A stretch of DNA of 64,000 nt from Gammaproteobacteria bacterium (GCA_021773195.1 JAJFKN010000032.1:18644-82643), one strand, 5' to 3'; positions 1-64,000 are shown, counted from the first letter of the stretch. Program-made: numbers and translations. Notes: generated from the letters alone by a model not told the origin.

Positions 1-849
1 CCCCTTTAATAATAATTCATCTGCCATTTGGCCGTAAAAGAATTTCAGACTGAAACTGGGTGTCCAAAAGAAGCTAGGTCGTTTCATGGCTTTGCCTAGG
101 GCTTTAGCAAAATCCCGTTGTTGCAAGCATTGAGGTGAAACCAAGTTTATGGGACCACTTAAGTCTTTTTGCTTAAGAATAAAATCAATGGCTCGGATAA
201 CATCGAGCATGCTGACCCAGCTAAAGGCTTGATGGCCCGATCCTAAAGGCCCACCTAGACCGAAGTAAAAAGGCACTTTTAATTTCTTCAACACTCCGCC
301 GGGCCCTAAAATAACCGCAAAGCGCAAATTAACTACGCGCAACCCTCGTTCGGCCCCATCGTGAGTGGCCACTTCCCAGGCACGAGCCACCTTAGAAACA
401 AAATCGGGGGCATCATTAAAATTAACTTTAGTGTTTTCATCGAGAGCTGGGGGTAAGCCTTTTTTTACAGTTTCTTGTAATCCATAAATGCCGATGGCGC
501 TGGCATTTAATAGTGGTGGGGCTTCATCACCTAAAAGCGTCATGATCCTAACCACGGTTTCTGTGGTGTTGAGTCGACTTTCCATGATTTGCCGTTTGCG
601 TAAATTTTTCCAGGGTTTTTCCCCAATATTGGCGCCGGCTAAATTTACCACCACATCGGATTCCCGACATTCTTCTAGGCCTTTGCTAATGAAGTTTTGC
701 CAATCCATCGCTGTGACCTTTTCGCCAAATATCATGCGTATGGTGCTTTTTCGTCGCCCTACGATGGTGACTTCATAGCCCTGTTGTAGCCAGTGGTGCG
801 CTAAATGTTGGCCCACAAATCCTGTGCCGCCGATGATGATTCGTTTCAT
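1..849 (-). CDS. TIGR01777/YfcH-like NAD-dependent epimerase family protein (3' end outside window; not in ORF track)
   Basis: Minus-strand frame from ATG at 849 reads MKRIIIGGTGFVGQHLAHHW, later VVNLAGANIG, NASAIGIYG, LRFAVILG and GGPLGSGHQAFSWVS, which are family motifs. Confidence 0.85.
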   Translation of the reverse strand, partial: MKRIIIGGTGFVGQHLAHHWLQQGYEVTIVGRRKSTIRMIFGEKVTAMDWQNFISKGLEECRESDVVVNLAGANIGEKPWKNLRKRQIMESRLNTTETVVRIMTLLGDEAPPLLNASAIGIYGLQETVKKGLPPALDENTKVNFNDAPDFVSKVARAWEVATHDGAERGLRVVNLRFAVILGPGGVLKKLKVPFYFGLGGPLGSGHQAFSWVSMLDVIRAIDFILKQKDLSGPINLVSPQCLQQRDFAKALGKAMKRPSFFWTPSFSLKFFYGQMADELLLKG

Positions 850-938
850 AAAAATTGTCCCATTGTCCTTTTATTAAAATGTTTGGTTCCTGGTGTTCCA
901 GAGTGGATATACGCTTCTAGCGGATATCCACGGGTATT

Positions 939-1059
939 ATCAATGTCGTACCTCCGATCCCATTTTTCCAAACACGCCGTTAATACATCCCTGTAGGCTC
1001 GGATGCGGCATCCCTGCCGTATACGGTTTGTAAAAATGGGATCCTCGGTTGACATTGAT
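939..1059. repeat. Palindromic dispersed element, copy 1 (ATCCCT double-loop family)
   Basis: Arms ATCAATGTC..GATCCCATTTTTCCAAAC / GTTTGTAAAAATGGGATC..GACATTGAT enclose a core shared with 8488-8603 and 20400-20503. Confidence 0.85.
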
Positions 1060-1077
1060 TGTTTGCGTTCAACTTAA

Positions 1078-2385
1078 TCACAACCTACTACCAACCTCCT
1101 GTAACACTGTATCAAAAGCCTCTAAAGTTTTATCCAAAATTTCTTGGTTATGTTGATTAGATATAAATCCTGCCTCGAAAGCCGATGGTGCGAAATACAC
1201 GCCTTCTTTTAGCATGCCTTTATAGAAGGCTTTAAATAAGTCTTGGTTAGCATTTTTCACCTGTTCAAAATGAGTAATCTCATCTTCATCACTGAAGAAC
1301 ATACCGAACATGGAGCCTGCTTGGTTATAAGTAAAGGGCACCTGGTGTTTGTCGGCAATTTCTTGCATGTTGCTTAAAAGGTAACTGGTGCATTCTTCGA
1401 GGTTTTCATAAAAGTCTTCTTCTTCGAAGATGCATTGCAAAGTGGTTAACCCCGCGGCCATAGCTACGGGGTTGCCCGATAGGGTGCCCGCTTGATAGAC
1501 CGGTCCTGTGGGTGCTAGTTGCTGCATCAGTTCTGTCTTTCCGCCTAGGGCGCCTACGGGCATGCCACCGCCAATTATTTTTCCAAGGGTGGTTAAATCG
1601 GGTATGACGTTATAGCGTTGTTGTGCCGTGCCAGGACTCATACGAAAGCCTGACATGACTTCATCCATGATGAATATCGCTTGGTGTTTATCACACAGCG
1701 CGCGCAATCCCGGTAAAAAATCAGCTGTGGGTGGGATGCAATTCATATTGCCGGCAACGCCTTCTACAATAATTGCAGCGATGTCATGGGGGTATTCTTC
1801 AAATAGGGCTGCTACGGAGCTTAAATCATTGTAGGTGGCTACCAAAGTATCTTCGGTGACATGTGCCGGCACTCCAGCAGAGCTGGGTTGTCCCATGGTT
1901 AATTGGCCTGAGCCGCCTTTCACCAGTAAGGCATCACTGTGCCCATGGTATCCACCATCAAATTTAATAAATTTATTACGCCCCGTTTTGCCGCGAGCTA
2001 ATCGAATGGCGGTCATGGTGGCTTCGGTTCCTGAGTTCACCATGCGTACCTGTTGCAGAGAAGGAATATGCTGGCAAAGAAATTCGGCCATAGTGACTTC
2101 AATTTCCGTACAAGCACCAAAGCTTAACCCGTTATTGGCGACAGTTTTAAAGGCTTCTAAAACTTTGGGATGGGCGTGCCCCAGAATCAGTGGTCCCCAA
2201 GAACCCACATAATCGATGTAACGCTTGCCATCCACATCAAAAAGATAGGCACCTTCACCGCGGGCAAAAAACAGCGGATCGCAATCCACACTGTTAAAAG
2301 ATCGAACGGGAGAATTGACTCCGCCGGGCATGCAAATTTTAGCTCTTTTACTGAGGGTCACGGATTGATTCATTAGGGTCTCCAT
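1078..2385 (-). CDS. hemL: Glutamate-1-semialdehyde 2,1-aminomutase
   Basis: PGGVNSPVR, SGTEATM, DEVMSGFR, GKIIGGGMP and YQAGTLSGNP motifs. Confidence 0.97.
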   Translation of the reverse strand: METLMNQSVTLSKRAKICMPGGVNSPVRSFNSVDCDPLFFARGEGAYLFDVDGKRYIDYVGSWGPLILGHAHPKVLEAFKTVANNGLSFGACTEIEVTMAEFLCQHIPSLQQVRMVNSGTEATMTAIRLARGKTGRNKFIKFDGGYHGHSDALLVKGGSGQLTMGQPSSAGVPAHVTEDTLVATYNDLSSVAALFEEYPHDIAAIIVEGVAGNMNCIPPTADFLPGLRALCDKHQAIFIMDEVMSGFRMSPGTAQQRYNVIPDLTTLGKIIGGGMPVGALGGKTELMQQLAPTGPVYQAGTLSGNPVAMAAGLTTLQCIFEEEDFYENLEECTSYLLSNMQEIADKHQVPFTYNQAGSMFGMFFSDEDEITHFEQVKNANQDLFKAFYKGMLKEGVYFAPSAFEAGFISNQHNQEILDKTLEAFDTVLQEVGSRL

Positions 2386-2472
2386 AATGGGGCTGCCACA
2401 TTATATCGAGTCAAGCATCCAAAGTGCACCCTTTATGATATAATCTCGCCTTTGAACAATAGCAGACCAATT

Positions 2473-2901
2473 ATGACTAATTTTCAAACTTTTGTGTCCC
2501 ACAATCTGATATGGGTGGGGCTTTTCGTCGTGGTGCTAGCCGCGTTGATTTTTAATGAACTGCGTGGTCGAGCCGGTGGTTTGAAACCCTTGGATCCACA
2601 ACAAGCCACTCATTTAATCAACCGTGAGAATGCGTTGATTTTGGATATTCGCGATGTTGGGAGTTTCCAGCAAGGCCATATCGCTAATGCCCATAATATC
2701 CCCAAGGGTGATACCTCTAAAAAGGCTAAGAAGCTTAATCGCTACAAAGATAAGCCGGTTTTGTTAGTGGATAGGACGGGACAGCAAGTGAGTAAGGTGG
2801 CTAATGACTTGAAAAAACAAGGATTTTCTCAGCTGGCCTACCTGAAGGGAGGGATAAGTGCTTGGCAAGGAGCAAGTTTTCCTTTAGTTAAGGGCAAATA
2901 A
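2473..2901 (+). CDS. Membrane-anchored rhodanese-like protein (YibN-like)
   Basis: N-terminal TM helix, LDIR..F..GHI and L.GG..AW motifs; conserved position before grxC-secB. Confidence 0.88.
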   Translation: MTNFQTFVSHNLIWVGLFVVVLAALIFNELRGRAGGLKPLDPQQATHLINRENALILDIRDVGSFQQGHIANAHNIPKGDTSKKAKKLNRYKDKPVLLVDRTGQQVSKVANDLKKQGFSQLAYLKGGISAWQGASFPLVKGK

Positions 2902-2939
2902 GCCGAAAACCTATTGCAGCCTGTATTTGGGAGTAGAAA

Positions 2940-3203
2940 GTGTCGAAGATTGAGATATATAGTAAACCAACCTGCCCCTATTGTGTGCGGGCTTTAAACC
3001 TGTTAGAAAAGAAGGGCTTGGCTTATAGCGAGATTAACCTTTTGGACGAGCCGCAACGCCATCAGGAAATGTTGGATCGCGCTGAAGGCCGCCATACGGT
3101 CCCGCAAATTTTTATCGACGGTAAAGGCGTTGGTGGTTGCGATGAGTTGTTTGCCTTGGATGCATCGGGGCAATTGGATAAATTATTGAAATGTACGCAG
3201 TAG
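2940..3203 (+). CDS. grxC: Glutaredoxin 3
   Basis: CPYC, TVPQIFI and GGCD motifs. Confidence 0.95.
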   Translation: MSKIEIYSKPTCPYCVRALNLLEKKGLAYSEINLLDEPQRHQEMLDRAEGRHTVPQIFIDGKGVGGCDELFALDASGQLDKLLKCTQ

Positions 3204-3241
3204 TTATTTAGGTAACGAGATTGAAAGAGGAGCTCTAAATC

Positions 3242-3775
3242 ATGGCAAAGAAAGACAAACAGGATAGGCAGGACAAGCAAGCGGAAGAAGTGAAAGCGGG
3301 TGCTGAAGGCGACCGTCCTGAATTTATCATCCAACGCTTGTACGTGAAAGATATTTCCTATGAAGCGCCTAAGACACCAGCCATCTTTAAAGATGAATGG
3401 AAACCTGAGGTGAGCTTGGATTTGCAAACCAACAGTTCTGTGGTGGAAAGCAATGTTCATGAAGTTGTTTTACACTTAACTGTGACTGTAAAAATGGCGG
3501 ATCAAACGGCATTTTTGGTGGAAGTGAAACAAGCGGGTATTTTCACCATTAAAGGCATTGAAGGGGACCAATTGAAACATACCCTCGGCAGTTATTGCCC
3601 TGGTGTGATTTTCCCTTACGCTCGGGAAACGGTTTCCGATGTGGTCATACGCGGTGGATTCCCCCAATTGAATTTAGCCCCCATCAACTTTGATGCGCTA
3701 TATAATCAATACATGCAACAACAAGCTGAGCAAGAGGCCAAGAAAGGCGGCGACCAAGAAGAAGTCCGTCACTAG
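3242..3775 (+). CDS. secB: Protein export chaperone SecB
   Basis: [19 protein letters not shown] and [13 protein letters not shown]. Confidence 0.97.
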
Positions 3776-3786
3776 TAGGGAATACT

Positions 3787-4782
3787 ATGCATGACACAAT
3801 GGCCGTACTCGGGGCTGGTTCCTGGGGTACGGCACTTGCTATTCATCTTGCCAAAACTGGCCAACCCATTAATCTATGGGGTTGGCGCGCCGATGAATTA
3901 TCTGAAATGGCAACCAAGGGCGAAAATAATGTTTATTTGCCTGGTATCCCCTTCCCTGAATCCATCAGGTTACAGCCTAATTTATCTACAGCCCTTGCAG
4001 GGGTGAAAGATATCATGGTGGCTGTACCCAGTGTGGGTTTTGCCAGTACCTTGCAACAGGTCAAAGCTTTAGGGGATGCACCGCGACGCATTCTCTGGGT
4101 AACCAAAGGATTGGATCCTAAAAAACATTGTTTATTGCATCAAATAGTTCAAGAAACCTTTGGCAAAGACATTCCTATGGCGGTTTTATCGGGCCCCTCT
4201 TTTGCCAAAGAAGTAGCTATGGGTTTACCAACGGCCATTACCTTAGCCAGTCACGATGAAGCCTTTACGGCGGATTTAGTGTCTCGCTTTCACCATGATT
4301 TATTTCGCGTTTATACCTGTGATGATTTAGTGGGTGTGCAATTAGGTAGTGCGATAAAGAATGTAATCGCTGTGGCTGCGGGTATCAGCGATGGCTTAGG
4401 CTTTGGTGCCAATGCACGCTCTGCCATTATTACCCGGGGTTTGGCCGAGATGGTGCGTTTGGGTTTAGCCTTAGGTGGTAAGCCACAAACTTTTATGGGC
4501 CTAGCGGGCATGGGCGATTTAGTGTTAACTTGTACCGACGACCAATCGCGCAACCGCCGTTTTGGTTTGCAATTGGGACAGGGGAAAAATGCACAACAAG
4601 CCATCGATGACATTGGTCAGGTGGTAGAATCCGCTGATAATGCATTACTGGTGCTGCAATTAGCGCGGGATAATAACATTGATATGCCCATCACCCATGA
4701 CGTTTGCCGTGTTATTGGGGGGGAAATATCAGCGCGGGATGCTGTAGTGTCTTTGATGTCGCGGGCGCCTAAGGGCGAATGA
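3787..4782 (+). CDS. gpsA: NAD(P)H-dependent glycerol-3-phosphate dehydrogenase
   Basis: GAGSWGTALA, SGPSFA and GDLVLTC..SRN. Confidence 0.97.
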   Translation: MHDTMAVLGAGSWGTALAIHLAKTGQPINLWGWRADELSEMATKGENNVYLPGIPFPESIRLQPNLSTALAGVKDIMVAVPSVGFASTLQQVKALGDAPRRILWVTKGLDPKKHCLLHQIVQETFGKDIPMAVLSGPSFAKEVAMGLPTAITLASHDEAFTADLVSRFHHDLFRVYTCDDLVGVQLGSAIKNVIAVAAGISDGLGFGANARSAIITRGLAEMVRLGLALGGKPQTFMGLAGMGDLVLTCTDDQSRNRRFGLQLGQGKNAQQAIDDIGQVVESADNALLVLQLARDNNIDMPITHDVCRVIGGEISARDAVVSLMSRAPKGE

Positions 4783-4916
4783 CATTTCTACTATGTCGGC
4801 CATATCTTGTAGACTTGCTGTGTTTCGCTGCTCATTTACTTCCATGTAAACTGCGCTGCGATACTCACAAATCAAGAACTTATATCTTGACCTAGCAAAA
4901 TGGCAACAGACCCTTA
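4770..4916. mobile_element. Degenerate MITE-like element overlapping the gpsA stop codon
   Basis: Imperfect terminal IRs TAAGGG-CGAATGACATTT / AAATGGCAACAGACCCTTA; internal palindrome GCTCATTTAC-TTCCAT-GTAAACTGCGC. Confidence 0.45.
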
Positions 4917-4925
4917 ATTCTTATT

Positions 4926-5381
4926 CTATTTGAAATCTAACTGTCGCCAGGCTTCGTAGAGAATGATGGCTACGGAATTGGAGAGATTTAAACTGCGGCT
5001 GTTAGATACCATGGGGATTCGAATCACTTGCTCGGGGGGCAAGGATTGCAGAATCTCTCTCGGTAAGCCACGGGTCTCTGGCCCGAAGAGCAAACAATCA
5101 CCCGCTTGATAAGTCACGTCAGCATAATTAGCTGTACCCTTGGTGGAGCAAGCAAAAATGCGTTGGTTTGCCATGCCGCTGGTGAACGTCGCATAATTCT
5201 TATGTTCTGTTACTGTAGCTAATGCTTTATAATCCAATCCTGCACGGCGGAGTTTTTTATCGTCCATTCTAAAGCCCAAGGGATGAATTAAATGCAAGCG
5301 CGAGCCGCTGTTGGCGCATAAGCGGATGATATTACCCGTATTAGGCGGGATTTCTGGTTCGTAAAGTGCAATCTGTAACAT
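4926..5381 (-). CDS. trmL: tRNA (cytidine/uridine 34)-2'-O-methyltransferase
   Basis: [29 protein letters not shown] and RSLNLSN. Confidence 0.96.
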
Positions 5382-5409
5382 AGCATTATCATACCCTGCT
5401 AGGTAAGCT

Positions 5410-5464
5410 TTGACAAAGGCTTGTTAACCCCTTAGAGTGCAGACACACGGATAGGGACGTCTGT
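5410..5464 (+). promoter_or_regulatory. Sigma70-like promoter followed by a hairpin with ACGGA/AGGGA (possible CsrA sites)
   Basis: TTGACA-17nt-TAGAGT, then GCAGAC-ACACGGATAGGGAC-GTCTGT. Confidence 0.5.
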
Positions 5465-5564
5465 ATATAATAAGATTACCTCCCTACCATACCTTAAAAA
5501 TGAGACCATCTTGGATGCATGTAATGCATTCCAGGATCTCGTAAAGAATAAAGAGAGTTGGCTT

Positions 5565-6698
5565 ATGCTAAGAAATACAGAAGAACAAGACATCGATCAA
5601 CTGATTGAAGCTGTTAGCCAAGGAAAATCGACGTCAACAGAACTGGACTTTTCAGAAAAGGTTATCGACGTGCCTGATCAAGAACGACTAGTTAGTGAGC
5701 TTATCTACAATCAACAGATAATCAGCCTAAGTTTTAGTCGTCAAACTCTGGGTGGGGGCCTCTTCGATCTTTTACAGAGAATGTTAGGGAAAAATGAGAC
5801 TTTAACCACACTTAATTTAAGTCGTACTAGAATGACCAGAAAACAATGGCAATCATTATTAACAGGCCTTAAAAAGAATCACACTCTAACGACCTTGAAT
5901 GTATCTCATAATCCAGATTTAGTTGTGACAGAAGCAATGTTGCAGGATCTTTTTCATGTCAATCGCAGGAGTGCATTGCGAACTATTAATTTAGAAGGCA
6001 CGGCCTCAACAGGCGTGCAACGAATCTATAGTGCGCTTCAAGCCTTTCATAAAGGTGTTCCGCAAGCCTACGGCGGGAAATCCATGGCATTGTTCGGAGG
6101 GGCATCTCCTTCCACAGAATCTGATGATGTTCAATCCCATCATATCATTGTAAGTGTTGATGTTGTCACTAAGAGGCTACAGGCAAATGAGGAAGATTTA
6201 ATGGCGCTGGACCTCTCCGGCCGAGACCTCACTAATGAAGAAGTCTGCGCTATTGCAGAAACCTTGAAAACCAATACCCATTTAAAACGTTTAAATTTAA
6301 GCAATAATAGTTTTGGATTATTAGGTATCAGAGCGCTGATTGAAGCGCTTAAAGAAAACACTATCCTAGAAGCTATTTCCATAAAAAACACAACAGCCTT
6401 GGATCTGATGACCTGCCGTCGTGTCCTTAAGATGCCAGATGCTAGTGTCCCAGAGGAACTAAGGAATGCTTGGTCGGTGCTCGAAGACAGCGGCCTGGCT
6501 TTGTTGGAGGCTAATCACACCCTGCAAGTTTTTTATATGGATGTAGATGAAGAGATAAAAATCTTATTAGGCGCAATAGAAGGCAAACTGGCTGAGCGAA
6601 GTGGTGCCATTGATCTTAAAGCTTACTTTAGCGACCCTGATTTATGGCCTGTTAAAAAGCAGAATTCAGACGATAATAATGGTTGCCGGATTTGTTAA
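5565..6698 (+). CDS. Ribonuclease-inhibitor-type leucine-rich repeat protein with C-terminal CaaX-like box; putative secreted effector
   Basis: Repeats NxTLTTLNLS, NTHLKRLNLSNN and LDLSG; ends GCRIC*; ATG 5565 follows GAGAG. Confidence 0.75.
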   Translation: MLRNTEEQDIDQLIEAVSQGKSTSTELDFSEKVIDVPDQERLVSELIYNQQIISLSFSRQTLGGGLFDLLQRMLGKNETLTTLNLSRTRMTRKQWQSLLTGLKKNHTLTTLNVSHNPDLVVTEAMLQDLFHVNRRSALRTINLEGTASTGVQRIYSALQAFHKGVPQAYGGKSMALFGGASPSTESDDVQSHHIIVSVDVVTKRLQANEEDLMALDLSGRDLTNEEVCAIAETLKTNTHLKRLNLSNNSFGLLGIRALIEALKENTILEAISIKNTTALDLMTCRRVLKMPDASVPEELRNAWSVLEDSGLALLEANHTLQVFYMDVDEEIKILLGAIEGKLAERSGAIDLKAYFSDPDLWPVKKQNSDDNNGCRIC

Positions 6699-6702
6699 TA
6701 CT

Positions 6703-7521
6703 TTATGACTGTTGTACTTCTGATGAGGGTTGTTTTTGGTACAACCAAGAAAACAAATCGGGTAATTCTTGCCAGTAAAGATTCAGTGGAGGGAGGTCAG
6801 ACAATTGATGGGCCAACATATTTTCCCAGCTAATGGCGAGCTCCTCATATTTTCTATGATTTTTCATTCGTTCCATAGTGGGCACGGGAAGTTTTTTGTA
6901 AGCACATTTCTTTTTTAGTACATTAAAGACATCCTGAGATTTGAGTTCAGGAGGTGAACTCCGGTAGAGATGTATTACATCATATAAATCTCTAGGTCTG
7001 GCTCGCTTGCTCAATGCACGAATTTTTTCTGCAAAAATTTCCTGATAGCCATAACAAATGGCTTTAGTATCAGGCATATCTGAATAAGGGTGATGAACAT
7101 CGCGTGTTACTGGTGGCAATACAAGGAGTTCATCAGCTGTGAGATCAAACTTTATTCTTACGGGATCACCTTGGCGCTGTAAAGGTCCAATATAACCCAT
7201 TTTGCCTTCAATGGAATTTTTCTTATTCTTGTTTTGATACATTTTAAATTGAATGGTATTTTCTGGTATTTCTATACCTGATTCCTCATGCATCCATTGT
7301 GAAATATCCTTAAATGTGTTCGTTAAAAAATCTTCATTTATGTGTTGATAGTTTCTCAGCGTATAATCAAGATCTTCAGAGAATCGATATTTTCGGAAGT
7401 AACACTTTTTTAGACAGGTGCCACCTTTAAAGACCCATTGATCAAATAAATCTTTTTCCACAATATTTGCCGTTAGTCCGAATTCCCGAGCTTTATCTAG
7501 GAGCTCGTGTGAAGTAATCAT
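6703..7521 (-). CDS. AbiEii/AbiGii nucleotidyltransferase toxin (type IV TA), apparent in-frame N-terminal deletion
   Basis: FKGGTCLKK, RFSEDLD, EKIRAL and RPRDLYD motifs. Confidence 0.88.
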   Translation of the reverse strand: MITSHELLDKAREFGLTANIVEKDLFDQWVFKGGTCLKKCYFRKYRFSEDLDYTLRNYQHINEDFLTNTFKDISQWMHEESGIEIPENTIQFKMYQNKNKKNSIEGKMGYIGPLQRQGDPVRIKFDLTADELLVLPPVTRDVHHPYSDMPDTKAICYGYQEIFAEKIRALSKRARPRDLYDVIHLYRSSPPELKSQDVFNVLKKKCAYKKLPVPTMERMKNHRKYEELAISWENMLAHQLSDLPPLNLYWQELPDLFSWLYQKQPSSEVQQS

Positions 7522-7558
7522 GTAGGTACTCCTAACTTAGGGGCTGTTTACAATCCCA

Positions 7559-8359
7559 CTAGTATTTCCACCTCTCAGGCACCCATAACTTCCAGCGAGT
7601 AACTAATTTATTATTATTCAATTCAGGGTCAAGTTTTGCTTTGCTATTGGTTAAGTGCTCTTTACAATAATGGATGTATTTCTTTTCGATTGCGGAATCT
7701 CGTTCCATCAAAAAACCGAGGCGTTTAAATACCGTTCCATTATTTAATTTACGAGCATAATGAAACAGGGTATCAAGTTCTGTATGTTCTGACTTTAGAT
7801 AGTTCGATAGTACATCAGCAACGTGTTCTATACCACCACCAATATTCGGCGTATTTATTAAATCGATAATTGTTTTGGACGGGTCAGAGATTTTTATTTT
7901 GATTTGCCCACGCCACAGGCTCTTTAAGCCAAAGAAAGTATTTTCGGGAATCTTATGTAATAGGAAGCGAGTGTTTTTAATGGTAATATTTTTATTACGT
8001 TGTTTTTGTTTAGTGAATACAACAACGGTACTAAAGAGCTGCTCAGTCAACCCCCAATATTCTGCGGCACTCCAGCCTGCGATGTAGCAGGGAGCATACA
8101 GTTTGGTTGCGACAATAAAAGGATCTTCCAGTGTTATATCGCTGTCTATGGCTTCCAGTGGGACAGGAATATAAATGCCAGCTTTGATGCGTGATAGCCA
8201 ACCTTTGGTAGCATAGCGGGCCAATAGGGTAGAGGCCCTATGCTGGGATATGTCCAAAATGTTGGAGGCTTCTTTTGCTGTTATAGTGTAGGTCGTACCA
8301 CGAAGTAGTAGTGTTAGCCTTTCACGATCTAATTTGCCGATGCCCAAAGGTCTGCCCAT
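7559..8359 (-). CDS. AbiEi family antitoxin / transcriptional regulator
   Basis: N-terminal wHTH (GWLSRIKAGIY), YIAGWSAAEYWGLTEQ and ISDPSKTIID; lies upstream of the AbiEii gene. Confidence 0.88.
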   Translation of the reverse strand: MGRPLGIGKLDRERLTLLLRGTTYTITAKEASNILDISQHRASTLLARYATKGWLSRIKAGIYIPVPLEAIDSDITLEDPFIVATKLYAPCYIAGWSAAEYWGLTEQLFSTVVVFTKQKQRNKNITIKNTRFLLHKIPENTFFGLKSLWRGQIKIKISDPSKTIIDLINTPNIGGGIEHVADVLSNYLKSEHTELDTLFHYARKLNNGTVFKRLGFLMERDSAIEKKYIHYCKEHLTNSKAKLDPELNNNKLVTRWKLWVPERWKY

Positions 8360-8360
8360 A

Positions 8361-8417
8361 GTACCTCTCGGGTGTATTTTTAAATTGATAATATGTATTA
8401 TAGCACCTAGGAGGCAC
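8361..8417 (-). promoter_or_regulatory. Extended -10 promoter and imperfect inverted repeat upstream of abiEi (possible autorepression operator)
   Basis: Minus strand TGcTATAAT; GTACCTCTCGGGTG vs CACCTAGGAGGCAC match 10/14 as an IR. Confidence 0.4.
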
Positions 8418-8487
8418 TCATTGCCATCTTTTTACGGGCAGGCATAATCCTTTGAAAATATTGATGTTTGATATCCTCAGGTCTTTA

Positions 8488-8603
8488 ATGCCGACGCGGA
8501 GAGCAGTTTTGCAAACCTTAAGCAGCAGGGATGCTGATTAAGAGCCCCCAGGGATGGGATGGGTTCACGGCGTGTTTGCAAAACTGCTCTTCGACGTCGG
8601 CAT
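8488..8603. repeat. Palindromic dispersed element, copy 2 (inverted relative to copies 1 and 3)
   Basis: ~29-bp IR ATGCCGACGCGGAGAGCAGTTTTGCAAAC / GTTTGCAAAACTGCTCTTCGACGTCGGCAT around a core with two CAGGGATG motifs. Confidence 0.85.
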
Positions 8604-8615
8604 GGATAAAGCCAG

Positions 8616-9527
8616 TTATTGTTCCACCGCTTCACCGATGTAATTCACATCGGGCGTCGCTTCAGGTGTTACGGTATCTTTGGCTGTTTGCGAAGAGCCT
8701 TTCCAAATGATGTATGGATTTTGCTTAATACCCATTTGATGACTCAATTCCACTTGGTAATTACGATGTTGCAAGTAAGCATCGCGGATGAAGGCATAAT
8801 CGTCCACGGAGATTTGCTTACGCAGTTCTTCATTCTCCAGGAGATTTGCTCTCAAGTTAACAATATCCACACCCAACAGAGCATAACGTAGATACCAAGG
8901 ATTGATATAAGTCCAAGCCGAGATGGTGAAGAAGTCAATGGGCAGTGCAATGGCATCACGAATGGTGCTAGGGCCCAAGAGTGGGATCACAAAATAGGTG
9001 GAATTGGTCCAACCCCATTTAGCGAAGGTGATCCCCATATCTGTACGATGGTGTTTTAAGCCTGTTTTCGCAGCCACATCAAACAAACCACCAATACCAA
9101 CGGTGCTGTTGATAGCAAAGCGCCAAAAATCCGCGGTGGCTTGATAAAGATTCAATTGTAAAACATCATTGGTGAAAGTGGGGATCTCATCCAGGTTATT
9201 ATAAAAATTGGTTACCCGGGCACGGGCATAACTGGGCACAACAAAACGGTAGCCTTCAGCTACTGGTTTCATAACAAAGGTATCTACCCCATCATTGAAA
9301 TCAAAAAACAATTTATTGGAGTAAATCAAAGGGTCTTTGGTTTCACTCGCTAATACCTCGTCGAATAAATCATCCTCGTCACGGGTTGTGGGTACGCCTT
9401 GAATGGTGGTCTGCAAGGTGGTGGACACAATAGGCGTTTGTGCCTGAGCTGCAAAAGGCATGCAAGCAATGGTAGCTGCCATGGAAGAAATAAAAAGTGT
9501 GGTACAGTGTTGTCTTAATGTTTTCAA
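8616..9527 (-). CDS. mlaA: MlaA/VacJ family outer-membrane lipid asymmetry protein
   Basis: RFAINSTVGIGGLFDVA, DMGITF..WG, PLLGPSTIRD and YAFIRDAYLQ. Confidence 0.9.
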   Translation of the reverse strand: MKTLRQHCTTLFISSMAATIACMPFAAQAQTPIVSTTLQTTIQGVPTTRDEDDLFDEVLASETKDPLIYSNKLFFDFNDGVDTFVMKPVAEGYRFVVPSYARARVTNFYNNLDEIPTFTNDVLQLNLYQATADFWRFAINSTVGIGGLFDVAAKTGLKHHRTDMGITFAKWGWTNSTYFVIPLLGPSTIRDAIALPIDFFTISAWTYINPWYLRYALLGVDIVNLRANLLENEELRKQISVDDYAFIRDAYLQHRNYQVELSHQMGIKQNPYIIWKGSSQTAKDTVTPEATPDVNYIGEAVEQ

Positions 9528-9895
9528 GAGAATCCATCCTTTGTTGCCAATGATTGTGCGGGACTCATAACGGGGCTTATCTCAAGTGATTAGCCATGCA
9601 ATCCTTTGCGCCGGTGAATCTTGCCTTCAAGTATCGGCAGAATCTCTTTAAAGGTCAAGGGGTTCGTCATTATTAAGCTAGCTTGTTCGCCAAAGCCACG
9701 GTGGCGCTCATTGGCACTCCACCCCGGCGGGGGCCATCCGTTGGTGGCTTGCAATATCTCTTGCGCAGGGGAGAATGGTATTGCAAGGCCACAACCTAGA
9801 GGGCTGTTTTTGTAGCTTGCTCCATTATATGGTATAATAAACTTCCAAAGGCCCTTAGGTTTGGGCACCTTTCCACTCAATATTGCGAACCGTAT

Positions 9896-10624
9896 ATGTC
9901 AGATAAATCAGTGAAAGATAAAGACTTATCGAAAGTTTCGGGTAAGCAAAAGTACGACGAAGCTTTCTGGGAAGCGGCGGCCAAAATCATGGCGCGTAGT
10001 GCAGAAAAGAAGCAGAAATACGATGTCCCCCAGGAAATTCTGCAAGCATTAGTGGATAGACCCATCAGTACGGCTGAAGTCGATCATCTACTGGAGCAAT
10101 ACGCTTATCTGGAAATCTGTAATGCCGATGCCAGGCATTTTGATACGGATAAAGAACCTACTTTGATACGTTCCGAAAGCGGTTGGTTGATTCACGATTA
10201 TGGGGATTTACTGGTGGCTTCTTCGGGCTTGATGTCCTATGGTCATCATCCGGAAATGAAACGTTACCCTGCTATTAATGATGAATGGAGTAAACCGGAT
10301 CCAGAAGAAGGTGATGGCGGCGCGGGAGAAGAACCGTTAATCCCCGAGGGGAATGGCACCATCGTGCAGCAATTCACAGATACAGCCAAAGATATGGTGG
10401 CTTTAGCGCAAGAACGTTGGACTAAAGGCCGCATCCGCTCTGGTTATACTTCCATGCAACGCATGGCCTGGATCATTGGCTTATTAAACCGTTACCCACT
10501 GGATGGCTTTGAGCCCAACAATGAAGATAAAGTGGTCCTGGTATGGGCAAAACGCAATGGCATGGACCGCTTGATGATCCAAGACACTTCTAAATTAAAA
10601 CCCAAACCTCAACCGGGGCGTTAG
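9896..10624 (+). CDS. Hypothetical protein, LvgA-like (possible Dot/Icm coupling-complex accessory)
   Basis: Motif order IHDYG, T.KDMV..A.ER, G...QR.A, FEP resembles Legionella LvgA as recalled; upstream TTGTAG-17-TATAAT promoter. Confidence 0.45.
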   Translation: MSDKSVKDKDLSKVSGKQKYDEAFWEAAAKIMARSAEKKQKYDVPQEILQALVDRPISTAEVDHLLEQYAYLEICNADARHFDTDKEPTLIRSESGWLIHDYGDLLVASSGLMSYGHHPEMKRYPAINDEWSKPDPEEGDGGAGEEPLIPEGNGTIVQQFTDTAKDMVALAQERWTKGRIRSGYTSMQRMAWIIGLLNRYPLDGFEPNNEDKVVLVWAKRNGMDRLMIQDTSKLKPKPQPGR

Positions 10625-10686
10625 GCTTATTTATGTCACTCTCCGATACTAGCCAATGGCGCTCTTAACTTTACTCTGCCCCCAAA

Positions 10687-11027
10687 CGTCACCCCCGTTT
10701 TTACACGTCACCTCCCCTGAGGGGAGGTCCAGTGAGTTATTCGACTCAGCTATGGATCCCCTGCCGCCCCCGAACGTCATCCCGGAATTTTTCGAAGAAA
10801 AATATCCGGGATCCAGTCAGATTAGGTAGCCCCAGCTTCGCTGGGACGCTTGTTTGGATTGGATCCCCTGCCTTCGCAGGGGATGACGTTAGTTGGTGCA
10901 GGGGTTGATGGAAGTGGTGCACCCCCGCCGCCCCCGAACGTCATTCCCGCGAAGGCGGGAATCCATAGCTGAATCGAATAACTCACTGGATCCTGGATAT
11001 TTTTCTGTGCAAAATTCCAGGAAAACG
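10687..11027. repeat. Cluster of CGTC-type REP palindromes arranged as dimers
   Basis: CGTCACCTCCCCTGAGGGGAGGTCCA; CGTCATCCCGGAATTTTTCGAAGAAAAATATCCGGGATCCA; TGGATCCCCTGCCTTCGCAGGGGATGACG; CGTCATTCCCGCGAAGGCGGGAATCCA (fits ATTCCC-N8-GGGAAT). Confidence 0.9.
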
Positions 11028-11042
11028 GGGTTTGTCGCAAGC

Positions 11043-11074
11043 AAAAAAAATCCCCTCTTTTGAGGGGATTTTTT
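11043..11074. terminator. Bidirectional intrinsic terminator
   Basis: AAAAAAAA-TCCCCTC-TTTT-GAGGGGA-TTTTTT between convergent genes. Confidence 0.85.
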
Positions 11075-11121
11075 ATAACGATATGGTTGGTATCAGTTAT
11101 GCGTAGTTTGTTATTTCCAGT

Positions 11122-13008
<1,887 letters not shown>

Positions 13009-13131
13009 AGGATATCATCCTCGATTCTTAAGGTTAATTCATTGAATAATTGGGTATTTTTGCCGGTTGAATCGCTATGGGCTTAGCATGTTCCGTGATT
13101 TTTTGGCCCAGGATGGCCATTCGTGGGGTCT

Positions 13132-13160
13132 ATAATACGGGAAAACAGTGGAATTGTCAA
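13132..13160 (-). promoter_or_regulatory. Sigma70 promoter for the 628-aa ORF
   Basis: Minus strand TTGACA-17nt-TATTAT. Confidence 0.65.
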
Positions 13161-13161
13161 T

Positions 13162-13198
13162 AAAAAAGCCAGATCCCTAGGAAAGGGCCTGGCTTTTT
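13162..13198 (-). terminator. Intrinsic terminator of the HU-like gene
   Basis: AAAAAAGCCAGATCCCT-AGGAA-AGGGCCTGGCTTTTT hairpin with T-run on the minus strand. Confidence 0.7.
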
Positions 13199-13220
13199 CA
13201 TTTTTGAGAAAAAAGGCTTA

Positions 13221-13793
13221 TTATTCAGCCATTTCTTTCAATTTCTTCAAAGGACGAACTTTTACAACATTGCGAGCTGGTTTAGCTTTGAATGTGGTTT
13301 CTTCGCCGGTGAAGGGGTTGATGCCTCTACGAGCTTTCGTAGCGGGTTTTCTAACAACCTTGATTTTGCACAGACCCGGCAAGGTGAATTCGCCAGCAGC
13401 GCGTTTTCTTACGCTACGATCGATGATGTTACTCAAAGAATCGAATACAGCGCCGATTTCTTTCTTGCTAAGATCCGTATCTTCAGCAATCATGCTGAAA
13501 AGTTGAGACTTAGGCAATTTGCTCGTGATACTAGAAGTAGGTAACTTCTTAGGAGCTGCTTTTTTAGCAGGAGCGCGTTTAGCCGTTGCCTTTTTAGCAG
13601 CAGGTTTGCGAGCTGTGGTTTTACGAGCTGTGGTTTTACGCTTAGCTGTTGCTTTTTTAGCAGCAGGTTTGCGTTTAGCCGTTGTCGTTTTACGCTTAGA
13701 AGTTGCCTTCTTAGCTGTACGAGTTGTACTGCGCTTTGCAGTAGCCTTTTTCTTGGTAGCAGTTTTCCGTTTAGCGGTTCTCTTTGCAGCCAT
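13221..13793 (-). CDS. HU/IHF-family DNA-binding protein with histone H1-like K/A/R/T-rich N-terminal tail
   Basis: C-terminal HU fold (FTLPGL..K..RKPA..R.GINPFTGE..KAKPA) preceded by ~80 aa of KPAAKK/KRKTT repeats. Confidence 0.92.
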   Translation of the reverse strand: MAAKRTAKRKTATKKKATAKRSTTRTAKKATSKRKTTTAKRKPAAKKATAKRKTTARKTTARKPAAKKATAKRAPAKKAAPKKLPTSSITSKLPKSQLFSMIAEDTDLSKKEIGAVFDSLSNIIDRSVRKRAAGEFTLPGLCKIKVVRKPATKARRGINPFTGEETTFKAKPARNVVKVRPLKKLKEMAE

Positions 13794-13902
13794 GTTTACC
13801 TTCTCCTAAAGAATGGTTAAATTAATAAAAATCGTAAGTAAATTACAATAGCTTAATGTTACACTATTAAGCACGTTTTGTAGCGTTTTGTAAGGTATTT
13901 TT

Positions 13903-14223
13903 ATGGATTTTTATGAAAAACACGTGTTTTTCTGTATTAATAAGCGGGAAAATGGTCGAAAATGTTGTGCAGATGCCGATTCGCAGCATCATCGTGACTA
14001 CATGAAAGCACGTTTAAAGGCCATGGGCATGCATGGGAAAGGGTTAATTCGAGTGAATACGTCGGGTTGTTTAGGCCGATGCGCACAGGGCCCGACCTTA
14101 GTTATTTATCCAGAAGGGGTTTGGTATACCTACGCCAACGTGGATGACTTGGATGAAATTATCCAAGAACATTTAGTCAAGGGAAAGCCCGTGACTCGAT
14201 TGCTGATGCCAGAAGAGAAATAA
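13903..14223 (+). CDS. Thioredoxin-like [2Fe-2S] ferredoxin
   Basis: HVFFC.N.R...CC and GCLGRC..GP..VIYPEGVWY. Confidence 0.92.
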   Translation: MDFYEKHVFFCINKRENGRKCCADADSQHHRDYMKARLKAMGMHGKGLIRVNTSGCLGRCAQGPTLVIYPEGVWYTYANVDDLDEIIQEHLVKGKPVTRLLMPEEK

Positions 14224-14370
14224 AACAGTGGCGTTTATGGGGGTGTTTCTCCCCAATCCCCAGGCCAGTTTCTTTGGATTTATCCACTATCTGCCTTGAG
14301 TGTCGTGTCAACTATTATATAGTAGGAGTGGTCTGGTCATAAAGTGACCTTTATCCGTGGGCTTCAGCGG

Positions 14371-14399
14371 TTGTTTTATCCAGGGGAGTAGAGTACAAT
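14371..14399 (+). promoter_or_regulatory. rplM-rpsI promoter
   Basis: TTGTTT-17nt-TACAAT followed by a GC-rich discriminator. Confidence 0.55.
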
Positions 14400-14442
14400 C
14401 CCCGCCCTTAACTGGGATAATTCCAGACTGGAGCACAGAATC

Positions 14443-14880
14443 ATGAAAACTTATAGTGCAAAGCCAGAGAGCGTAACGCGGGATTGGTATATCGTAGATG
14501 CCACCGATAAGACCCTGGGGCGTTTAGCCACAGAGGTCGCCCGTAGGCTCCGGGGCAAGCATAAGCCCGTCTATACCCCCCATGTGGATACAGGCGATTA
14601 CATTATTATATTAAATGCAGCGAAAGTTCGCGTTACTGGCGATAAGGCTAAAAAGAAGATTTATCATCATCATACGGGTTTCCCCGGTGGTATTAAATCC
14701 ATTACTTTTGATAAGCTTTTAGCCCGGTCACCCGAGCGTATCATCGAAAAAGCGGTAAAAGGCATGTTACCTAAAGGTCCTTTAGGTCGCCAAATGTATC
14801 GTAAGATGAAGGTTTATGCGGGTACTGAACATCCTCATACAGCCCAGCAGCCACAACCATTAGAAATAGCGGAAGGTTAA
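14443..14880 (+). CDS. rplM: 50S ribosomal protein L13
   Basis: [27 protein letters not shown]. Confidence 0.98.
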
Positions 14881-14883
14881 ACC

Positions 14884-15306
14884 ATGTCTAAGCAACAATA
14901 TTACGGCACGGGTCGCCGCAAAAGTTCTACGGCGCGGGTATTTATTAAAGCCGGTAAAGGCACCATCACGGTGAATTGTAAGTCATTAGATGATTACTTT
15001 GGTCGTGAAACAGCTCGTATGGTGGTTCGTCAACCCCTAGAAGCTGTGAATATGATGGGTAAATTTGATATCTATATCACCGTTCGTGGTGGTGGTCACT
15101 CAGGTCAATCGGGCGCTATTCGCCACGGTTTGACTCGGGCCCTCATGAATTATGATGAAGAAACTGGCGGTTCGGGTGAAGGCGACAAATCTTTCCGACG
15201 TATTCTACGTAAAGAGGGTTACGTGACTCGTGACTCCCGTGAAGTGGAACGTAAGAAAGTGGGTCTGCACAAAGCGCGTAAACGTCCACAATACTCGAAA
15301 CGTTAA
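14884..15306 (+). CDS. rpsI: 30S ribosomal protein S9
   Basis: GTGRRKSS and [20 protein letters not shown]. Confidence 0.98.
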
Positions 15307-15325
15307 TTACTTTTCGTTTCCTTGG

Positions 15326-15360
15326 AAAAAGGCAGAATCCCTTGGGTTCTGCCTTTTTTT
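15326..15360 (+). terminator. Intrinsic terminator after rpsI
   Basis: AAAAAGGCAGAATCC-CTT-GGGTTCTGCCTTTTTTT. Confidence 0.85.
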
Positions 15361-15410
15361 GTGGGTGGATGACGGGCCTTCGCGCAAACTTTTACGTCTA
15401 TCTGCGGGAA

Positions 15411-15508
15411 GGCATCCCCGTGGGAACAGGCGACCCAGTCCGAATAAGTGTTTTAGCAAAGCTGAAACGACCTAATCTGACTGGACCCCGGCCTTCGCCG
15501 GGGTGACG
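15411..15508. repeat. CGTC-type REP dimer with cargo hairpin homologous to 10813-10862
   Basis: Degenerate REP, 50-nt hairpin, then TGGACCCCGGCCTTCGCCGGGGTGACG. Confidence 0.8.
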
Positions 15509-15689
15509 TTGGGGCTGGAGACGGAGTGACGTTGGGGCGGGAGACGGGGTGACGTTGGGCCCGAGCGGGGTGACGTTGGGGCTGGACGGGGTGGCGTTGG
15601 GGCTGGAGACGGAGTGACGTTGGGGCTGGAGACGGAGTGACGTTGGGGCTGGACGGGGTGACGTTGGAGCCGAGCGGGGTGGCGTGGGC
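15500..15689. repeat. G-rich minisatellite, 8 full units of 23/21 bp plus a partial ninth
   Basis: Consensus GG(G/A)GTGACGTTGGGGCTGG(AG)AC; unit lengths 23,23,21,21,23,23,21,21. Confidence 0.95.
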
Positions 15690-15703
15690 AAGCCTGTGAA
15701 ACA

Positions 15704-15744
15704 CGTCATCCCGGAATTTTTCGAAGAAAAATGTCCGGGATCCA
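15704..15744. repeat. Long CGTC-type REP palindrome
   Basis: CGTCATCCCGGAATTTTTCGAAGAAAAATGTCCGGGATCCA; 1 mismatch to 10775-10815. Confidence 0.92.
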
Positions 15745-15776
15745 GGCCAAAACAGGGCTCTGCGGGGGAAGCAGTC

Positions 15777-16868
15777 CTAAACGTTAAAGCGAAAGTGCAC
15801 GACATCGCCATCAAGCATAATGTAATCTTTGCCTTCTAAGCGCCATTTGCCCGCTTCTTTACAGCCGGCTTCACCTTTATATTGAATGAAATCCTCAAAA
15901 GCCGTGACTTCCGCCCGGATAAAGCCTTTTTCAAAATCTGTGTGTATGCGTCCTGCTGCTTGGGGTGCTGTGGAACCTTGGCGCACGGTCCAAGCTCGTA
16001 CTTCTTTGACGCCTGCGGTAAAGTAAGTTTGTAAGCCTAATAAATCGTATCCCGCATGAATGACTCGGTCCAACCCGGGTTCTTCAAGTCCTAAGTCTTG
16101 CAGGAATTCTTGTTTTTCAGTATCGTCCAATTCGGCAATTTCTGCTTCTATAGAAGCACAAACAGCGACTATTTTCGCTCCTTCTTTATCCGCAATGGCT
16201 TGCACTTGATCCAAATAAGCATTATCGGTGAAGCCATCATCGGCTACATTGGCAATATATAAAGTGGGTTTGGCCGTCAATAAATGCAGATCACGCAACC
16301 AGACTTTTTCAGCGTCGGTGTACTCTAATGTACGTACAGGGTCACCCTTATCTAATTGCTCTTTTACTTTCGCATAAAAAACTTGTTGTGCTTTTGCTTC
16401 TTTATCACCGGATTTAGCTAATTTAGCAATACGTTGCAGGGCTTTTTCCATGCTTTCTAAGTCAGCCAAAGCTAACTCTGTATGGATAATATCAATGTCC
16501 CTTTGCGGATCCACATGACCTGATACGTGAGTAACATCGTCATCATCAAAACAACGAACCACATGGGCAATGGCATGGGTTTCTCGAATATTCGCCAGGA
16601 ATTTATTACCTAAGCCTTCACCTTTTGATGCCCCCGCCACGAGGCCTGCTATGTCCACAAACTCCATAGTGGTGGGAATGACTTTTTGTGGCTTCACGAT
16701 GTCCGCCAATTGATTCAAGCGGGGATCGGGCATGGGTACGATGCCCACATTAGGCTCGATGGTGCAAAAGGGATAGTTGGCAGCATCGATGCTGGCTTTG
16801 GTTAAAGCATTAAAAAGCGTGGATTTGCCCACATTTGGTAAGCCCACGATACCGCAATTGAAACCCAT
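15777..16868 (-). CDS. ychF: Ribosome-binding ATPase YchF
   Basis: [26 protein letters not shown] and [10 protein letters not shown]. Confidence 0.98.
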
Positions 16869-16922
16869 AATGATATCCTTTGGATGTTATTTTAAGAGAG
16901 GAATTGTAGCATAAATTACAGT

Positions 16923-17495
16923 TTAGGGCTCGGTATGCAACTCTTTCATGGCTCGTTCTTCATCACCTTCCAGGGCCCAGGGCATTACGTCTAATGCGCG
17001 ATAGATGGCTTCATCAATGGCGGTTTGTTCACTGGAGGTTGGTCTTTTTAAGACATAATTCACTACATCGCGGCCCTTGCCAGGATGTCCAATACCAATA
17101 CGGACACGCAGAAAGTTTTTACCCATGCGGGCTATGATGTCCCGCAGTCCATTATGGCCGCCATGTCCACCGTCGCGTTTTAAGCGCACTGTGCCGGCAG
17201 GTAAATCCAATTCATCGTGAGCCACAAGGATATTTTCCAGGGGGATCTTATAAAAACTTGCGACACTTTGTACGGCTTGGCCGCTGAGATTCATGAAAGT
17301 ATGGGGCAAGAGAAAACGACAATCTTGACCGGCGATGGAGGCGCGGCCCACTTGGCCATGGAATTTTTTTTCTAAAGAGAGGGTAACGCCTAATTGCCGG
17401 GCTAGGGCTTTAACGAACCAACAGCCAGCGTTATGACGGGTTTTTTCATAGTCGGAGCCGGGATTCATTAAGCCAACTACCAATTGAATGGGCAT
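16923..17495 (-). CDS. pth: Peptidyl-tRNA hydrolase
   Basis: TRHNAG, FMNLSG, HDELDL and GGHGGHNGL. Confidence 0.97.
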   Translation of the reverse strand: MPIQLVVGLMNPGSDYEKTRHNAGCWFVKALARQLGVTLSLEKKFHGQVGRASIAGQDCRFLLPHTFMNLSGQAVQSVASFYKIPLENILVAHDELDLPAGTVRLKRDGGHGGHNGLRDIIARMGKNFLRVRIGIGHPGKGRDVVNYVLKRPTSSEQTAIDEAIYRALDVMPWALEGDEERAMKELHTEP

Positions 17496-17556
17496 TTTTC
17501 AACAGACTCCTTGTGAAAAGGCCCCTTCTCTTAAAGGGGCCCTTTGCGAGGAGAGC

Positions 17557-18243
17557 TTACTCCTCGCCACCTTCTTCAGCTTCTGAACCTTTATCTTCGC
17601 TTTCAGAACTTTCAGCGCCTTCTTCAGTTTCTTCTGTCTCAGGTTCGGGTTCTTCCTGGATGCGTTGCAGATGGAGGCTAACCACAGGGTGATCGTTTTC
17701 ACCATGGGTTTCTACAGGTTGTTGCAACTCCACATCTTTTGGCAACTTAATATCGGAAATATGTAACACAGAGTCCATTTCCATTTTAGAAACGTCCACT
17801 TGGATGAATTCAGGTAAAGCACCGGGTAAACAAGTGACTTCCAAATCCGTAATGGTGTGACTGAAAGTTCCCCCTTCGTTAACACCAGGAGCCTCTTCTT
17901 CACCCAAGAAATGCAATGGGATGTGCATTTTGAGTTTTTCAGTAGCGCTAACTCGTAGAAAATCTAAATGATTTACTTTAGGTTTGTAAACATGGCGTTG
18001 AATGTCTTTCAAAACCACTTTTTCTTTTTTGCCATCTAGATTGATGGTCAAAATTTGCGAGTAAAAGCTTTCATTTTCCAGGGCATGGCAGATTTCATTT
18101 TGCTTTACGCTGATTTTGATGGGCTCTTTGGACGCACCATAGATAATGGCGGGTACTTTATCTTCTAGGCGACGCAGGCGGCGGCTCGCACCCTTCCCAA
18201 CATCGGACCGTAATTCGGCCTGAATTTCTGACTTTTCTGACAT
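17557..18243 (-). CDS. rplY: 50S ribosomal protein L25/general stress protein Ctc
   Basis: GKGASRRLRR, VPAIIYG and HLDF; long form with acidic tail. Confidence 0.96.
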   Translation of the reverse strand: MSEKSEIQAELRSDVGKGASRRLRRLEDKVPAIIYGASKEPIKISVKQNEICHALENESFYSQILTINLDGKKEKVVLKDIQRHVYKPKVNHLDFLRVSATEKLKMHIPLHFLGEEEAPGVNEGGTFSHTITDLEVTCLPGALPEFIQVDVSKMEMDSVLHISDIKLPKDVELQQPVETHGENDHPVVSLHLQRIQEEPEPETEETEEGAESSESEDKGSEAEEGGEE

Positions 18244-18371
18244 GTGATAACTCCAATATTATTAATCATTTATCTACTATCGTGCCCGCGACCAGGACCC
18301 GACAGGAGGCGGCATTATACAGGGTATAGAGGCACGACACCAGCGCCTATTTTATAGGGGGGCTTTGGGCA

Positions 18372-19319
18372 TTATTCGGCGAACATTGAACTTACGGATT
18401 CTTCTTCATTAATGCGTCGAATGGTCTGAGCAAGCATTTGGCTGAGGGTGATTTGTCTAATTTTAGAGCATTCCTTGGCACCTTCATGCAGTGGAATGGT
18501 ATCCGTCACCACGATATCATCCAGTGCCGAAGCTTGAATTCGCTCAATGGCATTGCCCGATAAAATAGCATGGGTGCAATAGGCTGATACGGTAGCAGCG
18601 CCATTCTTCTTAAGAGCTTCAGCTGCCAAGCAGAGAGTTCCCGCCGTATCCACCATGTCATCCACGAGGATACAATTGCGGTCTTTTACGTCACCAATGA
18701 GATTCATGACTTCCACTTGATTAGGGCCGGCACGCCGTTTATCAATAATGGCTAAATCGGAGTCATTCAAGCGTTTAGCAAAGGCTCTAGCACGAATCAC
18801 GCCGCCTACATCGGGGGAAACCACCATGGGATTAGGAAAGTTTTGTTTGCGAATATCTTCCATAAGCACGGGGGTGCCATAGACATTATCCACGGGGATA
18901 TAAAAGAATCCCTGAATCTGATCCGCGTGTAAGTCCACGGTTAATAAACGATTGACGCCCACTTTGGCCATCATATCGGCTACCACTTTTGCCGTAATAG
19001 GCACCCGAGCTGAACGCACACGACGATCTTGGCGGGCATAACCGAAATAAGGAACCACGGCGGTGATGCGTTTTGCTGAAGCGCGGCGAAAGGCATCGGC
19101 CATGATAATCATCTCCATCAAATGATCATTGGCAGGATTGTTAGTGGATTGAATAATAAAAACTTCCCGTCCACGAACGTTTTCTAATAATTCCACCATA
19201 ATTTCGCCATCGCTGAAGCGATCGACGGTAATCTTACCCAGCTCAATATCTAAATGATTCGCGATGGAGGCTGATAATTCAGGATTTGAATTTCCGCTAA
19301 AGATCATCATTTCTGACAT
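18372..19319 (-). CDS. prs: Ribose-phosphate pyrophosphokinase
   Basis: [26 protein letters not shown] and [10 protein letters not shown]. Confidence 0.98.
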
Positions 19320-19355
19320 GGGCAGCTGTCCTTGGCAATTAGGTGAAAATGTAGA

Positions 19356-19430
19356 TGGCTGGGGTGCCAGGATTCGAACCTGGGAATGCGGAGATCAAAA
19401 CCCCGTGCCTTACCACTTGGCGACACCCCA
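19356..19430 (-). tRNA. tRNA-Gln(TTG)
   Basis: TGGGGTGTCGCCAAGTGGTAAGGCACGGGGTTTTGATCTCCGCATTCCCAGGTTCGAATCCTGGCACCCCAGCCA folds as a cloverleaf with encoded CCA. Confidence 0.97.
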
Positions 19431-19530
19431 ATAAACGATTCTCGCAATGATTTTTGAGAACCGATATTTTGCGGGGTGACGTATGGCTTGTCAATTGTTA
19501 TAACAAAAAAATTCACCAAGAGTTGCCAAA

Positions 19531-20142
19531 TTAGCGACTAATTTGCCACTGATTGATGGCCATTCTCACTTTTACCGGGCCATTATTCATAAAAACACGT
19601 TTGGGTAAATCTATACCACTTACGTTGGTGTATTGTTTATATTGAATATTCCAGCCTTGTTGTTGCAGGCTGGTAATATGATGGTAGGCGTCCCATTGTT
19701 TGTTTGAGGGTGAACCCGGTGCAGGCAATCCTCGAACCCAATAGTACAAATTACTTACGGGCACATCCCAACCCAGTTGTTGTTGTAGAAGGATTTCTGG
19801 ATTGTTGGCGGAGGTGGTTTTGCCATTGGCCATGCGTAAAATGACTTGGCCAGGATGGCCAGTGAGTTTGACGCTGCCCATGCCCACGGGGCCGTATAGA
19901 TCCATTTGGTAATTATTAGGCCCTTTTTGTTGCCATTGAACCTGAGCGCTGCCCGCCTGCTTTGGGGTGACAACACTCATGGCACCGTTGAGCTGCCAGC
20001 TTTGGATGCTGGCTAATTGGTGACTACGGGTTTCCCAGGTGAGCTTTTTATCTTGTGGTGGGGCTTGTACGGGGGTGGTTGTGGCGCAGGCGGTGAGCAG
20101 GCATGCCGTGGCGAGCGTGATTATGTGGCCTGTGAATTTCAT
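19531..20142 (-). CDS. lolB: Outer-membrane lipoprotein receptor LolB
   Basis: Lipobox LTAC after ATG 20142; W...G, P.G.G and LGW..PV..L.YWVRG motifs; synteny with prs. Confidence 0.9.
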   Translation of the reverse strand: MKFTGHIITLATACLLTACATTTPVQAPPQDKKLTWETRSHQLASIQSWQLNGAMSVVTPKQAGSAQVQWQQKGPNNYQMDLYGPVGMGSVKLTGHPGQVILRMANGKTTSANNPEILLQQQLGWDVPVSNLYYWVRGLPAPGSPSNKQWDAYHHITSLQQQGWNIQYKQYTNVSGIDLPKRVFMNNGPVKVRMAINQWQISR

Positions 20143-20399
20143 GGTGGTCCTTAAGTAATGTTCGGTGGCAATTAATATCGGTAAAGCCGATAGAAGATTA
20201 TCCTTTGTAAAACACACGCTGCGCTGCTGTGAATACATTCCTGTAGCTTTCTTGCTGCTAAGAGTTTTACAAAGGACCATCCTAATACAGGCATGCAGGT
20301 ATCTATCTCGGTATCTTTGCTAATACCAGAATCTACTTAGGCCTGTGATTGTAGCATACCCTCTTAAAGCTTGTTATGCTTTGGTTTGGGATAGTTGTG

Positions 20400-20503
20400 G
20401 AAATTGTTGATCGCTTTTTTCAAATATGCTGTTAATAGGTCCCTGTAAGCGCTATGCAGGCATCCCTCCCACATACGGTTTGAAAAAAGCGATCAATAAT
20501 TTC
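20400..20503. repeat. Palindromic dispersed element, copy 3
   Basis: 25-bp IR GAAATTGTTGATCGCTTTTTTCAAA / TTTGAAAAAAGCGATCAATAATTTC (1 G-T pair) around a degenerate shared core. Confidence 0.8.
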
Positions 20504-20551
20504 TGCACTTCCCCGCTTTACAGAACATGGTTGTTACTACAGAGGTGTATG

Positions 20552-21367
20552 ATGGGCAAGGTTGCTGCGATTCAAATGACGTCGGGTCAGGATGTTCAGA
20601 CTAATTTAGCACAGGCGAGCCCCCTAATAGCGCAAGCTGTGGATAAGGGCGCGGAGCTGATTATTTTGCCCGAGATGTTTGGCATCATGTGTATGGACCA
20701 ATCTGAAAAATTAGTTCATCGAGAGTCTCTTGGCAACGGCCCTATTCAAGATTTTTTACAGTCACAGGCTCAGCAACATAAGGTTTGGATCTTGGGTGGT
20801 ACGCTGCCTTTACGTATCCATCAGAATGAAGAACAAGTGTATGCCGCTAGTTTGGTGTATAATGGGCAGGGTGAACAGGTAGCCCGCTATAATAAAATTC
20901 ATTTGTTTGATGTTTTTATCGAAGAGAGTGGCGAAAAATATCAAGAATCAGAAGTGACTCAGCACGGGGATAAGCTTTGTTATGTGGATACACCCTGCGG
21001 CCGTTTGGGGCTGGCGGTTTGTTATGATTTGCGTTTCCCTGAGTTATTTCGTGCCTTGGCGAAACAAGGCGCGGAAATTATTGCTGTCCCTTCAGCATTT
21101 ACTGTGCCCACGGGGAATGCCCATTGGCAATTGTTGATGCGCGCACGGGCGGTGGAAAATCTCTGTTATATGGTGGGTGCCTGCCAGGGGGGCGTACATC
21201 CAACAGGACGAGCTACCTACGGCCACAGTCTAATGGTTGAACCTTGGGGCGAAGTTTTGCAAGAATTGGATGATAAGCCTGGCTTAATAGTGCAAGACTT
21301 GGATTTAGAGCAATTACACAAACTGCGACGGGAGTTCCCCGCCTTAGATCATGTTCGGCCCCTTTAG
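20552..21367 (+). CDS. Carbon-nitrogen hydrolase (Nit1/deaminated glutathione amidase-like)
   Basis: LPE, YNKIHLFD, CYDLRFPE and ARAVEN; GAGGTG SD before the ATG. Confidence 0.92.
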   Translation: MGKVAAIQMTSGQDVQTNLAQASPLIAQAVDKGAELIILPEMFGIMCMDQSEKLVHRESLGNGPIQDFLQSQAQQHKVWILGGTLPLRIHQNEEQVYAASLVYNGQGEQVARYNKIHLFDVFIEESGEKYQESEVTQHGDKLCYVDTPCGRLGLAVCYDLRFPELFRALAKQGAEIIAVPSAFTVPTGNAHWQLLMRARAVENLCYMVGACQGGVHPTGRATYGHSLMVEPWGEVLQELDDKPGLIVQDLDLEQLHKLRREFPALDHVRPL

Positions 21368-21369
21368 TA

Positions 21370-22158
21370 TTAAGATCCAAACCAACAGTGAGCCGATTTA
21401 ACGTATTGCTCGCCTTTGATGGTGCGCCATAACATAGTGTCACCAATTTTTTGTGGGCACTTTTTATTGGTGGGGGTATAACTGTAATAAGAAGTCATAC
21501 TGAGAAAACCAAATTGACATTGTTGTGTGGGATAGTTTTCATAAGATACTTTGCAATATTGGTAACTGAAGTCATTTAAACTTGTGGCATGAATGGGATT
21601 TCGGGTTAACCAGGGGCCTTGACGGAACCCATAGCCCCGTATGGGATCGATGGTGACACAAGATTCTTTCTTTCCACCCGTGAGTTTATGTACATAATAA
21701 TTAGCTTGCTGTGGCAATAAGAGTGAAATCTTGGGGCCTGCCAGTGTGTGTCCAGCTGTATTCAGATTAGAGAGGTAATAGGCATTATGTGCCTGTAACC
21801 GAATAGGGTAGATGGTTTTCGCTGGGTAGCCAATATTTTGGCTAACGATATTGTATTGGCCGGGTTTGACGTAATAACATAACTGACCCGGTGTAGCTAA
21901 ATAGGTGTATTTTTTAGTATGGTCTTGTAGAAAAACATAAGAATCTACTTTAGCAGGGCAATCGATAAAACAATTTTGATTGTATTGAGGGATTACATAG
22001 AGAGTAGCATAGCCTGGTTTATTCTTTGCTAATACATTCGGCGTGTAGGTGTCGGCAATTTGACTAGCAGTTTTAACCGAAGAGTGTTTATAACAACCTG
22101 CCGTAAAAAGCAAAGTCATTAGGCAGAATAAGCAGACTAATAATTTAAGTTTGGCCAC
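21370..22158 (-). CDS. Hypothetical Cys/Tyr-rich lipoprotein
   Basis: Signal peptide ending TAGC; 262-aa ORF downstream of glnE. Confidence 0.65.
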   Translation of the reverse strand: MAKLKLLVCLFCLMTLLFTAGCYKHSSVKTASQIADTYTPNVLAKNKPGYATLYVIPQYNQNCFIDCPAKVDSYVFLQDHTKKYTYLATPGQLCYYVKPGQYNIVSQNIGYPAKTIYPIRLQAHNAYYLSNLNTAGHTLAGPKISLLLPQQANYYVHKLTGGKKESCVTIDPIRGYGFRQGPWLTRNPIHATSLNDFSYQYCKVSYENYPTQQCQFGFLSMTSYYSYTPTNKKCPQKIGDTMLWRTIKGEQYVKSAHCWFGS

Positions 22159-22215
22159 GGTAAATACAATTCCCGATTTAATGTGGGCTAATGTTAGCAG
22201 AATTACTTTGGCATG

Positions 22216-25032
22216 TCATGTGAAAGAGCGGGTATTACCAGCTTGATTAAACAAATCCTGCCATATTTTAATGACCGTTTCACAATATTCAGAAAATTGA
22301 TCTTTATCCAGCGCATGGGACTGCAGCATGGCATGATGTAAGGAATGGCGATAATGATCGTAAGCGTGTACTAGGTTTTCTGCTTGCGTTTCTTCAATCA
22401 ATCCATTTTTTCTAATGGCTTGAATGATATCTGTGGTAGAGGTTAAAGTGGCTAATTCAGCATGTTCATGGGCGTGTGCTAGCATAAGATATTGGGCAAT
22501 GAATTCAATATCGATAATGCCGCCTGGACACTGCTTTATATTAAAGCCTTTGTGCATTTTAGCGCGCATGCGTTGGCGCATAGTAATAATATCTTCTATT
22601 AACTTATCAGCTTGGCGCTCGTGGCGAAGAATCCTTTCCCGCATTCCATTGAAGGCATCCTGCATGTCTTGCGGGCCATAAATAACTCGGGCCCGCACCA
22701 ATGCTTGGTGCTCCCAAGTCCAGGCTTTTTCTAGTTGGTATTCTATATAAGCCGTGAAAGAGCTTACCAATAAGCCTGATTGACCCGATGGGCGCAAGCG
22801 TGTATCTACCTCATATAAAGTACCTGTTGGTAAACGCATCTGTAAAAAATGAATTAATTGCTGTGTCAGGCGAATGTAATTCTCTGGTGAGCTAAGGGAC
22901 GTATTGCCATCAGGTTGGCCGAAGATAAATACTAAATCCAAATCAGAATCGTAATTCAATTCATGGCTGCCTAATTTTCCATAGGCAACAACCATGAAGT
23001 CTGGGCAACGATATTCCTTGTGATTCATTTGTGCCAGTTGAGTGGTTTGTGTCACCAAAGCCGAGGCTAAATCACTCAGCTGCCGACTGATATTATGTAC
23101 AGAAGGGTTATTGATGATATCGTTAGCAGCAATTCGATGTAAATGAGAAAGTTTGCTTCTTCGCAAACATTCCAGCTGAGACTCGATGTCTTCCTGGGGA
23201 ATGCTAATTAAACTTTGTTGTATATCGTCTTGAATATTTGTATAAGTGAGTTCTTTGTTAAAGGCTTTTGGGTTTAATAACTCATCGAGCAATAAAGGGA
23301 ATCGAGCAATATGGTCAGAAACCCAAGGGCTTGAGCTGCAAATTTTAATTAAATGGTTTAGTGCTTGTGGGTTTTCCAGAAGTAAAGAAAGATAAGCACT
23401 GCGACGCATAATAGCTTCTACCACTCGCAGTAATCGCTCAAAGATTTCCGTGGGTTGGCGGGTCACATGCAATTTGCATAAGAGACGCGGCATGAATTCA
23501 TCTAACCGCAACTGTGAATCCCTGTCCATTGACCGGTAACGAAAGGAGCTATGCATGCCTACTAATAGTTGTTGTAATCGTTGATGGTCTTGAATATTTA
23601 AGCCAGTGAGCAATTCAGTCATTTGATCTTCAGAACACAACCACAGTTCTGTAAATTCTTTTAATAGCGGCAAGTCTTCTTCCTGGGAAGGGTTTTCTTC
23701 GCCAATCATTTGTTGGAAATGGTGGTGTATGCGAGTCATATGATATATGGTTTTGTCATAGCATTGTTCCCAGCTTTCCATTCCCATGGAAAAAGCTATG
23801 CGTGCTTGCTGTTGATGGTCATTGGGTAACTCTTGAGTCTGTCGATTTCGCAGCGCTTGCAAACGATGTTCTAAAATACGTAAATAGCAGTAACCTGCAC
23901 GAAGTTCTTTAACCGCGGGGGTAGGTAAGCTTTGTGTGCTATGTAGGGCTTGCAACCCTTTTAAAAAATTATGCGTGTTTAGTTCCTTTTCTTGTCCTCC
24001 ACGAATAAGACTAAAAGCTTGTACAATGAATTCAGCTTCACGGATGCCACCCATGCCCCGTTTGATATTAGCTTGAAGGTTTTTATTCTTAATCTCACTG
24101 TTGATAAGCACTTTTAATTTGCGCAAACCGTCTATGACACCATAATCCAAGTAGCGACGATAAACAAAAGCTTCGATTATAGATGCTATCCGTTGTTGAT
24201 AATATAAATCACCAGTAAGAATTCTAGCCTTTGTAAGGGCATAACGCTCCCAATGTCTGCCCTGTTGTTGATAATAATTTTCTAGGCTAATGAAATTCAT
24301 GGCCAAAGGTCCGCTCTCACCATAAGGGCGTAAACGCATATCGACACGGTAGACGAAACCATGGGTGGTGACTTCATGCAGGGTTTTTATTAGGGTTTGT
24401 CCTAGTTGAATGAAGAATTGTTCATTACTGGTGGATTTTCTTTGTCCTTGTGTTTCACCATTGCACGGATAACAAAAGATTAAGTCCACATCAGAACTTA
24501 AATTCAATTCTTCGCCACCTAATTTCCCCAATGCGATGATCAACATAGGGATAGCATTGCCCTTTGCATCACAGGGAGTGCCTAAGCGTTGACATTGAAA
24601 ATCATAAAGAAATCGGTAGCTTTGTTTCAGGATGACATCGGCAAGTTGAGTGATTTCCTGAAGAATAATAGGTAAGTCAGCCAGTTCATTAATGTCCCGC
24701 CATATAATTCGAATGGTTTCTTGTTGTTTGAATTCGCGCAATGCTTGCATCAATTTGGATAAATCTTGAATATTATTTAATCTCTTTGATAGTGCTTTAG
24801 ATAAATAATCCTGTTGTCTTGTCTCTTCAATTCCAGGTAGGATTTTGTTAAGCAGGTCCAAAGTCATCGCTTCAGCGGCATAATCGCTGGCTATGGCTAC
24901 TTTGACCCATTGCTGTAATACATTGTCACCGAAATTTAAATCGGAGATAGGCGAGGTAGCATAGTATTTCTTTACTAAGTCATGCAACGTTTCTGGAATA
25001 TCTGTTAATAGTGCTTTGGGTAAGGTGTCCAT
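22216..25032 (-). CDS. glnE: Bifunctional glutamine synthetase adenylyltransferase/deadenylase
   Basis: Two NTase domains: GKLGGEELNLSSDVDL..RVDMRLRP and GKLGSHELNYDSDLDL..VDTRLRP. Confidence 0.95.
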   Translation of the reverse strand: MDTLPKALLTDIPETLHDLVKKYYATSPISDLNFGDNVLQQWVKVAIASDYAAEAMTLDLLNKILPGIEETRQQDYLSKALSKRLNNIQDLSKLMQALREFKQQETIRIIWRDINELADLPIILQEITQLADVILKQSYRFLYDFQCQRLGTPCDAKGNAIPMLIIALGKLGGEELNLSSDVDLIFCYPCNGETQGQRKSTSNEQFFIQLGQTLIKTLHEVTTHGFVYRVDMRLRPYGESGPLAMNFISLENYYQQQGRHWERYALTKARILTGDLYYQQRIASIIEAFVYRRYLDYGVIDGLRKLKVLINSEIKNKNLQANIKRGMGGIREAEFIVQAFSLIRGGQEKELNTHNFLKGLQALHSTQSLPTPAVKELRAGYCYLRILEHRLQALRNRQTQELPNDHQQQARIAFSMGMESWEQCYDKTIYHMTRIHHHFQQMIGEENPSQEEDLPLLKEFTELWLCSEDQMTELLTGLNIQDHQRLQQLLVGMHSSFRYRSMDRDSQLRLDEFMPRLLCKLHVTRQPTEIFERLLRVVEAIMRRSAYLSLLLENPQALNHLIKICSSSPWVSDHIARFPLLLDELLNPKAFNKELTYTNIQDDIQQSLISIPQEDIESQLECLRRSKLSHLHRIAANDIINNPSVHNISRQLSDLASALVTQTTQLAQMNHKEYRCPDFMVVAYGKLGSHELNYDSDLDLVFIFGQPDGNTSLSSPENYIRLTQQLIHFLQMRLPTGTLYEVDTRLRPSGQSGLLVSSFTAYIEYQLEKAWTWEHQALVRARVIYGPQDMQDAFNGMRERILRHERQADKLIEDIITMRQRMRAKMHKGFNIKQCPGGIIDIEFIAQYLMLAHAHEHAELATLTSTTDIIQAIRKNGLIEETQAENLVHAYDHYRHSLHHAMLQSHALDKDQFSEYCETVIKIWQDLFNQAGNTRSFT

Positions 25033-25035
25033 GGC

Positions 25036-26673
25036 CTATCCTTTGGCCTGATTTTGAAAAAGGAACAAGGTCCCACGAATGCCTTCATCTTTATGTTTTC
25101 TTAAAATGGTATTTTCCATCTTCAGTAAACTAAAATGGTAAGTGTCAGCTAGCCTTTCAATGTACTTTTGACTATGGGAAAAGCGTGCAGTAGTCAATAG
25201 TTGATAATCTTCTTCGCCCTGATAGGTTTCTACGCTAAATGCAAAATAGCCCTCGGGTTTTAAGCTTTGTTCACAAGCAGAAAATACATCGGCTAATTCT
25301 CCGATATAAATAAAAACATCGGCGGCAATGATTGCATCAACGGGGGCATCTAGCTTTTTCATACCATCAACTAAGTCATCATAAATGAGTTTTGTGTAGA
25401 TTTCCCGATCGTAGGCCTTTTCTAACATTTTTGGTGACAGGTCAATACCTATGAGTGTGTCTGTAGTGGGGGCAAATAAAGCACCGCATAGTCCCGTACC
25501 ACAACCTAGGTCCAATAGGCTGGGCTTTTCTAAGGGTTCTAAATAGGGGGTGAGCAACTGCTGTAATTGTTCATGACCGTGGTAGTCTAATTTTTCCAAT
25601 AAATGTTGCTCATAATGATGAGCATAGCCATCAAATAAGTTTTTCACGTAATCCGTTGGAGCTGTATCAGGCGTTTCTTTTTGTTGAGTGGCTTTGAGCA
25701 TGTACTGCACTGACCTATTGTCAGGCTGGAATTGCAAAACTTTCTTGTAATGCTCAATAGCTTTTTCAGTTTCTTTCTCTTCGCAATAAAGATTAGCTAA
25801 ATTCTGATGGGCTTCGCAACACTCGGGGTCCAATTCTAAGGCTTTTTGATAATAACCAATGGCTTCCGGGACTTTTCCTTGGCGCATGGCTGTAACGCCT
25901 AAGTTAAATTGCACATCACTGACATTCTCTTCATATTCTTCAGATTTTTTTAAGTAACTTTTGGCTTTTTCATACTGCCCAAGGTCTAAATAGATAGCTC
26001 CTAAATTCTGCATGACTTCCACTAAGTTAGGCTCCAGTTCAAGAACTTTTTCATAGTGTTCAATGGATTTTTCATAATCGTGGACTTTTTGATAAAGTTT
26101 ACCAAGTTGGTAGTAAGCAGGGTAAAGCTCTTCTTGCTCTACGATGGTTTTATAGACTTCTATAGCTTGTGTAAGGTTATCTTGTCGCTGATGCAATAGG
26201 CCTAAGTTGTACCAAGCGCCAAAATAATCAGGGCGTAATTCGGTCGCGCGCAAATACAGGGCTAAGGCTTTTTCGTCATTCTCTTGAATGTAATAGACGT
26301 TGCCTAGGTTATTATATGCTTCTGCATATTCGGGTTCCAGAGCTAGGGCATTCTCGTAAGCTTGGATGGCATCATCGTATTTGCCTAAGGTTTTGAAAAT
26401 ATTACCAAGATGATTATGATAACTGGGTTCGTGGCTATTGCTTTTAATGGCATTCCGTAAGAAACGCTCAGCACTCATGAAGTCACGTTGTTGCACCGCC
26501 ACAAGGCCAAGCAAATGCAATGCATCGGGGTGGCTTGGGTGATTCTCGAGAATGTTATGGCAACACTCCACCACATTATCAAAGTCTCGTTCTTCAAAAT
26601 ATTCTGAAGCTTCGCGCAGATACTGGCTAGTTAGGTCTTGTGACATAGTGTATTGGCTTCTCGCGGTGAGCAT
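25036..26673 (-). CDS. TPR-repeat protein with C-terminal SAM-dependent methyltransferase
   Basis: About 9 TPRs; LDLGCGTG, AADVFIYIG and RFSHS; start may be 26646. Confidence 0.92.
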   Translation of the reverse strand: MLTARSQYTMSQDLTSQYLREASEYFEERDFDNVVECCHNILENHPSHPDALHLLGLVAVQQRDFMSAERFLRNAIKSNSHEPSYHNHLGNIFKTLGKYDDAIQAYENALALEPEYAEAYNNLGNVYYIQENDEKALALYLRATELRPDYFGAWYNLGLLHQRQDNLTQAIEVYKTIVEQEELYPAYYQLGKLYQKVHDYEKSIEHYEKVLELEPNLVEVMQNLGAIYLDLGQYEKAKSYLKKSEEYEENVSDVQFNLGVTAMRQGKVPEAIGYYQKALELDPECCEAHQNLANLYCEEKETEKAIEHYKKVLQFQPDNRSVQYMLKATQQKETPDTAPTDYVKNLFDGYAHHYEQHLLEKLDYHGHEQLQQLLTPYLEPLEKPSLLDLGCGTGLCGALFAPTTDTLIGIDLSPKMLEKAYDREIYTKLIYDDLVDGMKKLDAPVDAIIAADVFIYIGELADVFSACEQSLKPEGYFAFSVETYQGEEDYQLLTTARFSHSQKYIERLADTYHFSLLKMENTILRKHKDEGIRGTLFLFQNQAKG

Positions 26674-26827
26674 TGGGTACCCTGTGAGTGTATATCAGAT
26701 TGTGGGCTTTGATCCACAGGATGCTCTGAATGGCTGCACACATGGGGTTGATCGTCATTCGCTAGCATTGTAGCAATATCCCAGGCATTTCTGAGGCTAA
26801 CATATTGAAAGGTAAGGGAAAAAAGTT

Positions 26828-26857
26828 CTGGCACTCGGCGTTAAAGAGTGCTAAAAT
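26828..26857 (+). promoter_or_regulatory. CIRCE (HrcA operator) overlapping the rpoH promoter
   Basis: CTGGCACTC-N9-GAGTGCTAA vs consensus TTAGCACTC-N9-GAGTGCTAA; TGGCAC-17nt-TAAAAT. Confidence 0.85.
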
Positions 26858-26864
26858 AGACCTT

Positions 26865-27734
26865 ATGAATACAGCAAAAAGTCTACAACCTTACGAAATC
26901 TCTTTGCCCATGGGCAATATTGAGACCTATGCCAGCAGGGTTTATCAAATACCTGTACTTACCTTGGAAGAAGAGCAAGAGCTCACACGCCGTTGGTATG
27001 AAGAGCAGGATTTGCAAGCTGCCCGTCAATTGGTGTTGGCTCATTTGCGTTTTGTGGTAAAAGTAGCCCGTGGTTACATGGGATATGGTTTAGCATTAGG
27101 CGACTTGATTCAAGAAGGCAATATCGGTTTGATGAAAGCCGTACGCCGTTTTGAGCCCCAACATGGCGTGCGCTTAGTTTCTTTTGCTGTGCATTGGATC
27201 AAAGCAGAAATTCACGAATTTATTTTACGTAATTGGCGCATCGTTAAAGTGGCTACCACTAAAGCGCAACGCAAGTTATTTTTTAATTTGCGTAAAATGA
27301 AAAAGCGCTTAGGCTGGTTCACGCAGGAAGAAGTGCAATCCGTAGCCGATGATTTAGGGGTGACAGCCAAGGAGGTCTTGCAAATGGAATCCCGTTTGAA
27401 TGCACGAGACGCTGCCTTTGATGGTTATGATAGCGATGATTCAAGTGCCTCTAATGCCCCAGAAAACTTTGCGCCGGCCCAGTACTTAGAAGACCATAGC
27501 CAAGACCCTGCCAGGGTATTGGAAAATCAAGATTGGTCGACCCATGGACGTGACAAACTTTATCAAGCCTTGGAAGGTTTGGATAAGCGCAGTCGGGATA
27601 TTCTCACCAGTCGTTGGCTCAGTGATGAAAAGCCCACTTTGCATGATTTAGCAGCTCGCTATAGCATTTCAGCTGAGCGCGTTCGTCAATTAGAACAGAA
27701 TGCCATGAGAAAGCTAAAAGAATTCATACAGTAG
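26865..27734 (+). CDS. rpoH: RNA polymerase sigma-32
   Basis: RpoH box QRKLFFNLR and [15 protein letters not shown]. Confidence 0.97.
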
Positions 27735-27858
27735 GGGCTGTTGCAAACATCTATTAGCCTATTGATCCCATGCTATTAATAAACTATATTCTCCATTGCA
27801 CATGAAAACTGTTATGGTTTTCGTAGGATAACTGCGGTTGTGTTGCAAAGGAAAACGG

Positions 27859-29067
27859 ATGAACTCTAAAATACTCCCCCTGATTTTAATCGTATTAGTG
27901 GCTTGTTTAACTCAATTTGCCAGTGATATCTACACGCCTTCTTTGCCAGCTATCGCGAAAAGCTTTAATGTGCCTGTGAACTTATCTCAGTTAAGCTTGG
28001 TAATCTATCTTTTTGGCGTTGCCATTTCTCAATTGATTTATGGTCCGCTATCGGAATGTTTTGGTCGCAAGCCCATGTTGACCCTGGGGATTGTCATCAT
28101 GTTGGTGGGCAGTTTGCTTTGTATGTTTGCGCCCAGTATACACGCACTGATTGTGGGTCGAGTGATTCAGGGATTAGGCGCGGGTGCTTGCGCTGCTCTT
28201 TGGCGTACGGTTTTTCGTGATTGCTTTACTGGAGAGGAGTTGGCTAAGTATGGTTCATATTTGGCAATCTTCATCATGTTCATTGTGCCTGTAGCACCTG
28301 CCCTAGGTGGTTACTTTGAACATTACATCGGTTGGCGTGCCAATTTCACCTTTATGGCAATTTATACCATTGTTGCTTTAATTGCTATTACTTTAGGTTT
28401 TAAAGAAACCCATGCCGAAGCAAACAAATCCAGCATTAAGCTATCTAATATTATCAGTGGCTATGGTGAATTGATTAAAAGCCCCATATTTGTAGGCATA
28501 ACCCTGTGTGTGTTTCTTTGTTATGGCGCATTATTCGCCTGGTTAGCGGCGGGACCTGTACTATTGATTAAAACTGTCGGATTAACCCCTGTGGAATTTG
28601 GCTGGTTCACCTTTTTGGGTTGTGGCGGTGCCTATGCTTTAGCGGGTTGGTTCAATGGTCGCTTGGTGAAAAAATTTAGTATGAATAGCATGATGCGATT
28701 TGGTTGGTCAGTAATGATATTGTCTTCTCTATTGTTGGCTCTAAGTTATTTTGTTTGGGGCGTAACGGCGCTGGGTATTATGTTGCCTGGGGTGCTTTTT
28801 TACTTTGGTTCTACCTTTATATGGCCTAATGCTTTTGCTAGCGCATTTACGCCATTTGGCCACATTGCCGGTTATGCCGGGGCGCTTTATGGCTTTATGT
28901 TAATGAGTGGTGGTGGCGCTATTGGTATGATTGCAGCCCATATGCCCGATACCAACCAATTACCTCTGGCATGGGTGATATTCCTCACGGCTATTATTTC
29001 TTGGGTGCTTTACGAAATCATCGTTGTACCAAAGCTCAAGACCGATAGGGCAGAATCCAATACTTAA
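27859..29067 (+). CDS. Bcr/CflA-family MFS drug efflux transporter
   Basis: DIYTPSLP, GPLSE.FGRK and GWRANF; ~12 TM segments. Confidence 0.9.
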   Translation: MNSKILPLILIVLVACLTQFASDIYTPSLPAIAKSFNVPVNLSQLSLVIYLFGVAISQLIYGPLSECFGRKPMLTLGIVIMLVGSLLCMFAPSIHALIVGRVIQGLGAGACAALWRTVFRDCFTGEELAKYGSYLAIFIMFIVPVAPALGGYFEHYIGWRANFTFMAIYTIVALIAITLGFKETHAEANKSSIKLSNIISGYGELIKSPIFVGITLCVFLCYGALFAWLAAGPVLLIKTVGLTPVEFGWFTFLGCGGAYALAGWFNGRLVKKFSMNSMMRFGWSVMILSSLLLALSYFVWGVTALGIMLPGVLFYFGSTFIWPNAFASAFTPFGHIAGYAGALYGFMLMSGGGAIGMIAAHMPDTNQLPLAWVIFLTAIISWVLYEIIVVPKLKTDRAESNT

Positions 29068-29112
29068 AAAAAGCTTAAGGTAATGTAAAGAATGGGTTAA
29101 GAAATAGTTAAG
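29063..29112. promoter_or_regulatory. Five phased TTAA half-sites at 11-bp period (PmrA/OmpR-family-like)
   Basis: TTAA at 29064, 29075, 29097 and 29108; TAAA at 29086. Confidence 0.55.
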
Positions 29113-29157
29113 TCAGTGTATTTGTAGGTATTTAGGATCTGTTCTGGGATAAATATT

Positions 29158-29186
29158 TTGACATTTATCCTTTTGGTCGGTAGAAT
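29158..29186 (+). promoter_or_regulatory. Sigma70 promoter
   Basis: TTGACA-17nt-TAGAAT. Confidence 0.75.
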
Positions 29187-29353
29187 GGCAACCATAACAT
29201 CTAGGGAACATTTACTCCCTGATATTACAAATAATTTTAACCATAACATTCCATTCTTTGTTATCCATTAAATAAGCTATTTATGGTCCTCCCCTAATGA
29301 TGATATATCAGCAATGATTAGGAATTGTTATACCAAATTTTTAAGTAGGAATT

Positions 29354-30106
29354 ATGAAGAAAATAATCACCGCCGTTGCTATAGTCTCTGCTATTAGTGT
29401 TGCCTTTGCTTTATCCTATAAGACGAACGCCGATACACCTATAAAGCCACCATCGACAAAAACCGTTGCTCCAACCGTTGCTTCGAAAACTGCCTCAAAA
29501 GAGGTTAAAGCCATTAAAGCAGGCCAGATTAATCAACAGGCTATTCTAGATAACGCGCCTAAGTTAGATCCCAAAGCATTACAGCTAGCAGTCAATGGTT
29601 ATGAGTGGGCTGGGAAGAAGGGCGAATTAGGCAATCCTGATGTATTAACTGTTATTGATTTTAATCAGCCCTCTAATGCTAAGCGTTTATGGGTGATTAA
29701 TTTGCGTAACAGTAAAGTATTGATGAACCTCTATACCACTCAAGGTAAAAATAGCGGCCTAACCTACGCTAAGAAGTTTTCTAATGCCCATGGTACTGAT
29801 GAAACCAGCCTTGGGGTGTATAAAACAGCAAACACTTATGGTGGAGAGCACGGTTATTCCATGCGCTTGCAAGGATTAGAACAAGGCATTAATAATAATG
29901 CCATGGGGCGAGCCGTTGTCATTCACTCGGCCTACTATGCTACACCTGCGTTTGTTAAGGCTCATGGTCGCGCTGGTCGTAGTTGGGGTTGTTTTGCTAT
30001 CGACCCTGCACAAAGCAGGAGCTTTATCGATAATACGAAAGGCGGCAGTGTCATATTTGCTTATGCCACGCCAGAGCAAAAGGATCCTAACGTAAATAAG
30101 GCTTAA
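29354..30106 (+). CDS. Murein L,D-transpeptidase catalytic domain protein (YkuD_2-like)
   Basis: Signal peptide; VIDF..PS..KRL, FSN..G...TSLG, R.VVIH.A.Y and GRSWGC. Confidence 0.9.
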   Translation: MKKIITAVAIVSAISVAFALSYKTNADTPIKPPSTKTVAPTVASKTASKEVKAIKAGQINQQAILDNAPKLDPKALQLAVNGYEWAGKKGELGNPDVLTVIDFNQPSNAKRLWVINLRNSKVLMNLYTTQGKNSGLTYAKKFSNAHGTDETSLGVYKTANTYGGEHGYSMRLQGLEQGINNNAMGRAVVIHSAYYATPAFVKAHGRAGRSWGCFAIDPAQSRSFIDNTKGGSVIFAYATPEQKDPNVNKA

Positions 30107-30687
30107 TAAGAACGGTAAAATTCATAAAGTCTTATTACTGATGTTAATAGTACAAGTCCAGTATATAACAGAGCGATAAAGGCAAAAAAATGGGGCAGCA
30201 GGATTAAGGCGATGAAAAAGCCGAAAGCCTCTGCCCTTTCCATTATGCCAGGACTGTAATGAAAGCCTTTAGATGAATCATTAAGGGCAAACACACCTAC
30301 CACTAAAAAGCTTGTGACACATAAAAAAGAGCTCCCTAGCATCAGCAAGCAATATAAACCTCTCCCTGATGGATCCATGAGGAACAATCCTAGGATAATG
30401 GACAACTCCACTAATCTATCCATACAGATATCTAGTGCGCAGCCAAAATCCGATGACTGACCTAATAATCGCGCAATGGTGCCATCTAGAGTATCACAAT
30501 AACCTGATACCAAAATTAAAATAATGGCTAAGAGCGTTTGATGAAAATACAAGGCTGGAATAATGAGTAAGCCTAACACCGCGGCTATAACGGTGACGCA
30601 ATTAGGGTGGATACGGAATTTAATGCGTTCAGCTAATGGTGCGACAAAAAAACGCTGGTAGTGATGGCGTAGAGTATTTTCTATCAT
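30103..30687 (-). CDS. CDP-alcohol phosphatidyltransferase family (YnjF-like)
   Basis: D.LDG..AR.....S.FG..LD...D motif. Confidence 0.9.
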   Translation of the reverse strand: MIENTLRHHYQRFFVAPLAERIKFRIHPNCVTVIAAVLGLLIIPALYFHQTLLAIILILVSGYCDTLDGTIARLLGQSSDFGCALDICMDRLVELSIILGLFLMDPSGRGLYCLLMLGSSFLCVTSFLVVGVFALNDSSKGFHYSPGIMERAEAFGFFIALILLPHFFAFIALLYTGLVLLTSVIRLYEFYRSY

Positions 30688-32093
30688 TAGCTTATCTTCA
30701 TCATGAATTTAACTATACGTTTTACTTTGTCAGAAAACAAAGAAGAAGTGTAATAACTTCCCGCAGCGCGTTTGCTAATTTCGCTGAAGGTGGGATAGGG
30801 CGCGATAACATCGGTAAAGCTGCGTAGAGTTTTCTTTTTGGCAATGGCCTGGACCCAGGGCAACAATAATTCCCCTGCGTTACGGCCCACAATAGTAACA
30901 CCCAAGATCCGCGCTTTTTCATCGGTTAAGATCTTTATTTTGCCTTTTTTAGCAGATTCTGCATGGGCTCTATCCACCTCGTCAAAGGGCCATTCAGTAA
31001 CAACGGCTTCAGGTACTTCGTGAGATAGGGCGCCTACATGGGCTAATTCAGGGTCGGAATAAGTAACCCAAGGAATCGCTTGGTAATTCACTTTCGCGGG
31101 TAATTTAAATAAAATATTCTTTAACACAATCCCAGCATGGTAACTGGCTACATGGGTAAATTGATAGGCTGAAGCCACATCACCCATGGCATAGATTTTT
31201 TTATTACTGGTGCGTAGTCGGTCATCTACTTTAATACCTTTCGGGGTATAATCCACCTTGGCCTTTTCCAATTGCAAATTATCCACGTGGGGTTTACGTC
31301 CTGTGGCGATCAACAGATGGCTGCCGGTTATGGATATTTGATTATCATCACTGCGAGCAATGACTTCAATACCTTCAGTGGTTTTTGAGACTTCTTCCAC
31401 TCCAATGCCTTCATGAATAGTGACCTTCAGGTCTTCTAGCCCCTGCTTGACTATAAGAGCGCAATCCACTTCATCTTTGGGTAGTAATTTAAAACCTTCT
31501 AAAATAGTGACTTTAGATCCGAACATAGCAAAGGCGTATGCTAATTCACAGCCAATGGGCCCACCGCCGACAATGATGAGGTGCTCGGGTAATTGGGTAA
31601 TAGAAAAAATAGTTTCGTTAGTGAGATAATCAATGGTGTCTAGGCCCTTAATGGATGGGATGAAAGGTGCCGAGCCCGTGGCGATAACAATACGTTTGGC
31701 TTGGATGACATGCTCACCCGCTTGCACATGCTTTTCATCAATGAAATAACCAGCTTCTTCAATCACGGTGACGCCTAGCGCTGTGAAGCGTTCCACAGAA
31801 TCATTTACGGCTATGGTATCAATAACAGTATGTACATGAGCCATGACTTCAGTGAAATTTAATTGAATATTGTCACAGTGTATGCCAAATTTATTGGCAT
31901 CTTTAGCATGCCGAAAGGCTTTTGCTGCTGATAATAGAGATTTAGAAGGGACGCAACCGTAATTTAAACAATCGCCGCCCATGCTACGGCCTTCTAATAA
32001 TATGACTTTTGCGCCCATTTGAGCAGCCCCTGCCGCTAAGCTTAATCCACCTGCGCCAGCACCTAAAATAACGATATCACATTTGTGTTTCAT
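30687..32093 (-). CDS. Pyridine nucleotide-disulfide oxidoreductase (mercuric-reductase-like, no C-terminal Cys pair)
   Basis: GAGAGG, GGDCLNYGCVPSK, GGGPIG and YPT.SE. Confidence 0.88.
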   Translation of the reverse strand: MKHKCDIVILGAGAGGLSLAAGAAQMGAKVILLEGRSMGGDCLNYGCVPSKSLLSAAKAFRHAKDANKFGIHCDNIQLNFTEVMAHVHTVIDTIAVNDSVERFTALGVTVIEEAGYFIDEKHVQAGEHVIQAKRIVIATGSAPFIPSIKGLDTIDYLTNETIFSITQLPEHLIIVGGGPIGCELAYAFAMFGSKVTILEGFKLLPKDEVDCALIVKQGLEDLKVTIHEGIGVEEVSKTTEGIEVIARSDDNQISITGSHLLIATGRKPHVDNLQLEKAKVDYTPKGIKVDDRLRTSNKKIYAMGDVASAYQFTHVASYHAGIVLKNILFKLPAKVNYQAIPWVTYSDPELAHVGALSHEVPEAVVTEWPFDEVDRAHAESAKKGKIKILTDEKARILGVTIVGRNAGELLLPWVQAIAKKKTLRSFTDVIAPYPTFSEISKRAAGSYYTSSLFSDKVKRIVKFMMKIS

Positions 32094-32805
32094 TTCTTTT
32101 AGCCTTAATCCATTTGTAAATCATGGGAAGTGTTGAAAGAAGTGCTAGCGCTACTAGAGGGAGCAGCACTTGAGGCTCAAATATGATGCCTAGGTTAGGT
32201 GTTTCACCACTATCAAAAATATAGCCTAAACCATTACCTATGGAAACATAGATAAAGGAACCCGGAATAATGCCGAGAAATGTCGCTAGAATGTAGCTGC
32301 GCTTTTTCATACCTAATAGTGCAGGCACGATGTTGACTAGCCAAAAAGGAAAAATAGGGATTAAGCGAATGATAAAAAGGTAAGTGAAGGCATTTTTATG
32401 AAATCCTTCTTCCATGGTATGTGTCCATTTTGCGGCCTTGCGAGCAAACCAGTCTCTCAGAGCCAAATTAACCGCCAAGAAAATCACAAAGGCACCGATA
32501 GTAGCACTGATGACAACGGCTATGGTGCCAAGGATGGGGCCAAAAAGGAAGCCGCCGCTTAGTGTCAATAGAACGGCGCCTGGGATGGATGCTGCTACGG
32601 CTACGATATAAACAGCCGAAAAGCATAACAGAGCCAATATTAAATGTTGTTCGGTCCAATTCAATAAAATTTGTCGGTGATCTTGCAGGCTCTCAAAGGT
32701 CAGGTAAGTATAGAGTCGAAAATAGAAAAAGCATCCCAAAATGGCGACCAGTAAGATTAGTAATAACCATTTTTTAAAATTGAATGAGCGAGTGTTTTCA
32801 GTCAT
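32077..32805 (-). CDS. TVP38/TMEM64 (DedA-related) membrane protein
   Basis: PGA..LTL.GG.LFG, RL.P.FPF..VN and T.LGI.PG. Confidence 0.9.
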   Translation of the reverse strand: MTENTRSFNFKKWLLLILLVAILGCFFYFRLYTYLTFESLQDHRQILLNWTEQHLILALLCFSAVYIVAVAASIPGAVLLTLSGGFLFGPILGTIAVVISATIGAFVIFLAVNLALRDWFARKAAKWTHTMEEGFHKNAFTYLFIIRLIPIFPFWLVNIVPALLGMKKRSYILATFLGIIPGSFIYVSIGNGLGYIFDSGETPNLGIIFEPQVLLPLVALALLSTLPMIYKWIKAKRNETQM

Positions 32806-32940
32806 AACTACCCTACCTGGACTGGATTCTGCATCTTTTCTTCTTTGCTAAGATTAGGAAATAAGCTGCAGAATAACGTTGATGTTGCACCATTATAGCT
32901 AAAGAATGAGGGGGATGGTCTATGGGTTATTTCTGGTATT

Positions 32941-34104
32941 CTATTTTATGACCAAATAATGTTGGATCAGGGTTCGAATGAATTGTTCACAGGCATTAAG
33001 TTGAGTAACCTCTAGAAATTCATTGGCGCGATGGGCCTGTTGGATGCTACCAGGGCCGCAAATAAGGGTGGGAATGCCTGCTTGTTGAAAAAGCCCGCCT
33101 TCCGTGCCATAGGCGACTTTTAAGGTGCCCTCTTCTTTCGTCAATGCATAGATAAGTTGTGAGAAAGGATCATCTTTTTCAGCCTGTAAGCCGGGAACAG
33201 TTGCAAGCGGCGTTAATTCTAATTGGGCATCAGGGTACTCGGTCTGCATAGCGGGCAATAATTCTTTTTGAATAAAATGCTGAATACGAGTAGTGATGAT
33301 TTTAGGAGCCATGGTTGGCAGATTACGGAATTCGAACCAGACTTCACAAAGTGCTGGTATGGTGTTTATGGCGTTACCGCCTTGAATCATGTTAGTGCTC
33401 ATACTAGTGAAAGGTATATCAAAAGAGCCATCAGCCTCACCTTTATGACGCAATTCATGGGCGATTTGGCGCAGTTTGCAGATAAATTGAGCGGCATATT
33501 CGATGGCATTACAACCTTCTGATGTTAAGGAAGAATGAGCTGCACGGCCATGGACACTGCAACGGAATACATTGATGCCTTTATGGGCTATGACGGGGCG
33601 CATTTCCGTTGGTTCGCCCACAATACAAGCTTCAGGTTGAATACCCTGTTGTTGCAAATCTTCAATTAAGAGAGGGGCCCCTAAGCAGCCTACTTCTTCA
33701 TCATAAGAAAAAGCCATATGTAAAGGCTTGGATAATTTCATCGTCTGTATTTCTGGAACCATAGCTAATACCACAGCGATGAAACCCTTCATGTCGCAAG
33801 TGCCTCGACCAAATAAATAATTTTCTTTTTGGGTTAATATGAAGGGGTCGGTATCCCAGTCTTGTCCGTCAATAGGAACTACATCCGTATGACCGGATAA
33901 CACTAACCCACCATTCACACTACCATCTTCAGCTGGAATGGTTGCGACTATATTAGCTTTTGTTTTTTCATCATCATAAGTTAAACGACAGGGAATATTT
34001 TTTTCTTTAAAAAAAGAGGCAATGTGGTTGATGAGTTCAAGGTTGGATTTATGGGAAGTGGTATCAAAGGCAACTAATTCAGTTAGCCAGCGAAGGCTGT
34101 CCAT
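32941..34104 (-). CDS. argE: Acetylornithine deacetylase (M20)
   Basis: SGHTDVVP, GRGTCDMKG, DEEVGC, GEPT and AH..NE. Confidence 0.9.
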   Translation of the reverse strand: MDSLRWLTELVAFDTTSHKSNLELINHIASFFKEKNIPCRLTYDDEKTKANIVATIPAEDGSVNGGLVLSGHTDVVPIDGQDWDTDPFILTQKENYLFGRGTCDMKGFIAVVLAMVPEIQTMKLSKPLHMAFSYDEEVGCLGAPLLIEDLQQQGIQPEACIVGEPTEMRPVIAHKGINVFRCSVHGRAAHSSLTSEGCNAIEYAAQFICKLRQIAHELRHKGEADGSFDIPFTSMSTNMIQGGNAINTIPALCEVWFEFRNLPTMAPKIITTRIQHFIQKELLPAMQTEYPDAQLELTPLATVPGLQAEKDDPFSQLIYALTKEEGTLKVAYGTEGGLFQQAGIPTLICGPGSIQQAHRANEFLEVTQLNACEQFIRTLIQHYLVIK

Positions 34105-34179
34105 GTGGATAGTTCCTTAAGCGTGAAAAGACCTTAATATACGCTATCATTCTTTATGTGGCAAGCCATCCACAAGGTC

Positions 34180-35655
34180 TTATTCTGTTGTACTATAAAC
34201 AAAATGGCCAAATCGGCGGTGGCTCTGCAATTGCTCCAGCAAGCGAATTTTACATTCACCCTTAGGATCAACCAGTATTAATTCACTACCTGCTGCTAGA
34301 GCTGGATTAGTAGTGATGATGGATCGTTTGTGATTCAATGAATGGAATTCTGGAATGACCAAGGCAAGCTGTTCTGCCAAATCACTTTGCTTTGCTTGCA
34401 ACTTAATAGCTACAGCTTCTGCTTTTGGAGCCAATAATTGAATGCCCATTTGAGCTTCATTGGAATCCTCTTGTTGAATCCAACGTATAGAGGCTAATTG
34501 CCAGTGGGTACTACCAGGTTCGCGAAGACAAGCAAGGTCTCCTGCCTGGACACCATTAAAGTCGTAGTTCTTGCGGGAGATGCGATACCCCTTAGGGCTT
34601 GTGTTGATGACTTTCCAAATGACGGATGGATACTCAGAATTATCATTTGATATTGAATTTTGACAAACATAATGTGCCGCTGCAAGCCCTGTAACCACTT
34701 CAATATCCCCAGGACAGCACATACGTGAAAAATCACGCACATTGGGTTTATCCCAAGCTGAAATGAGTCGGGTGAGAAGGTTATGAGGTATGATATTTGG
34801 ACTTTGAGAATTGCGATTCAATAATAAACTTAAATGGTTAAGCAAAGGCATGGTATCCAAGTACCGCATTGAATGACCCACTTCTATTTCAGGGTGTATA
34901 CTACGATGGACAGCGCCTTGGTCTTTATCGAGAGCGGCAACAAATTCTGAAGAATCACTAGCTTGTTTGCTTAATTTTGCAAAGGAAGCCCAATCTTGTA
35001 ACTGTTGAAACAAAATTATTTGATCTTGGGGTTGAAATTGTGCGGGATTAGCAAGACTAAAAAGAAGTGAACTCATGTAGAGCTTTATAATGGAATATTT
35101 AACTAATTTGTTTTGATGTTCTTCTGTGATGACCGTATCCAATAATTTGTTTTCTTCAGCCAATAAAAAGAGATTATGTAAAGTTTCCCAATAACCACTA
35201 TTAATAGGTTTGTAGTAAAGGTAGCGGCGAAAGGCGATTTGGTTAAGATTCCACATGCTGCGGGTTAGGCAAGAAAGCAGGATGTGGCCGCGTCGAAACG
35301 ACAAACGGATTTTTTTCTTGTCTTGCTGCATGAGAGCTAAATAACAGGAGACTAAACTTTGTTGCCCTCTTTCCAAGGCCTTATAGTAATCCTGTGTTGA
35401 GGCCAGGGCATTTTTATTTTGCTGGAGTTGTTCAATGGCAAGGGTATGCAATTTAGCTATTTGTTGATGAGCGCATTCGAGGACTTTACAACGTTGGCTG
35501 ACATCCATTTCTCTCTCAATAAGTCCGTCCAAAGATTCACTTAACAGGAGGGCCATCTGATTTGGATGCCTCATGGATAATGTGCTAATCCAATGCAATA
35601 TTTCTTTGGGCGTTCCAGTGATGAGTTGGTGAGCACTAGAGGATGTATGGCGCAC
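34180..35655 (-). CDS. Helical protein with C-terminal atypical PilZ-like domain (FimW-like)
   Basis: RDFSR (RxxxR) and NTSPKG (D/NxSxxG); IRW...E..MG.QLL. Confidence 0.6.
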   Translation of the reverse strand: MRHTSSSAHQLITGTPKEILHWISTLSMRHPNQMALLLSESLDGLIEREMDVSQRCKVLECAHQQIAKLHTLAIEQLQQNKNALASTQDYYKALERGQQSLVSCYLALMQQDKKKIRLSFRRGHILLSCLTRSMWNLNQIAFRRYLYYKPINSGYWETLHNLFLLAEENKLLDTVITEEHQNKLVKYSIIKLYMSSLLFSLANPAQFQPQDQIILFQQLQDWASFAKLSKQASDSSEFVAALDKDQGAVHRSIHPEIEVGHSMRYLDTMPLLNHLSLLLNRNSQSPNIIPHNLLTRLISAWDKPNVRDFSRMCCPGDIEVVTGLAAAHYVCQNSISNDNSEYPSVIWKVINTSPKGYRISRKNYDFNGVQAGDLACLREPGSTHWQLASIRWIQQEDSNEAQMGIQLLAPKAEAVAIKLQAKQSDLAEQLALVIPEFHSLNHKRSIITTNPALAAGSELILVDPKGECKIRLLEQLQSHRRFGHFVYSTTE

Positions 35656-35856
35656 GGCAGTTTCCTTTAACTTATCTTAATAGTATAAATAAATATAACT
35701 CACCGAGGGAAAACAGCAAATCATTTGCTCAATCTGTAGAGAATGTCTGGCAATAGGCCAATTAATGGCATTTTTTTGACTTTTTAACCTCTCCAGACCT
35801 GAAAATTTTTCTCATCTCAAGGTATCATAGGGGTCTTATGACCTAGAGGAAGTATC

Positions 35857-36429
35857 ATGGCAACGTATAATACTAATGATTTTCGAGGTGGATTAAAATT
35901 GCTCATTCAGGGCGACCCTTGTAGCATTATTGAAAATGAATTTGTAAAGCCAGGCAAAGGCCAAGCCTTTGCTCGAGTGAAGTTACGCAACTTGAAAACA
36001 GGACGTGTTCTGGAGCGCACCTATAAATCTGGTGAAACCGTAGAGGCGGCTGATGTCATGGAGGTAGAAATGCAATACCTTTACAATGATGGTGCTGCCT
36101 GGCACTTCATGGATAATGCCACCTTTGAACAATTGTCCGCCGATGCTAATGTGGTGGGCGAGGCTGCAAAATGGTTAAAAGAACAAGACATATGTACCCT
36201 TACTCTATGGAATGGTGCACCTATTTCCGTGGAGCCAGCTAACTTTGTTATTTTAAAGATTGTTGAAACGGATCCTGGCCTGCGAGGTGATACCTCCGGT
36301 GGTGGCGGTAAGCCTGCTACTTTGGAAACGGGTGCTGTTGTACGTGTGCCTTTATTCGTTCAGCAAGATGAATTAATTAAAGTGGATACGCGTTCTGGTG
36401 AGTATGTGTCTCGAGCTAAAGATGACTGA
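35857..36429 (+). CDS. efp: Elongation factor P
   Basis: VKPGKGQAF and [15 protein letters not shown]. Confidence 0.98.
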
Positions 36430-37375
36430 GACTTGGCAACCTTCGGCATCCATTGCTGCCTTACGTCGACGCTCAGAAATATTAGCTCATATACGCGAGT
36501 TTTTTTCCCAGCGTAAAGTGATGGAAGTGGAGACGCCTTTATTGGCGCCTTATTCTGTGACGGATGTTTATTTGCAATCCTATGCTATAGAAAAACCCCC
36601 TCAGTCGGTGCCTCTTTATTTACAAACATCCCCAGAGTTTGCCATGAAACGTTTATTGGCGGCGGGCAGTGGACCTATTTACCAACTGAATAAAGCATTT
36701 CGACAGGAAGAAAAAGGTCGCCAACATCGTCCGGAATTTACTTTATTGGAGTGGTATCAGCCCGGTTATGACCATCACCAGTTAATGCAAGAAGTCGTGC
36801 AGTTGGTGATGGGCGTGGTGCCTAATTTGCAATTGGTGTATGTGAGCTACCGTAAATTATTTCAAGATAATTTAGCTATAAATCCTCATAATGTTAGGTT
36901 AAATGATATATCTCCTCTGATGCATAAAAATGGTTTAGGAAATTTATTGGAAGAAAATGATGTCACCACTTGTCTTCAAGTTTTAATGTCACATGTGATC
37001 GAACCTACCTTCCCAGACAATCAGCTGACTTTTGTTTATGATTATCCCGTTAAGCAGGCTGCCTTAGCGCGGATTAGGGCCGATGAAATACCTGTAGCCG
37101 AACGCTTTGAGATGTATATTGGGCAGATAGAAATAGCCAACGGTTTTCATGAACTGTGCGATGCTGAAGAACAGCGTGAGCGTTTTCGTCAAGATCAAGT
37201 CATGCGTTGTCAACATAGTATGCCACCCGTTGCTATGGATGAAAAATTCTTAGCTGCCTTAGAATCCGGTTTACCAGATTGCTCTGGAGTGGCTCTAGGT
37301 GTAGACCGTTTGATTATGGCAGCTTTAGAATTGCATGACCTTGCCGAGGTGATTGCCTTTGCTAATGATTATTAG
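36422..37375 (+). CDS. epmA: EF-P lysine aminoacylase
   Basis: [30 protein letters not shown] and GVALG.DRL; adjacent to efp. Confidence 0.95.
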
Positions 37376-38759
37376 AATTACAACTCTTATAAATCAATAG
37401 TGGCGCTACACAAAAGACAACAATACCTAGTACTAAGAATGTTTCGAAGAAAAAGATATTTCCGACGTTCACATCTGAAGGCGGGAAAAATCCAATTATA
37501 GTTGCTGCAATACAAGTGATAAAGCCTGTCCCTGCGATGAGCCAAAGGGTGATGTTACCTCCAGGGATTTTGTAGCTGCGTTTTTTATCAGGGTATTTAT
37601 AGCGTAAGCGAATAACGGCTGCAAACATAAAGAGATAAACGATTAAAGCCAGCTGGGCCGTTAAATCAGACAGTAACCAGTAGGAACTATTTACATTGGG
37701 TGTCATCAAAAATACGGTGCAGAGTAAAGTAAAAATCAAACCCTGTAACAAAAGAATGGCTATCGGTGCATTTTTACCATTGATACGCATCAAGGCTTCG
37801 GGTAGACAACCGTCGCGCGCTGCAATCATCATGCCCTTGGTGGGGCCGATGACCCAAGCCGAAACACCACTTAATCCGCCGATAATGATCAAAATAGCGA
37901 TTACCGGTATCATCCAACTCATATTAAAAGTGTTAAAGAAAATGCCGAAGGCTTTGATCAAGCCCGAAACCAAGCTGAGAGAATCATGTGGTACCACAAT
38001 GGCAATAGCTAAGGAAGAGCAAACCAAAGTGACAAAGATGATTATGGTTGAATAGAGTAGAGCGCGAGGATAATCGCGCTGTGGATTTTTTACTTCCTCC
38101 GCGTGCACAGCTGACATTTCCATCCCAATCAACCCAAAAAGAATAGCCGTGAGAAAAGCAATATTCTGCCAATTACTCAAGCTGGGGAGAAAGTTATGCA
38201 GGGTAAATTGAATTTGCAGAGGTTTACCCATGAAAACCCAAGCTATACCTAACCCTATAATCATAAGCATGGGAATGATCGTTCCTAAGATAGCCCCTAT
38301 GGTGCTGATGGCACCTGATACGCGCATACCCAAGCAATTGAGAATAGTGGCCGTCCAAAACATGCTTAGAATTATGATTAAAATTAAAGGTTTTTCATCA
38401 ATGAGGCCGGGGTTCAATAGGTATATAAAGGTACTTGCGAGAAAAGCTAAAATAGTTGGATACCAGACAATATTGTAAATCCATTGCAGCCAGATAGTGA
38501 CCAACCCCCAGCGTTTGCCAAAGGCTTCACGCACCCACACATATAGCCCCCCATTTTCAGGCCAGGCGGTGGCTAGCTCGGCTGCCACCATGGCCACAGG
38601 GATGAAAAAGGACAATGCGCCTACAATATAAAAGAAAAGGATAGAAAAGCCGTATTCAGCGCTGATAGGCAAGCTACGCAGACTGTCTACAGCGATGACG
38701 TTAATCATCACCAAGGTGAATACGCTAAGTACGCGACGGGGTTTTTTACTAATAATCAT
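37362..38759 (-). CDS. APC-family amino acid permease (GadC-like)
   Basis: AELAT..P..GG.Y.WV..AFG and EEVKNPQRDYP. Confidence 0.9.
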   Translation of the reverse strand: MIISKKPRRVLSVFTLVMINVIAVDSLRSLPISAEYGFSILFFYIVGALSFFIPVAMVAAELATAWPENGGLYVWVREAFGKRWGLVTIWLQWIYNIVWYPTILAFLASTFIYLLNPGLIDEKPLILIIILSMFWTATILNCLGMRVSGAISTIGAILGTIIPMLMIIGLGIAWVFMGKPLQIQFTLHNFLPSLSNWQNIAFLTAILFGLIGMEMSAVHAEEVKNPQRDYPRALLYSTIIIFVTLVCSSLAIAIVVPHDSLSLVSGLIKAFGIFFNTFNMSWMIPVIAILIIIGGLSGVSAWVIGPTKGMMIAARDGCLPEALMRINGKNAPIAILLLQGLIFTLLCTVFLMTPNVNSSYWLLSDLTAQLALIVYLFMFAAVIRLRYKYPDKKRSYKIPGGNITLWLIAGTGFITCIAATIIGFFPPSDVNVGNIFFFETFLVLGIVVFCVAPLLIYKSCNSNNH

Positions 38760-38950
38760 AATTTTCTCACTTACATCAATGGGTTATTGTCATAGAACAT
38801 GGCTCTTAAGCATGCCGATGGCAGGCTAAGAGCTGTCTATGAGAATGATGTAAGTGTTTGTTATTCATGTTGAACCTCAAAAGATTAAGTACCAATATAC
38901 TCAACAGCGAATTTGAATGCAACAAGTTTGGCCTAATCTTTTGGTCTAAT

Positions 38951-39811
38951 TTAGGGCGTTAAATCCAAGTTAACCTGCCCAATGGATTTACCCAGGGTCA
39001 CCGGTGCCTGGGGTGCAAGGTGTTCTTCCCATGAGGTCATCCCTTTAGGGGTTAAAACAATGGCCGTGGACCCCATTTGAAAATGCCCCATTTCTTGGCC
39101 TTTTTCTAATAGCATACCTGAGGAATAGGTCCAGGTTTGTAGTTGGCGAGGGCGGTGGGGGGCAACGCAGCCATGCCAAGACGTGTATATGCTGGCAACG
39201 ATCATTGCTCCCACTAAAATAACGGCCATAGGCCCCATGTCAGTTTGGAAGTAACAAATGACGCGTTCGTTACGCGCAAAAAGGTTGTCAATATTATTAG
39301 CTGTGTTTTGGTTAACTGAAAATAGTTTGCCTGGCACATAAACCATTTCGCGCAGTTCTCCAGCAAAGGGCATATGCACGCGATGGTAATCTTTGGGCGC
39401 TAAGTAAATAGTAATGAATTGGCCTTCATCAAAGTCTGAGACGCGTTGTTCATTACCAGCTAAAAGATCCTTTAATTGATACTCATGGCCTTTCGCTTGA
39501 ATGAGACGACCTTGTGTAATGGCACCTAATTGACTAATAGCACCATCGGCTGGGCTAACGACTGTGTTATGACTTGCATCCATAGGGCGCATGCCGGGTT
39601 TTAAATGACGGGTGAAAAATGCATTAAATGATGTGTAGGTATAGGGATTAGAATGTTCTGATTCTTCTAGGTTTACATCAAATAATGTGAGAATTACTTT
39701 TATAAAAAGATTTTTTATCCATTTTATTTTGGTGTTGGCTAAGTAGCCCATAAATCGTGAGAGTAAACGGTGGGGCAGTAAATATTGTAATAATAAATGT
39801 AAACGTTGCAT
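38951..39811 (-). CDS. psd: Phosphatidylserine decarboxylase proenzyme
   Basis: FNAFFTR, SPADG, YLAPKDYHRVH and the MGST cleavage motif. Confidence 0.95.
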   Translation of the reverse strand: MQRLHLLLQYLLPHRLLSRFMGYLANTKIKWIKNLFIKVILTLFDVNLEESEHSNPYTYTSFNAFFTRHLKPGMRPMDASHNTVVSPADGAISQLGAITQGRLIQAKGHEYQLKDLLAGNEQRVSDFDEGQFITIYLAPKDYHRVHMPFAGELREMVYVPGKLFSVNQNTANNIDNLFARNERVICYFQTDMGPMAVILVGAMIVASIYTSWHGCVAPHRPRQLQTWTYSSGMLLEKGQEMGHFQMGSTAIVLTPKGMTSWEEHLAPQAPVTLGKSIGQVNLDLTP

Positions 39812-39812
39812 A

Positions 39813-40826
39813 TTAGTCCTTAGTATAAGTTTTCAATAATGCCAGGTAGCGTGTATATCGCCATTCACTGATTAGGCCATTTGTTACGGCGGTTTTGATG
39901 GCACATTCAGGCTCTTCTATGTGACGGCAATTACGGAATTTACATTTCTCTATATGGGGTGCAAATTCCACGAAGTTGCGTGCTATATCCTTCGCATCCA
40001 TGTGCCATAATTTAAATTCACGGATCCCTGGTGAATCGATGAGGTCTCCGCCATGAGTGAAATGATAAAGCCGACAATTGCTTGTAGTGTGTTGGCCATG
40101 GCCTGTGGCTTCTGATAACTCACCCACACGAATAATTTCATGGGGTAATAAGCGCGCTAGGATAGAAGATTTTCCTACCCCTGACTGTCCGATGAAGACA
40201 CAAGTTCGATTATCTATATATGCTAATAATTCATCTAAACCAGTCTCGGTCATGGTACTGGTATAAATCACGGGATAATGAATTTTCTTGTAAATATTGA
40301 AATGGTCTTGTAGGGCTGAGAATGCCTTTTCATCTAAGGCATCAATCTTATTCACTACAATAATGGGTTGTATATCCGTCGCTTGGCAAGCCAACAGGTA
40401 AGGGTCCAGGCGTTCTATGGAATGAGGGGGTTCAGGCGCCACGACGATAACAATATTTTGTATATTGGCAGCCATAGCTTTCATGTGGCCGTGGGCATCT
40501 GGGCGAGCTAGGGTCGATGAACGAGGCATTAAAGCTGTAACCACGCCATTTTCATGTTGGCTTTCTTGCCATAGTACTTCATCACCGGAGACCACATCCC
40601 CCAAATGTTGGCGCATTAGGCATTGAAAAACCTGCCCATCAGCTTTTTCTACTTCCAGGCGAGCACCATGACGAGTGATCACCAAGCCCTTTTGTTCAGG
40701 TCCTAAGTGGTCATCGGTAAGCATCGATGCTGCCTGGCTATCGCGCTTAGCGGCACGCTTGCGGCGTTCTTCTTGAATTTTTTCGATCCGCCATGCCTGT
40801 TGCCGGCTGATCTTGCGTTTGCCCAT
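39813..40826 (-). CDS. rsgA: Ribosome small subunit-dependent GTPase A
   Basis: NKID, GQSGVGKSS, DSPG and CKFRNCRH..EP.C. Confidence 0.96.
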   Translation of the reverse strand: MGKRKISRQQAWRIEKIQEERRKRAAKRDSQAASMLTDDHLGPEQKGLVITRHGARLEVEKADGQVFQCLMRQHLGDVVSGDEVLWQESQHENGVVTALMPRSSTLARPDAHGHMKAMAANIQNIVIVVAPEPPHSIERLDPYLLACQATDIQPIIVVNKIDALDEKAFSALQDHFNIYKKIHYPVIYTSTMTETGLDELLAYIDNRTCVFIGQSGVGKSSILARLLPHEIIRVGELSEATGHGQHTTSNCRLYHFTHGGDLIDSPGIREFKLWHMDAKDIARNFVEFAPHIEKCKFRNCRHIEEPECAIKTAVTNGLISEWRYTRYLALLKTYTKD

Positions 40827-40889
40827 GGCCTCTTCTCGGGTTAGACTGTGTATGGACATTGTAGCCTTTTGCTAGAAGGTTGGATAGCA

Positions 40890-42101
40890 TTGAAAATTTA
40901 TCTGGTGGGCGGAGCCCTTCGCGACGAACTATTGGGTCGCAGCGTTACGGAAAAGGATTGGGTTGTGGTGGGTGCCACGCCTCAGCAAATGCTGGATTTG
41001 GGGTATCGCCAAGTGGGCAAAGATTTCCCGGTTTTCTTGCACCCTGAAAGTGGCGAAGAATATGCTCTCGCCCGTACTGAGCGCTCTATAGCCCCAGGTT
41101 ATCAGGGGTTTGAATTCAACACTTCCCCTGATGTGACTCTGGAAGAGGACCTTTTACGACGGGATTTGACCATCAATGCCATGGCTAGAGACGACCATGG
41201 CCAGTTAACGGATCCCTACCACGGGGTTAATGATATAAAAGCTCGTTGCTTGCGCCATGTTTCCCCCGCTTTTAGCGAAGACCCAGTACGAATTCTACGC
41301 ATTGCTCGTTTCAAAGCCCGTTATCATTATTTGGGTTTTCAAATTGCAGAAGAAACTATGGAATTAATGCGCAGCATGGTGGCACAAGGTGAAGTGAATA
41401 CCTTGGTGGCAGAGCGCGTATGGCAAGAATTACATAAGGCTTTGCAAGAAGAACATCCCACAGTATTTTTTAACGTATTGCGTGAATGTGGTGCCTTAAA
41501 CATTCTATTCCCTGAGTTGGACCAACTATATGGTATTGCTGAAGATCCAGAACGTCATCCAGAAAAAGATGCAGCTATCCACTACTTAATGGTATTGGAG
41601 CAGTCGGCAAAATTAACCGCCGACGTTATGGTACGTTTTTCGGCCCTCTTACACGATGTGGGTAAAGGTGAAGACAATAAAAACCATGAAGTAACAGGGG
41701 TGCATTTAATTCGTGAGTTATGTGCGCGCTTCCGCATACCCAAGGAATATCGTGAATTAGCTGTATTAGTTTGCCAATATCATAATGATTGTCATAGCGC
41801 GCAAGCTTTAACAGCTGAGAAAAGTCTGCATCTTTTAGAACGTTGTGATGCTTTGCGCCGCCCTCAACGTTTTGCTCAGTTTCTATTGGCTTGTGAAGCG
41901 GATTATTGTGGGCGTGCAGGCTGCGCATCGAAAGCCTATGAGCAAAAGCACTATTGGAATGCTTTGATAGGGGTTATTGGTGAAATTTCCGTGCAGCCAT
42001 TGTTGGAAAAAGGACTTGAGGGGAAAGCTATCGCTGATGAATTACATAAGCTTAGAATCTGCGCCATCGAAGAATATCTCAAGGAAACCCCCCATGGATA
42101 A
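40890..42101 (+). CDS. cca: Multifunctional CCA-adding enzyme
   Basis: YLVGGALRD, EEDLLRRDLTINAMA, EDPVR and an HD motif. Confidence 0.95.
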   Translation: MKIYLVGGALRDELLGRSVTEKDWVVVGATPQQMLDLGYRQVGKDFPVFLHPESGEEYALARTERSIAPGYQGFEFNTSPDVTLEEDLLRRDLTINAMARDDHGQLTDPYHGVNDIKARCLRHVSPAFSEDPVRILRIARFKARYHYLGFQIAEETMELMRSMVAQGEVNTLVAERVWQELHKALQEEHPTVFFNVLRECGALNILFPELDQLYGIAEDPERHPEKDAAIHYLMVLEQSAKLTADVMVRFSALLHDVGKGEDNKNHEVTGVHLIRELCARFRIPKEYRELAVLVCQYHNDCHSAQALTAEKSLHLLERCDALRRPQRFAQFLLACEADYCGRAGCASKAYEQKHYWNALIGVIGEISVQPLLEKGLEGKAIADELHKLRICAIEEYLKETPHG

Positions 42102-43149
42102 GACCAATATAAACATTCAACTATCATCTTTCGGTCAATTATCCGATGGGCGAGATGTTACTAAATACACGCTATCAAATGCTAATAATTTTAGAATTTC
42201 TTTAATAGACTTTGGCGCTACTATTACATCTGTTTTATGGCCGAATAAAAAAAATGGTCACGATGATGTGACGCTAGGTTTTGCAGATTTAGAAGGTTAC
42301 ATAGAAAACCCCCCTTCTTTTGGTTCCACCATTGGTCGAGTAATTAATCGTATCCATAAGGGTAAATTCACAATTGATGATGAAGACTATCAATTGGTAT
42401 GTAATGCCGAAGGTGGTCACCATATTCATGGAGGCATGAAAGGCTTTAGTAAAGTATTATGGGATGCTACTTTGCATCGCGAAGACGATAAAGCTGGTGT
42501 GGTATTTACTTATTTGAGTCCCCATGGCGAAGAAGGCTATCCTGGCAACCTACTGGCAAAAGTAGGATATTACCTGACAGATTATAATGCATTAATCATG
42601 GAGTTTTATGCAACAACTGACAGGCCTACCATCGTTAATTTAAGTAATCACGCGTATTGGAATTTATCGCCTAAAGATAAAGACGTCTCACAACATCAAT
42701 TGCAAATCCAAGCCGATTATTATTTGCCAAGCAATCAAGATAACTTGCCCACAGGTGAAATTCTTTCCGTTAAAGATTCTGTCATGGATTTCACACAGAG
42801 CCATGATGTTGGAAAACACTATGTTAAATTGCCCAAGGGTTATGACAACTATTATGTGCTAGATAAATCACGCGATAAATTTGCCTTAGGAGCAAAAGTT
42901 ATGGAGCCTGTCAGTCAGCGTTGCATGGAAGTTTGGACCACCTATCCGGGTTTACAATTATATACGTCGGGGAACTTACAGCCCATACAAGGTCGAGATG
43001 GTGCGACACACGGCCCAGGCAGCGCTCTATGTTTGGAAACTCAGCATTTTCCCGATGCTATTCATCACGCTCATTTCCCCACAATTTTGTTAAAGCCCAG
43101 CCAACGATATCATCATATAACGGAACATCGTTTTATAGATTTAACCTAA
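42094..43149 (+). CDS. galM: Aldose 1-epimerase (mutarotase)
   Basis: HIHGG, EEGYPG, NLSNHAYWNL and CLETQHFPD. Confidence 0.92.
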   Translation: MDKTNINIQLSSFGQLSDGRDVTKYTLSNANNFRISLIDFGATITSVLWPNKKNGHDDVTLGFADLEGYIENPPSFGSTIGRVINRIHKGKFTIDDEDYQLVCNAEGGHHIHGGMKGFSKVLWDATLHREDDKAGVVFTYLSPHGEEGYPGNLLAKVGYYLTDYNALIMEFYATTDRPTIVNLSNHAYWNLSPKDKDVSQHQLQIQADYYLPSNQDNLPTGEILSVKDSVMDFTQSHDVGKHYVKLPKGYDNYYVLDKSRDKFALGAKVMEPVSQRCMEVWTTYPGLQLYTSGNLQPIQGRDGATHGPGSALCLETQHFPDAIHHAHFPTILLKPSQRYHHITEHRFIDLT

Positions 43150-43177
43150 GACGATGTCTTTGAGAAAAGTGTGATAA

Positions 43178-44026
43178 TCAGTCCACTTTCATGAATTCTG
43201 GTTGGGCAAAGGTTCCTTCATGCATGCTTAAATTATAATACACTGTATCAAAGGTTTTGTTGGCGATATCATTTTTACGGTATTGTTGTAAGTCACAATT
43301 TTTCCCCGCCATGGTGGCGGTAAATGTACCCGAGGGATAAACGACTTGCGGGTATAAAAAGGTACGTGTTTCACTAAAGTCAGCAGATTTCATCGCGTCG
43401 CTCATGGACTTGATTAAATCCAAATGATAAAAGGGCGATTCACTCTGTTGGATTAAAATCCCTCCTTCATTTAGAGCTGCATAACAAGATTCGTAGAAAG
43501 GTTTTTGAAATAAACCTTCAGCAGGGCCGATGGGGTCTGTGGAATCGACGATGATAATATCTATATTTTCTGCTTCTTCCATCCATTTAATGCCGTCACC
43601 AAAAAAGAATTCAGCGCGGGAATCTTGATTTGAAGCACAAAGCTCAGGGAAATATTTTTCTGCCACCCGAGTGACTCGTTCATCAATTTCTATTTGGGTT
43701 ACTTTATTCACGCCAGGATGTTTTAAAACTTCACGCAATGTGCCGCAATCACCACCACCTATGATAGCAATATTTTTTGGATTATTGTGAGTGAACAAAC
43801 AAGGGTGAGTCATCATCTCATGATATAAGAAATTATCGCGCTGCGTCAGCATAATATAACCATCAATTACCATCAGATGCCCAAAGCTTTTTGTGGCATA
43901 AATATCAATAGTTTGGAAAGGGGTGGTTTCACTGTGCAATTTTTCTGTGATGGCCATGGAAAAAGCCGCATGCTGGTCTTGGCATATTTCTGTAAACCAA
44001 GGCCCGTCTAGGGTATTATTATTCAT
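43178..44026 (-). CDS. speE: Spermidine synthase
   Basis: YHEMMTH, GGGDCG and DSTDPIGP. Confidence 0.95.
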   Translation of the reverse strand: MNNNTLDGPWFTEICQDQHAAFSMAITEKLHSETTPFQTIDIYATKSFGHLMVIDGYIMLTQRDNFLYHEMMTHPCLFTHNNPKNIAIIGGGDCGTLREVLKHPGVNKVTQIEIDERVTRVAEKYFPELCASNQDSRAEFFFGDGIKWMEEAENIDIIIVDSTDPIGPAEGLFQKPFYESCYAALNEGGILIQQSESPFYHLDLIKSMSDAMKSADFSETRTFLYPQVVYPSGTFTATMAGKNCDLQQYRKNDIANKTFDTVYYNLSMHEGTFAQPEFMKVD

Positions 44027-44134
44027 ATTTAGTTGCTCCGGGTAAAATGTTTAAATAAATCATCAGGTTAGGTTGATGTTCCCATAGGCCTTACAATGAG
44101 CGATAATATGCCCAAATTTCAGAGGTGGAAACCA

Positions 44135-46000
44135 ATGACGCAAAACACCATCCAGCTGGCGCGAGCATTATATAACATTCCCCAGTGGAGTGAAGGGTAT
44201 TTTGATATTAATGATCAAGGTCATGTGGTGGCTATTCCACAACTTGGTGGTTCGTCTGTGGATTTGCAAAAGCTCTATGAAGAGGTTCAAGCTGCTGGTA
44301 TTCCTCTACCCCTATTGATTCGTTTTCCAGACATCTTGAAACATCGCATGTATGCTTTGTCTAACGCCTTTCAACAAGCCATGAATAAATATGAGTATAA
44401 GGCTGAATATTTGCCTGTTTACCCTATAAAAGTAAATCAGCAGCATGTAGTGTTAGATACATTATTGAATGTGCCTGATATGGGCTTGGAAACAGGCAGC
44501 AAACCTGAGTTGTTGGCTGTTATGGGTTTGAAGGAAACTAGCCAACATAGTATTATTTGTAATGGTTACAAAGATCGAGAATACATTCGTTTAGCCTTGA
44601 TAGCGCAAATGTTAGGGCACCGTGTTTTTATAATTATTGAAAAACTATCTGAGTTGCAACTCATCGCCGAAGAGTCGTTGTCATTGAAGATTAAGCCTTT
44701 ATTGGGGCTGCGTTTGCGTTTATCGAGTCTTGGAAAAGGCAAGTGGCAGAATACTGGCGGCGAAAAAGCTAAATTTGGTTTAACGGCAGCGCAGGTTTTA
44801 CATGCATTGCAGCAATTACAATCCATTAACCTTATCAGCCAGTTGCAATTAATTCATTGCCATATGGGCTCGCAAATCGCTAATATCCATGATATTCGTG
44901 GTGGTATGGATGAAGTGGCTCAGTATTATCGCCAATTCCAACAACAAGGAGCAAACATTCAATGGGTCGATGTAGGCGGTGGATTGGGTGTGGATTACCA
45001 AGGTACGGCATCACGCCATGACTGTTCGACGAACTATAAACTGCAAGAGTATGCTGATAATATTGTTCAAGGCCTATCAGCTCTTTGCAAGCGGCATGAA
45101 TTACCTTGTCCTAATATCATTACAGAATCGGGTCGTGCCATAGCAGCACATCACGCGGTGCTACTAACTAACGTGGTGGATGCCGAAAGGCCTATAATAG
45201 AAGCCCATGATGATTGCCATGGTGATGGTGCTATTGCAGATTTGCAAGCATGTGTCGCTAATGTTTCTAAGCGAAGCCCTTGTGAGCTCTACCATGAAGC
45301 TGGCTACCATTTGACAAAAGCTCAAGAGCAATTCAAATTAGGCTTGTTGGACTTGCAGGGGCGAGCTATAGCTGAAAACCTTTATGCTAATTTATGCGAT
45401 GCATTAAAAGAAGTATTGCAAGAGGATATTCAATCTCACCGAGAGATTTCGTCAGACATCCAAGAAAAACTAGCAACTAAGCTGTATTGTAACTTTTCCT
45501 TATTCCAATCATTGCCGGACATCTGGGCCATTCAACAGGTATTTCCTATTTTACCTTTGCGAGGATTAAATGAGGTGTGCAGTGAACATGTGATCTTGCA
45601 TGATATTACCTGCGATTCTGATGGTCGAATCGATGATTATGTTTCTGAAAAAGCCATGGCAAAAACGCTATTGCTACCAAAATGGCTTGAGGACGAGCCT
45701 CCCGTTCTAGGTATATTCTTAGTAGGTGCATATCAAGAAATATTAGGAGATATGCATAATTTATTTGGTGATACCCACTCTATTAATGTGTTATTGCAAA
45801 CCGATGGTAGCTATCAATTATCCGATAAATTAGAGGGTGATAGCGTGCAGGAAGTATTGGATTACGTACATATTGATGCTGCAGGTTTAGCTCAGAATTA
45901 TAAGGAAAAGATACGTCAAAAAAGCTTACCCCAGGAGCTCAGTGACTATATCCAGAAGGCGCTAGAATTGGGGCTTAAGGCATACACTTATCTCGACTAA
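44135..46000 (+). CDS. speA: Biosynthetic arginine decarboxylase
   Basis: YPIKVNQ, GSKPE, CNGYKD, HMGSQ and TCDSDG. Confidence 0.96.
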   Translation: MTQNTIQLARALYNIPQWSEGYFDINDQGHVVAIPQLGGSSVDLQKLYEEVQAAGIPLPLLIRFPDILKHRMYALSNAFQQAMNKYEYKAEYLPVYPIKVNQQHVVLDTLLNVPDMGLETGSKPELLAVMGLKETSQHSIICNGYKDREYIRLALIAQMLGHRVFIIIEKLSELQLIAEESLSLKIKPLLGLRLRLSSLGKGKWQNTGGEKAKFGLTAAQVLHALQQLQSINLISQLQLIHCHMGSQIANIHDIRGGMDEVAQYYRQFQQQGANIQWVDVGGGLGVDYQGTASRHDCSTNYKLQEYADNIVQGLSALCKRHELPCPNIITESGRAIAAHHAVLLTNVVDAERPIIEAHDDCHGDGAIADLQACVANVSKRSPCELYHEAGYHLTKAQEQFKLGLLDLQGRAIAENLYANLCDALKEVLQEDIQSHREISSDIQEKLATKLYCNFSLFQSLPDIWAIQQVFPILPLRGLNEVCSEHVILHDITCDSDGRIDDYVSEKAMAKTLLLPKWLEDEPPVLGIFLVGAYQEILGDMHNLFGDTHSINVLLQTDGSYQLSDKLEGDSVQEVLDYVHIDAAGLAQNYKEKIRQKSLPQELSDYIQKALELGLKAYTYLD

Positions 46001-46093
46001 AATATAGTCAGCCATGAGTTTGCCAAAAATCTGTAAAGTCAGCTATATTTTAAGTCATGAGTTATTTAATTTAACGGATTCCAAGGACGGAAC

Positions 46094-46849
46094 ATGTTAA
46101 GACACAAATATTTGATCCCCTTCATGGCCCTGGCAGGCATCTTATTCTGTACGGCATTATTAGCAAAAACCACCAAGATGGAAGTAATTCAATTATATAA
46201 TCGTCCAGCTGTGGAAGTGATACCCATCGTTAAGCCATTTATGCCGCAAAATACCATCTTGCGTCCCGATGGCTATCGCCTTATTGTCAAAACGTCACCT
46301 CAGGGGCTGGCAACCTTGAAAGATATGTTAAAAAATATTGATATTGCACCAAAGAATTTATTAATAACACTGCGGCGCGGTGAAGGTCAAAAGCAATATA
46401 AAGAAGAACACGTACTTAATAATATACCTTTGACCCAGAAGCAACAACGCAAAAAAGTTAATTATTCTCAGTCAGTACGGGTTATGGATGGCCAAGCGGC
46501 CATGATTCAATTCGGTAGAAAAGTGCCATTTGCTATGACTACAGCATCAGGCGCAACAACGACAACATTGAAGCCGGTTACAACGGGCATGTATGTAACG
46601 CCAAGGGTCATGGGCAAAAGAGTACAACTAACTCTGCAAACTTATACCAATAAAACGCAACGCGGTGGAAACATTAGAACTCAGCAGGTACAGACGAAAA
46701 TTGTTATTCCTATGGGTGAGTGGGTGAACCTGGCCAATTTTATTGGTCGGCATAATGCAGATATTCAGCGTATCTTACACGGTAGTATAGCATCAGGGAG
46801 TAATTCTCAAGATTTATATATACGTGTTGGTCCCTATAAAAAACCTTAA
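46094..46849 (+). CDS. Short secretin-like protein (NolW-type N domain plus truncated secretin-like C region)
   Basis: Signal peptide; L.NRPA.EVIP.V.P, SVRVMDGQ.A.I..G, TG.YV.P and GEW. Confidence 0.65.
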   Translation: MLRHKYLIPFMALAGILFCTALLAKTTKMEVIQLYNRPAVEVIPIVKPFMPQNTILRPDGYRLIVKTSPQGLATLKDMLKNIDIAPKNLLITLRRGEGQKQYKEEHVLNNIPLTQKQQRKKVNYSQSVRVMDGQAAMIQFGRKVPFAMTTASGATTTTLKPVTTGMYVTPRVMGKRVQLTLQTYTNKTQRGGNIRTQQVQTKIVIPMGEWVNLANFIGRHNADIQRILHGSIASGSNSQDLYIRVGPYKKP

Positions 46850-47056
46850 AGTCCTGTGAATTAGATTTTTAGTGATAGTTCCAAGTAACTGATTCATGGT
46901 GAAACTGCCCTTTGACAAAATCTGGCACCTTTCCAAAAAAATTGGTTAACATGCTGAAAAATATGAAAATAAATTGATTTTGATATTATGGCTCAATAAT
47001 GATTATTACTTGAACTATACTAATACAGTCGCAGGATCATACAGTTACAATGAAAA

Positions 47057-49159
47057 ATGCCTAAAAAAACGAAAGAAATTCGCTTCAATGTGAGCATTCA
47101 CTTTTCGATTACAACAATCTTTGTGATCTTATTAACGGTTATATCTTTAGCTATCGTTTTGGTGAGTTATCATCGCTATAATAAATTTATTGAAAACCAA
47201 GCAGCCTTATTAATTAAGCAATCATCTTTATATGCAGAAGAGACGTTAAAAGACTATTTAGAACCGTTAACTATGCAAACGAAGCTCACAAAGGATTTCA
47301 TTGAACATGGCGTTATAAACCCTAACAATAAAGAAGATTTTATTGATTACAGCCGTGAGTTAATGGAAGCCACACCACATTTATTTTCTGTTTATTATGC
47401 CTATCCCAACGGAGATTTTCTTGGGGTGAATCACCGTAAAGAAGAATTGTTTTATATCCTTGATATTCAGCGTTCAGAAGATACAGTAACAGCACAAGCC
47501 TATTTTACAAATAGAGAAGATAAGAAAATAGGTGAAGATATAAAAATAGAAACAGTATATGACCCTAGGATCCGGCCTTGGTATTTGAAAGCACTGGCGC
47601 AAAAGAAAGTAATATGGTCCGATTTATACCAGTTCTCAGGCGTTTTGCCTGGGGGGATTGCGACAGCGGGGCTGACTTCTGCTGTTCCTATTTTTGATGC
47701 TCAGGGGGAGCCTTTGGGTGTGTTTGCCATAGATATTAATTTATTGGAGCTAAAAAAGTTTATTCAAGATCTGAATGTTAGTGAAAATGGCGTTGTCGTT
47801 ATTTTAGATTCTAAAGGCAACATAATTGCTGGACCTCAATCGGTGATTGATACCAAAGAATTGAAAAAGCGCAGCGTTTTTCAGCTTCCTCAGGTTTGGA
47901 TAAAAGACTCTTATAAAAAATATTTAGAAGGAAATAGTGGGTTCTTCGTTTTTAAGTCTCAAGGTGAAGGTTATTACAGTTATTATGAAACTATAGATTC
48001 CATTGTCGGTGAGCCTTGGGTTATTTCCGTTGTTGTGCCATCGGATGACTTTATGCGCGAAGTAAAGAAGGTTAATTTTATTATAGCAATTTCTTACTTG
48101 GTTCTCATTATCATTGGATTGTTTTTAGTTTACAGAATTGCCCACCAAATATCTCGACCCATTCGTGAGTTGGTTCGTCACACAAAGAAGGTGAAAGATT
48201 TTGAACTGGACGAAGAAGTTGACATAAAGTCCAAAATCACAGAAATTATCGATATGCAGGATGCTATTAATACTATGAAGGATGGCCTGAAAAACTTTAA
48301 ACGTTATGTGCCGGCAGATTTGGTGAGAAAGTTGATTGTTTCGGGCAATATTTCTAAGGTAGGAGGCAAGCGTAAGCCATTAACTATTTTGTTTACTGAT
48401 ATTTATAACTTCACTAATTTATCAGAAGACATGGAGCCAGAAGTTCTGATGGAGAGATTATCTGAATATTTTACAGACCTTAATAAAATAATTGACATTT
48501 ATCAGGGGACCATTGATAAATATATCGGAGACTCAATTATGGCTTTTTGGGGCGCTCCAGCAGCAGACGAAAAACACGCCATACATGCTTGTAAAGCGGC
48601 TTTAACAATTAAGCATCATTTAAATGATTCACCCCATTATTGGGATGAGAATAAAACAAAGCCCGTTATTACACGTATTGGTATCAACACCAGTGAAGTC
48701 ATCGTGGGCAATGTGGGTTCGGAAGTTCGCTTGAATTATACGGCCATTGGTGACGGTGTTAACCTAGCGAGCCGATTAGAAGGGCTTAATAAATATTATG
48801 GCACATTAATCATTGTGAACGAGACGACTTATGAAGAAACCAAAGAACGCTTCTATTACCGTCGTTTGGATTATGTCTCAGTGAAAGGAAAGAATGTTGG
48901 CTGTTATATCTATGAGTTAGTAGCGGAAGAAGAACAGGACTTGCCAGAAGGATTTGAAGAGTTAAACAAACTATATACTAATGCATTTGTTCAGTATCAA
49001 GAAAGAAATTGGCGGAAATCCATGGAGATTTTGGAGCGGTTGATAGAAAAATTCCCCGCTGACCAACCTGCAAAAGTGTTATATAAACGTTGTGAAATGT
49101 TTTTAATTGATCCGCCTGGTGATGACTGGAATGGTATTTGGAGCATGGAAGCCAAGTGA
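47057..49159 (+). CDS. Membrane class III adenylate/guanylate cyclase (Cache-HAMP-cyclase-TPR-like tail)
   Basis: Two TMs, YDPRIRPWY Cache motif, FTDI, DKYIGD and NLASRLE. Confidence 0.93.
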   Translation: MPKKTKEIRFNVSIHFSITTIFVILLTVISLAIVLVSYHRYNKFIENQAALLIKQSSLYAEETLKDYLEPLTMQTKLTKDFIEHGVINPNNKEDFIDYSRELMEATPHLFSVYYAYPNGDFLGVNHRKEELFYILDIQRSEDTVTAQAYFTNREDKKIGEDIKIETVYDPRIRPWYLKALAQKKVIWSDLYQFSGVLPGGIATAGLTSAVPIFDAQGEPLGVFAIDINLLELKKFIQDLNVSENGVVVILDSKGNIIAGPQSVIDTKELKKRSVFQLPQVWIKDSYKKYLEGNSGFFVFKSQGEGYYSYYETIDSIVGEPWVISVVVPSDDFMREVKKVNFIIAISYLVLIIIGLFLVYRIAHQISRPIRELVRHTKKVKDFELDEEVDIKSKITEIIDMQDAINTMKDGLKNFKRYVPADLVRKLIVSGNISKVGGKRKPLTILFTDIYNFTNLSEDMEPEVLMERLSEYFTDLNKIIDIYQGTIDKYIGDSIMAFWGAPAADEKHAIHACKAALTIKHHLNDSPHYWDENKTKPVITRIGINTSEVIVGNVGSEVRLNYTAIGDGVNLASRLEGLNKYYGTLIIVNETTYEETKERFYYRRLDYVSVKGKNVGCYIYELVAEEEQDLPEGFEELNKLYTNAFVQYQERNWRKSMEILERLIEKFPADQPAKVLYKRCEMFLIDPPGDDWNGIWSMEAK

Positions 49160-49166
49160 GTTATAA

Positions 49167-49952
49167 ATGAAATTAATATTTCTCGGAACAGGATCAAGTT
49201 TTATCGTTGGTGAAGATAACTATCAGTCTAATATGATATTGGTAGCCGATGATGGTGATACCTTGCTTGTTGATTGTGGTACGGACGCTCGGCATTCTTC
49301 TTTTGAGCAAGGTTTTACTCCTGAAAATATTAATAATGTATTTATTACCCATTTGCATGCTGATCATGCTGGTGGACTAGAATGGCTAGCGTTCTCTAAA
49401 TATTTCAATGAAGCTCTAGACCGTCCTAATCTTTTTATTGCCGACACTTTAGTCAAGGAATTATGGGAAGATTCTTTAAAAGCAGGGCTAGGCTCTCTCA
49501 TTGGCGAGGAAAGTTCTCTAGAAACATTTTATAAAGTACATGCTTTAGGGCGTAATGATACTTTCCAGTGGCAAGATGCTGAATTTGCACACGTTCAAAC
49601 GTTGCATGTTATGAATGGTCGTTACATCGTGCCAAGCTATGGGTTATGCATTAATCGTCAAGGATATAAAGCACTTATTACAGGTGATACTCAATTCTGT
49701 TCTAAGTTATGGTTACCTTTTTACGGCGAAGCCGATATTATTTTTCATGATTGCGAAACAACATTAGCTCACGAGAGCGGCGTCCATCCTCGTTATGAAA
49801 AGTTAGCCACCTTGGATCCTGCCATCAAAGCGAAAATGTGGCTCTATCATTATAATCCTGGTAAACGACCCAACCCTGTAAAAGATGGCTTTGCAGGGTT
49901 CGTGCTGAAAGGTCAAAGCTTCGACATAAAGAAAGGCAAATTAACCCAGTAG
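49167..49952 (+). CDS. MBL-fold metallohydrolase (putative cyclic-nucleotide phosphodiesterase)
   Basis: FLGTG, DCG, THLHADH, GDT, HDC and YHY. Confidence 0.88.
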   Translation: MKLIFLGTGSSFIVGEDNYQSNMILVADDGDTLLVDCGTDARHSSFEQGFTPENINNVFITHLHADHAGGLEWLAFSKYFNEALDRPNLFIADTLVKELWEDSLKAGLGSLIGEESSLETFYKVHALGRNDTFQWQDAEFAHVQTLHVMNGRYIVPSYGLCINRQGYKALITGDTQFCSKLWLPFYGEADIIFHDCETTLAHESGVHPRYEKLATLDPAIKAKMWLYHYNPGKRPNPVKDGFAGFVLKGQSFDIKKGKLTQ

Positions 49953-50089
49953 TACGGCCATCCTCTATGGACTATATCTAGTCAATCTAGTAGACTGAGC
50001 TGGAAAAGTTTCACAAAGAAACAAACATTTATCTGTCTGTATTAAAAATAAACAACCGTCTTTGCGATGAATTCAAGTAGAGGAATCAC

Positions 50090-53000
50090 ATGAAGTTAAA
50101 TATGCGTTCTATAGTTCTTTCCGCTGTAGCCATCGTGAGTATGTGTTTTTCTCTTTCCCTTTATGCGGCTGATGAACCTGTCTTGACGATACAAGAGCCT
50201 CAACCTTTAGGCCAGCCCATGACAGTAGGCAGTACCCAGAAAATGACATATGTTTTGCAAAATACCACCGCTGTACCGGCGGTCATCAAAGGGATGGGCT
50301 TAGGTAATCCCAGTACAGGTTTAATTGCATTAGAACCTAATTACACCACGACCTGTGAAGGTACGGTGCCGGCTAATGGTACTTGTTCTATAACTGTAAC
50401 CCTAGATGCTCAGCAAGAAGGGACTGTCAGTAATCAAATTCAATTCAACTATGGCGATACAGGCAGTTATATCGTTGGTATCGTGACAGATGTATTCAAT
50501 TTTCCTATCACAGCGGCTACAGAACCTGTTCTGACCATACAAGAACCTCAATCGACTGGTGAGCCCATGACGGTGGGTAATTCACAGTCATTGACATACG
50601 TTTTGCAAAACAGCACATCCTCGCCAGCTGTTATTAAAGGGATGGGTTTAGGTAACCCAAGTACGGATTTGATTACATTGGATCCTAATTTTACCACGGA
50701 TTGTGATGGCACCGTGCCCGCTAATGGCACTTGCTCTATCACGGTGAATGTCGATGCTCTAAAAGTAGGGACTGTCAGTAATCAAATTCAATTCAACTAC
50801 GGCGATACGGGCAGTTATATCGTTGGCATCGTGACGGATGTATTCAGTTTCCCTATCAGTGAATTTGCACAAGGTTCTTTAACATTCTTTGGTATAGCCC
50901 CTGTGTGGGGAAACATTGCCGTGGCAGGTGAAGAAACCCAAACTTATTCCGTGACGAATACGTCAAGCACTACAGACATCACTTTGGTACCTGAGGACAT
51001 GGCTTTATACCCAGAGCAACCTAAGTTGGAATCCCATGTGAGTTTTGCTGTGGTGCCTCACGCTGGTGGCCCCGACGATGCCTGTAGTCAAAATATTGTG
51101 GAGCCTGGTGCCATTTGTGACGTGCAGGTGACAGTGAAGGCCGCTGCTATCCCTGGAGCCATCAACCAGACCCTTTGGATCCCTTACGAAGAAGCTTCGC
51201 AAACGGCTATATTGAAGTCCACTACGCCTATTCAATTTAATGTTAGCTATGCAACACCGCTGGAGTTTATTCAGCAAGCCAGCTGGTCTGATATGGCTAT
51301 CAATAGTAGTCAAACTCAGCATTACACTATTCGTAATGATAACCCTATTGGTGGTGACCCCCTGCAAGTGAGTGCTGTGGGAGCTCTACCTAAATCTAAT
51401 TTGGAAACTGGAGTAACTTATAAATTAGAAAGTTCCGGCGAGAATAGTGGCACTTGTACCGGAGGCGCTATTGAGCCAGGCACGAGTTGTGATTTAGTGG
51501 TAACAATTAATTCTGCTGAAGAAAGTGGAACAGTACAAGCCCAATCCATTGTGGTTAATTTCCAAAATGGGAAATACAAGTCCGTAGCAAAGTCTGAGCC
51601 CTTTGGTTTTAATGTGCAGGGAGCCACTTTACAATTTAGCCAAGAACCCACCTGGGATAACATGGATAAGGGTAAATCACAAAGCCAAACCTACCGTATT
51701 AGTAATGCATCTAAGTCAGACATTACTTTGGGCCAGGCAAAACTATTTCCCATTGACGATAGGTTAGAATCTAACGTGGTGACGAGTAATGATTGCGAGG
51801 GTGTTGTTAAAGCAGGCAGTGATTGTAATATGACTGTTACGGTGACTGTATCTAATGAATCGGGTCAAGTGCATAATCAAAGTTTAATTGTGCCCTATGT
51901 CGGTACGAGTCAGAAAGCCCTGCTAAAATCCAAAGCCATCAATTTCAGCGTTGGGTTCCCAACACAAAATGTATTGCAGTTTGAAGGCTCACAACCAAAA
52001 TGGCTTAATATGACCATTGATGGTCATGAGTCGCAAACCTATAGCGTCAAAAATACTTCCGATACGGACACTATCACGTTGAATCACTCCTATTTCTTTC
52101 CTAAGCAACAAGTCGTGCCGCTACAGGTTAGTTTTAGTAATGATTGCGACAATCAAATAGCGCCCGGCGCAACTTGTCATATCACATCTAAGATTATCTC
52201 TAACAAAGTTACTGGGCTGGTTAACTTTAATAGTTTATTGATTGCCTACCATACGGCTTTTGGTGGCTCAGGCATATTGAAGTCTGATCCCATCACTTTT
52301 ATCGTAACAGCTAGTGAGAATAGAGATTTAATTTTCTTGAGTAAAGCGGGTCCTACACATATTAACTTAAATGGCAAAGGGACATTGGATTTTTCTTTAG
52401 GTAATAGCACCGCATCTCCCATAACGATTAATAATATGGCTTTAACGCCTGTTTCCAGTTTAGAGACGGGTGCTACAGTAACCAATGACTGCAGTAATAC
52501 AGTACCAGCTCAAGGTTCTTGCCACATTACAGCCACTATTGATGCCGGGTCACAAACAGGAGCGGTGAAAGGCCAAAGCCTTAAAGTTGACTACACTTCT
52601 AATAGTAAAGCTTTGTCTCTGAGTACCCCTGTGGTTATCTATGTCAGTCAACCAGCATTGCTGACCTTTTCACTACAACCATTTGTTAGTAATCTTCAAG
52701 TAGGGAAAAGTGAAACCCTAACTTACAATATTTTATACCCCACGGAAAATTATCAAGGCGATGTCACGATTAAGTCTGTTGATTTAATGCCAGTTTCTCC
52801 TTTAGTCAGCAGCCAAATTAGCAAGTGTGGTAACTTAGGCAAGGGCGGTTCCTGTGAATTGACCGTGGCATTGAATGCTAATGAAACGCCAGGTGTGGTG
52901 AAGCAAGTGTTAGAAGTGAATTACCAGCTCTTGGATGGGCAAGCCAACCTGCCAACTCTATATTCGCGGCCTTTATCTTACAGTATTACGCAATACCCCA

Positions 53001-55798
53001 CGGCTTATTTGCGTTTCAAACATAAACCGAAAGTTTGGAGTATGACGCCTAATAGTAGTCGGAAATTACTTTATGTTGTGCAGAATCCATTGAATAAAGC
53101 ACTTTCATTCAATACCAATGTGAATGACATTAGTGCAGACCCCACGCCGCCTGAAAGCAGCATAAGAAATAATTGTGATGGTATTGTGCCAGCCCATGGT
53201 GATTGCCGCTTATGGGTGACTCAAAATTCAGGAGCCGGTACAGGTGCCGTTGAACAGCAATTGGAAGTTACTTATCAAGAGCAAGGCAATAGGCCTTTAA
53301 TCAGCGATATGAATTACGATGTGGTGACGCCGGTTCTGACCTTTACGGCAGAACCTATGGCAGACCAGACTACCTATTTGTCTCAACTCTTACAATTGCA
53401 CTACACCTTGAAAAATGTTTCTAATAAAGAAGTCTATAATGTTAAATACTCTGTAAGTCAGGGGCTGGGCACTGTATTTAATCGAGTCTTTGCCCAAAGT
53501 GATAATTGCCCCCGTGATTTAAAAGCCGGTGTAAGTTGTCAAGTTACCGCTTTTATTTATACGGATAACCCATCGGTCAAGGGTTCTTCTACGCCCATTA
53601 GTCTATTAGCCACCTATAATGCGCAGCAGAGAATAGCATCCAGTGAAGTAAATGTTTCTGTATCAACTAGTGATTTGCCTGTAAGTTTATATGAATCCGT
53701 GGTGATACCAGGGTTGGCTCTCAATCAAAGTGATACTCAAGAATTTGATGTGCAGAATGTAAATGCGCCGGGTAACAATTCTGCCATGGATTTACGGCCT
53801 GAAATTCTACCTAAATCCAAGCAGGCGGCTACAGTGCGTTTGGCTCCTGGTGTGGGCGCACTTTACAAAAAATGTGTAGCTTTAGGTAATGCCTTGCCCA
53901 GCGGCGCGATGCCGCCAGTAAGCGCACCCGGTGGCAAGAATACCCCAAGTAATCTGTGCTCCTATGAGGCTCGATTTATTGCTGGCCCCAACCCAGGCCA
54001 TGTAAAACAATTCTTCGTGACAAATTACACTATGGCAGGAGAAAGTCATAATTTCGCCATACCATTAGAATACAATGTTGGACCAGTGCTTAGCTTTACT
54101 TCCCAGCCTACACCACAAGATATGGCTGAGAATAAAACCACACAGACTTTGGTGTATAGCGTTTTCAATGAATTATCTGGTGATAGCAATAAGATTACTT
54201 TAGGTACGCCAACTGTTACCTATGGTGGTTCTAAATCCTTAGTCAAATCCATAGTGAAAGATGGGTGTGAAGGGTTTGTGCTTGCTAAGAGTGTTTGCCC
54301 TGTAACGGTCATTCTGAATTCTCAGTCAGCGACGGGTGCTATATCAGATTTTCAGCTGATAGTGCCTTATACTCAAAGAAATGGCCAAAAAGGCACTCTA
54401 GTGTCTAAAAAGCAAAGCTTTTCTGTGGTGTCAGCCAATGCATCCAATGCGCCACGATTACGTGCCTTTAAATTTGTAAATAATTGCAAATCTTCCGTTT
54501 GGTTTACTGTCGCAGGTGGTGGCGTTAACAATATTACAACCAATCCTGCTGTAAGTAATTCACGTTGCAGTTCTAATGCTAATTGCCCTAAAGGCGCTAG
54601 TTGTATTGTCAATTCCAATAAATTTATTGGCCAGTGTTTTTGGAATGCGCCGGGACCCAGCGATGGCAATTATGAATTACAAGCGGGCTCGGATAAAACC
54701 ATTTATTTCCCGCAATACGATAACAGCCATACAGCCATTAAAAATATTATGTGGAGCGGTATTGTAACAGGCCGAACTCATTGTGAAGATGGCCACTGTG
54801 AAGCCGCTTCCTGTGGTGGTGATGGTGGTGCTTGTATACCGGGTCAAGGGGTAACAATGCCGGCCAATACCTTAGAATTTACCTTGGCCCCTACCAACAG
54901 TGGTTTGCCTGATTATTATGATTTAACGATTATTAATGGTATTCATTTACCTATGAGTATGATGCCTGATAATGTCACAGCACCCTATGCTACGAATCCT
55001 TACTATTGTGGTATTCCAGGTAATCCCGACGATGTAAGTAATACGCAAGGCAAAGCGGCAACTTTGGGTGGTTGCCAATGGAATAACTTCCAACCCAACC
55101 AACCTTTCTTGTTAGCAGTAGCCTGGCCCCAGTCAGGCAGCCCGGCTATTTGTTCTCAGCCAGGTACAAAGAGTGGTAGTTTGACCTGTGGGTTAGCTGC
55201 AGATCCGGACGGTGGCTATAAAGAAATTTATGGTGATTTTGTTGGTTACTGGACGGCGGATCAATTATGTGGCGATCCTAATTTGCCAGGCGTTCCTAGC
55301 CAATTGAATTGTAAACAATCAGGCATCGTGCCGGGTTCGCCAAGTACCTCTGTGGCTAATTTGTATAAATGCGATGGGCCGGCTTCAGCATCTTGTTATC
55401 AAAATGGCGCTCAGGCCGATTGTTGTGGTTGCCAAAACTGGCAGAAGGTCACCTATGGTGAGAGCCCCATTGCGGTGCCTGGTGCCGATAGTGTGGAGCA
55501 ATGTGTGAATCAGAATTCAGGTTGGCTACAGTATATTCAGCCTAATTTACAATGGATGAAAGGGGCCTGTCCCAACGCTTACACTTATCCTTATGATGAT
55601 CCCACCAGTACCTTTACTTGTCCTAATTGCACCGATGGTAGTGGTAATTGTAATTTGAAGAATAACCCTGACATAGGCAAAGTGACTTATACGGTGACTT
55701 TTTGCCCAAAAGGCGAATCTATTGAAGCACCATCCTTATCTGATGCTTGGGTATCAAAGCTATGGCAAGGGGAGTTGAGGGGGGGAAGCCATCCTTGA
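50090..55798 (+). CDS. Large secreted protein with ~12 disulfide-containing Ig-like modules and a C-terminal thaumatin domain
   Basis: Signal peptide; recurring Y...N and C...V.AG..C.ITV; thaumatin motifs FVNNC..VW, GRT.C, DYYD...NG..LP, CP.AY.YPYDD.TSTFTC and Y.VTFCP. Confidence 0.88.
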   Translation: MKLNMRSIVLSAVAIVSMCFSLSLYAADEPVLTIQEPQPLGQPMTVGSTQKMTYVLQNTTAVPAVIKGMGLGNPSTGLIALEPNYTTTCEGTVPANGTCSITVTLDAQQEGTVSNQIQFNYGDTGSYIVGIVTDVFNFPITAATEPVLTIQEPQSTGEPMTVGNSQSLTYVLQNSTSSPAVIKGMGLGNPSTDLITLDPNFTTDCDGTVPANGTCSITVNVDALKVGTVSNQIQFNYGDTGSYIVGIVTDVFSFPISEFAQGSLTFFGIAPVWGNIAVAGEETQTYSVTNTSSTTDITLVPEDMALYPEQPKLESHVSFAVVPHAGGPDDACSQNIVEPGAICDVQVTVKAAAIPGAINQTLWIPYEEASQTAILKSTTPIQFNVSYATPLEFIQQASWSDMAINSSQTQHYTIRNDNPIGGDPLQVSAVGALPKSNLETGVTYKLESSGENSGTCTGGAIEPGTSCDLVVTINSAEESGTVQAQSIVVNFQNGKYKSVAKSEPFGFNVQGATLQFSQEPTWDNMDKGKSQSQTYRISNASKSDITLGQAKLFPIDDRLESNVVTSNDCEGVVKAGSDCNMTVTVTVSNESGQVHNQSLIVPYVGTSQKALLKSKAINFSVGFPTQNVLQFEGSQPKWLNMTIDGHESQTYSVKNTSDTDTITLNHSYFFPKQQVVPLQVSFSNDCDNQIAPGATCHITSKIISNKVTGLVNFNSLLIAYHTAFGGSGILKSDPITFIVTASENRDLIFLSKAGPTHINLNGKGTLDFSLGNSTASPITINNMALTPVSSLETGATVTNDCSNTVPAQGSCHITATIDAGSQTGAVKGQSLKVDYTSNSKALSLSTPVVIYVSQPALLTFSLQPFVSNLQVGKSETLTYNILYPTENYQGDVTIKSVDLMPVSPLVSSQISKCGNLGKGGSCELTVALNANETPGVVKQVLEVNYQLLDGQANLPTLYSRPLSYSITQYPTAYLRFKHKPKVWSMTPNSSRKLLYVVQNPLNKALSFNTNVNDISADPTPPESSIRNNCDGIVPAHGDCRLWVTQNSGAGTGAVEQQLEVTYQEQGNRPLISDMNYDVVTPVLTFTAEPMADQTTYLSQLLQLHYTLKNVSNKEVYNVKYSVSQGLGTVFNRVFAQSDNCPRDLKAGVSCQVTAFIYTDNPSVKGSSTPISLLATYNAQQRIASSEVNVSVSTSDLPVSLYESVVIPGLALNQSDTQEFDVQNVNAPGNNSAMDLRPEILPKSKQAATVRLAPGVGALYKKCVALGNALPSGAMPPVSAPGGKNTPSNLCSYEARFIAGPNPGHVKQFFVTNYTMAGESHNFAIPLEYNVGPVLSFTSQPTPQDMAENKTTQTLVYSVFNELSGDSNKITLGTPTVTYGGSKSLVKSIVKDGCEGFVLAKSVCPVTVILNSQSATGAISDFQLIVPYTQRNGQKGTLVSKKQSFSVVSANASNAPRLRAFKFVNNCKSSVWFTVAGGGVNNITTNPAVSNSRCSSNANCPKGASCIVNSNKFIGQCFWNAPGPSDGNYELQAGSDKTIYFPQYDNSHTAIKNIMWSGIVTGRTHCEDGHCEAASCGGDGGACIPGQGVTMPANTLEFTLAPTNSGLPDYYDLTIINGIHLPMSMMPDNVTAPYATNPYYCGIPGNPDDVSNTQGKAATLGGCQWNNFQPNQPFLLAVAWPQSGSPAICSQPGTKSGSLTCGLAADPDGGYKEIYGDFVGYWTADQLCGDPNLPGVPSQLNCKQSGIVPGSPSTSVANLYKCDGPASASCYQNGAQADCCGCQNWQKVTYGESPIAVPGADSVEQCVNQNSGWLQYIQPNLQWMKGACPNAYTYPYDDPTSTFTCPNCTDGSGNCNLKNNPDIGKVTYTVTFCPKGESIEAPSLSDAWVSKLWQGELRGGSHP
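50174..50858 (+). repeat. Intragenic tandem duplication, period 348 bp (116 aa)
   Basis: EPVLTIQEPQ..VSNQIQFNYGDTGSYIVGIVTDVF occurs twice, starting at 50174 and 50522. Confidence 0.95.
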
Positions 55799-55899
55799 TG
55801 ATGAGATATTTCTGATTTTTTACCACTTTTGTTAGCGTAGAAGATGTTTTTTTGCTACAGTTCTACGATTGACGTTTTTATAAACAAGGATTCATTCCC

Positions 55900-56094
55900 A
55901 TGTGCGCTAAATTATTCGCTTTATTGGCTCTAGTAATTTCCGTAGCGGTGGCTGCCGGTGCTATTTTCTTACCTCAAGAATTTCAGGTCTACATCGGTAT
56001 GACCATGAAGTTTGTGGAAGTGTTAATTCCTGTATTAGCCGTTTTCGCTCTTCTGAAATTTGTTTGTTGCTGCCCAGCTAAGAAGTGTGACTAA
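55900..56094 (+). CDS. Small two-TM protein with Cys-rich tail
   Basis: AAGGA SD, two hydrophobic helices, ends CCCPAKKCD; followed by a hairpin. Confidence 0.7.
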   Translation: MCAKLFALLALVISVAVAAGAIFLPQEFQVYIGMTMKFVEVLIPVLAVFALLKFVCCCPAKKCD

Positions 56095-56112
56095 CAATAG
56101 ATTTTTTTAACT

Positions 56113-56143
56113 CATAGTCCCCTAAAGGGGACTGTGGGTTTTT
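56113..56143. terminator. Intrinsic terminator-like hairpin between convergent genes
   Basis: CATAGTCCCC-TAAA-GGGGACTGTG followed by GGTTTTT. Confidence 0.65.
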
Positions 56144-57289
56144 CTATTTCTGGTCCAACTGCTTAATGAAGTTTGTAATATTCTTGCAACTTTCGCCTGT
56201 ATAATCTCCCCAAAATAGCTTTTTTATTCTCGTGTAGTCAGGAGTTGGTAAATCTTGTTTTATCAGTTCAAACAATTCTTGGAAATTATAAGCATAGGGT
56301 CCCTCGGTGCTTTCATAAAAATCGTAATATAAGGTGCGACAGGTTTTTGTAAAATAGTCATAGTCGTAGGGATAGAGAATAGCAGGCTTATTTAGTAGTA
56401 TATAATCATAATACACAGAAGAATAATCTGTAATTAGTACATCGATGAAAGGTAATATTAAATTGAGATCGCAGCCCTTTGGTATAAAAACTATATTGGA
56501 ATACTCCCCAGGTGAAGGGGTGTTATAAGTAGATCCTGGGTGAGTATCGCGCACAAGCACTTGATTTCTCCGTTTGAGGTATTGGTTAAGTGTATGATAG
56601 TCCATGGACTCATCTACAGCCTGTTTGTCTATTACATCCCGCCAAGTGAGGATATAAGAAAAAATTTTAGCGTATTTTTCTAATGAATTGACAAAGTCGA
56701 ATTCATTAGGCGCATGTTTTTTTAAGTATTGGAGTTGACTCTCTTTACTTTTGAAGAAGTGGTCATTTCTGGGGGTACCAAAAGGCATGCATTGTTCTTC
56801 AGACACAAGAAAGCTAGCGCATTGCTTTTTATTTACATGGGGTGTAGTAGACGTCATAAAATCAGGTGGCTGATAAGTCGAGCGTTTTTTTTGGAATTCC
56901 TCAGCACTGGGTCCGATAGTCGTAGAGAGCTCTGCAGATTTTATACCGATGCCATGACATAGATAGATGTGTTTGGCCCCATGATAATATTTTCGTGATA
57001 GGGCGCGTACACCGTGGGTGGTAAAGTAATACTTAGCACGAAGGGAATAATAAATACCTAGTAAAGATTTATTATGATAGCTAGGATAACCCATGGCACG
57101 GACTTCTTTTGCAAGTGACATATCTCGTGTTAGCCAGATAGCTTTGATGTTAGGTTCTTGTTCTAAGACATATTCAAAGAGGAAGCGGGTGCTGTGGCCA
57201 TATTTGATACTGCCAAAGGCCCAAATGTTAGATTTCCTACTAACAGTATTAAGTAAAAAGTTTCTAAACTTTTCTCTAACCCTTTTCAT
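56144..57289 (-). CDS. CDP-glycerol/ribitol phosphate polymerase family (TagB/TagF-like), paralog 2
   Basis: L.HG..IK, G.PRND, HP and DVLITDYSSVYYDY. Confidence 0.88.
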   Translation of the reverse strand: MKRVREKFRNFLLNTVSRKSNIWAFGSIKYGHSTRFLFEYVLEQEPNIKAIWLTRDMSLAKEVRAMGYPSYHNKSLLGIYYSLRAKYYFTTHGVRALSRKYYHGAKHIYLCHGIGIKSAELSTTIGPSAEEFQKKRSTYQPPDFMTSTTPHVNKKQCASFLVSEEQCMPFGTPRNDHFFKSKESQLQYLKKHAPNEFDFVNSLEKYAKIFSYILTWRDVIDKQAVDESMDYHTLNQYLKRRNQVLVRDTHPGSTYNTPSPGEYSNIVFIPKGCDLNLILPFIDVLITDYSSVYYDYILLNKPAILYPYDYDYFTKTCRTLYYDFYESTEGPYAYNFQELFELIKQDLPTPDYTRIKKLFWGDYTGESCKNITNFIKQLDQK

Positions 57290-57292
57290 TTT

Positions 57293-58426
57293 TCACTCCG
57301 CATCTAATTTTTTAATGAAATCTGTTATATCATGGCAGCTTTTTCCTCTGTAGTTTCCCCAAAATGTCTCTCTTATTTTTGAATAATCCGGTGCTATTAA
57401 GTCTTGTTGTATTAGCTTAAACAATGCTGAAAAAGTATAGGCATAGGGACCCACAGTACTTTCGTAATAGTCAAAATATAGTGCGCGACATTCTTGAGTG
57501 TAATGATGATAATCGTATGGATATAAGATAATGGGTTTATTTAATAAGATATAATCAAAATAAACGGAGGAATAGTCCGTAATTAAAACATCTGTGAAGG
57601 GAAGAATTAAATTAAGATCGCAGCCTTCAGGTATATATCGAATATGTGAAAATTTAGCATGTAAAGACTTTTCGTATTGAGAAGAAAGATGTGGCTTTAA
57701 TAGTAGAATCTGGTTATTTTTTTCAAGATATTGATTTGTCATTGCATAATCCATTGACTGATCAACGGCTTTCTCATTAATTGAGTCACGAAAAGTAGGC
57801 AGGTAAATAAATACCTTAGTATATTTTTCTAATAATCTTATAAGATCATATTCTTTTTTTGAGTTTTTCTTAAGGTATGAGCGTTGCGTTGATTTATCCT
57901 TAAAGAAATGATCATTCCTAGGTGTACCAAAAGGCATGCATTGCGTTTCAGAAATTAAAAAACTTTCACAATATTTTTTATTCATTTGTGCAGTGGTGGA
58001 AAGCATATAGTAACTCCCTTGATCATTATTCTTGGGCCTTCGTCCCATAGTGCCCTCTATGGTTTTGATGCCAATCCCATGCCATAAATTCACAGCTACG
58101 GCCCCGGAGGAATATTTTTTTGATAATTCATTAGCACAGATGTGAGTATAAAAATAGTACTTGGCTCTTATGGCATAGAATACCCCTAGAATAGAACGGT
58201 CATAATAACTGGGGAGACCTTGTGCTCGCAGTTGTTTGGCTAATTTTTTGTTTCGAGTTAACCAGAATGCAGTGATTTCTTTGTGGTTTTGTAAAATATA
58301 ATTAAGCAAAAATCGAGGATTACCTGAATATGAGCGGCCACCTAAAGCCCAGATAAACTTGCTTCTAGGTATGATATTCATAAGTGACAGTCGGACTCTA
58401 GTTTTAAGCTGCTTTATTAATTTCAT
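57293..58426 (-). CDS. CDP-glycerol/ribitol phosphate polymerase family (TagB/TagF-like), paralog 1
   Basis: LWHG..IK, G.PRND, YLPTFR, KPH and DVLITDYSSVYFDY. Confidence 0.9.
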   Translation of the reverse strand: MKLIKQLKTRVRLSLMNIIPRSKFIWALGGRSYSGNPRFLLNYILQNHKEITAFWLTRNKKLAKQLRAQGLPSYYDRSILGVFYAIRAKYYFYTHICANELSKKYSSGAVAVNLWHGIGIKTIEGTMGRRPKNNDQGSYYMLSTTAQMNKKYCESFLISETQCMPFGTPRNDHFFKDKSTQRSYLKKNSKKEYDLIRLLEKYTKVFIYLPTFRDSINEKAVDQSMDYAMTNQYLEKNNQILLLKPHLSSQYEKSLHAKFSHIRYIPEGCDLNLILPFTDVLITDYSSVYFDYILLNKPIILYPYDYHHYTQECRALYFDYYESTVGPYAYTFSALFKLIQQDLIAPDYSKIRETFWGNYRGKSCHDITDFIKKLDAE

Positions 58427-59105
58427 TATTTAAAAAACTCTCAATGATAGGCGCATCATGTTGGTACGTCAGCTTAATGTTATTTGGTTCGCCGGCTATT
58501 TGCAGAATATCTACTTTAGGGCAAAAGTATTTCAGGACACCACAGCATTCTGTAAAGTTTTGTTTGTCGCTGTTTTTTGCTAGCTCAAATGCTTCGCTGA
58601 TGACCGCATATTGGAATCCCTGAGGGGTTTGAATATGGTATAGCTCTTCGCGTTCAGGCACCTCGAGTACGTATCCATGGCAAGTATGGATGATACTTTC
58701 CGTTACTGGCACAGCTGGTGTGACCGCTTTGTGAGTTTTTAATGCTTGAATGACATCATTGATTAAGAGTGGGGAAACCAGGGGGCGATTAGCGTCATGG
58801 AATAGCAAGTTTGAATTAGAGTCGCAAGCTTGAATCGCATTATAGCAGGAGTCAAAACGACTAGAACCCCCGGCTACGGTATGTTTTATTTTTGAGTATT
58901 TATTCAAATCCATATGGAGATGAATGTTAGATAACATTTTTCGGGGCAAAACTAAGAGTATTTCATCGATGTCTTTAGCATTTTGAAACTTTTGGATAGA
59001 AAATTCCAACATGGTTTTCCCATGGAAACGATGTAACTGTTTACACAATTTACTTGAAAATCGTTTCCCATTACCTGCCGCGAGTATAATGGCTATGTTC
59101 TTCAT
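58404..59105 (-). CDS. IspD/TarI family cytidylyltransferase
   Basis: ILAAGNGKRF, HDANRP, QTPQGF and NIKLT. Confidence 0.9.
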   Translation of the reverse strand: MKNIAIILAAGNGKRFSSKLCKQLHRFHGKTMLEFSIQKFQNAKDIDEILLVLPRKMLSNIHLHMDLNKYSKIKHTVAGGSSRFDSCYNAIQACDSNSNLLFHDANRPLVSPLLINDVIQALKTHKAVTPAVPVTESIIHTCHGYVLEVPEREELYHIQTPQGFQYAVISEAFELAKNSDKQNFTECCGVLKYFCPKVDILQIAGEPNNIKLTYQHDAPIIESFLNNEINKAA

Positions 59106-59162
59106 AGTCTTAACCTCATTATTATTATAAATCAAGTACGGCCACTAATTTTTAGTGGCCAG

Positions 59163-60485
59163 TTACTTTCCGATAATCCGCATGCTCATTTCCAATGCTT
59201 GTTCGTAATTCAATCGAGGATCGCAGAGTGATGTGTAAGCTTGTTTTAGATCCACTTCCGATAGACCACGTGCGCCACCGACACATTCTGTGACATTATC
59301 ACCGGTTAACTCGAAGTGAACCCCGCCTAAATAGGAATCGCATTGACGATGTACTTCAAAGGCTTGTTCCAGTTCACTGAGGATGTATTCAAATTTACGG
59401 GTTTTCAAACCAGATTCTGTGCTAGTGGTATTGCCATGCATGGGGTCACAGGTCCAGAGTACAGAGCTACCCGTCGCTTTTACGGCTTCAATGAGTGGTG
59501 GCAGGCATTTAGAAATTTTGTCATGACCAAAACGGTGTATGAAGGTCAAGCGGCCTGGTTCATTATCTGGATTTAAGGTTTTTACTAAATCCGTGATCCA
59601 TTCTTTTGTAACAGCGGGGCCAATTTTCACAGCAATGGGATTGGCAATGCCGCGTAAATATTCAATGTGAGCGCCATCTACTTCAGCGGTGCGCATACCT
59701 ATCCAAGGAAAATGACAACCTAAGTTATACCATTTGTTCCCATCCCGTTGACGAGTCAGGGCTTGTTCATAAATTAAATGCAAATTTTCATGGCTAGTGA
59801 AAAATTCAACGCCATTCAAAAATGCCGCATCAGTACCTGGTACTGTACCTAGAAAATTCAATGCATCACTAATGGTGCCGGCAATGTTATGGTATTGTTT
59901 TGCCATATCTGAGTGTTTTGCAAAATCCAAATCCCAATTCTCAGGATGATGGAGATCAGCAAACCCACCGCTGGTGAGTGCGCGCAAATAATTTAGGGTC
60001 ATAGCTGAGCATTGATAGCCTTTCAGCATGAGTTTAGGGTTAGGTTGGCGGCCTTCAGGGGTGAATTCAATATGGTTGATTAAATCGCCGCGGTAGCTAG
60101 GCAGAGTAACGCCATCAAGGGTTTCGTTATCAGCGGAACGGGGTTTGGCATATTGACCGGCGATGCGGCCCACACGAATAACAGGTTTACGTAGACCGTG
60201 TAGCAAGACCAAGCTCATCTGCAAGAGGATTTTAATCTTATTGGTGATGACGCTGCCATTGCAATCGGCAAAGCTTTCGGCGCAATCGCCCCCTTGCAAT
60301 AGGAAGGCTTCCCCTGCCGCGGCTTTGGCCAAATGGCTCTTCAAACTGTCCACTTCATAGCGGGTCACCAGGCTAGGGTAGCCAGCTAGATTGCCCATAA
60401 CTTTATTGAGCAGGACCTGATCTTTATAGGTAACTTGTTGTTTTGAATTCTTTTTTTGCCAAGAATCTGGGGCCCAATTACTCAT
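59163..60485 (-). CDS. Class II DAHP synthase
   Basis: LLQGGDCAESF, RIAGQYAKPRS, WIGMRT, DPMHGNT and CDPRLN. Confidence 0.96.
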   Translation of the reverse strand: MSNWAPDSWQKKNSKQQVTYKDQVLLNKVMGNLAGYPSLVTRYEVDSLKSHLAKAAAGEAFLLQGGDCAESFADCNGSVITNKIKILLQMSLVLLHGLRKPVIRVGRIAGQYAKPRSADNETLDGVTLPSYRGDLINHIEFTPEGRQPNPKLMLKGYQCSAMTLNYLRALTSGGFADLHHPENWDLDFAKHSDMAKQYHNIAGTISDALNFLGTVPGTDAAFLNGVEFFTSHENLHLIYEQALTRQRDGNKWYNLGCHFPWIGMRTAEVDGAHIEYLRGIANPIAVKIGPAVTKEWITDLVKTLNPDNEPGRLTFIHRFGHDKISKCLPPLIEAVKATGSSVLWTCDPMHGNTTSTESGLKTRKFEYILSELEQAFEVHRQCDSYLGGVHFELTGDNVTECVGGARGLSEVDLKQAYTSLCDPRLNYEQALEMSMRIIGK

Positions 60486-60546
60486 TCTTCATTCTCTCAA
60501 GTGTATATCAAAGGCAGCATTATATCATAGACTCATAGGAGATGGT

Positions 60547-62466
60547 TCATTTTAGGGCAGGTTTCTGAGCGATTAGAGCATCTACGATAGTTGGGTCTGC
60601 CAAGGTAGAGGTATCGCCAAAATCCTGTAATTCCCCGTGAGCGATATTCCTCAAAATACGCCGCATAATCTTGCCCGATCGAGTTTTGGGTAAGTCAGAG
60701 GTAAATTGAATGATATCTGGAACAGCAATGGAACCGATAACATGTTTGACACGGGCTTTGATTTCCCCCATCAAGTTATCATCAACTGTAATACCTGTGA
60801 TGGGAGTGACAAAGGCATAAATGGCTTCGCCCTTAATGTCGTGAGGGAAGCTCACTACGGCGGCTTCAGCCACCGCCTTATGGCTGACTATGGCACTTTC
60901 AATTTCTGCGGTGCCAAGTCGGTGTCCCGATACATTGATGACATCATCCAGACGGCCTGCCAACCAATAAAAGCCATCCTCATCACGGTTGGCTTTATCT
61001 CCGGTGAAATAATATCCCGCAGCAGGCTTTAAATAAGTTTCTAGGAATCGTTTATGGTCGCCATACACCGTACGCATGATGGAAGGCCAGGGTTTCTTTA
61101 TGACTAATTTACCTGTGCCAGGACCTTGAATTTCTTTGTCTTGTTCGTCCAGTAATGCAGGTTCAATGCCTAACATGGGTAAAGTGGCAGAACCGGGTTT
61201 TAATTCTGTGGCACCGGGTAAGGGTGAAATCATAATGCCCCCAGTTTCTGTTTGCCACCAAGTATCTACTACGGGGCAACGTCCTTCACCCACCATGTGA
61301 TAATACCATTCCCACACTTCAGGATTGATGGGTTCACCCACAGTGCCTAACAAACGTAAGGTTTTACGTGAAGTTTTCTTAACATAATCATCGCCATCGC
61401 GCATTAAGGCACGAATAGCTGTGGGTGCCGTATAAAGAATGGTAACTTGATGTTTATCCACCACTTGCCAAATGCGAGAAGCATCGGGATAGTTGGGGGT
61501 GCTGGCAAACATCAATGTGGTGGCAGCATTAGACAGGGGGCCATAAATTAAATAAGAGTGTCCCGTCACCCAACCCACATCGGCGGTACACCAATAAACA
61601 TCACTGGGCTGGTAATCAAATACTTGTTTAAAGGTCATAGTGGTATAAAGTAAGTAACCTGCTGTGGTATGCAGCACACCTTTGGGCTTGCCCGTAGAAC
61701 CCGATGTATAAAGGATAAAAAGAGGGTCTTCAGCTTGCATTGGTTCTGCCGGGCAGTCTTTTGGCATGCTATCCATTAAGGTTTTACAATCGAGATAGGT
61801 TTTATCAGGGCTGTCCACCATAATGACTTGTTGTATGCAGGGACATTTTTGTAAGGCGTGTTCAACATTGTCTTTCAAGGGAATGGTCTTACCACCTCGG
61901 CGTCCTTCTTTTGCTGTAATAAGCACAGAACAGTCGGCGTCTATGAGCCGCTCCCTGAGGGCGTGGGCAGAAAACCCCGCAAAAACTACGGAATGCACAG
62001 CTCCAATGCGAGCGCAGGCCAGCATAGCTATGGCCGCTTGAGGGATCATGGGTAAATAAATGCAAACCCTGTGGCCTTTTTTAACGCCCAAGGATTTTAA
62101 TCCATTGGCCAGTTGGCAAACTTTTTCATGCAAGGTTTGAAAGGTAATTTTTTCATTTTCATGGGGTTCATCCCCTTCCCAGAGAATAGCCGTATTGTCT
62201 TTATGTTCGGGTAAGTGACGGTCTAAGCAGTTATAACAAACATTTAATGTAGCATCATGGAACCAACGAATATTGCCTTCTTGAAGATCACCATCCATGA
62301 CATTTTGCCAAGGTGTGAACCAATCCACGTATTTCTTAGCTTGCTCGGACCAAAAGGTTTCAGGATCCCTAATGGAAAACTCATAAAGCGCTGCATATTC
62401 TTCTCGATTTATGTTGGCTTTTTGGGCTGATGCTGTATTAACGGCGTATACCTTTGACATAAACAA
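60547..62466 (-). CDS. acs: Acetate--CoA ligase
   Basis: YTSGSTGKPKG, DTWWQTETGG and PKTRSGKIMRR. Confidence 0.96.
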   Translation of the reverse strand: MFMSKVYAVNTASAQKANINREEYAALYEFSIRDPETFWSEQAKKYVDWFTPWQNVMDGDLQEGNIRWFHDATLNVCYNCLDRHLPEHKDNTAILWEGDEPHENEKITFQTLHEKVCQLANGLKSLGVKKGHRVCIYLPMIPQAAIAMLACARIGAVHSVVFAGFSAHALRERLIDADCSVLITAKEGRRGGKTIPLKDNVEHALQKCPCIQQVIMVDSPDKTYLDCKTLMDSMPKDCPAEPMQAEDPLFILYTSGSTGKPKGVLHTTAGYLLYTTMTFKQVFDYQPSDVYWCTADVGWVTGHSYLIYGPLSNAATTLMFASTPNYPDASRIWQVVDKHQVTILYTAPTAIRALMRDGDDYVKKTSRKTLRLLGTVGEPINPEVWEWYYHMVGEGRCPVVDTWWQTETGGIMISPLPGATELKPGSATLPMLGIEPALLDEQDKEIQGPGTGKLVIKKPWPSIMRTVYGDHKRFLETYLKPAAGYYFTGDKANRDEDGFYWLAGRLDDVINVSGHRLGTAEIESAIVSHKAVAEAAVVSFPHDIKGEAIYAFVTPITGITVDDNLMGEIKARVKHVIGSIAVPDIIQFTSDLPKTRSGKIMRRILRNIAHGELQDFGDTSTLADPTIVDALIAQKPALK

Positions 62467-62487
62467 TCCCTGCTGTCACTGGCAAGT

Positions 62488-64000
62488 TTAATCCTTGCGT
62501 TGATAAAGACGTAATAATCCCTGTGTCGAAGCATCGTAATGATGTTTTAATGTGGTTTTTGTTAAATCTTCTAATATTTCACTCGCCACGTGTTTACCCA
62601 ATTCCACGCCCCATTGATCGAAGGCATTGATACCAAGTATAGCTGCTTGGGCAAAAACTTTATGCTCATAAAGAGCAACTAGTGCCCCAAGACTGTAGGG
62701 GTCTAACTGGTGCAATACTAAGGTGCTGCTAGGGCGATTACCAGGCATGGCTTTATGTTTTGCTAATTGTCCCGCTTGAGCTTCAGGTATGCCATTTTCA
62801 AGCAATTCTTTTTTTATGGTTTCTTCATTGCGGCCCGTCATCAATACTCGGGATTGCGCTAGACCGTTCGCGTATTGAATGGCATGTTCTTGAGGATAAT
62901 GATTACATGTGCGACTTAGAATAAAATCCACAGGGATTAAATGGCGGCCTTGATGGAGTAATTGATGAAAAGCATGTTGGCCATTGGTTTCTACACCTCC
63001 CCATATAATGCTAGCTGTGGGGTAATTAACAGGGTTACCCTTCATATCAACGGATTTGCCGTTACTTTCCATTTCTAATTGTTGGCAATATTGGGGAAAG
63101 GCTTGTAATGAAGTTTCATAGGGGAGAATCGCTTGGCTTTGGCAACCATGAAACTGACTGTACCATAAACTGATTAGGGCTTTAATGGTGGGCATGTTCT
63201 CGCCGCATGGTGTCTCTTGGAAATGTTGATCCATGGCATGAGCGCCAGCTAATAATTGAAAGAAATGTTGCGTACCCAATTGCATTAATATAGGCAATCC
63301 AATGCTCGACCAAAGAGAAAAACGTCCGCCAACCCAATCCCAAATAGGGAAAATAGCCGATTCTAAAATTCCCCATTCCAGCGCTTTTTCTTTATTTTCT
63401 GTGATGGCGACAAAATTTTGTTTTATGGCTTTGTCATTTTGAAACCAATGACGAATTTTTTCACCATGGTATAGAGTTTCTTGAGTAGCGAAAGACTTTG
63501 ACGATAAGATAACTAAGGTTGTCGCCGGGTTTAATGCTTTTAATAGCTGTTCTAGGTGGGCTTGGTCCAGGTTCGATACAAAATGAATATTGAGTTGAGA
63601 ATTTTTGTAGTCTTGCAAAGCTTGGCAGGCCAGAGCGGGCCCTAAGTGAGAGCCACCAATGCCCACATTAATCACATCTGTAATAGCTTGCCCATCATAC
63701 CCTTTGTGTTGCTCTGTGGTGACGGCTTCATAAAAATCCACCATTTTATTCAAAGCTGCACTGATCTCGGGCATGATGTCATGACCATTCAATTTAACCG
63801 GTGTATTGCTCACATTACGCAATGCGGTATGCAAGGCAGGACGTTGCTCACTGACATTCAGAGTTGCACCAGAGAAAAGATCTTGGACTTTCTCTTTTAA
63901 CTGTGTTTCTTCGGCTAACTTGCATAGAGCTTTGAGGATGTCTTTGGTGACCCACTGCTTGGAATAATCCAAATGTAATTGGCAAGCTTCTAGCGAGAAA
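62488..64000 (-). CDS. pgi: Glucose-6-phosphate isomerase (5' end outside window)
   Basis: GIGGS, DWVGGRFSLWS, MESNGK and FDQWGVELGK; frame open to the window edge. Confidence 0.96.
   Translation of the reverse strand, partial: FSLEACQLHLDYSKQWVTKDILKALCKLAEETQLKEKVQDLFSGATLNVSEQRPALHTALRNVSNTPVKLNGHDIMPEISAALNKMVDFYEAVTTEQHKGYDGQAITDVINVGIGGSHLGPALACQALQDYKNSQLNIHFVSNLDQAHLEQLLKALNPATTLVILSSKSFATQETLYHGEKIRHWFQNDKAIKQNFVAITENKEKALEWGILESAIFPIWDWVGGRFSLWSSIGLPILMQLGTQHFFQLLAGAHAMDQHFQETPCGENMPTIKALISLWYSQFHGCQSQAILPYETSLQAFPQYCQQLEMESNGKSVDMKGNPVNYPTASIIWGGVETNGQHAFHQLLHQGRHLIPVDFILSRTCNHYPQEHAIQYANGLAQSRVLMTGRNEETIKKELLENGIPEAQAGQLAKHKAMPGNRPSSTLVLHQLDPYSLGALVALYEHKVFAQAAILGINAFDQWGVELGKHVASEILEDLTKTTLKHHYDASTQGLLRLYQRKD

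Follow-up and report, generated by a model that had tools for sequence, protein, structure and literature searches.

The window, by which we mean the whole 64-kb stretch of DNA analysed, contains three copies of a small palindromic element, which the sequence-only reading had placed at positions 939-1059 (+), 8488-8603 (−) and 20400-20503 (+), and each was recovered exactly there. We call T strand the strand on which the loops of the element read ATCCCT, and G strand its complement, which bears GGA motifs; the R1 scores given below come from a covariance model, with window positions corresponding to places on contig C26 minus 18643. Copy 1 (939-1059, delimited from the sequence, T strand on +) is 121 bases long, at the upper end of the range of 104-121 bases found in the window, and matched R1 at 949-1050 (+) with 95.6 bits; its predicted fold has −53.8 kcal/mol (z −7.5). 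Its neighbours are a yfcH-like gene (1-849, −) and hemL (1078-2385, −) and, because both genes are on the − strand, the sense strand at this copy is the GGA strand. In its core (969-1030, +), an AAAC/GTTT helix closes a three-way junction that has a GTTAA bulge and two hairpins. The loop of hairpin 1 (987-992, +) reads ATCCCT, its complement AGGGAT falling within CAGGGATG, and the ATCCCT loop of hairpin 2 (1010-1015, +) lies 23 bases 3′ of the first.

Copy 2 (8488-8603, also delimited from the sequence, T strand on −) belongs to a second arm subfamily (AATGCCGAC...) and is flanked by a 266-residue ORF (7559-8359, −) and an MlaA-like gene (8616-9527, −); it matched R1 at 8492-8599 (−) with 86.8 bits and folds with a z of −10.6. 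Its hairpin 1 contains a 5-base duplication; these five extra bases are absent from one metagenome contig mapping to the locus. In copy 3 (20400-20503, from the sequence, T strand on +), the arms are unique and hairpin 2 has decayed; this copy matched R1 at 20401-20502 (+) with 69.3 bits, and its outer stem is the only intact part of its fold. Of its two divergent neighbours, lolB lies at 19531-20280 (−) and an amidase-like gene starts at 20552 (+). On both strands, the predicted fold of the three copies is a three-way junction enclosed by a long outer stem, with z values from −6.5 to −10.6.

The general anatomy is thus that of a long hairpin, with longer arms in other genomes than in the window, and with a conserved three-way junction at its centre, closed by the AAAC/GTTT helix. 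The first junction hairpin has 3+3 base pairs split by a conserved GTRAA bulge and the second has 10 base pairs; an identical six-base loop (ATCCCT on the T strand) caps both, and the two hairpins are direct, not inverted. The covariation of the stems, previously proposed from three copies, was borne out in an alignment of 68 diverse copies, in which 87.6% of the cells were paired (57.7% after shuffling), the covariation score was 0.716 (0.173 in shuffles, with 0 of 500 reaching the observed value) and 34 of 41 stem pairs changed on both sides. A set of 88 copies found with the model, and not through the loop pattern, gave 92.8% paired cells vs 58.6% when shuffled, a covariation score of 0.823 vs 0.181, and 38 of 41 pairs changing on both sides, although this alignment is biased towards the structure because it was fitted to a covariance model. 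These results demonstrate a family of copies with a common structure. Mismatch-type cells included 50 G-U (G-T) and 90 A-C among 2787 cells; since G-U is rare, both strands pair about equally well, as for a DNA palindrome.

We found 36 copies in this genome of 2.44 Mb using nhmmer with a 72-base core profile (E<0.001), and 33 with the covariance model (E<=0.01). All 36 copies are intergenic, eight between convergent genes, eight between divergent genes, 19 between co-directional genes and one, at a contig end, unclassified; this mix matches the expectation for random intergenic insertion. The element is also widely distributed. Among 151 genomes sampled across the class, 38 have the core, and no two belong to the same family; in a phylum-wide sample, it was present in eight genomes, including this one, every one of them from the same class. 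Other genomes have between 9 and 145 or more copies each, and hosts include Marinobacter, Exilibacterium, Franzmannia, Perlucidibaca and many assembled genomes, besides the uncultured biofilm bacterium studied here; a search of E. coli with a copy of the core gave no match.

Core and arms evolve very differently. Mean pairwise identity in this genome was 0.69 for cores and 0.36 for arms, and in five other genomes it was 0.88-0.97 and 0.42-0.73, respectively. Nevertheless, in those five genomes each arm paired with its own partner at 0.86-0.95, as compared with 0.42-0.72 when arms of different copies were combined. The element had been described as the reverse of a MITE, and this holds in that the arms are much less conserved than the core, but not in full: an ATCAATG-like left end occurs in 24 of the 36 copies of this genome, a CATTGAT-like right end in 16 and both in 15, so that a majority subfamily does have common termini. 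Classical MITEs have terminal inverted repeats common to all copies, unlike the situation here, where fewer than half of the copies have both termini, and termini are wholly different from one genome to another. We found no gene-sized insert flanked by the arm motif, and only 1 + 3 solo arm-like sites outside known copies. The earlier description as a dispersed structured element with marks of mobility stands: the core is conserved and covaries, and the arms change fast while remaining self-complementary.

The possibility that this is an already characterised repeat family, also raised by the sequence-only reading, proved true for the core, which is that of the described YPAL/RU-2 repeat and of Rfam Ysr224, whereas the arms of the element are unrelated to those of YPAL. 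YPAL/RU-2, the Yersinia palindromic sequence, was reportedly described by De Gregorio et al. in 2006 and Delihas in 2007. Comparison with Rfam showed that RF02770 (Ysr224) covers the core, the 3′ two-thirds of the model corresponding to the T strand, with scores of 16.8-44.7 bits (E 3.6e-8 for the highest, on L126, the best locus tested). In a genome-wide search it produced nine matches with E<=1, all at element copies (best, 34.9 bits, E 2.8e-6), and it also matched several foreign copies. None of these scores reaches the gathering score of 70, which explains why the element is missed by Rfam annotation and counts against its assignment to the YPAL family as a mobile palindrome; Rfam, moreover, treats Ysr224 as an sRNA gene and not as a repeat. 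By eye, all conserved core positions agree with the reverse strand of the 168-base RU-2 of Y. pestis (PMC2759123, Table 1b), and the same comparison indicates a shared three-way-junction architecture.

According to excerpts of PMC2229807, PMC2267715 and PMC2847712, YPAL is a multi-copy, intergenic, hairpin-forming sequence with internal inverted repeats, producing target duplications of 3-26 bp at targets located at or beside dyad symmetries. Our element likewise is multi-copy and intergenic, forms a long stable hairpin, has internal rather than terminal inverted repeats and shows both filled and empty orthologous sites. It differs from YPAL in length (104-121 bases vs around 167-168 bp) and in hosts, which for YPAL were described as Yersinia and Erwinia and here are other genera. 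A family first described in Yersinia is, then, spread through many related bacteria. The class-wide spread of the core, the contrast between core and arms across genomes, and loops that vary only at the two N positions of CANGGANG (see below) are new here; a literature search, with the original 2006 YPAL paper outside its coverage, found no description of a class-wide core, copy-specific compensated arms or CANGGANG loops.

The presence of the element varied among congeners, with filled and empty sites at all three Marinobacter loci examined. At one of these loci, one species has the outer arms but no core, and hairpin 2 has decayed in two species at one orthologous locus. Two loci could be fully aligned between filled and empty states; neither contained a clean target-site duplication such as those described for YPAL, and both can also be read as deletions.

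Our best reading, to which we assign a probability of roughly 0.65, is that the element is one of the small, palindromic, intergenic repeats of the YPAL/RU-2 family, and a non-autonomous, structure-dependent mobile palindrome that spreads and is lost as DNA. We infer that its propagation depends on the folded form: a putative machinery would recognise the constant core plus a long stem of whatever sequence, and only lineages keeping both would leave copies. Such selection, for the core and any long stem, would yield exactly the observed contrast between a conserved core and variable but compensated arms. Effects on the host would probably be by-products. Whichever strand is transcribed, the RNA would fold into a very stable hairpin with a possible effect on mRNA decay, an effect already reported for YPAL, and a transcript of the GGA strand would offer two consensus CsrA-type hairpins. 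Against this reading count that a search for Y1 transposases found no mobilising enzyme (see below) and that no clean target duplication was seen, as well as a strong strand preference in two genomes (see below), since a purely neutral DNA element predicts none; it also leaves unexplained why both loops fit CANGGANG exactly.

This fit is an argument for an alternative. The sequence-only reading saw on the opposite strand two hairpin loops with the geometry of CsrA sites, and the support for this is now stronger than three copies could provide: among 88 model-found copies from 19 sampled genomes, both loops read C-N-T-C-C-N-T-G, with the closing C/G conserved in 98-99%, T in 100% and CC in 99-100%, only the two N positions being variable. 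The complement is CANGGANG, so that both G-strand loops, with two GGA sites per element, fit the CsrA/Rsm hairpin-loop consensus A/U-CANGGANG-U/A (Schubert 2007, as quoted in PMC6849547). The proposed resemblance to the SELEX consensus RUACARGGAUGU was confirmed as well, the minus strand of copy 1 agreeing at 11 of 12 positions (consensus taken from PMC6849547). The two GGA motifs are about 23-25 bases apart in the element. A CsrA dimer can bridge a spacing of this size. CsrA-family proteins gave three matches in this genome, and CsrA was present in 27 of 27 good-quality genomes bearing the element, vs 80 of 96 good-quality genomes without it.

The twin loops could be kept because GGA-strand RNA would bind a CsrA dimer, each insertion of such a portable cassette putting the neighbouring transcript under CsrA control or adding to CsrA titration. 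We consider this improbable, at around one chance in five, even though A-C mismatches, equivalent to G-U on the GGA strand, exceed G-T mismatches. The predicted enrichment of the GGA strand as sense was not found, with 40 GGA-sense and 60 opposite-sense co-directional cases in 16 genomes (12 and 7, respectively, in this genome, and 3 and 15 in genome G118); there is thus no general strand bias relative to genes but a lean towards the non-GGA strand, which is also the strand of the Rfam sRNA model Ysr224. CsrA co-occurrence weighs little because CsrA was found in 123 of the 151 genomes of the class sample, and it was not found in four element-bearing genomes, all of them 67-88% complete. The earlier suggestion of a distributed sponge is superfluous, given that the genome contains a separate candidate sponge RNA with nine ANGGA motifs. 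Finally, we found no promoter or terminator associated with the element. RNAs of the CsrB/RsmY/RsmZ type likewise present GGA motifs in CANGGANG-type hairpin loops (PMC6849547), but the element differs from them in having two sites per copy, no promoter or terminator of its own, no strand preference and dozens of dispersed copies, and the window gave no match to the Rfam Csr/Rsm families.

CsrA binding by the predicted loop sites is, nonetheless, a testable possibility. Tentatively, and with odds only slightly better than those of the cassette, the twin loops may be genuine high-affinity CsrA/Rsm sites, in an old family of mobile palindromes tied to the Csr system. If so, the element may scatter CsrA-binding cassettes, rewiring post-transcriptional control wherever its GGA strand is transcribed or, alternatively, may depend on CsrA as a host factor to be maintained or to spread; selection against the capture of transcripts by CsrA would then account for the strong avoidance of the GGA-sense orientation downstream of genes in G118 and G096.

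Somewhat less probable still, at about one in ten, is that the T strand, with its UCC loops, is the functional one, either as structured sRNAs, as for Ysr224, or as cis-acting 3′-UTR hairpins kept by the host for stabilising mRNAs. Excerpts of PMC9029176 and PMC12112432 record Ysr224 as an expressed, temperature-responsive sRNA, multi-copy and with differently expressed copies, and co-transcription of YPAL with upstream genes is reported in the sections consulted of PMC2229807. Additionally, 18 of 21 copies in G118 and 7 of 7 in G096 have their T strand in the orientation of the upstream gene, starting within some 25-70 bases of the stop codon. However, this bias was missing in this genome (15 vs 20 copies, judged by the strand of the gene upstream) and in G046, G056, G153 and G154, eight of the 36 copies here lie between divergent genes, the T strand shows no excess of G-U pairs, and the decay of hairpin 2 in two Marinobacter species also argues against this explanation.

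As for the co-occurring transposase that the sequence-only reading suggested looking for, a protein-family search, restricted to Y1, returned no mobilising enzyme, PF01797 having no match in this genome, which is 95.5% complete, nor in G101, a genome with 26 or more copies of the element. Y1 transposases bind left-end and right-end hairpins, which two same-loop hairpins with covarying stems may resemble, and Y1 genes occur in four of five high-copy genomes tested. It is very unlikely, however, that the element is a REPIN or an IS200/IS605-derived palindrome that a Y1 (HUH) transposase mobilises as single-stranded DNA by recognising its two hairpins, because the Y1 loci in those four genomes are not flanked by the element and hold only plain palindromes with equal scores on both strands, a replication-strand bias is absent (orientation relative to GC skew, 18:18 for the 36 copies of this genome), the hairpins are direct and a GTAG tag is not conserved.

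The mobile-palindrome reading places the element near other small repeats. REP/BIME sequences and REPINs with their RAYT are also palindromic extragenic repeats with structure-dependent recognition, and differ in the associated Y1 gene and in the arrangement of the hairpins. ERIC/IRU, Correia/NEMIS and comparable MITE-like palindromes of bacteria are likewise small, intergenic and multi-copy, form a long hairpin when transcribed and can affect mRNA stability, according to excerpts of PMC2229807. They have conserved termini, often with TA ends and fixed duplications, whereas the element described here has a conserved centre and free arms.

The three stretches singled out by the sequence-only reading are genuine copies of a single element, whose two strands we call T (loops ATCCCT) and G (its complement, carrying GGA). 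Copy 1 (939-1059) and copy 3 (20400-20503), the latter with unique arms, have the T strand on the plus strand; in copy 2 (8488-8603), from a second arm subfamily, it is on the minus strand. Every window copy is a long imperfect hairpin, in which an AAAC/GTTT closing helix at the centre leads to a three-way junction with two hairpins capped by an identical six-base loop: hairpin 1 has 3+3 base pairs, broken by a conserved five-base bulge (GTRAA), and hairpin 2 about 10 base pairs. Single-sequence folding returned this shape for either strand of copies 1 and 2 (z-scores −6.6 to −10.6) and the outer stem only for copy 3, because its second hairpin has decayed. Columns 105 and 130 of alignment A3, within the 10 base-pair helix of hairpin 2, form a conserved non-pair: 74 of 84 distinct copies do not pair there, suggesting a conserved mismatch rather than decay. 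A fourth copy lies just outside the window (G000:C26:18407-18509, about 135-240 bases before its start), and a yfcH-like gene at 1-849 has this copy on one side and copy 1 on the other.

The source assembly (2.44 Mb, 60 contigs, 42.8% G+C) contains the element at 36 places at E<0.001 with a 72-base core profile, three in the window and all 36 intergenic on a longest-ORF gene map; a covariance model, built later, recovered 33 places at E≤0.01. The covariation noticed between the window copies proved very strong. Among 68 diverse copies, paired cells reached 87.6%, compared with 57.7% after shuffling, and the covariation score was 0.716 against 0.173; both sides had changed in 34 of 41 pairs, and none of 500 shuffles equalled the score. 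For 88 copies found in other genomes by the covariance model rather than by loop pattern, in an alignment that is fitted to the model and thus biased towards the structure, the values were 92.8% against 58.6%, 0.823 against 0.181, 38 of 41 pairs and 0 of 500 shuffles. Shifting the 3' partners by 1-3 columns lowered pairing to 35-45% in both alignments. Wobble pairs are very few (mispairs: 50 G-T and 90 A-C in 2787 cells), indicating that both strands of the element fold equally well. We discarded G-U asymmetry as a strand indicator, as it is weak (50 vs 90) and does not show in the core helices (13 vs 15).

At gathering thresholds, the only Rfam match in the window was a tRNA gene (19359-19430, minus strand, 60.2 bits), where metagenome depth is very high and varied, as a conserved gene should show. 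When thresholds were relaxed, RF02770 (Ysr224) aligned to the core of many copies, with a best score of 44.7 bits (E 3.6e-8); the best score in the source genome was 34.9 bits, and its 9 places at E≤1 were each at an element copy. All scores on the element were below the gathering score of 70. Additionally, in a comparison by eye only, the reverse strand of the 168-base Y. pestis RU-2 (= YPAL) element printed by Delihas (Table 1b, PMC2759123) has the same core, including the closing helix, the bulge, both hairpins and both loops. Together, these two matches indicate that the window element is a new, distant member of the known repeat family YPAL/RU-2, and not a new kind of element.

YPAL, in particulars taken second-hand from Delihas' reviews, is described in excerpts of PMC2229807 as an abundant intergenic repeat of Yersinia and Erwinia of about 168 bp, with internal inverted repeats and no TA ends. 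The same excerpts report target duplications of 3-26 bp, targets that lie in or adjoin dyad symmetry, sites found filled and empty when Y. pestis is compared with Y. pseudotuberculosis, and co-transcription with upstream genes; excerpts of PMC2267715 and PMC2847712 give copy numbers. Ysr224 figures in an excerpt of PMC9029176 as temperature-responsive and among the most abundant 'sRNAs' over bacterial genomes, and in one of PMC12112432 as multi-copy in Y. ruckeri, with copies expressed differently. The 'Ysr224' matches are repeats, not sRNA genes. Our literature search found no account of YPAL beyond enterobacteria, nor any linking YPAL to CsrA. E. coli genomes searched with one core copy gave no match, and this search therefore showed no link to ERIC or RU-3.

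Scanning one genome for each species with a sequence pattern retrieved at least 114 stretches, the matches listed including Marinobacter, Exilibacterium, Franzmannia, Perlucidibaca, Pseudohongiella, Thiodiazotropha, Porticoccaceae, Cellvibrionaceae, Thiotrichaceae, one Lysobacterales assembly and many gammaproteobacterial assemblies. In an even draw from the class, the covariance model detected the element in 38 of 151 genomes, every positive from a different family, and in 27 of the 123 good-quality genomes; this sample takes in two unpublished genomes (G040 and G142), both negative. A phylum-wide sample yielded eight positives in 151 genomes, including the source genome, and all eight belong to the same class. 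Copies at E≤0.001 numbered 48 in M. koreensis, 87 in Marinobacter sp., at least 145 in E. tricleocarpae, 50 in F. pantelleriensis and 9 in Perlucidibaca.

The element had been regarded as the reverse of a MITE. This is overstated for the source genome, where a majority subfamily of the 36 copies has common arms and termini, the remainder being the second arm subfamily and several unique arms; 24 copies have an ATCAATG-like left end and 16 a CATTGAT-like right end, with 15 having the two together. Conversely, the contrast between core and arms is real and general. Mean identity in the source genome is 0.69 for cores and 0.36 for arms; in five other genomes, it is 0.88-0.97 for cores and 0.42-0.73 for the outer 20 arm positions. 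In these five genomes, arms pair at 0.86-0.95 with their partner in the same copy, as compared with 0.42-0.72 for arms from different copies. Across genomes, the arms are unrelated and the core is almost constant. The arms are unlikely to be pre-existing palindromes: all eight paired arms were 80-81 bases apart, enclosing a core, and none were paired without it. A search of the source genome with majority-type arms found only 1 + 3 solo arm-like sites outside known copies. A likeness of hairpin 2 to group II intron domain V, seen in one subfamily, was dropped because the stem sequence varies across subfamilies.

To examine gain and loss, we compared filled and empty orthologous sites, which we found at all three Marinobacter loci taken (L247, L248 and L249, from M. 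koreensis): at each, the element is present in some congeners and absent from others. At L247, it is in place in six species, and at least six others have a spacer of 7-26 bases. The closest relative (L261, in G181, about 2158-2237) keeps homologues of the outer arms and lacks the inner arms and core, which reflects either deletion of the centre alone or a palindrome already present before the core arrived. Of the four aligned species having the element at L247, two show a decayed hairpin 2, arguing against strong selection on every resident copy. L249 is filled in two species and empty in three, in two of which the neighbouring genes overlap as ATGA, and at L248 a 77-base spacer replaces the element in one of five species. 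No clean target duplication was seen at the Marinobacter loci compared, and the empty states may be either ancestral or deletions between short repeats. The one genome of the source family that was compared had no flanks in common with the element sites. Metagenome contigs from four DNA runs of one biofilm study terminate inside copies 1 and 2, and none spans an empty site. The Y1/RAYT transposase family is an unlikely mobiliser, because no Y1 gene was found in the source genome or in another high-copy genome, and Y1 genes elsewhere have plain palindromes alongside and not the element.

Relative to the T strand, 7 copies of the source genome are co-directional in sense and 12 in antisense, and convergent and divergent contexts account for 8 each, roughly what random intergenic insertion would give. 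Their orientation with respect to local GC skew was 18:18 (36 copies), and thus there is no sign of replication-strand-specific insertion. We extended the tally to 128 places in 15 other genomes, in two batches, with 3 kb around each place (1.5 kb for G152) and a longest-ORF heuristic, to which a GC3 filter was added in G152-G154; 10 places were not classifiable. T-sense co-directional contexts totalled 60 (7 in the source genome, 33 + 20 in the others), G-sense co-directional 40 (12, 15 + 13), convergent 38 (8, 19 + 11) and divergent 22 (8, 8 + 6). The T-sense excess is mild and comes mostly from G118 (loci L166-L185; 15 T-sense vs 3 G-sense), without which it is 45 vs 37. Unlike in the source genome and four others, the T strand and the upstream gene run in the same direction in 18 of 21 copies in G118 and in all seven in G096 (loci L224-L230), and the copies of both genomes begin within about 25-70 bases of the upstream stop codon.

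Across the 88 copies found by the model, each loop, taken with its closing pair, is C-N-T-C-C-N-T-G on the T strand; conservation is 98% for the closing C, 98-99% for the closing G, 100% for T and 99-100% for CC. The N positions vary freely: for the first, loop 1 has A 41, G 42, T 3 and C 2, and loop 2 has A 42, G 24 and T 20; for the second, loop 1 has C 61, A 19, G 4 and T 3, and loop 2 has C 57, A 24 and T 5. The copies used to train the model had been picked by a pattern that fixes part of the loops, but these carry only about a quarter of its score, and it would still have detected loop variants. On the G strand, each element presents CANGGANG in two hairpin loops, about 23-25 bases apart, bearing out the CsrA-type geometry proposed for this strand. 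The optimal RsmE/CsrA contact sequence is (A/U)CANGGANG(U/A); the G-strand loops equal it, and copy 1 matches the SELEX consensus at 11 of 12 positions (both consensus sequences as PMC6849547 quotes them from Schubert 2007 and Dubey 2005). In the Yersinia forms, GGA is retained and the difference falls at an N position. The initial interpretation, a mobile module with paired CsrA sites, was right in part: the family is a known one rather than a new kind, and the loops appear, from their sequence, to be exact CsrA-type sites.

The source genome (2.4 Mb) has three CsrA-family open frames (C7:1159-1317, C26:14677-14835 and C56:2629-2772), one of them 3.8 kb before the window. CsrA was found in 123 of the 151 class genomes and in 34 of the 38 with the element, the four lacking it being only 67-88% complete; among good-quality genomes, all 27 with the element had CsrA, as did 80 of the 96 lacking the element. 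This co-occurrence is weak support, confounded by relatedness, and with CsrA in 123 of 151 genomes we set it aside as uninformative. The G strand is not favoured as the sense strand in the source and 15 other genomes, and Ysr224 is the strand opposite to the GGA strand. A separate intergenic locus, G000:C51:50153-50328, has 9 ANGGA motifs in 176 bases about 100 bases downstream of a terminator-like hairpin and T-run, and is a candidate CsrB/RsmY-like sponge RNA of ordinary appearance. Also between two genes, at C58:128451-128539, a perfect-looking tandem array of the 7-base unit GA[C/T]GGAA contains 13 A-N-GGA motifs in 89 bases and adjoins copies of a second repeat family.

The YPAL-type element combines a folded, conserved core with a long stem of free sequence, occurs in many copies, turns over at orthologous sites and, in most genomes, is neutral to the direction of transcription and replication. 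A constant structured centre with free-running complementary arms points to recognition of the folded form, and not of the termini. The copying machinery would recognise the folded centre rather than the ends; lineages would need both core and paired stem to be copied, and the family would persist in this way. Such a requirement would produce conserved cores and compensated, fast-drifting arms with no need of a host benefit. Alternatively, one arm may be corrected against its partner while the element is folded, which would also keep the arms complementary.

YPAL has hitherto been seen as a peculiarity of Yersinia, and its transcripts as an sRNA of that genus. Its 60-base core, with full compensatory covariation, is in roughly one in four of the families sampled from the class, at a few to more than a hundred copies per genome; these copies are overlooked by Rfam in annotation and break metagenome assemblies. 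Should its CANGGANG loops bind CsrA, the element would be the first known mobile one to distribute CsrA sites. The class-wide core, the compensated arms and the apparently exact CsrA-type loops merit experimental test.

The second, unrelated palindromic repeat family, around CCCGGAATTTT...AAAATATCCGGG, occurs in the window at 10774-10816, 10982-11027 (inverted) and 15703-15745, and metagenome contig depth is 92.9 in the bin 10660-11323, against a background of about 6. Outside the window, it interrupts two truncated copies of the main element (C26:87175-87268 and C9:17027-17095). Adjoining it, at 15499-15697, is a tandem array of GGGGTGACGTTGGGGCTGGAGA-like units of 21-23 bases.
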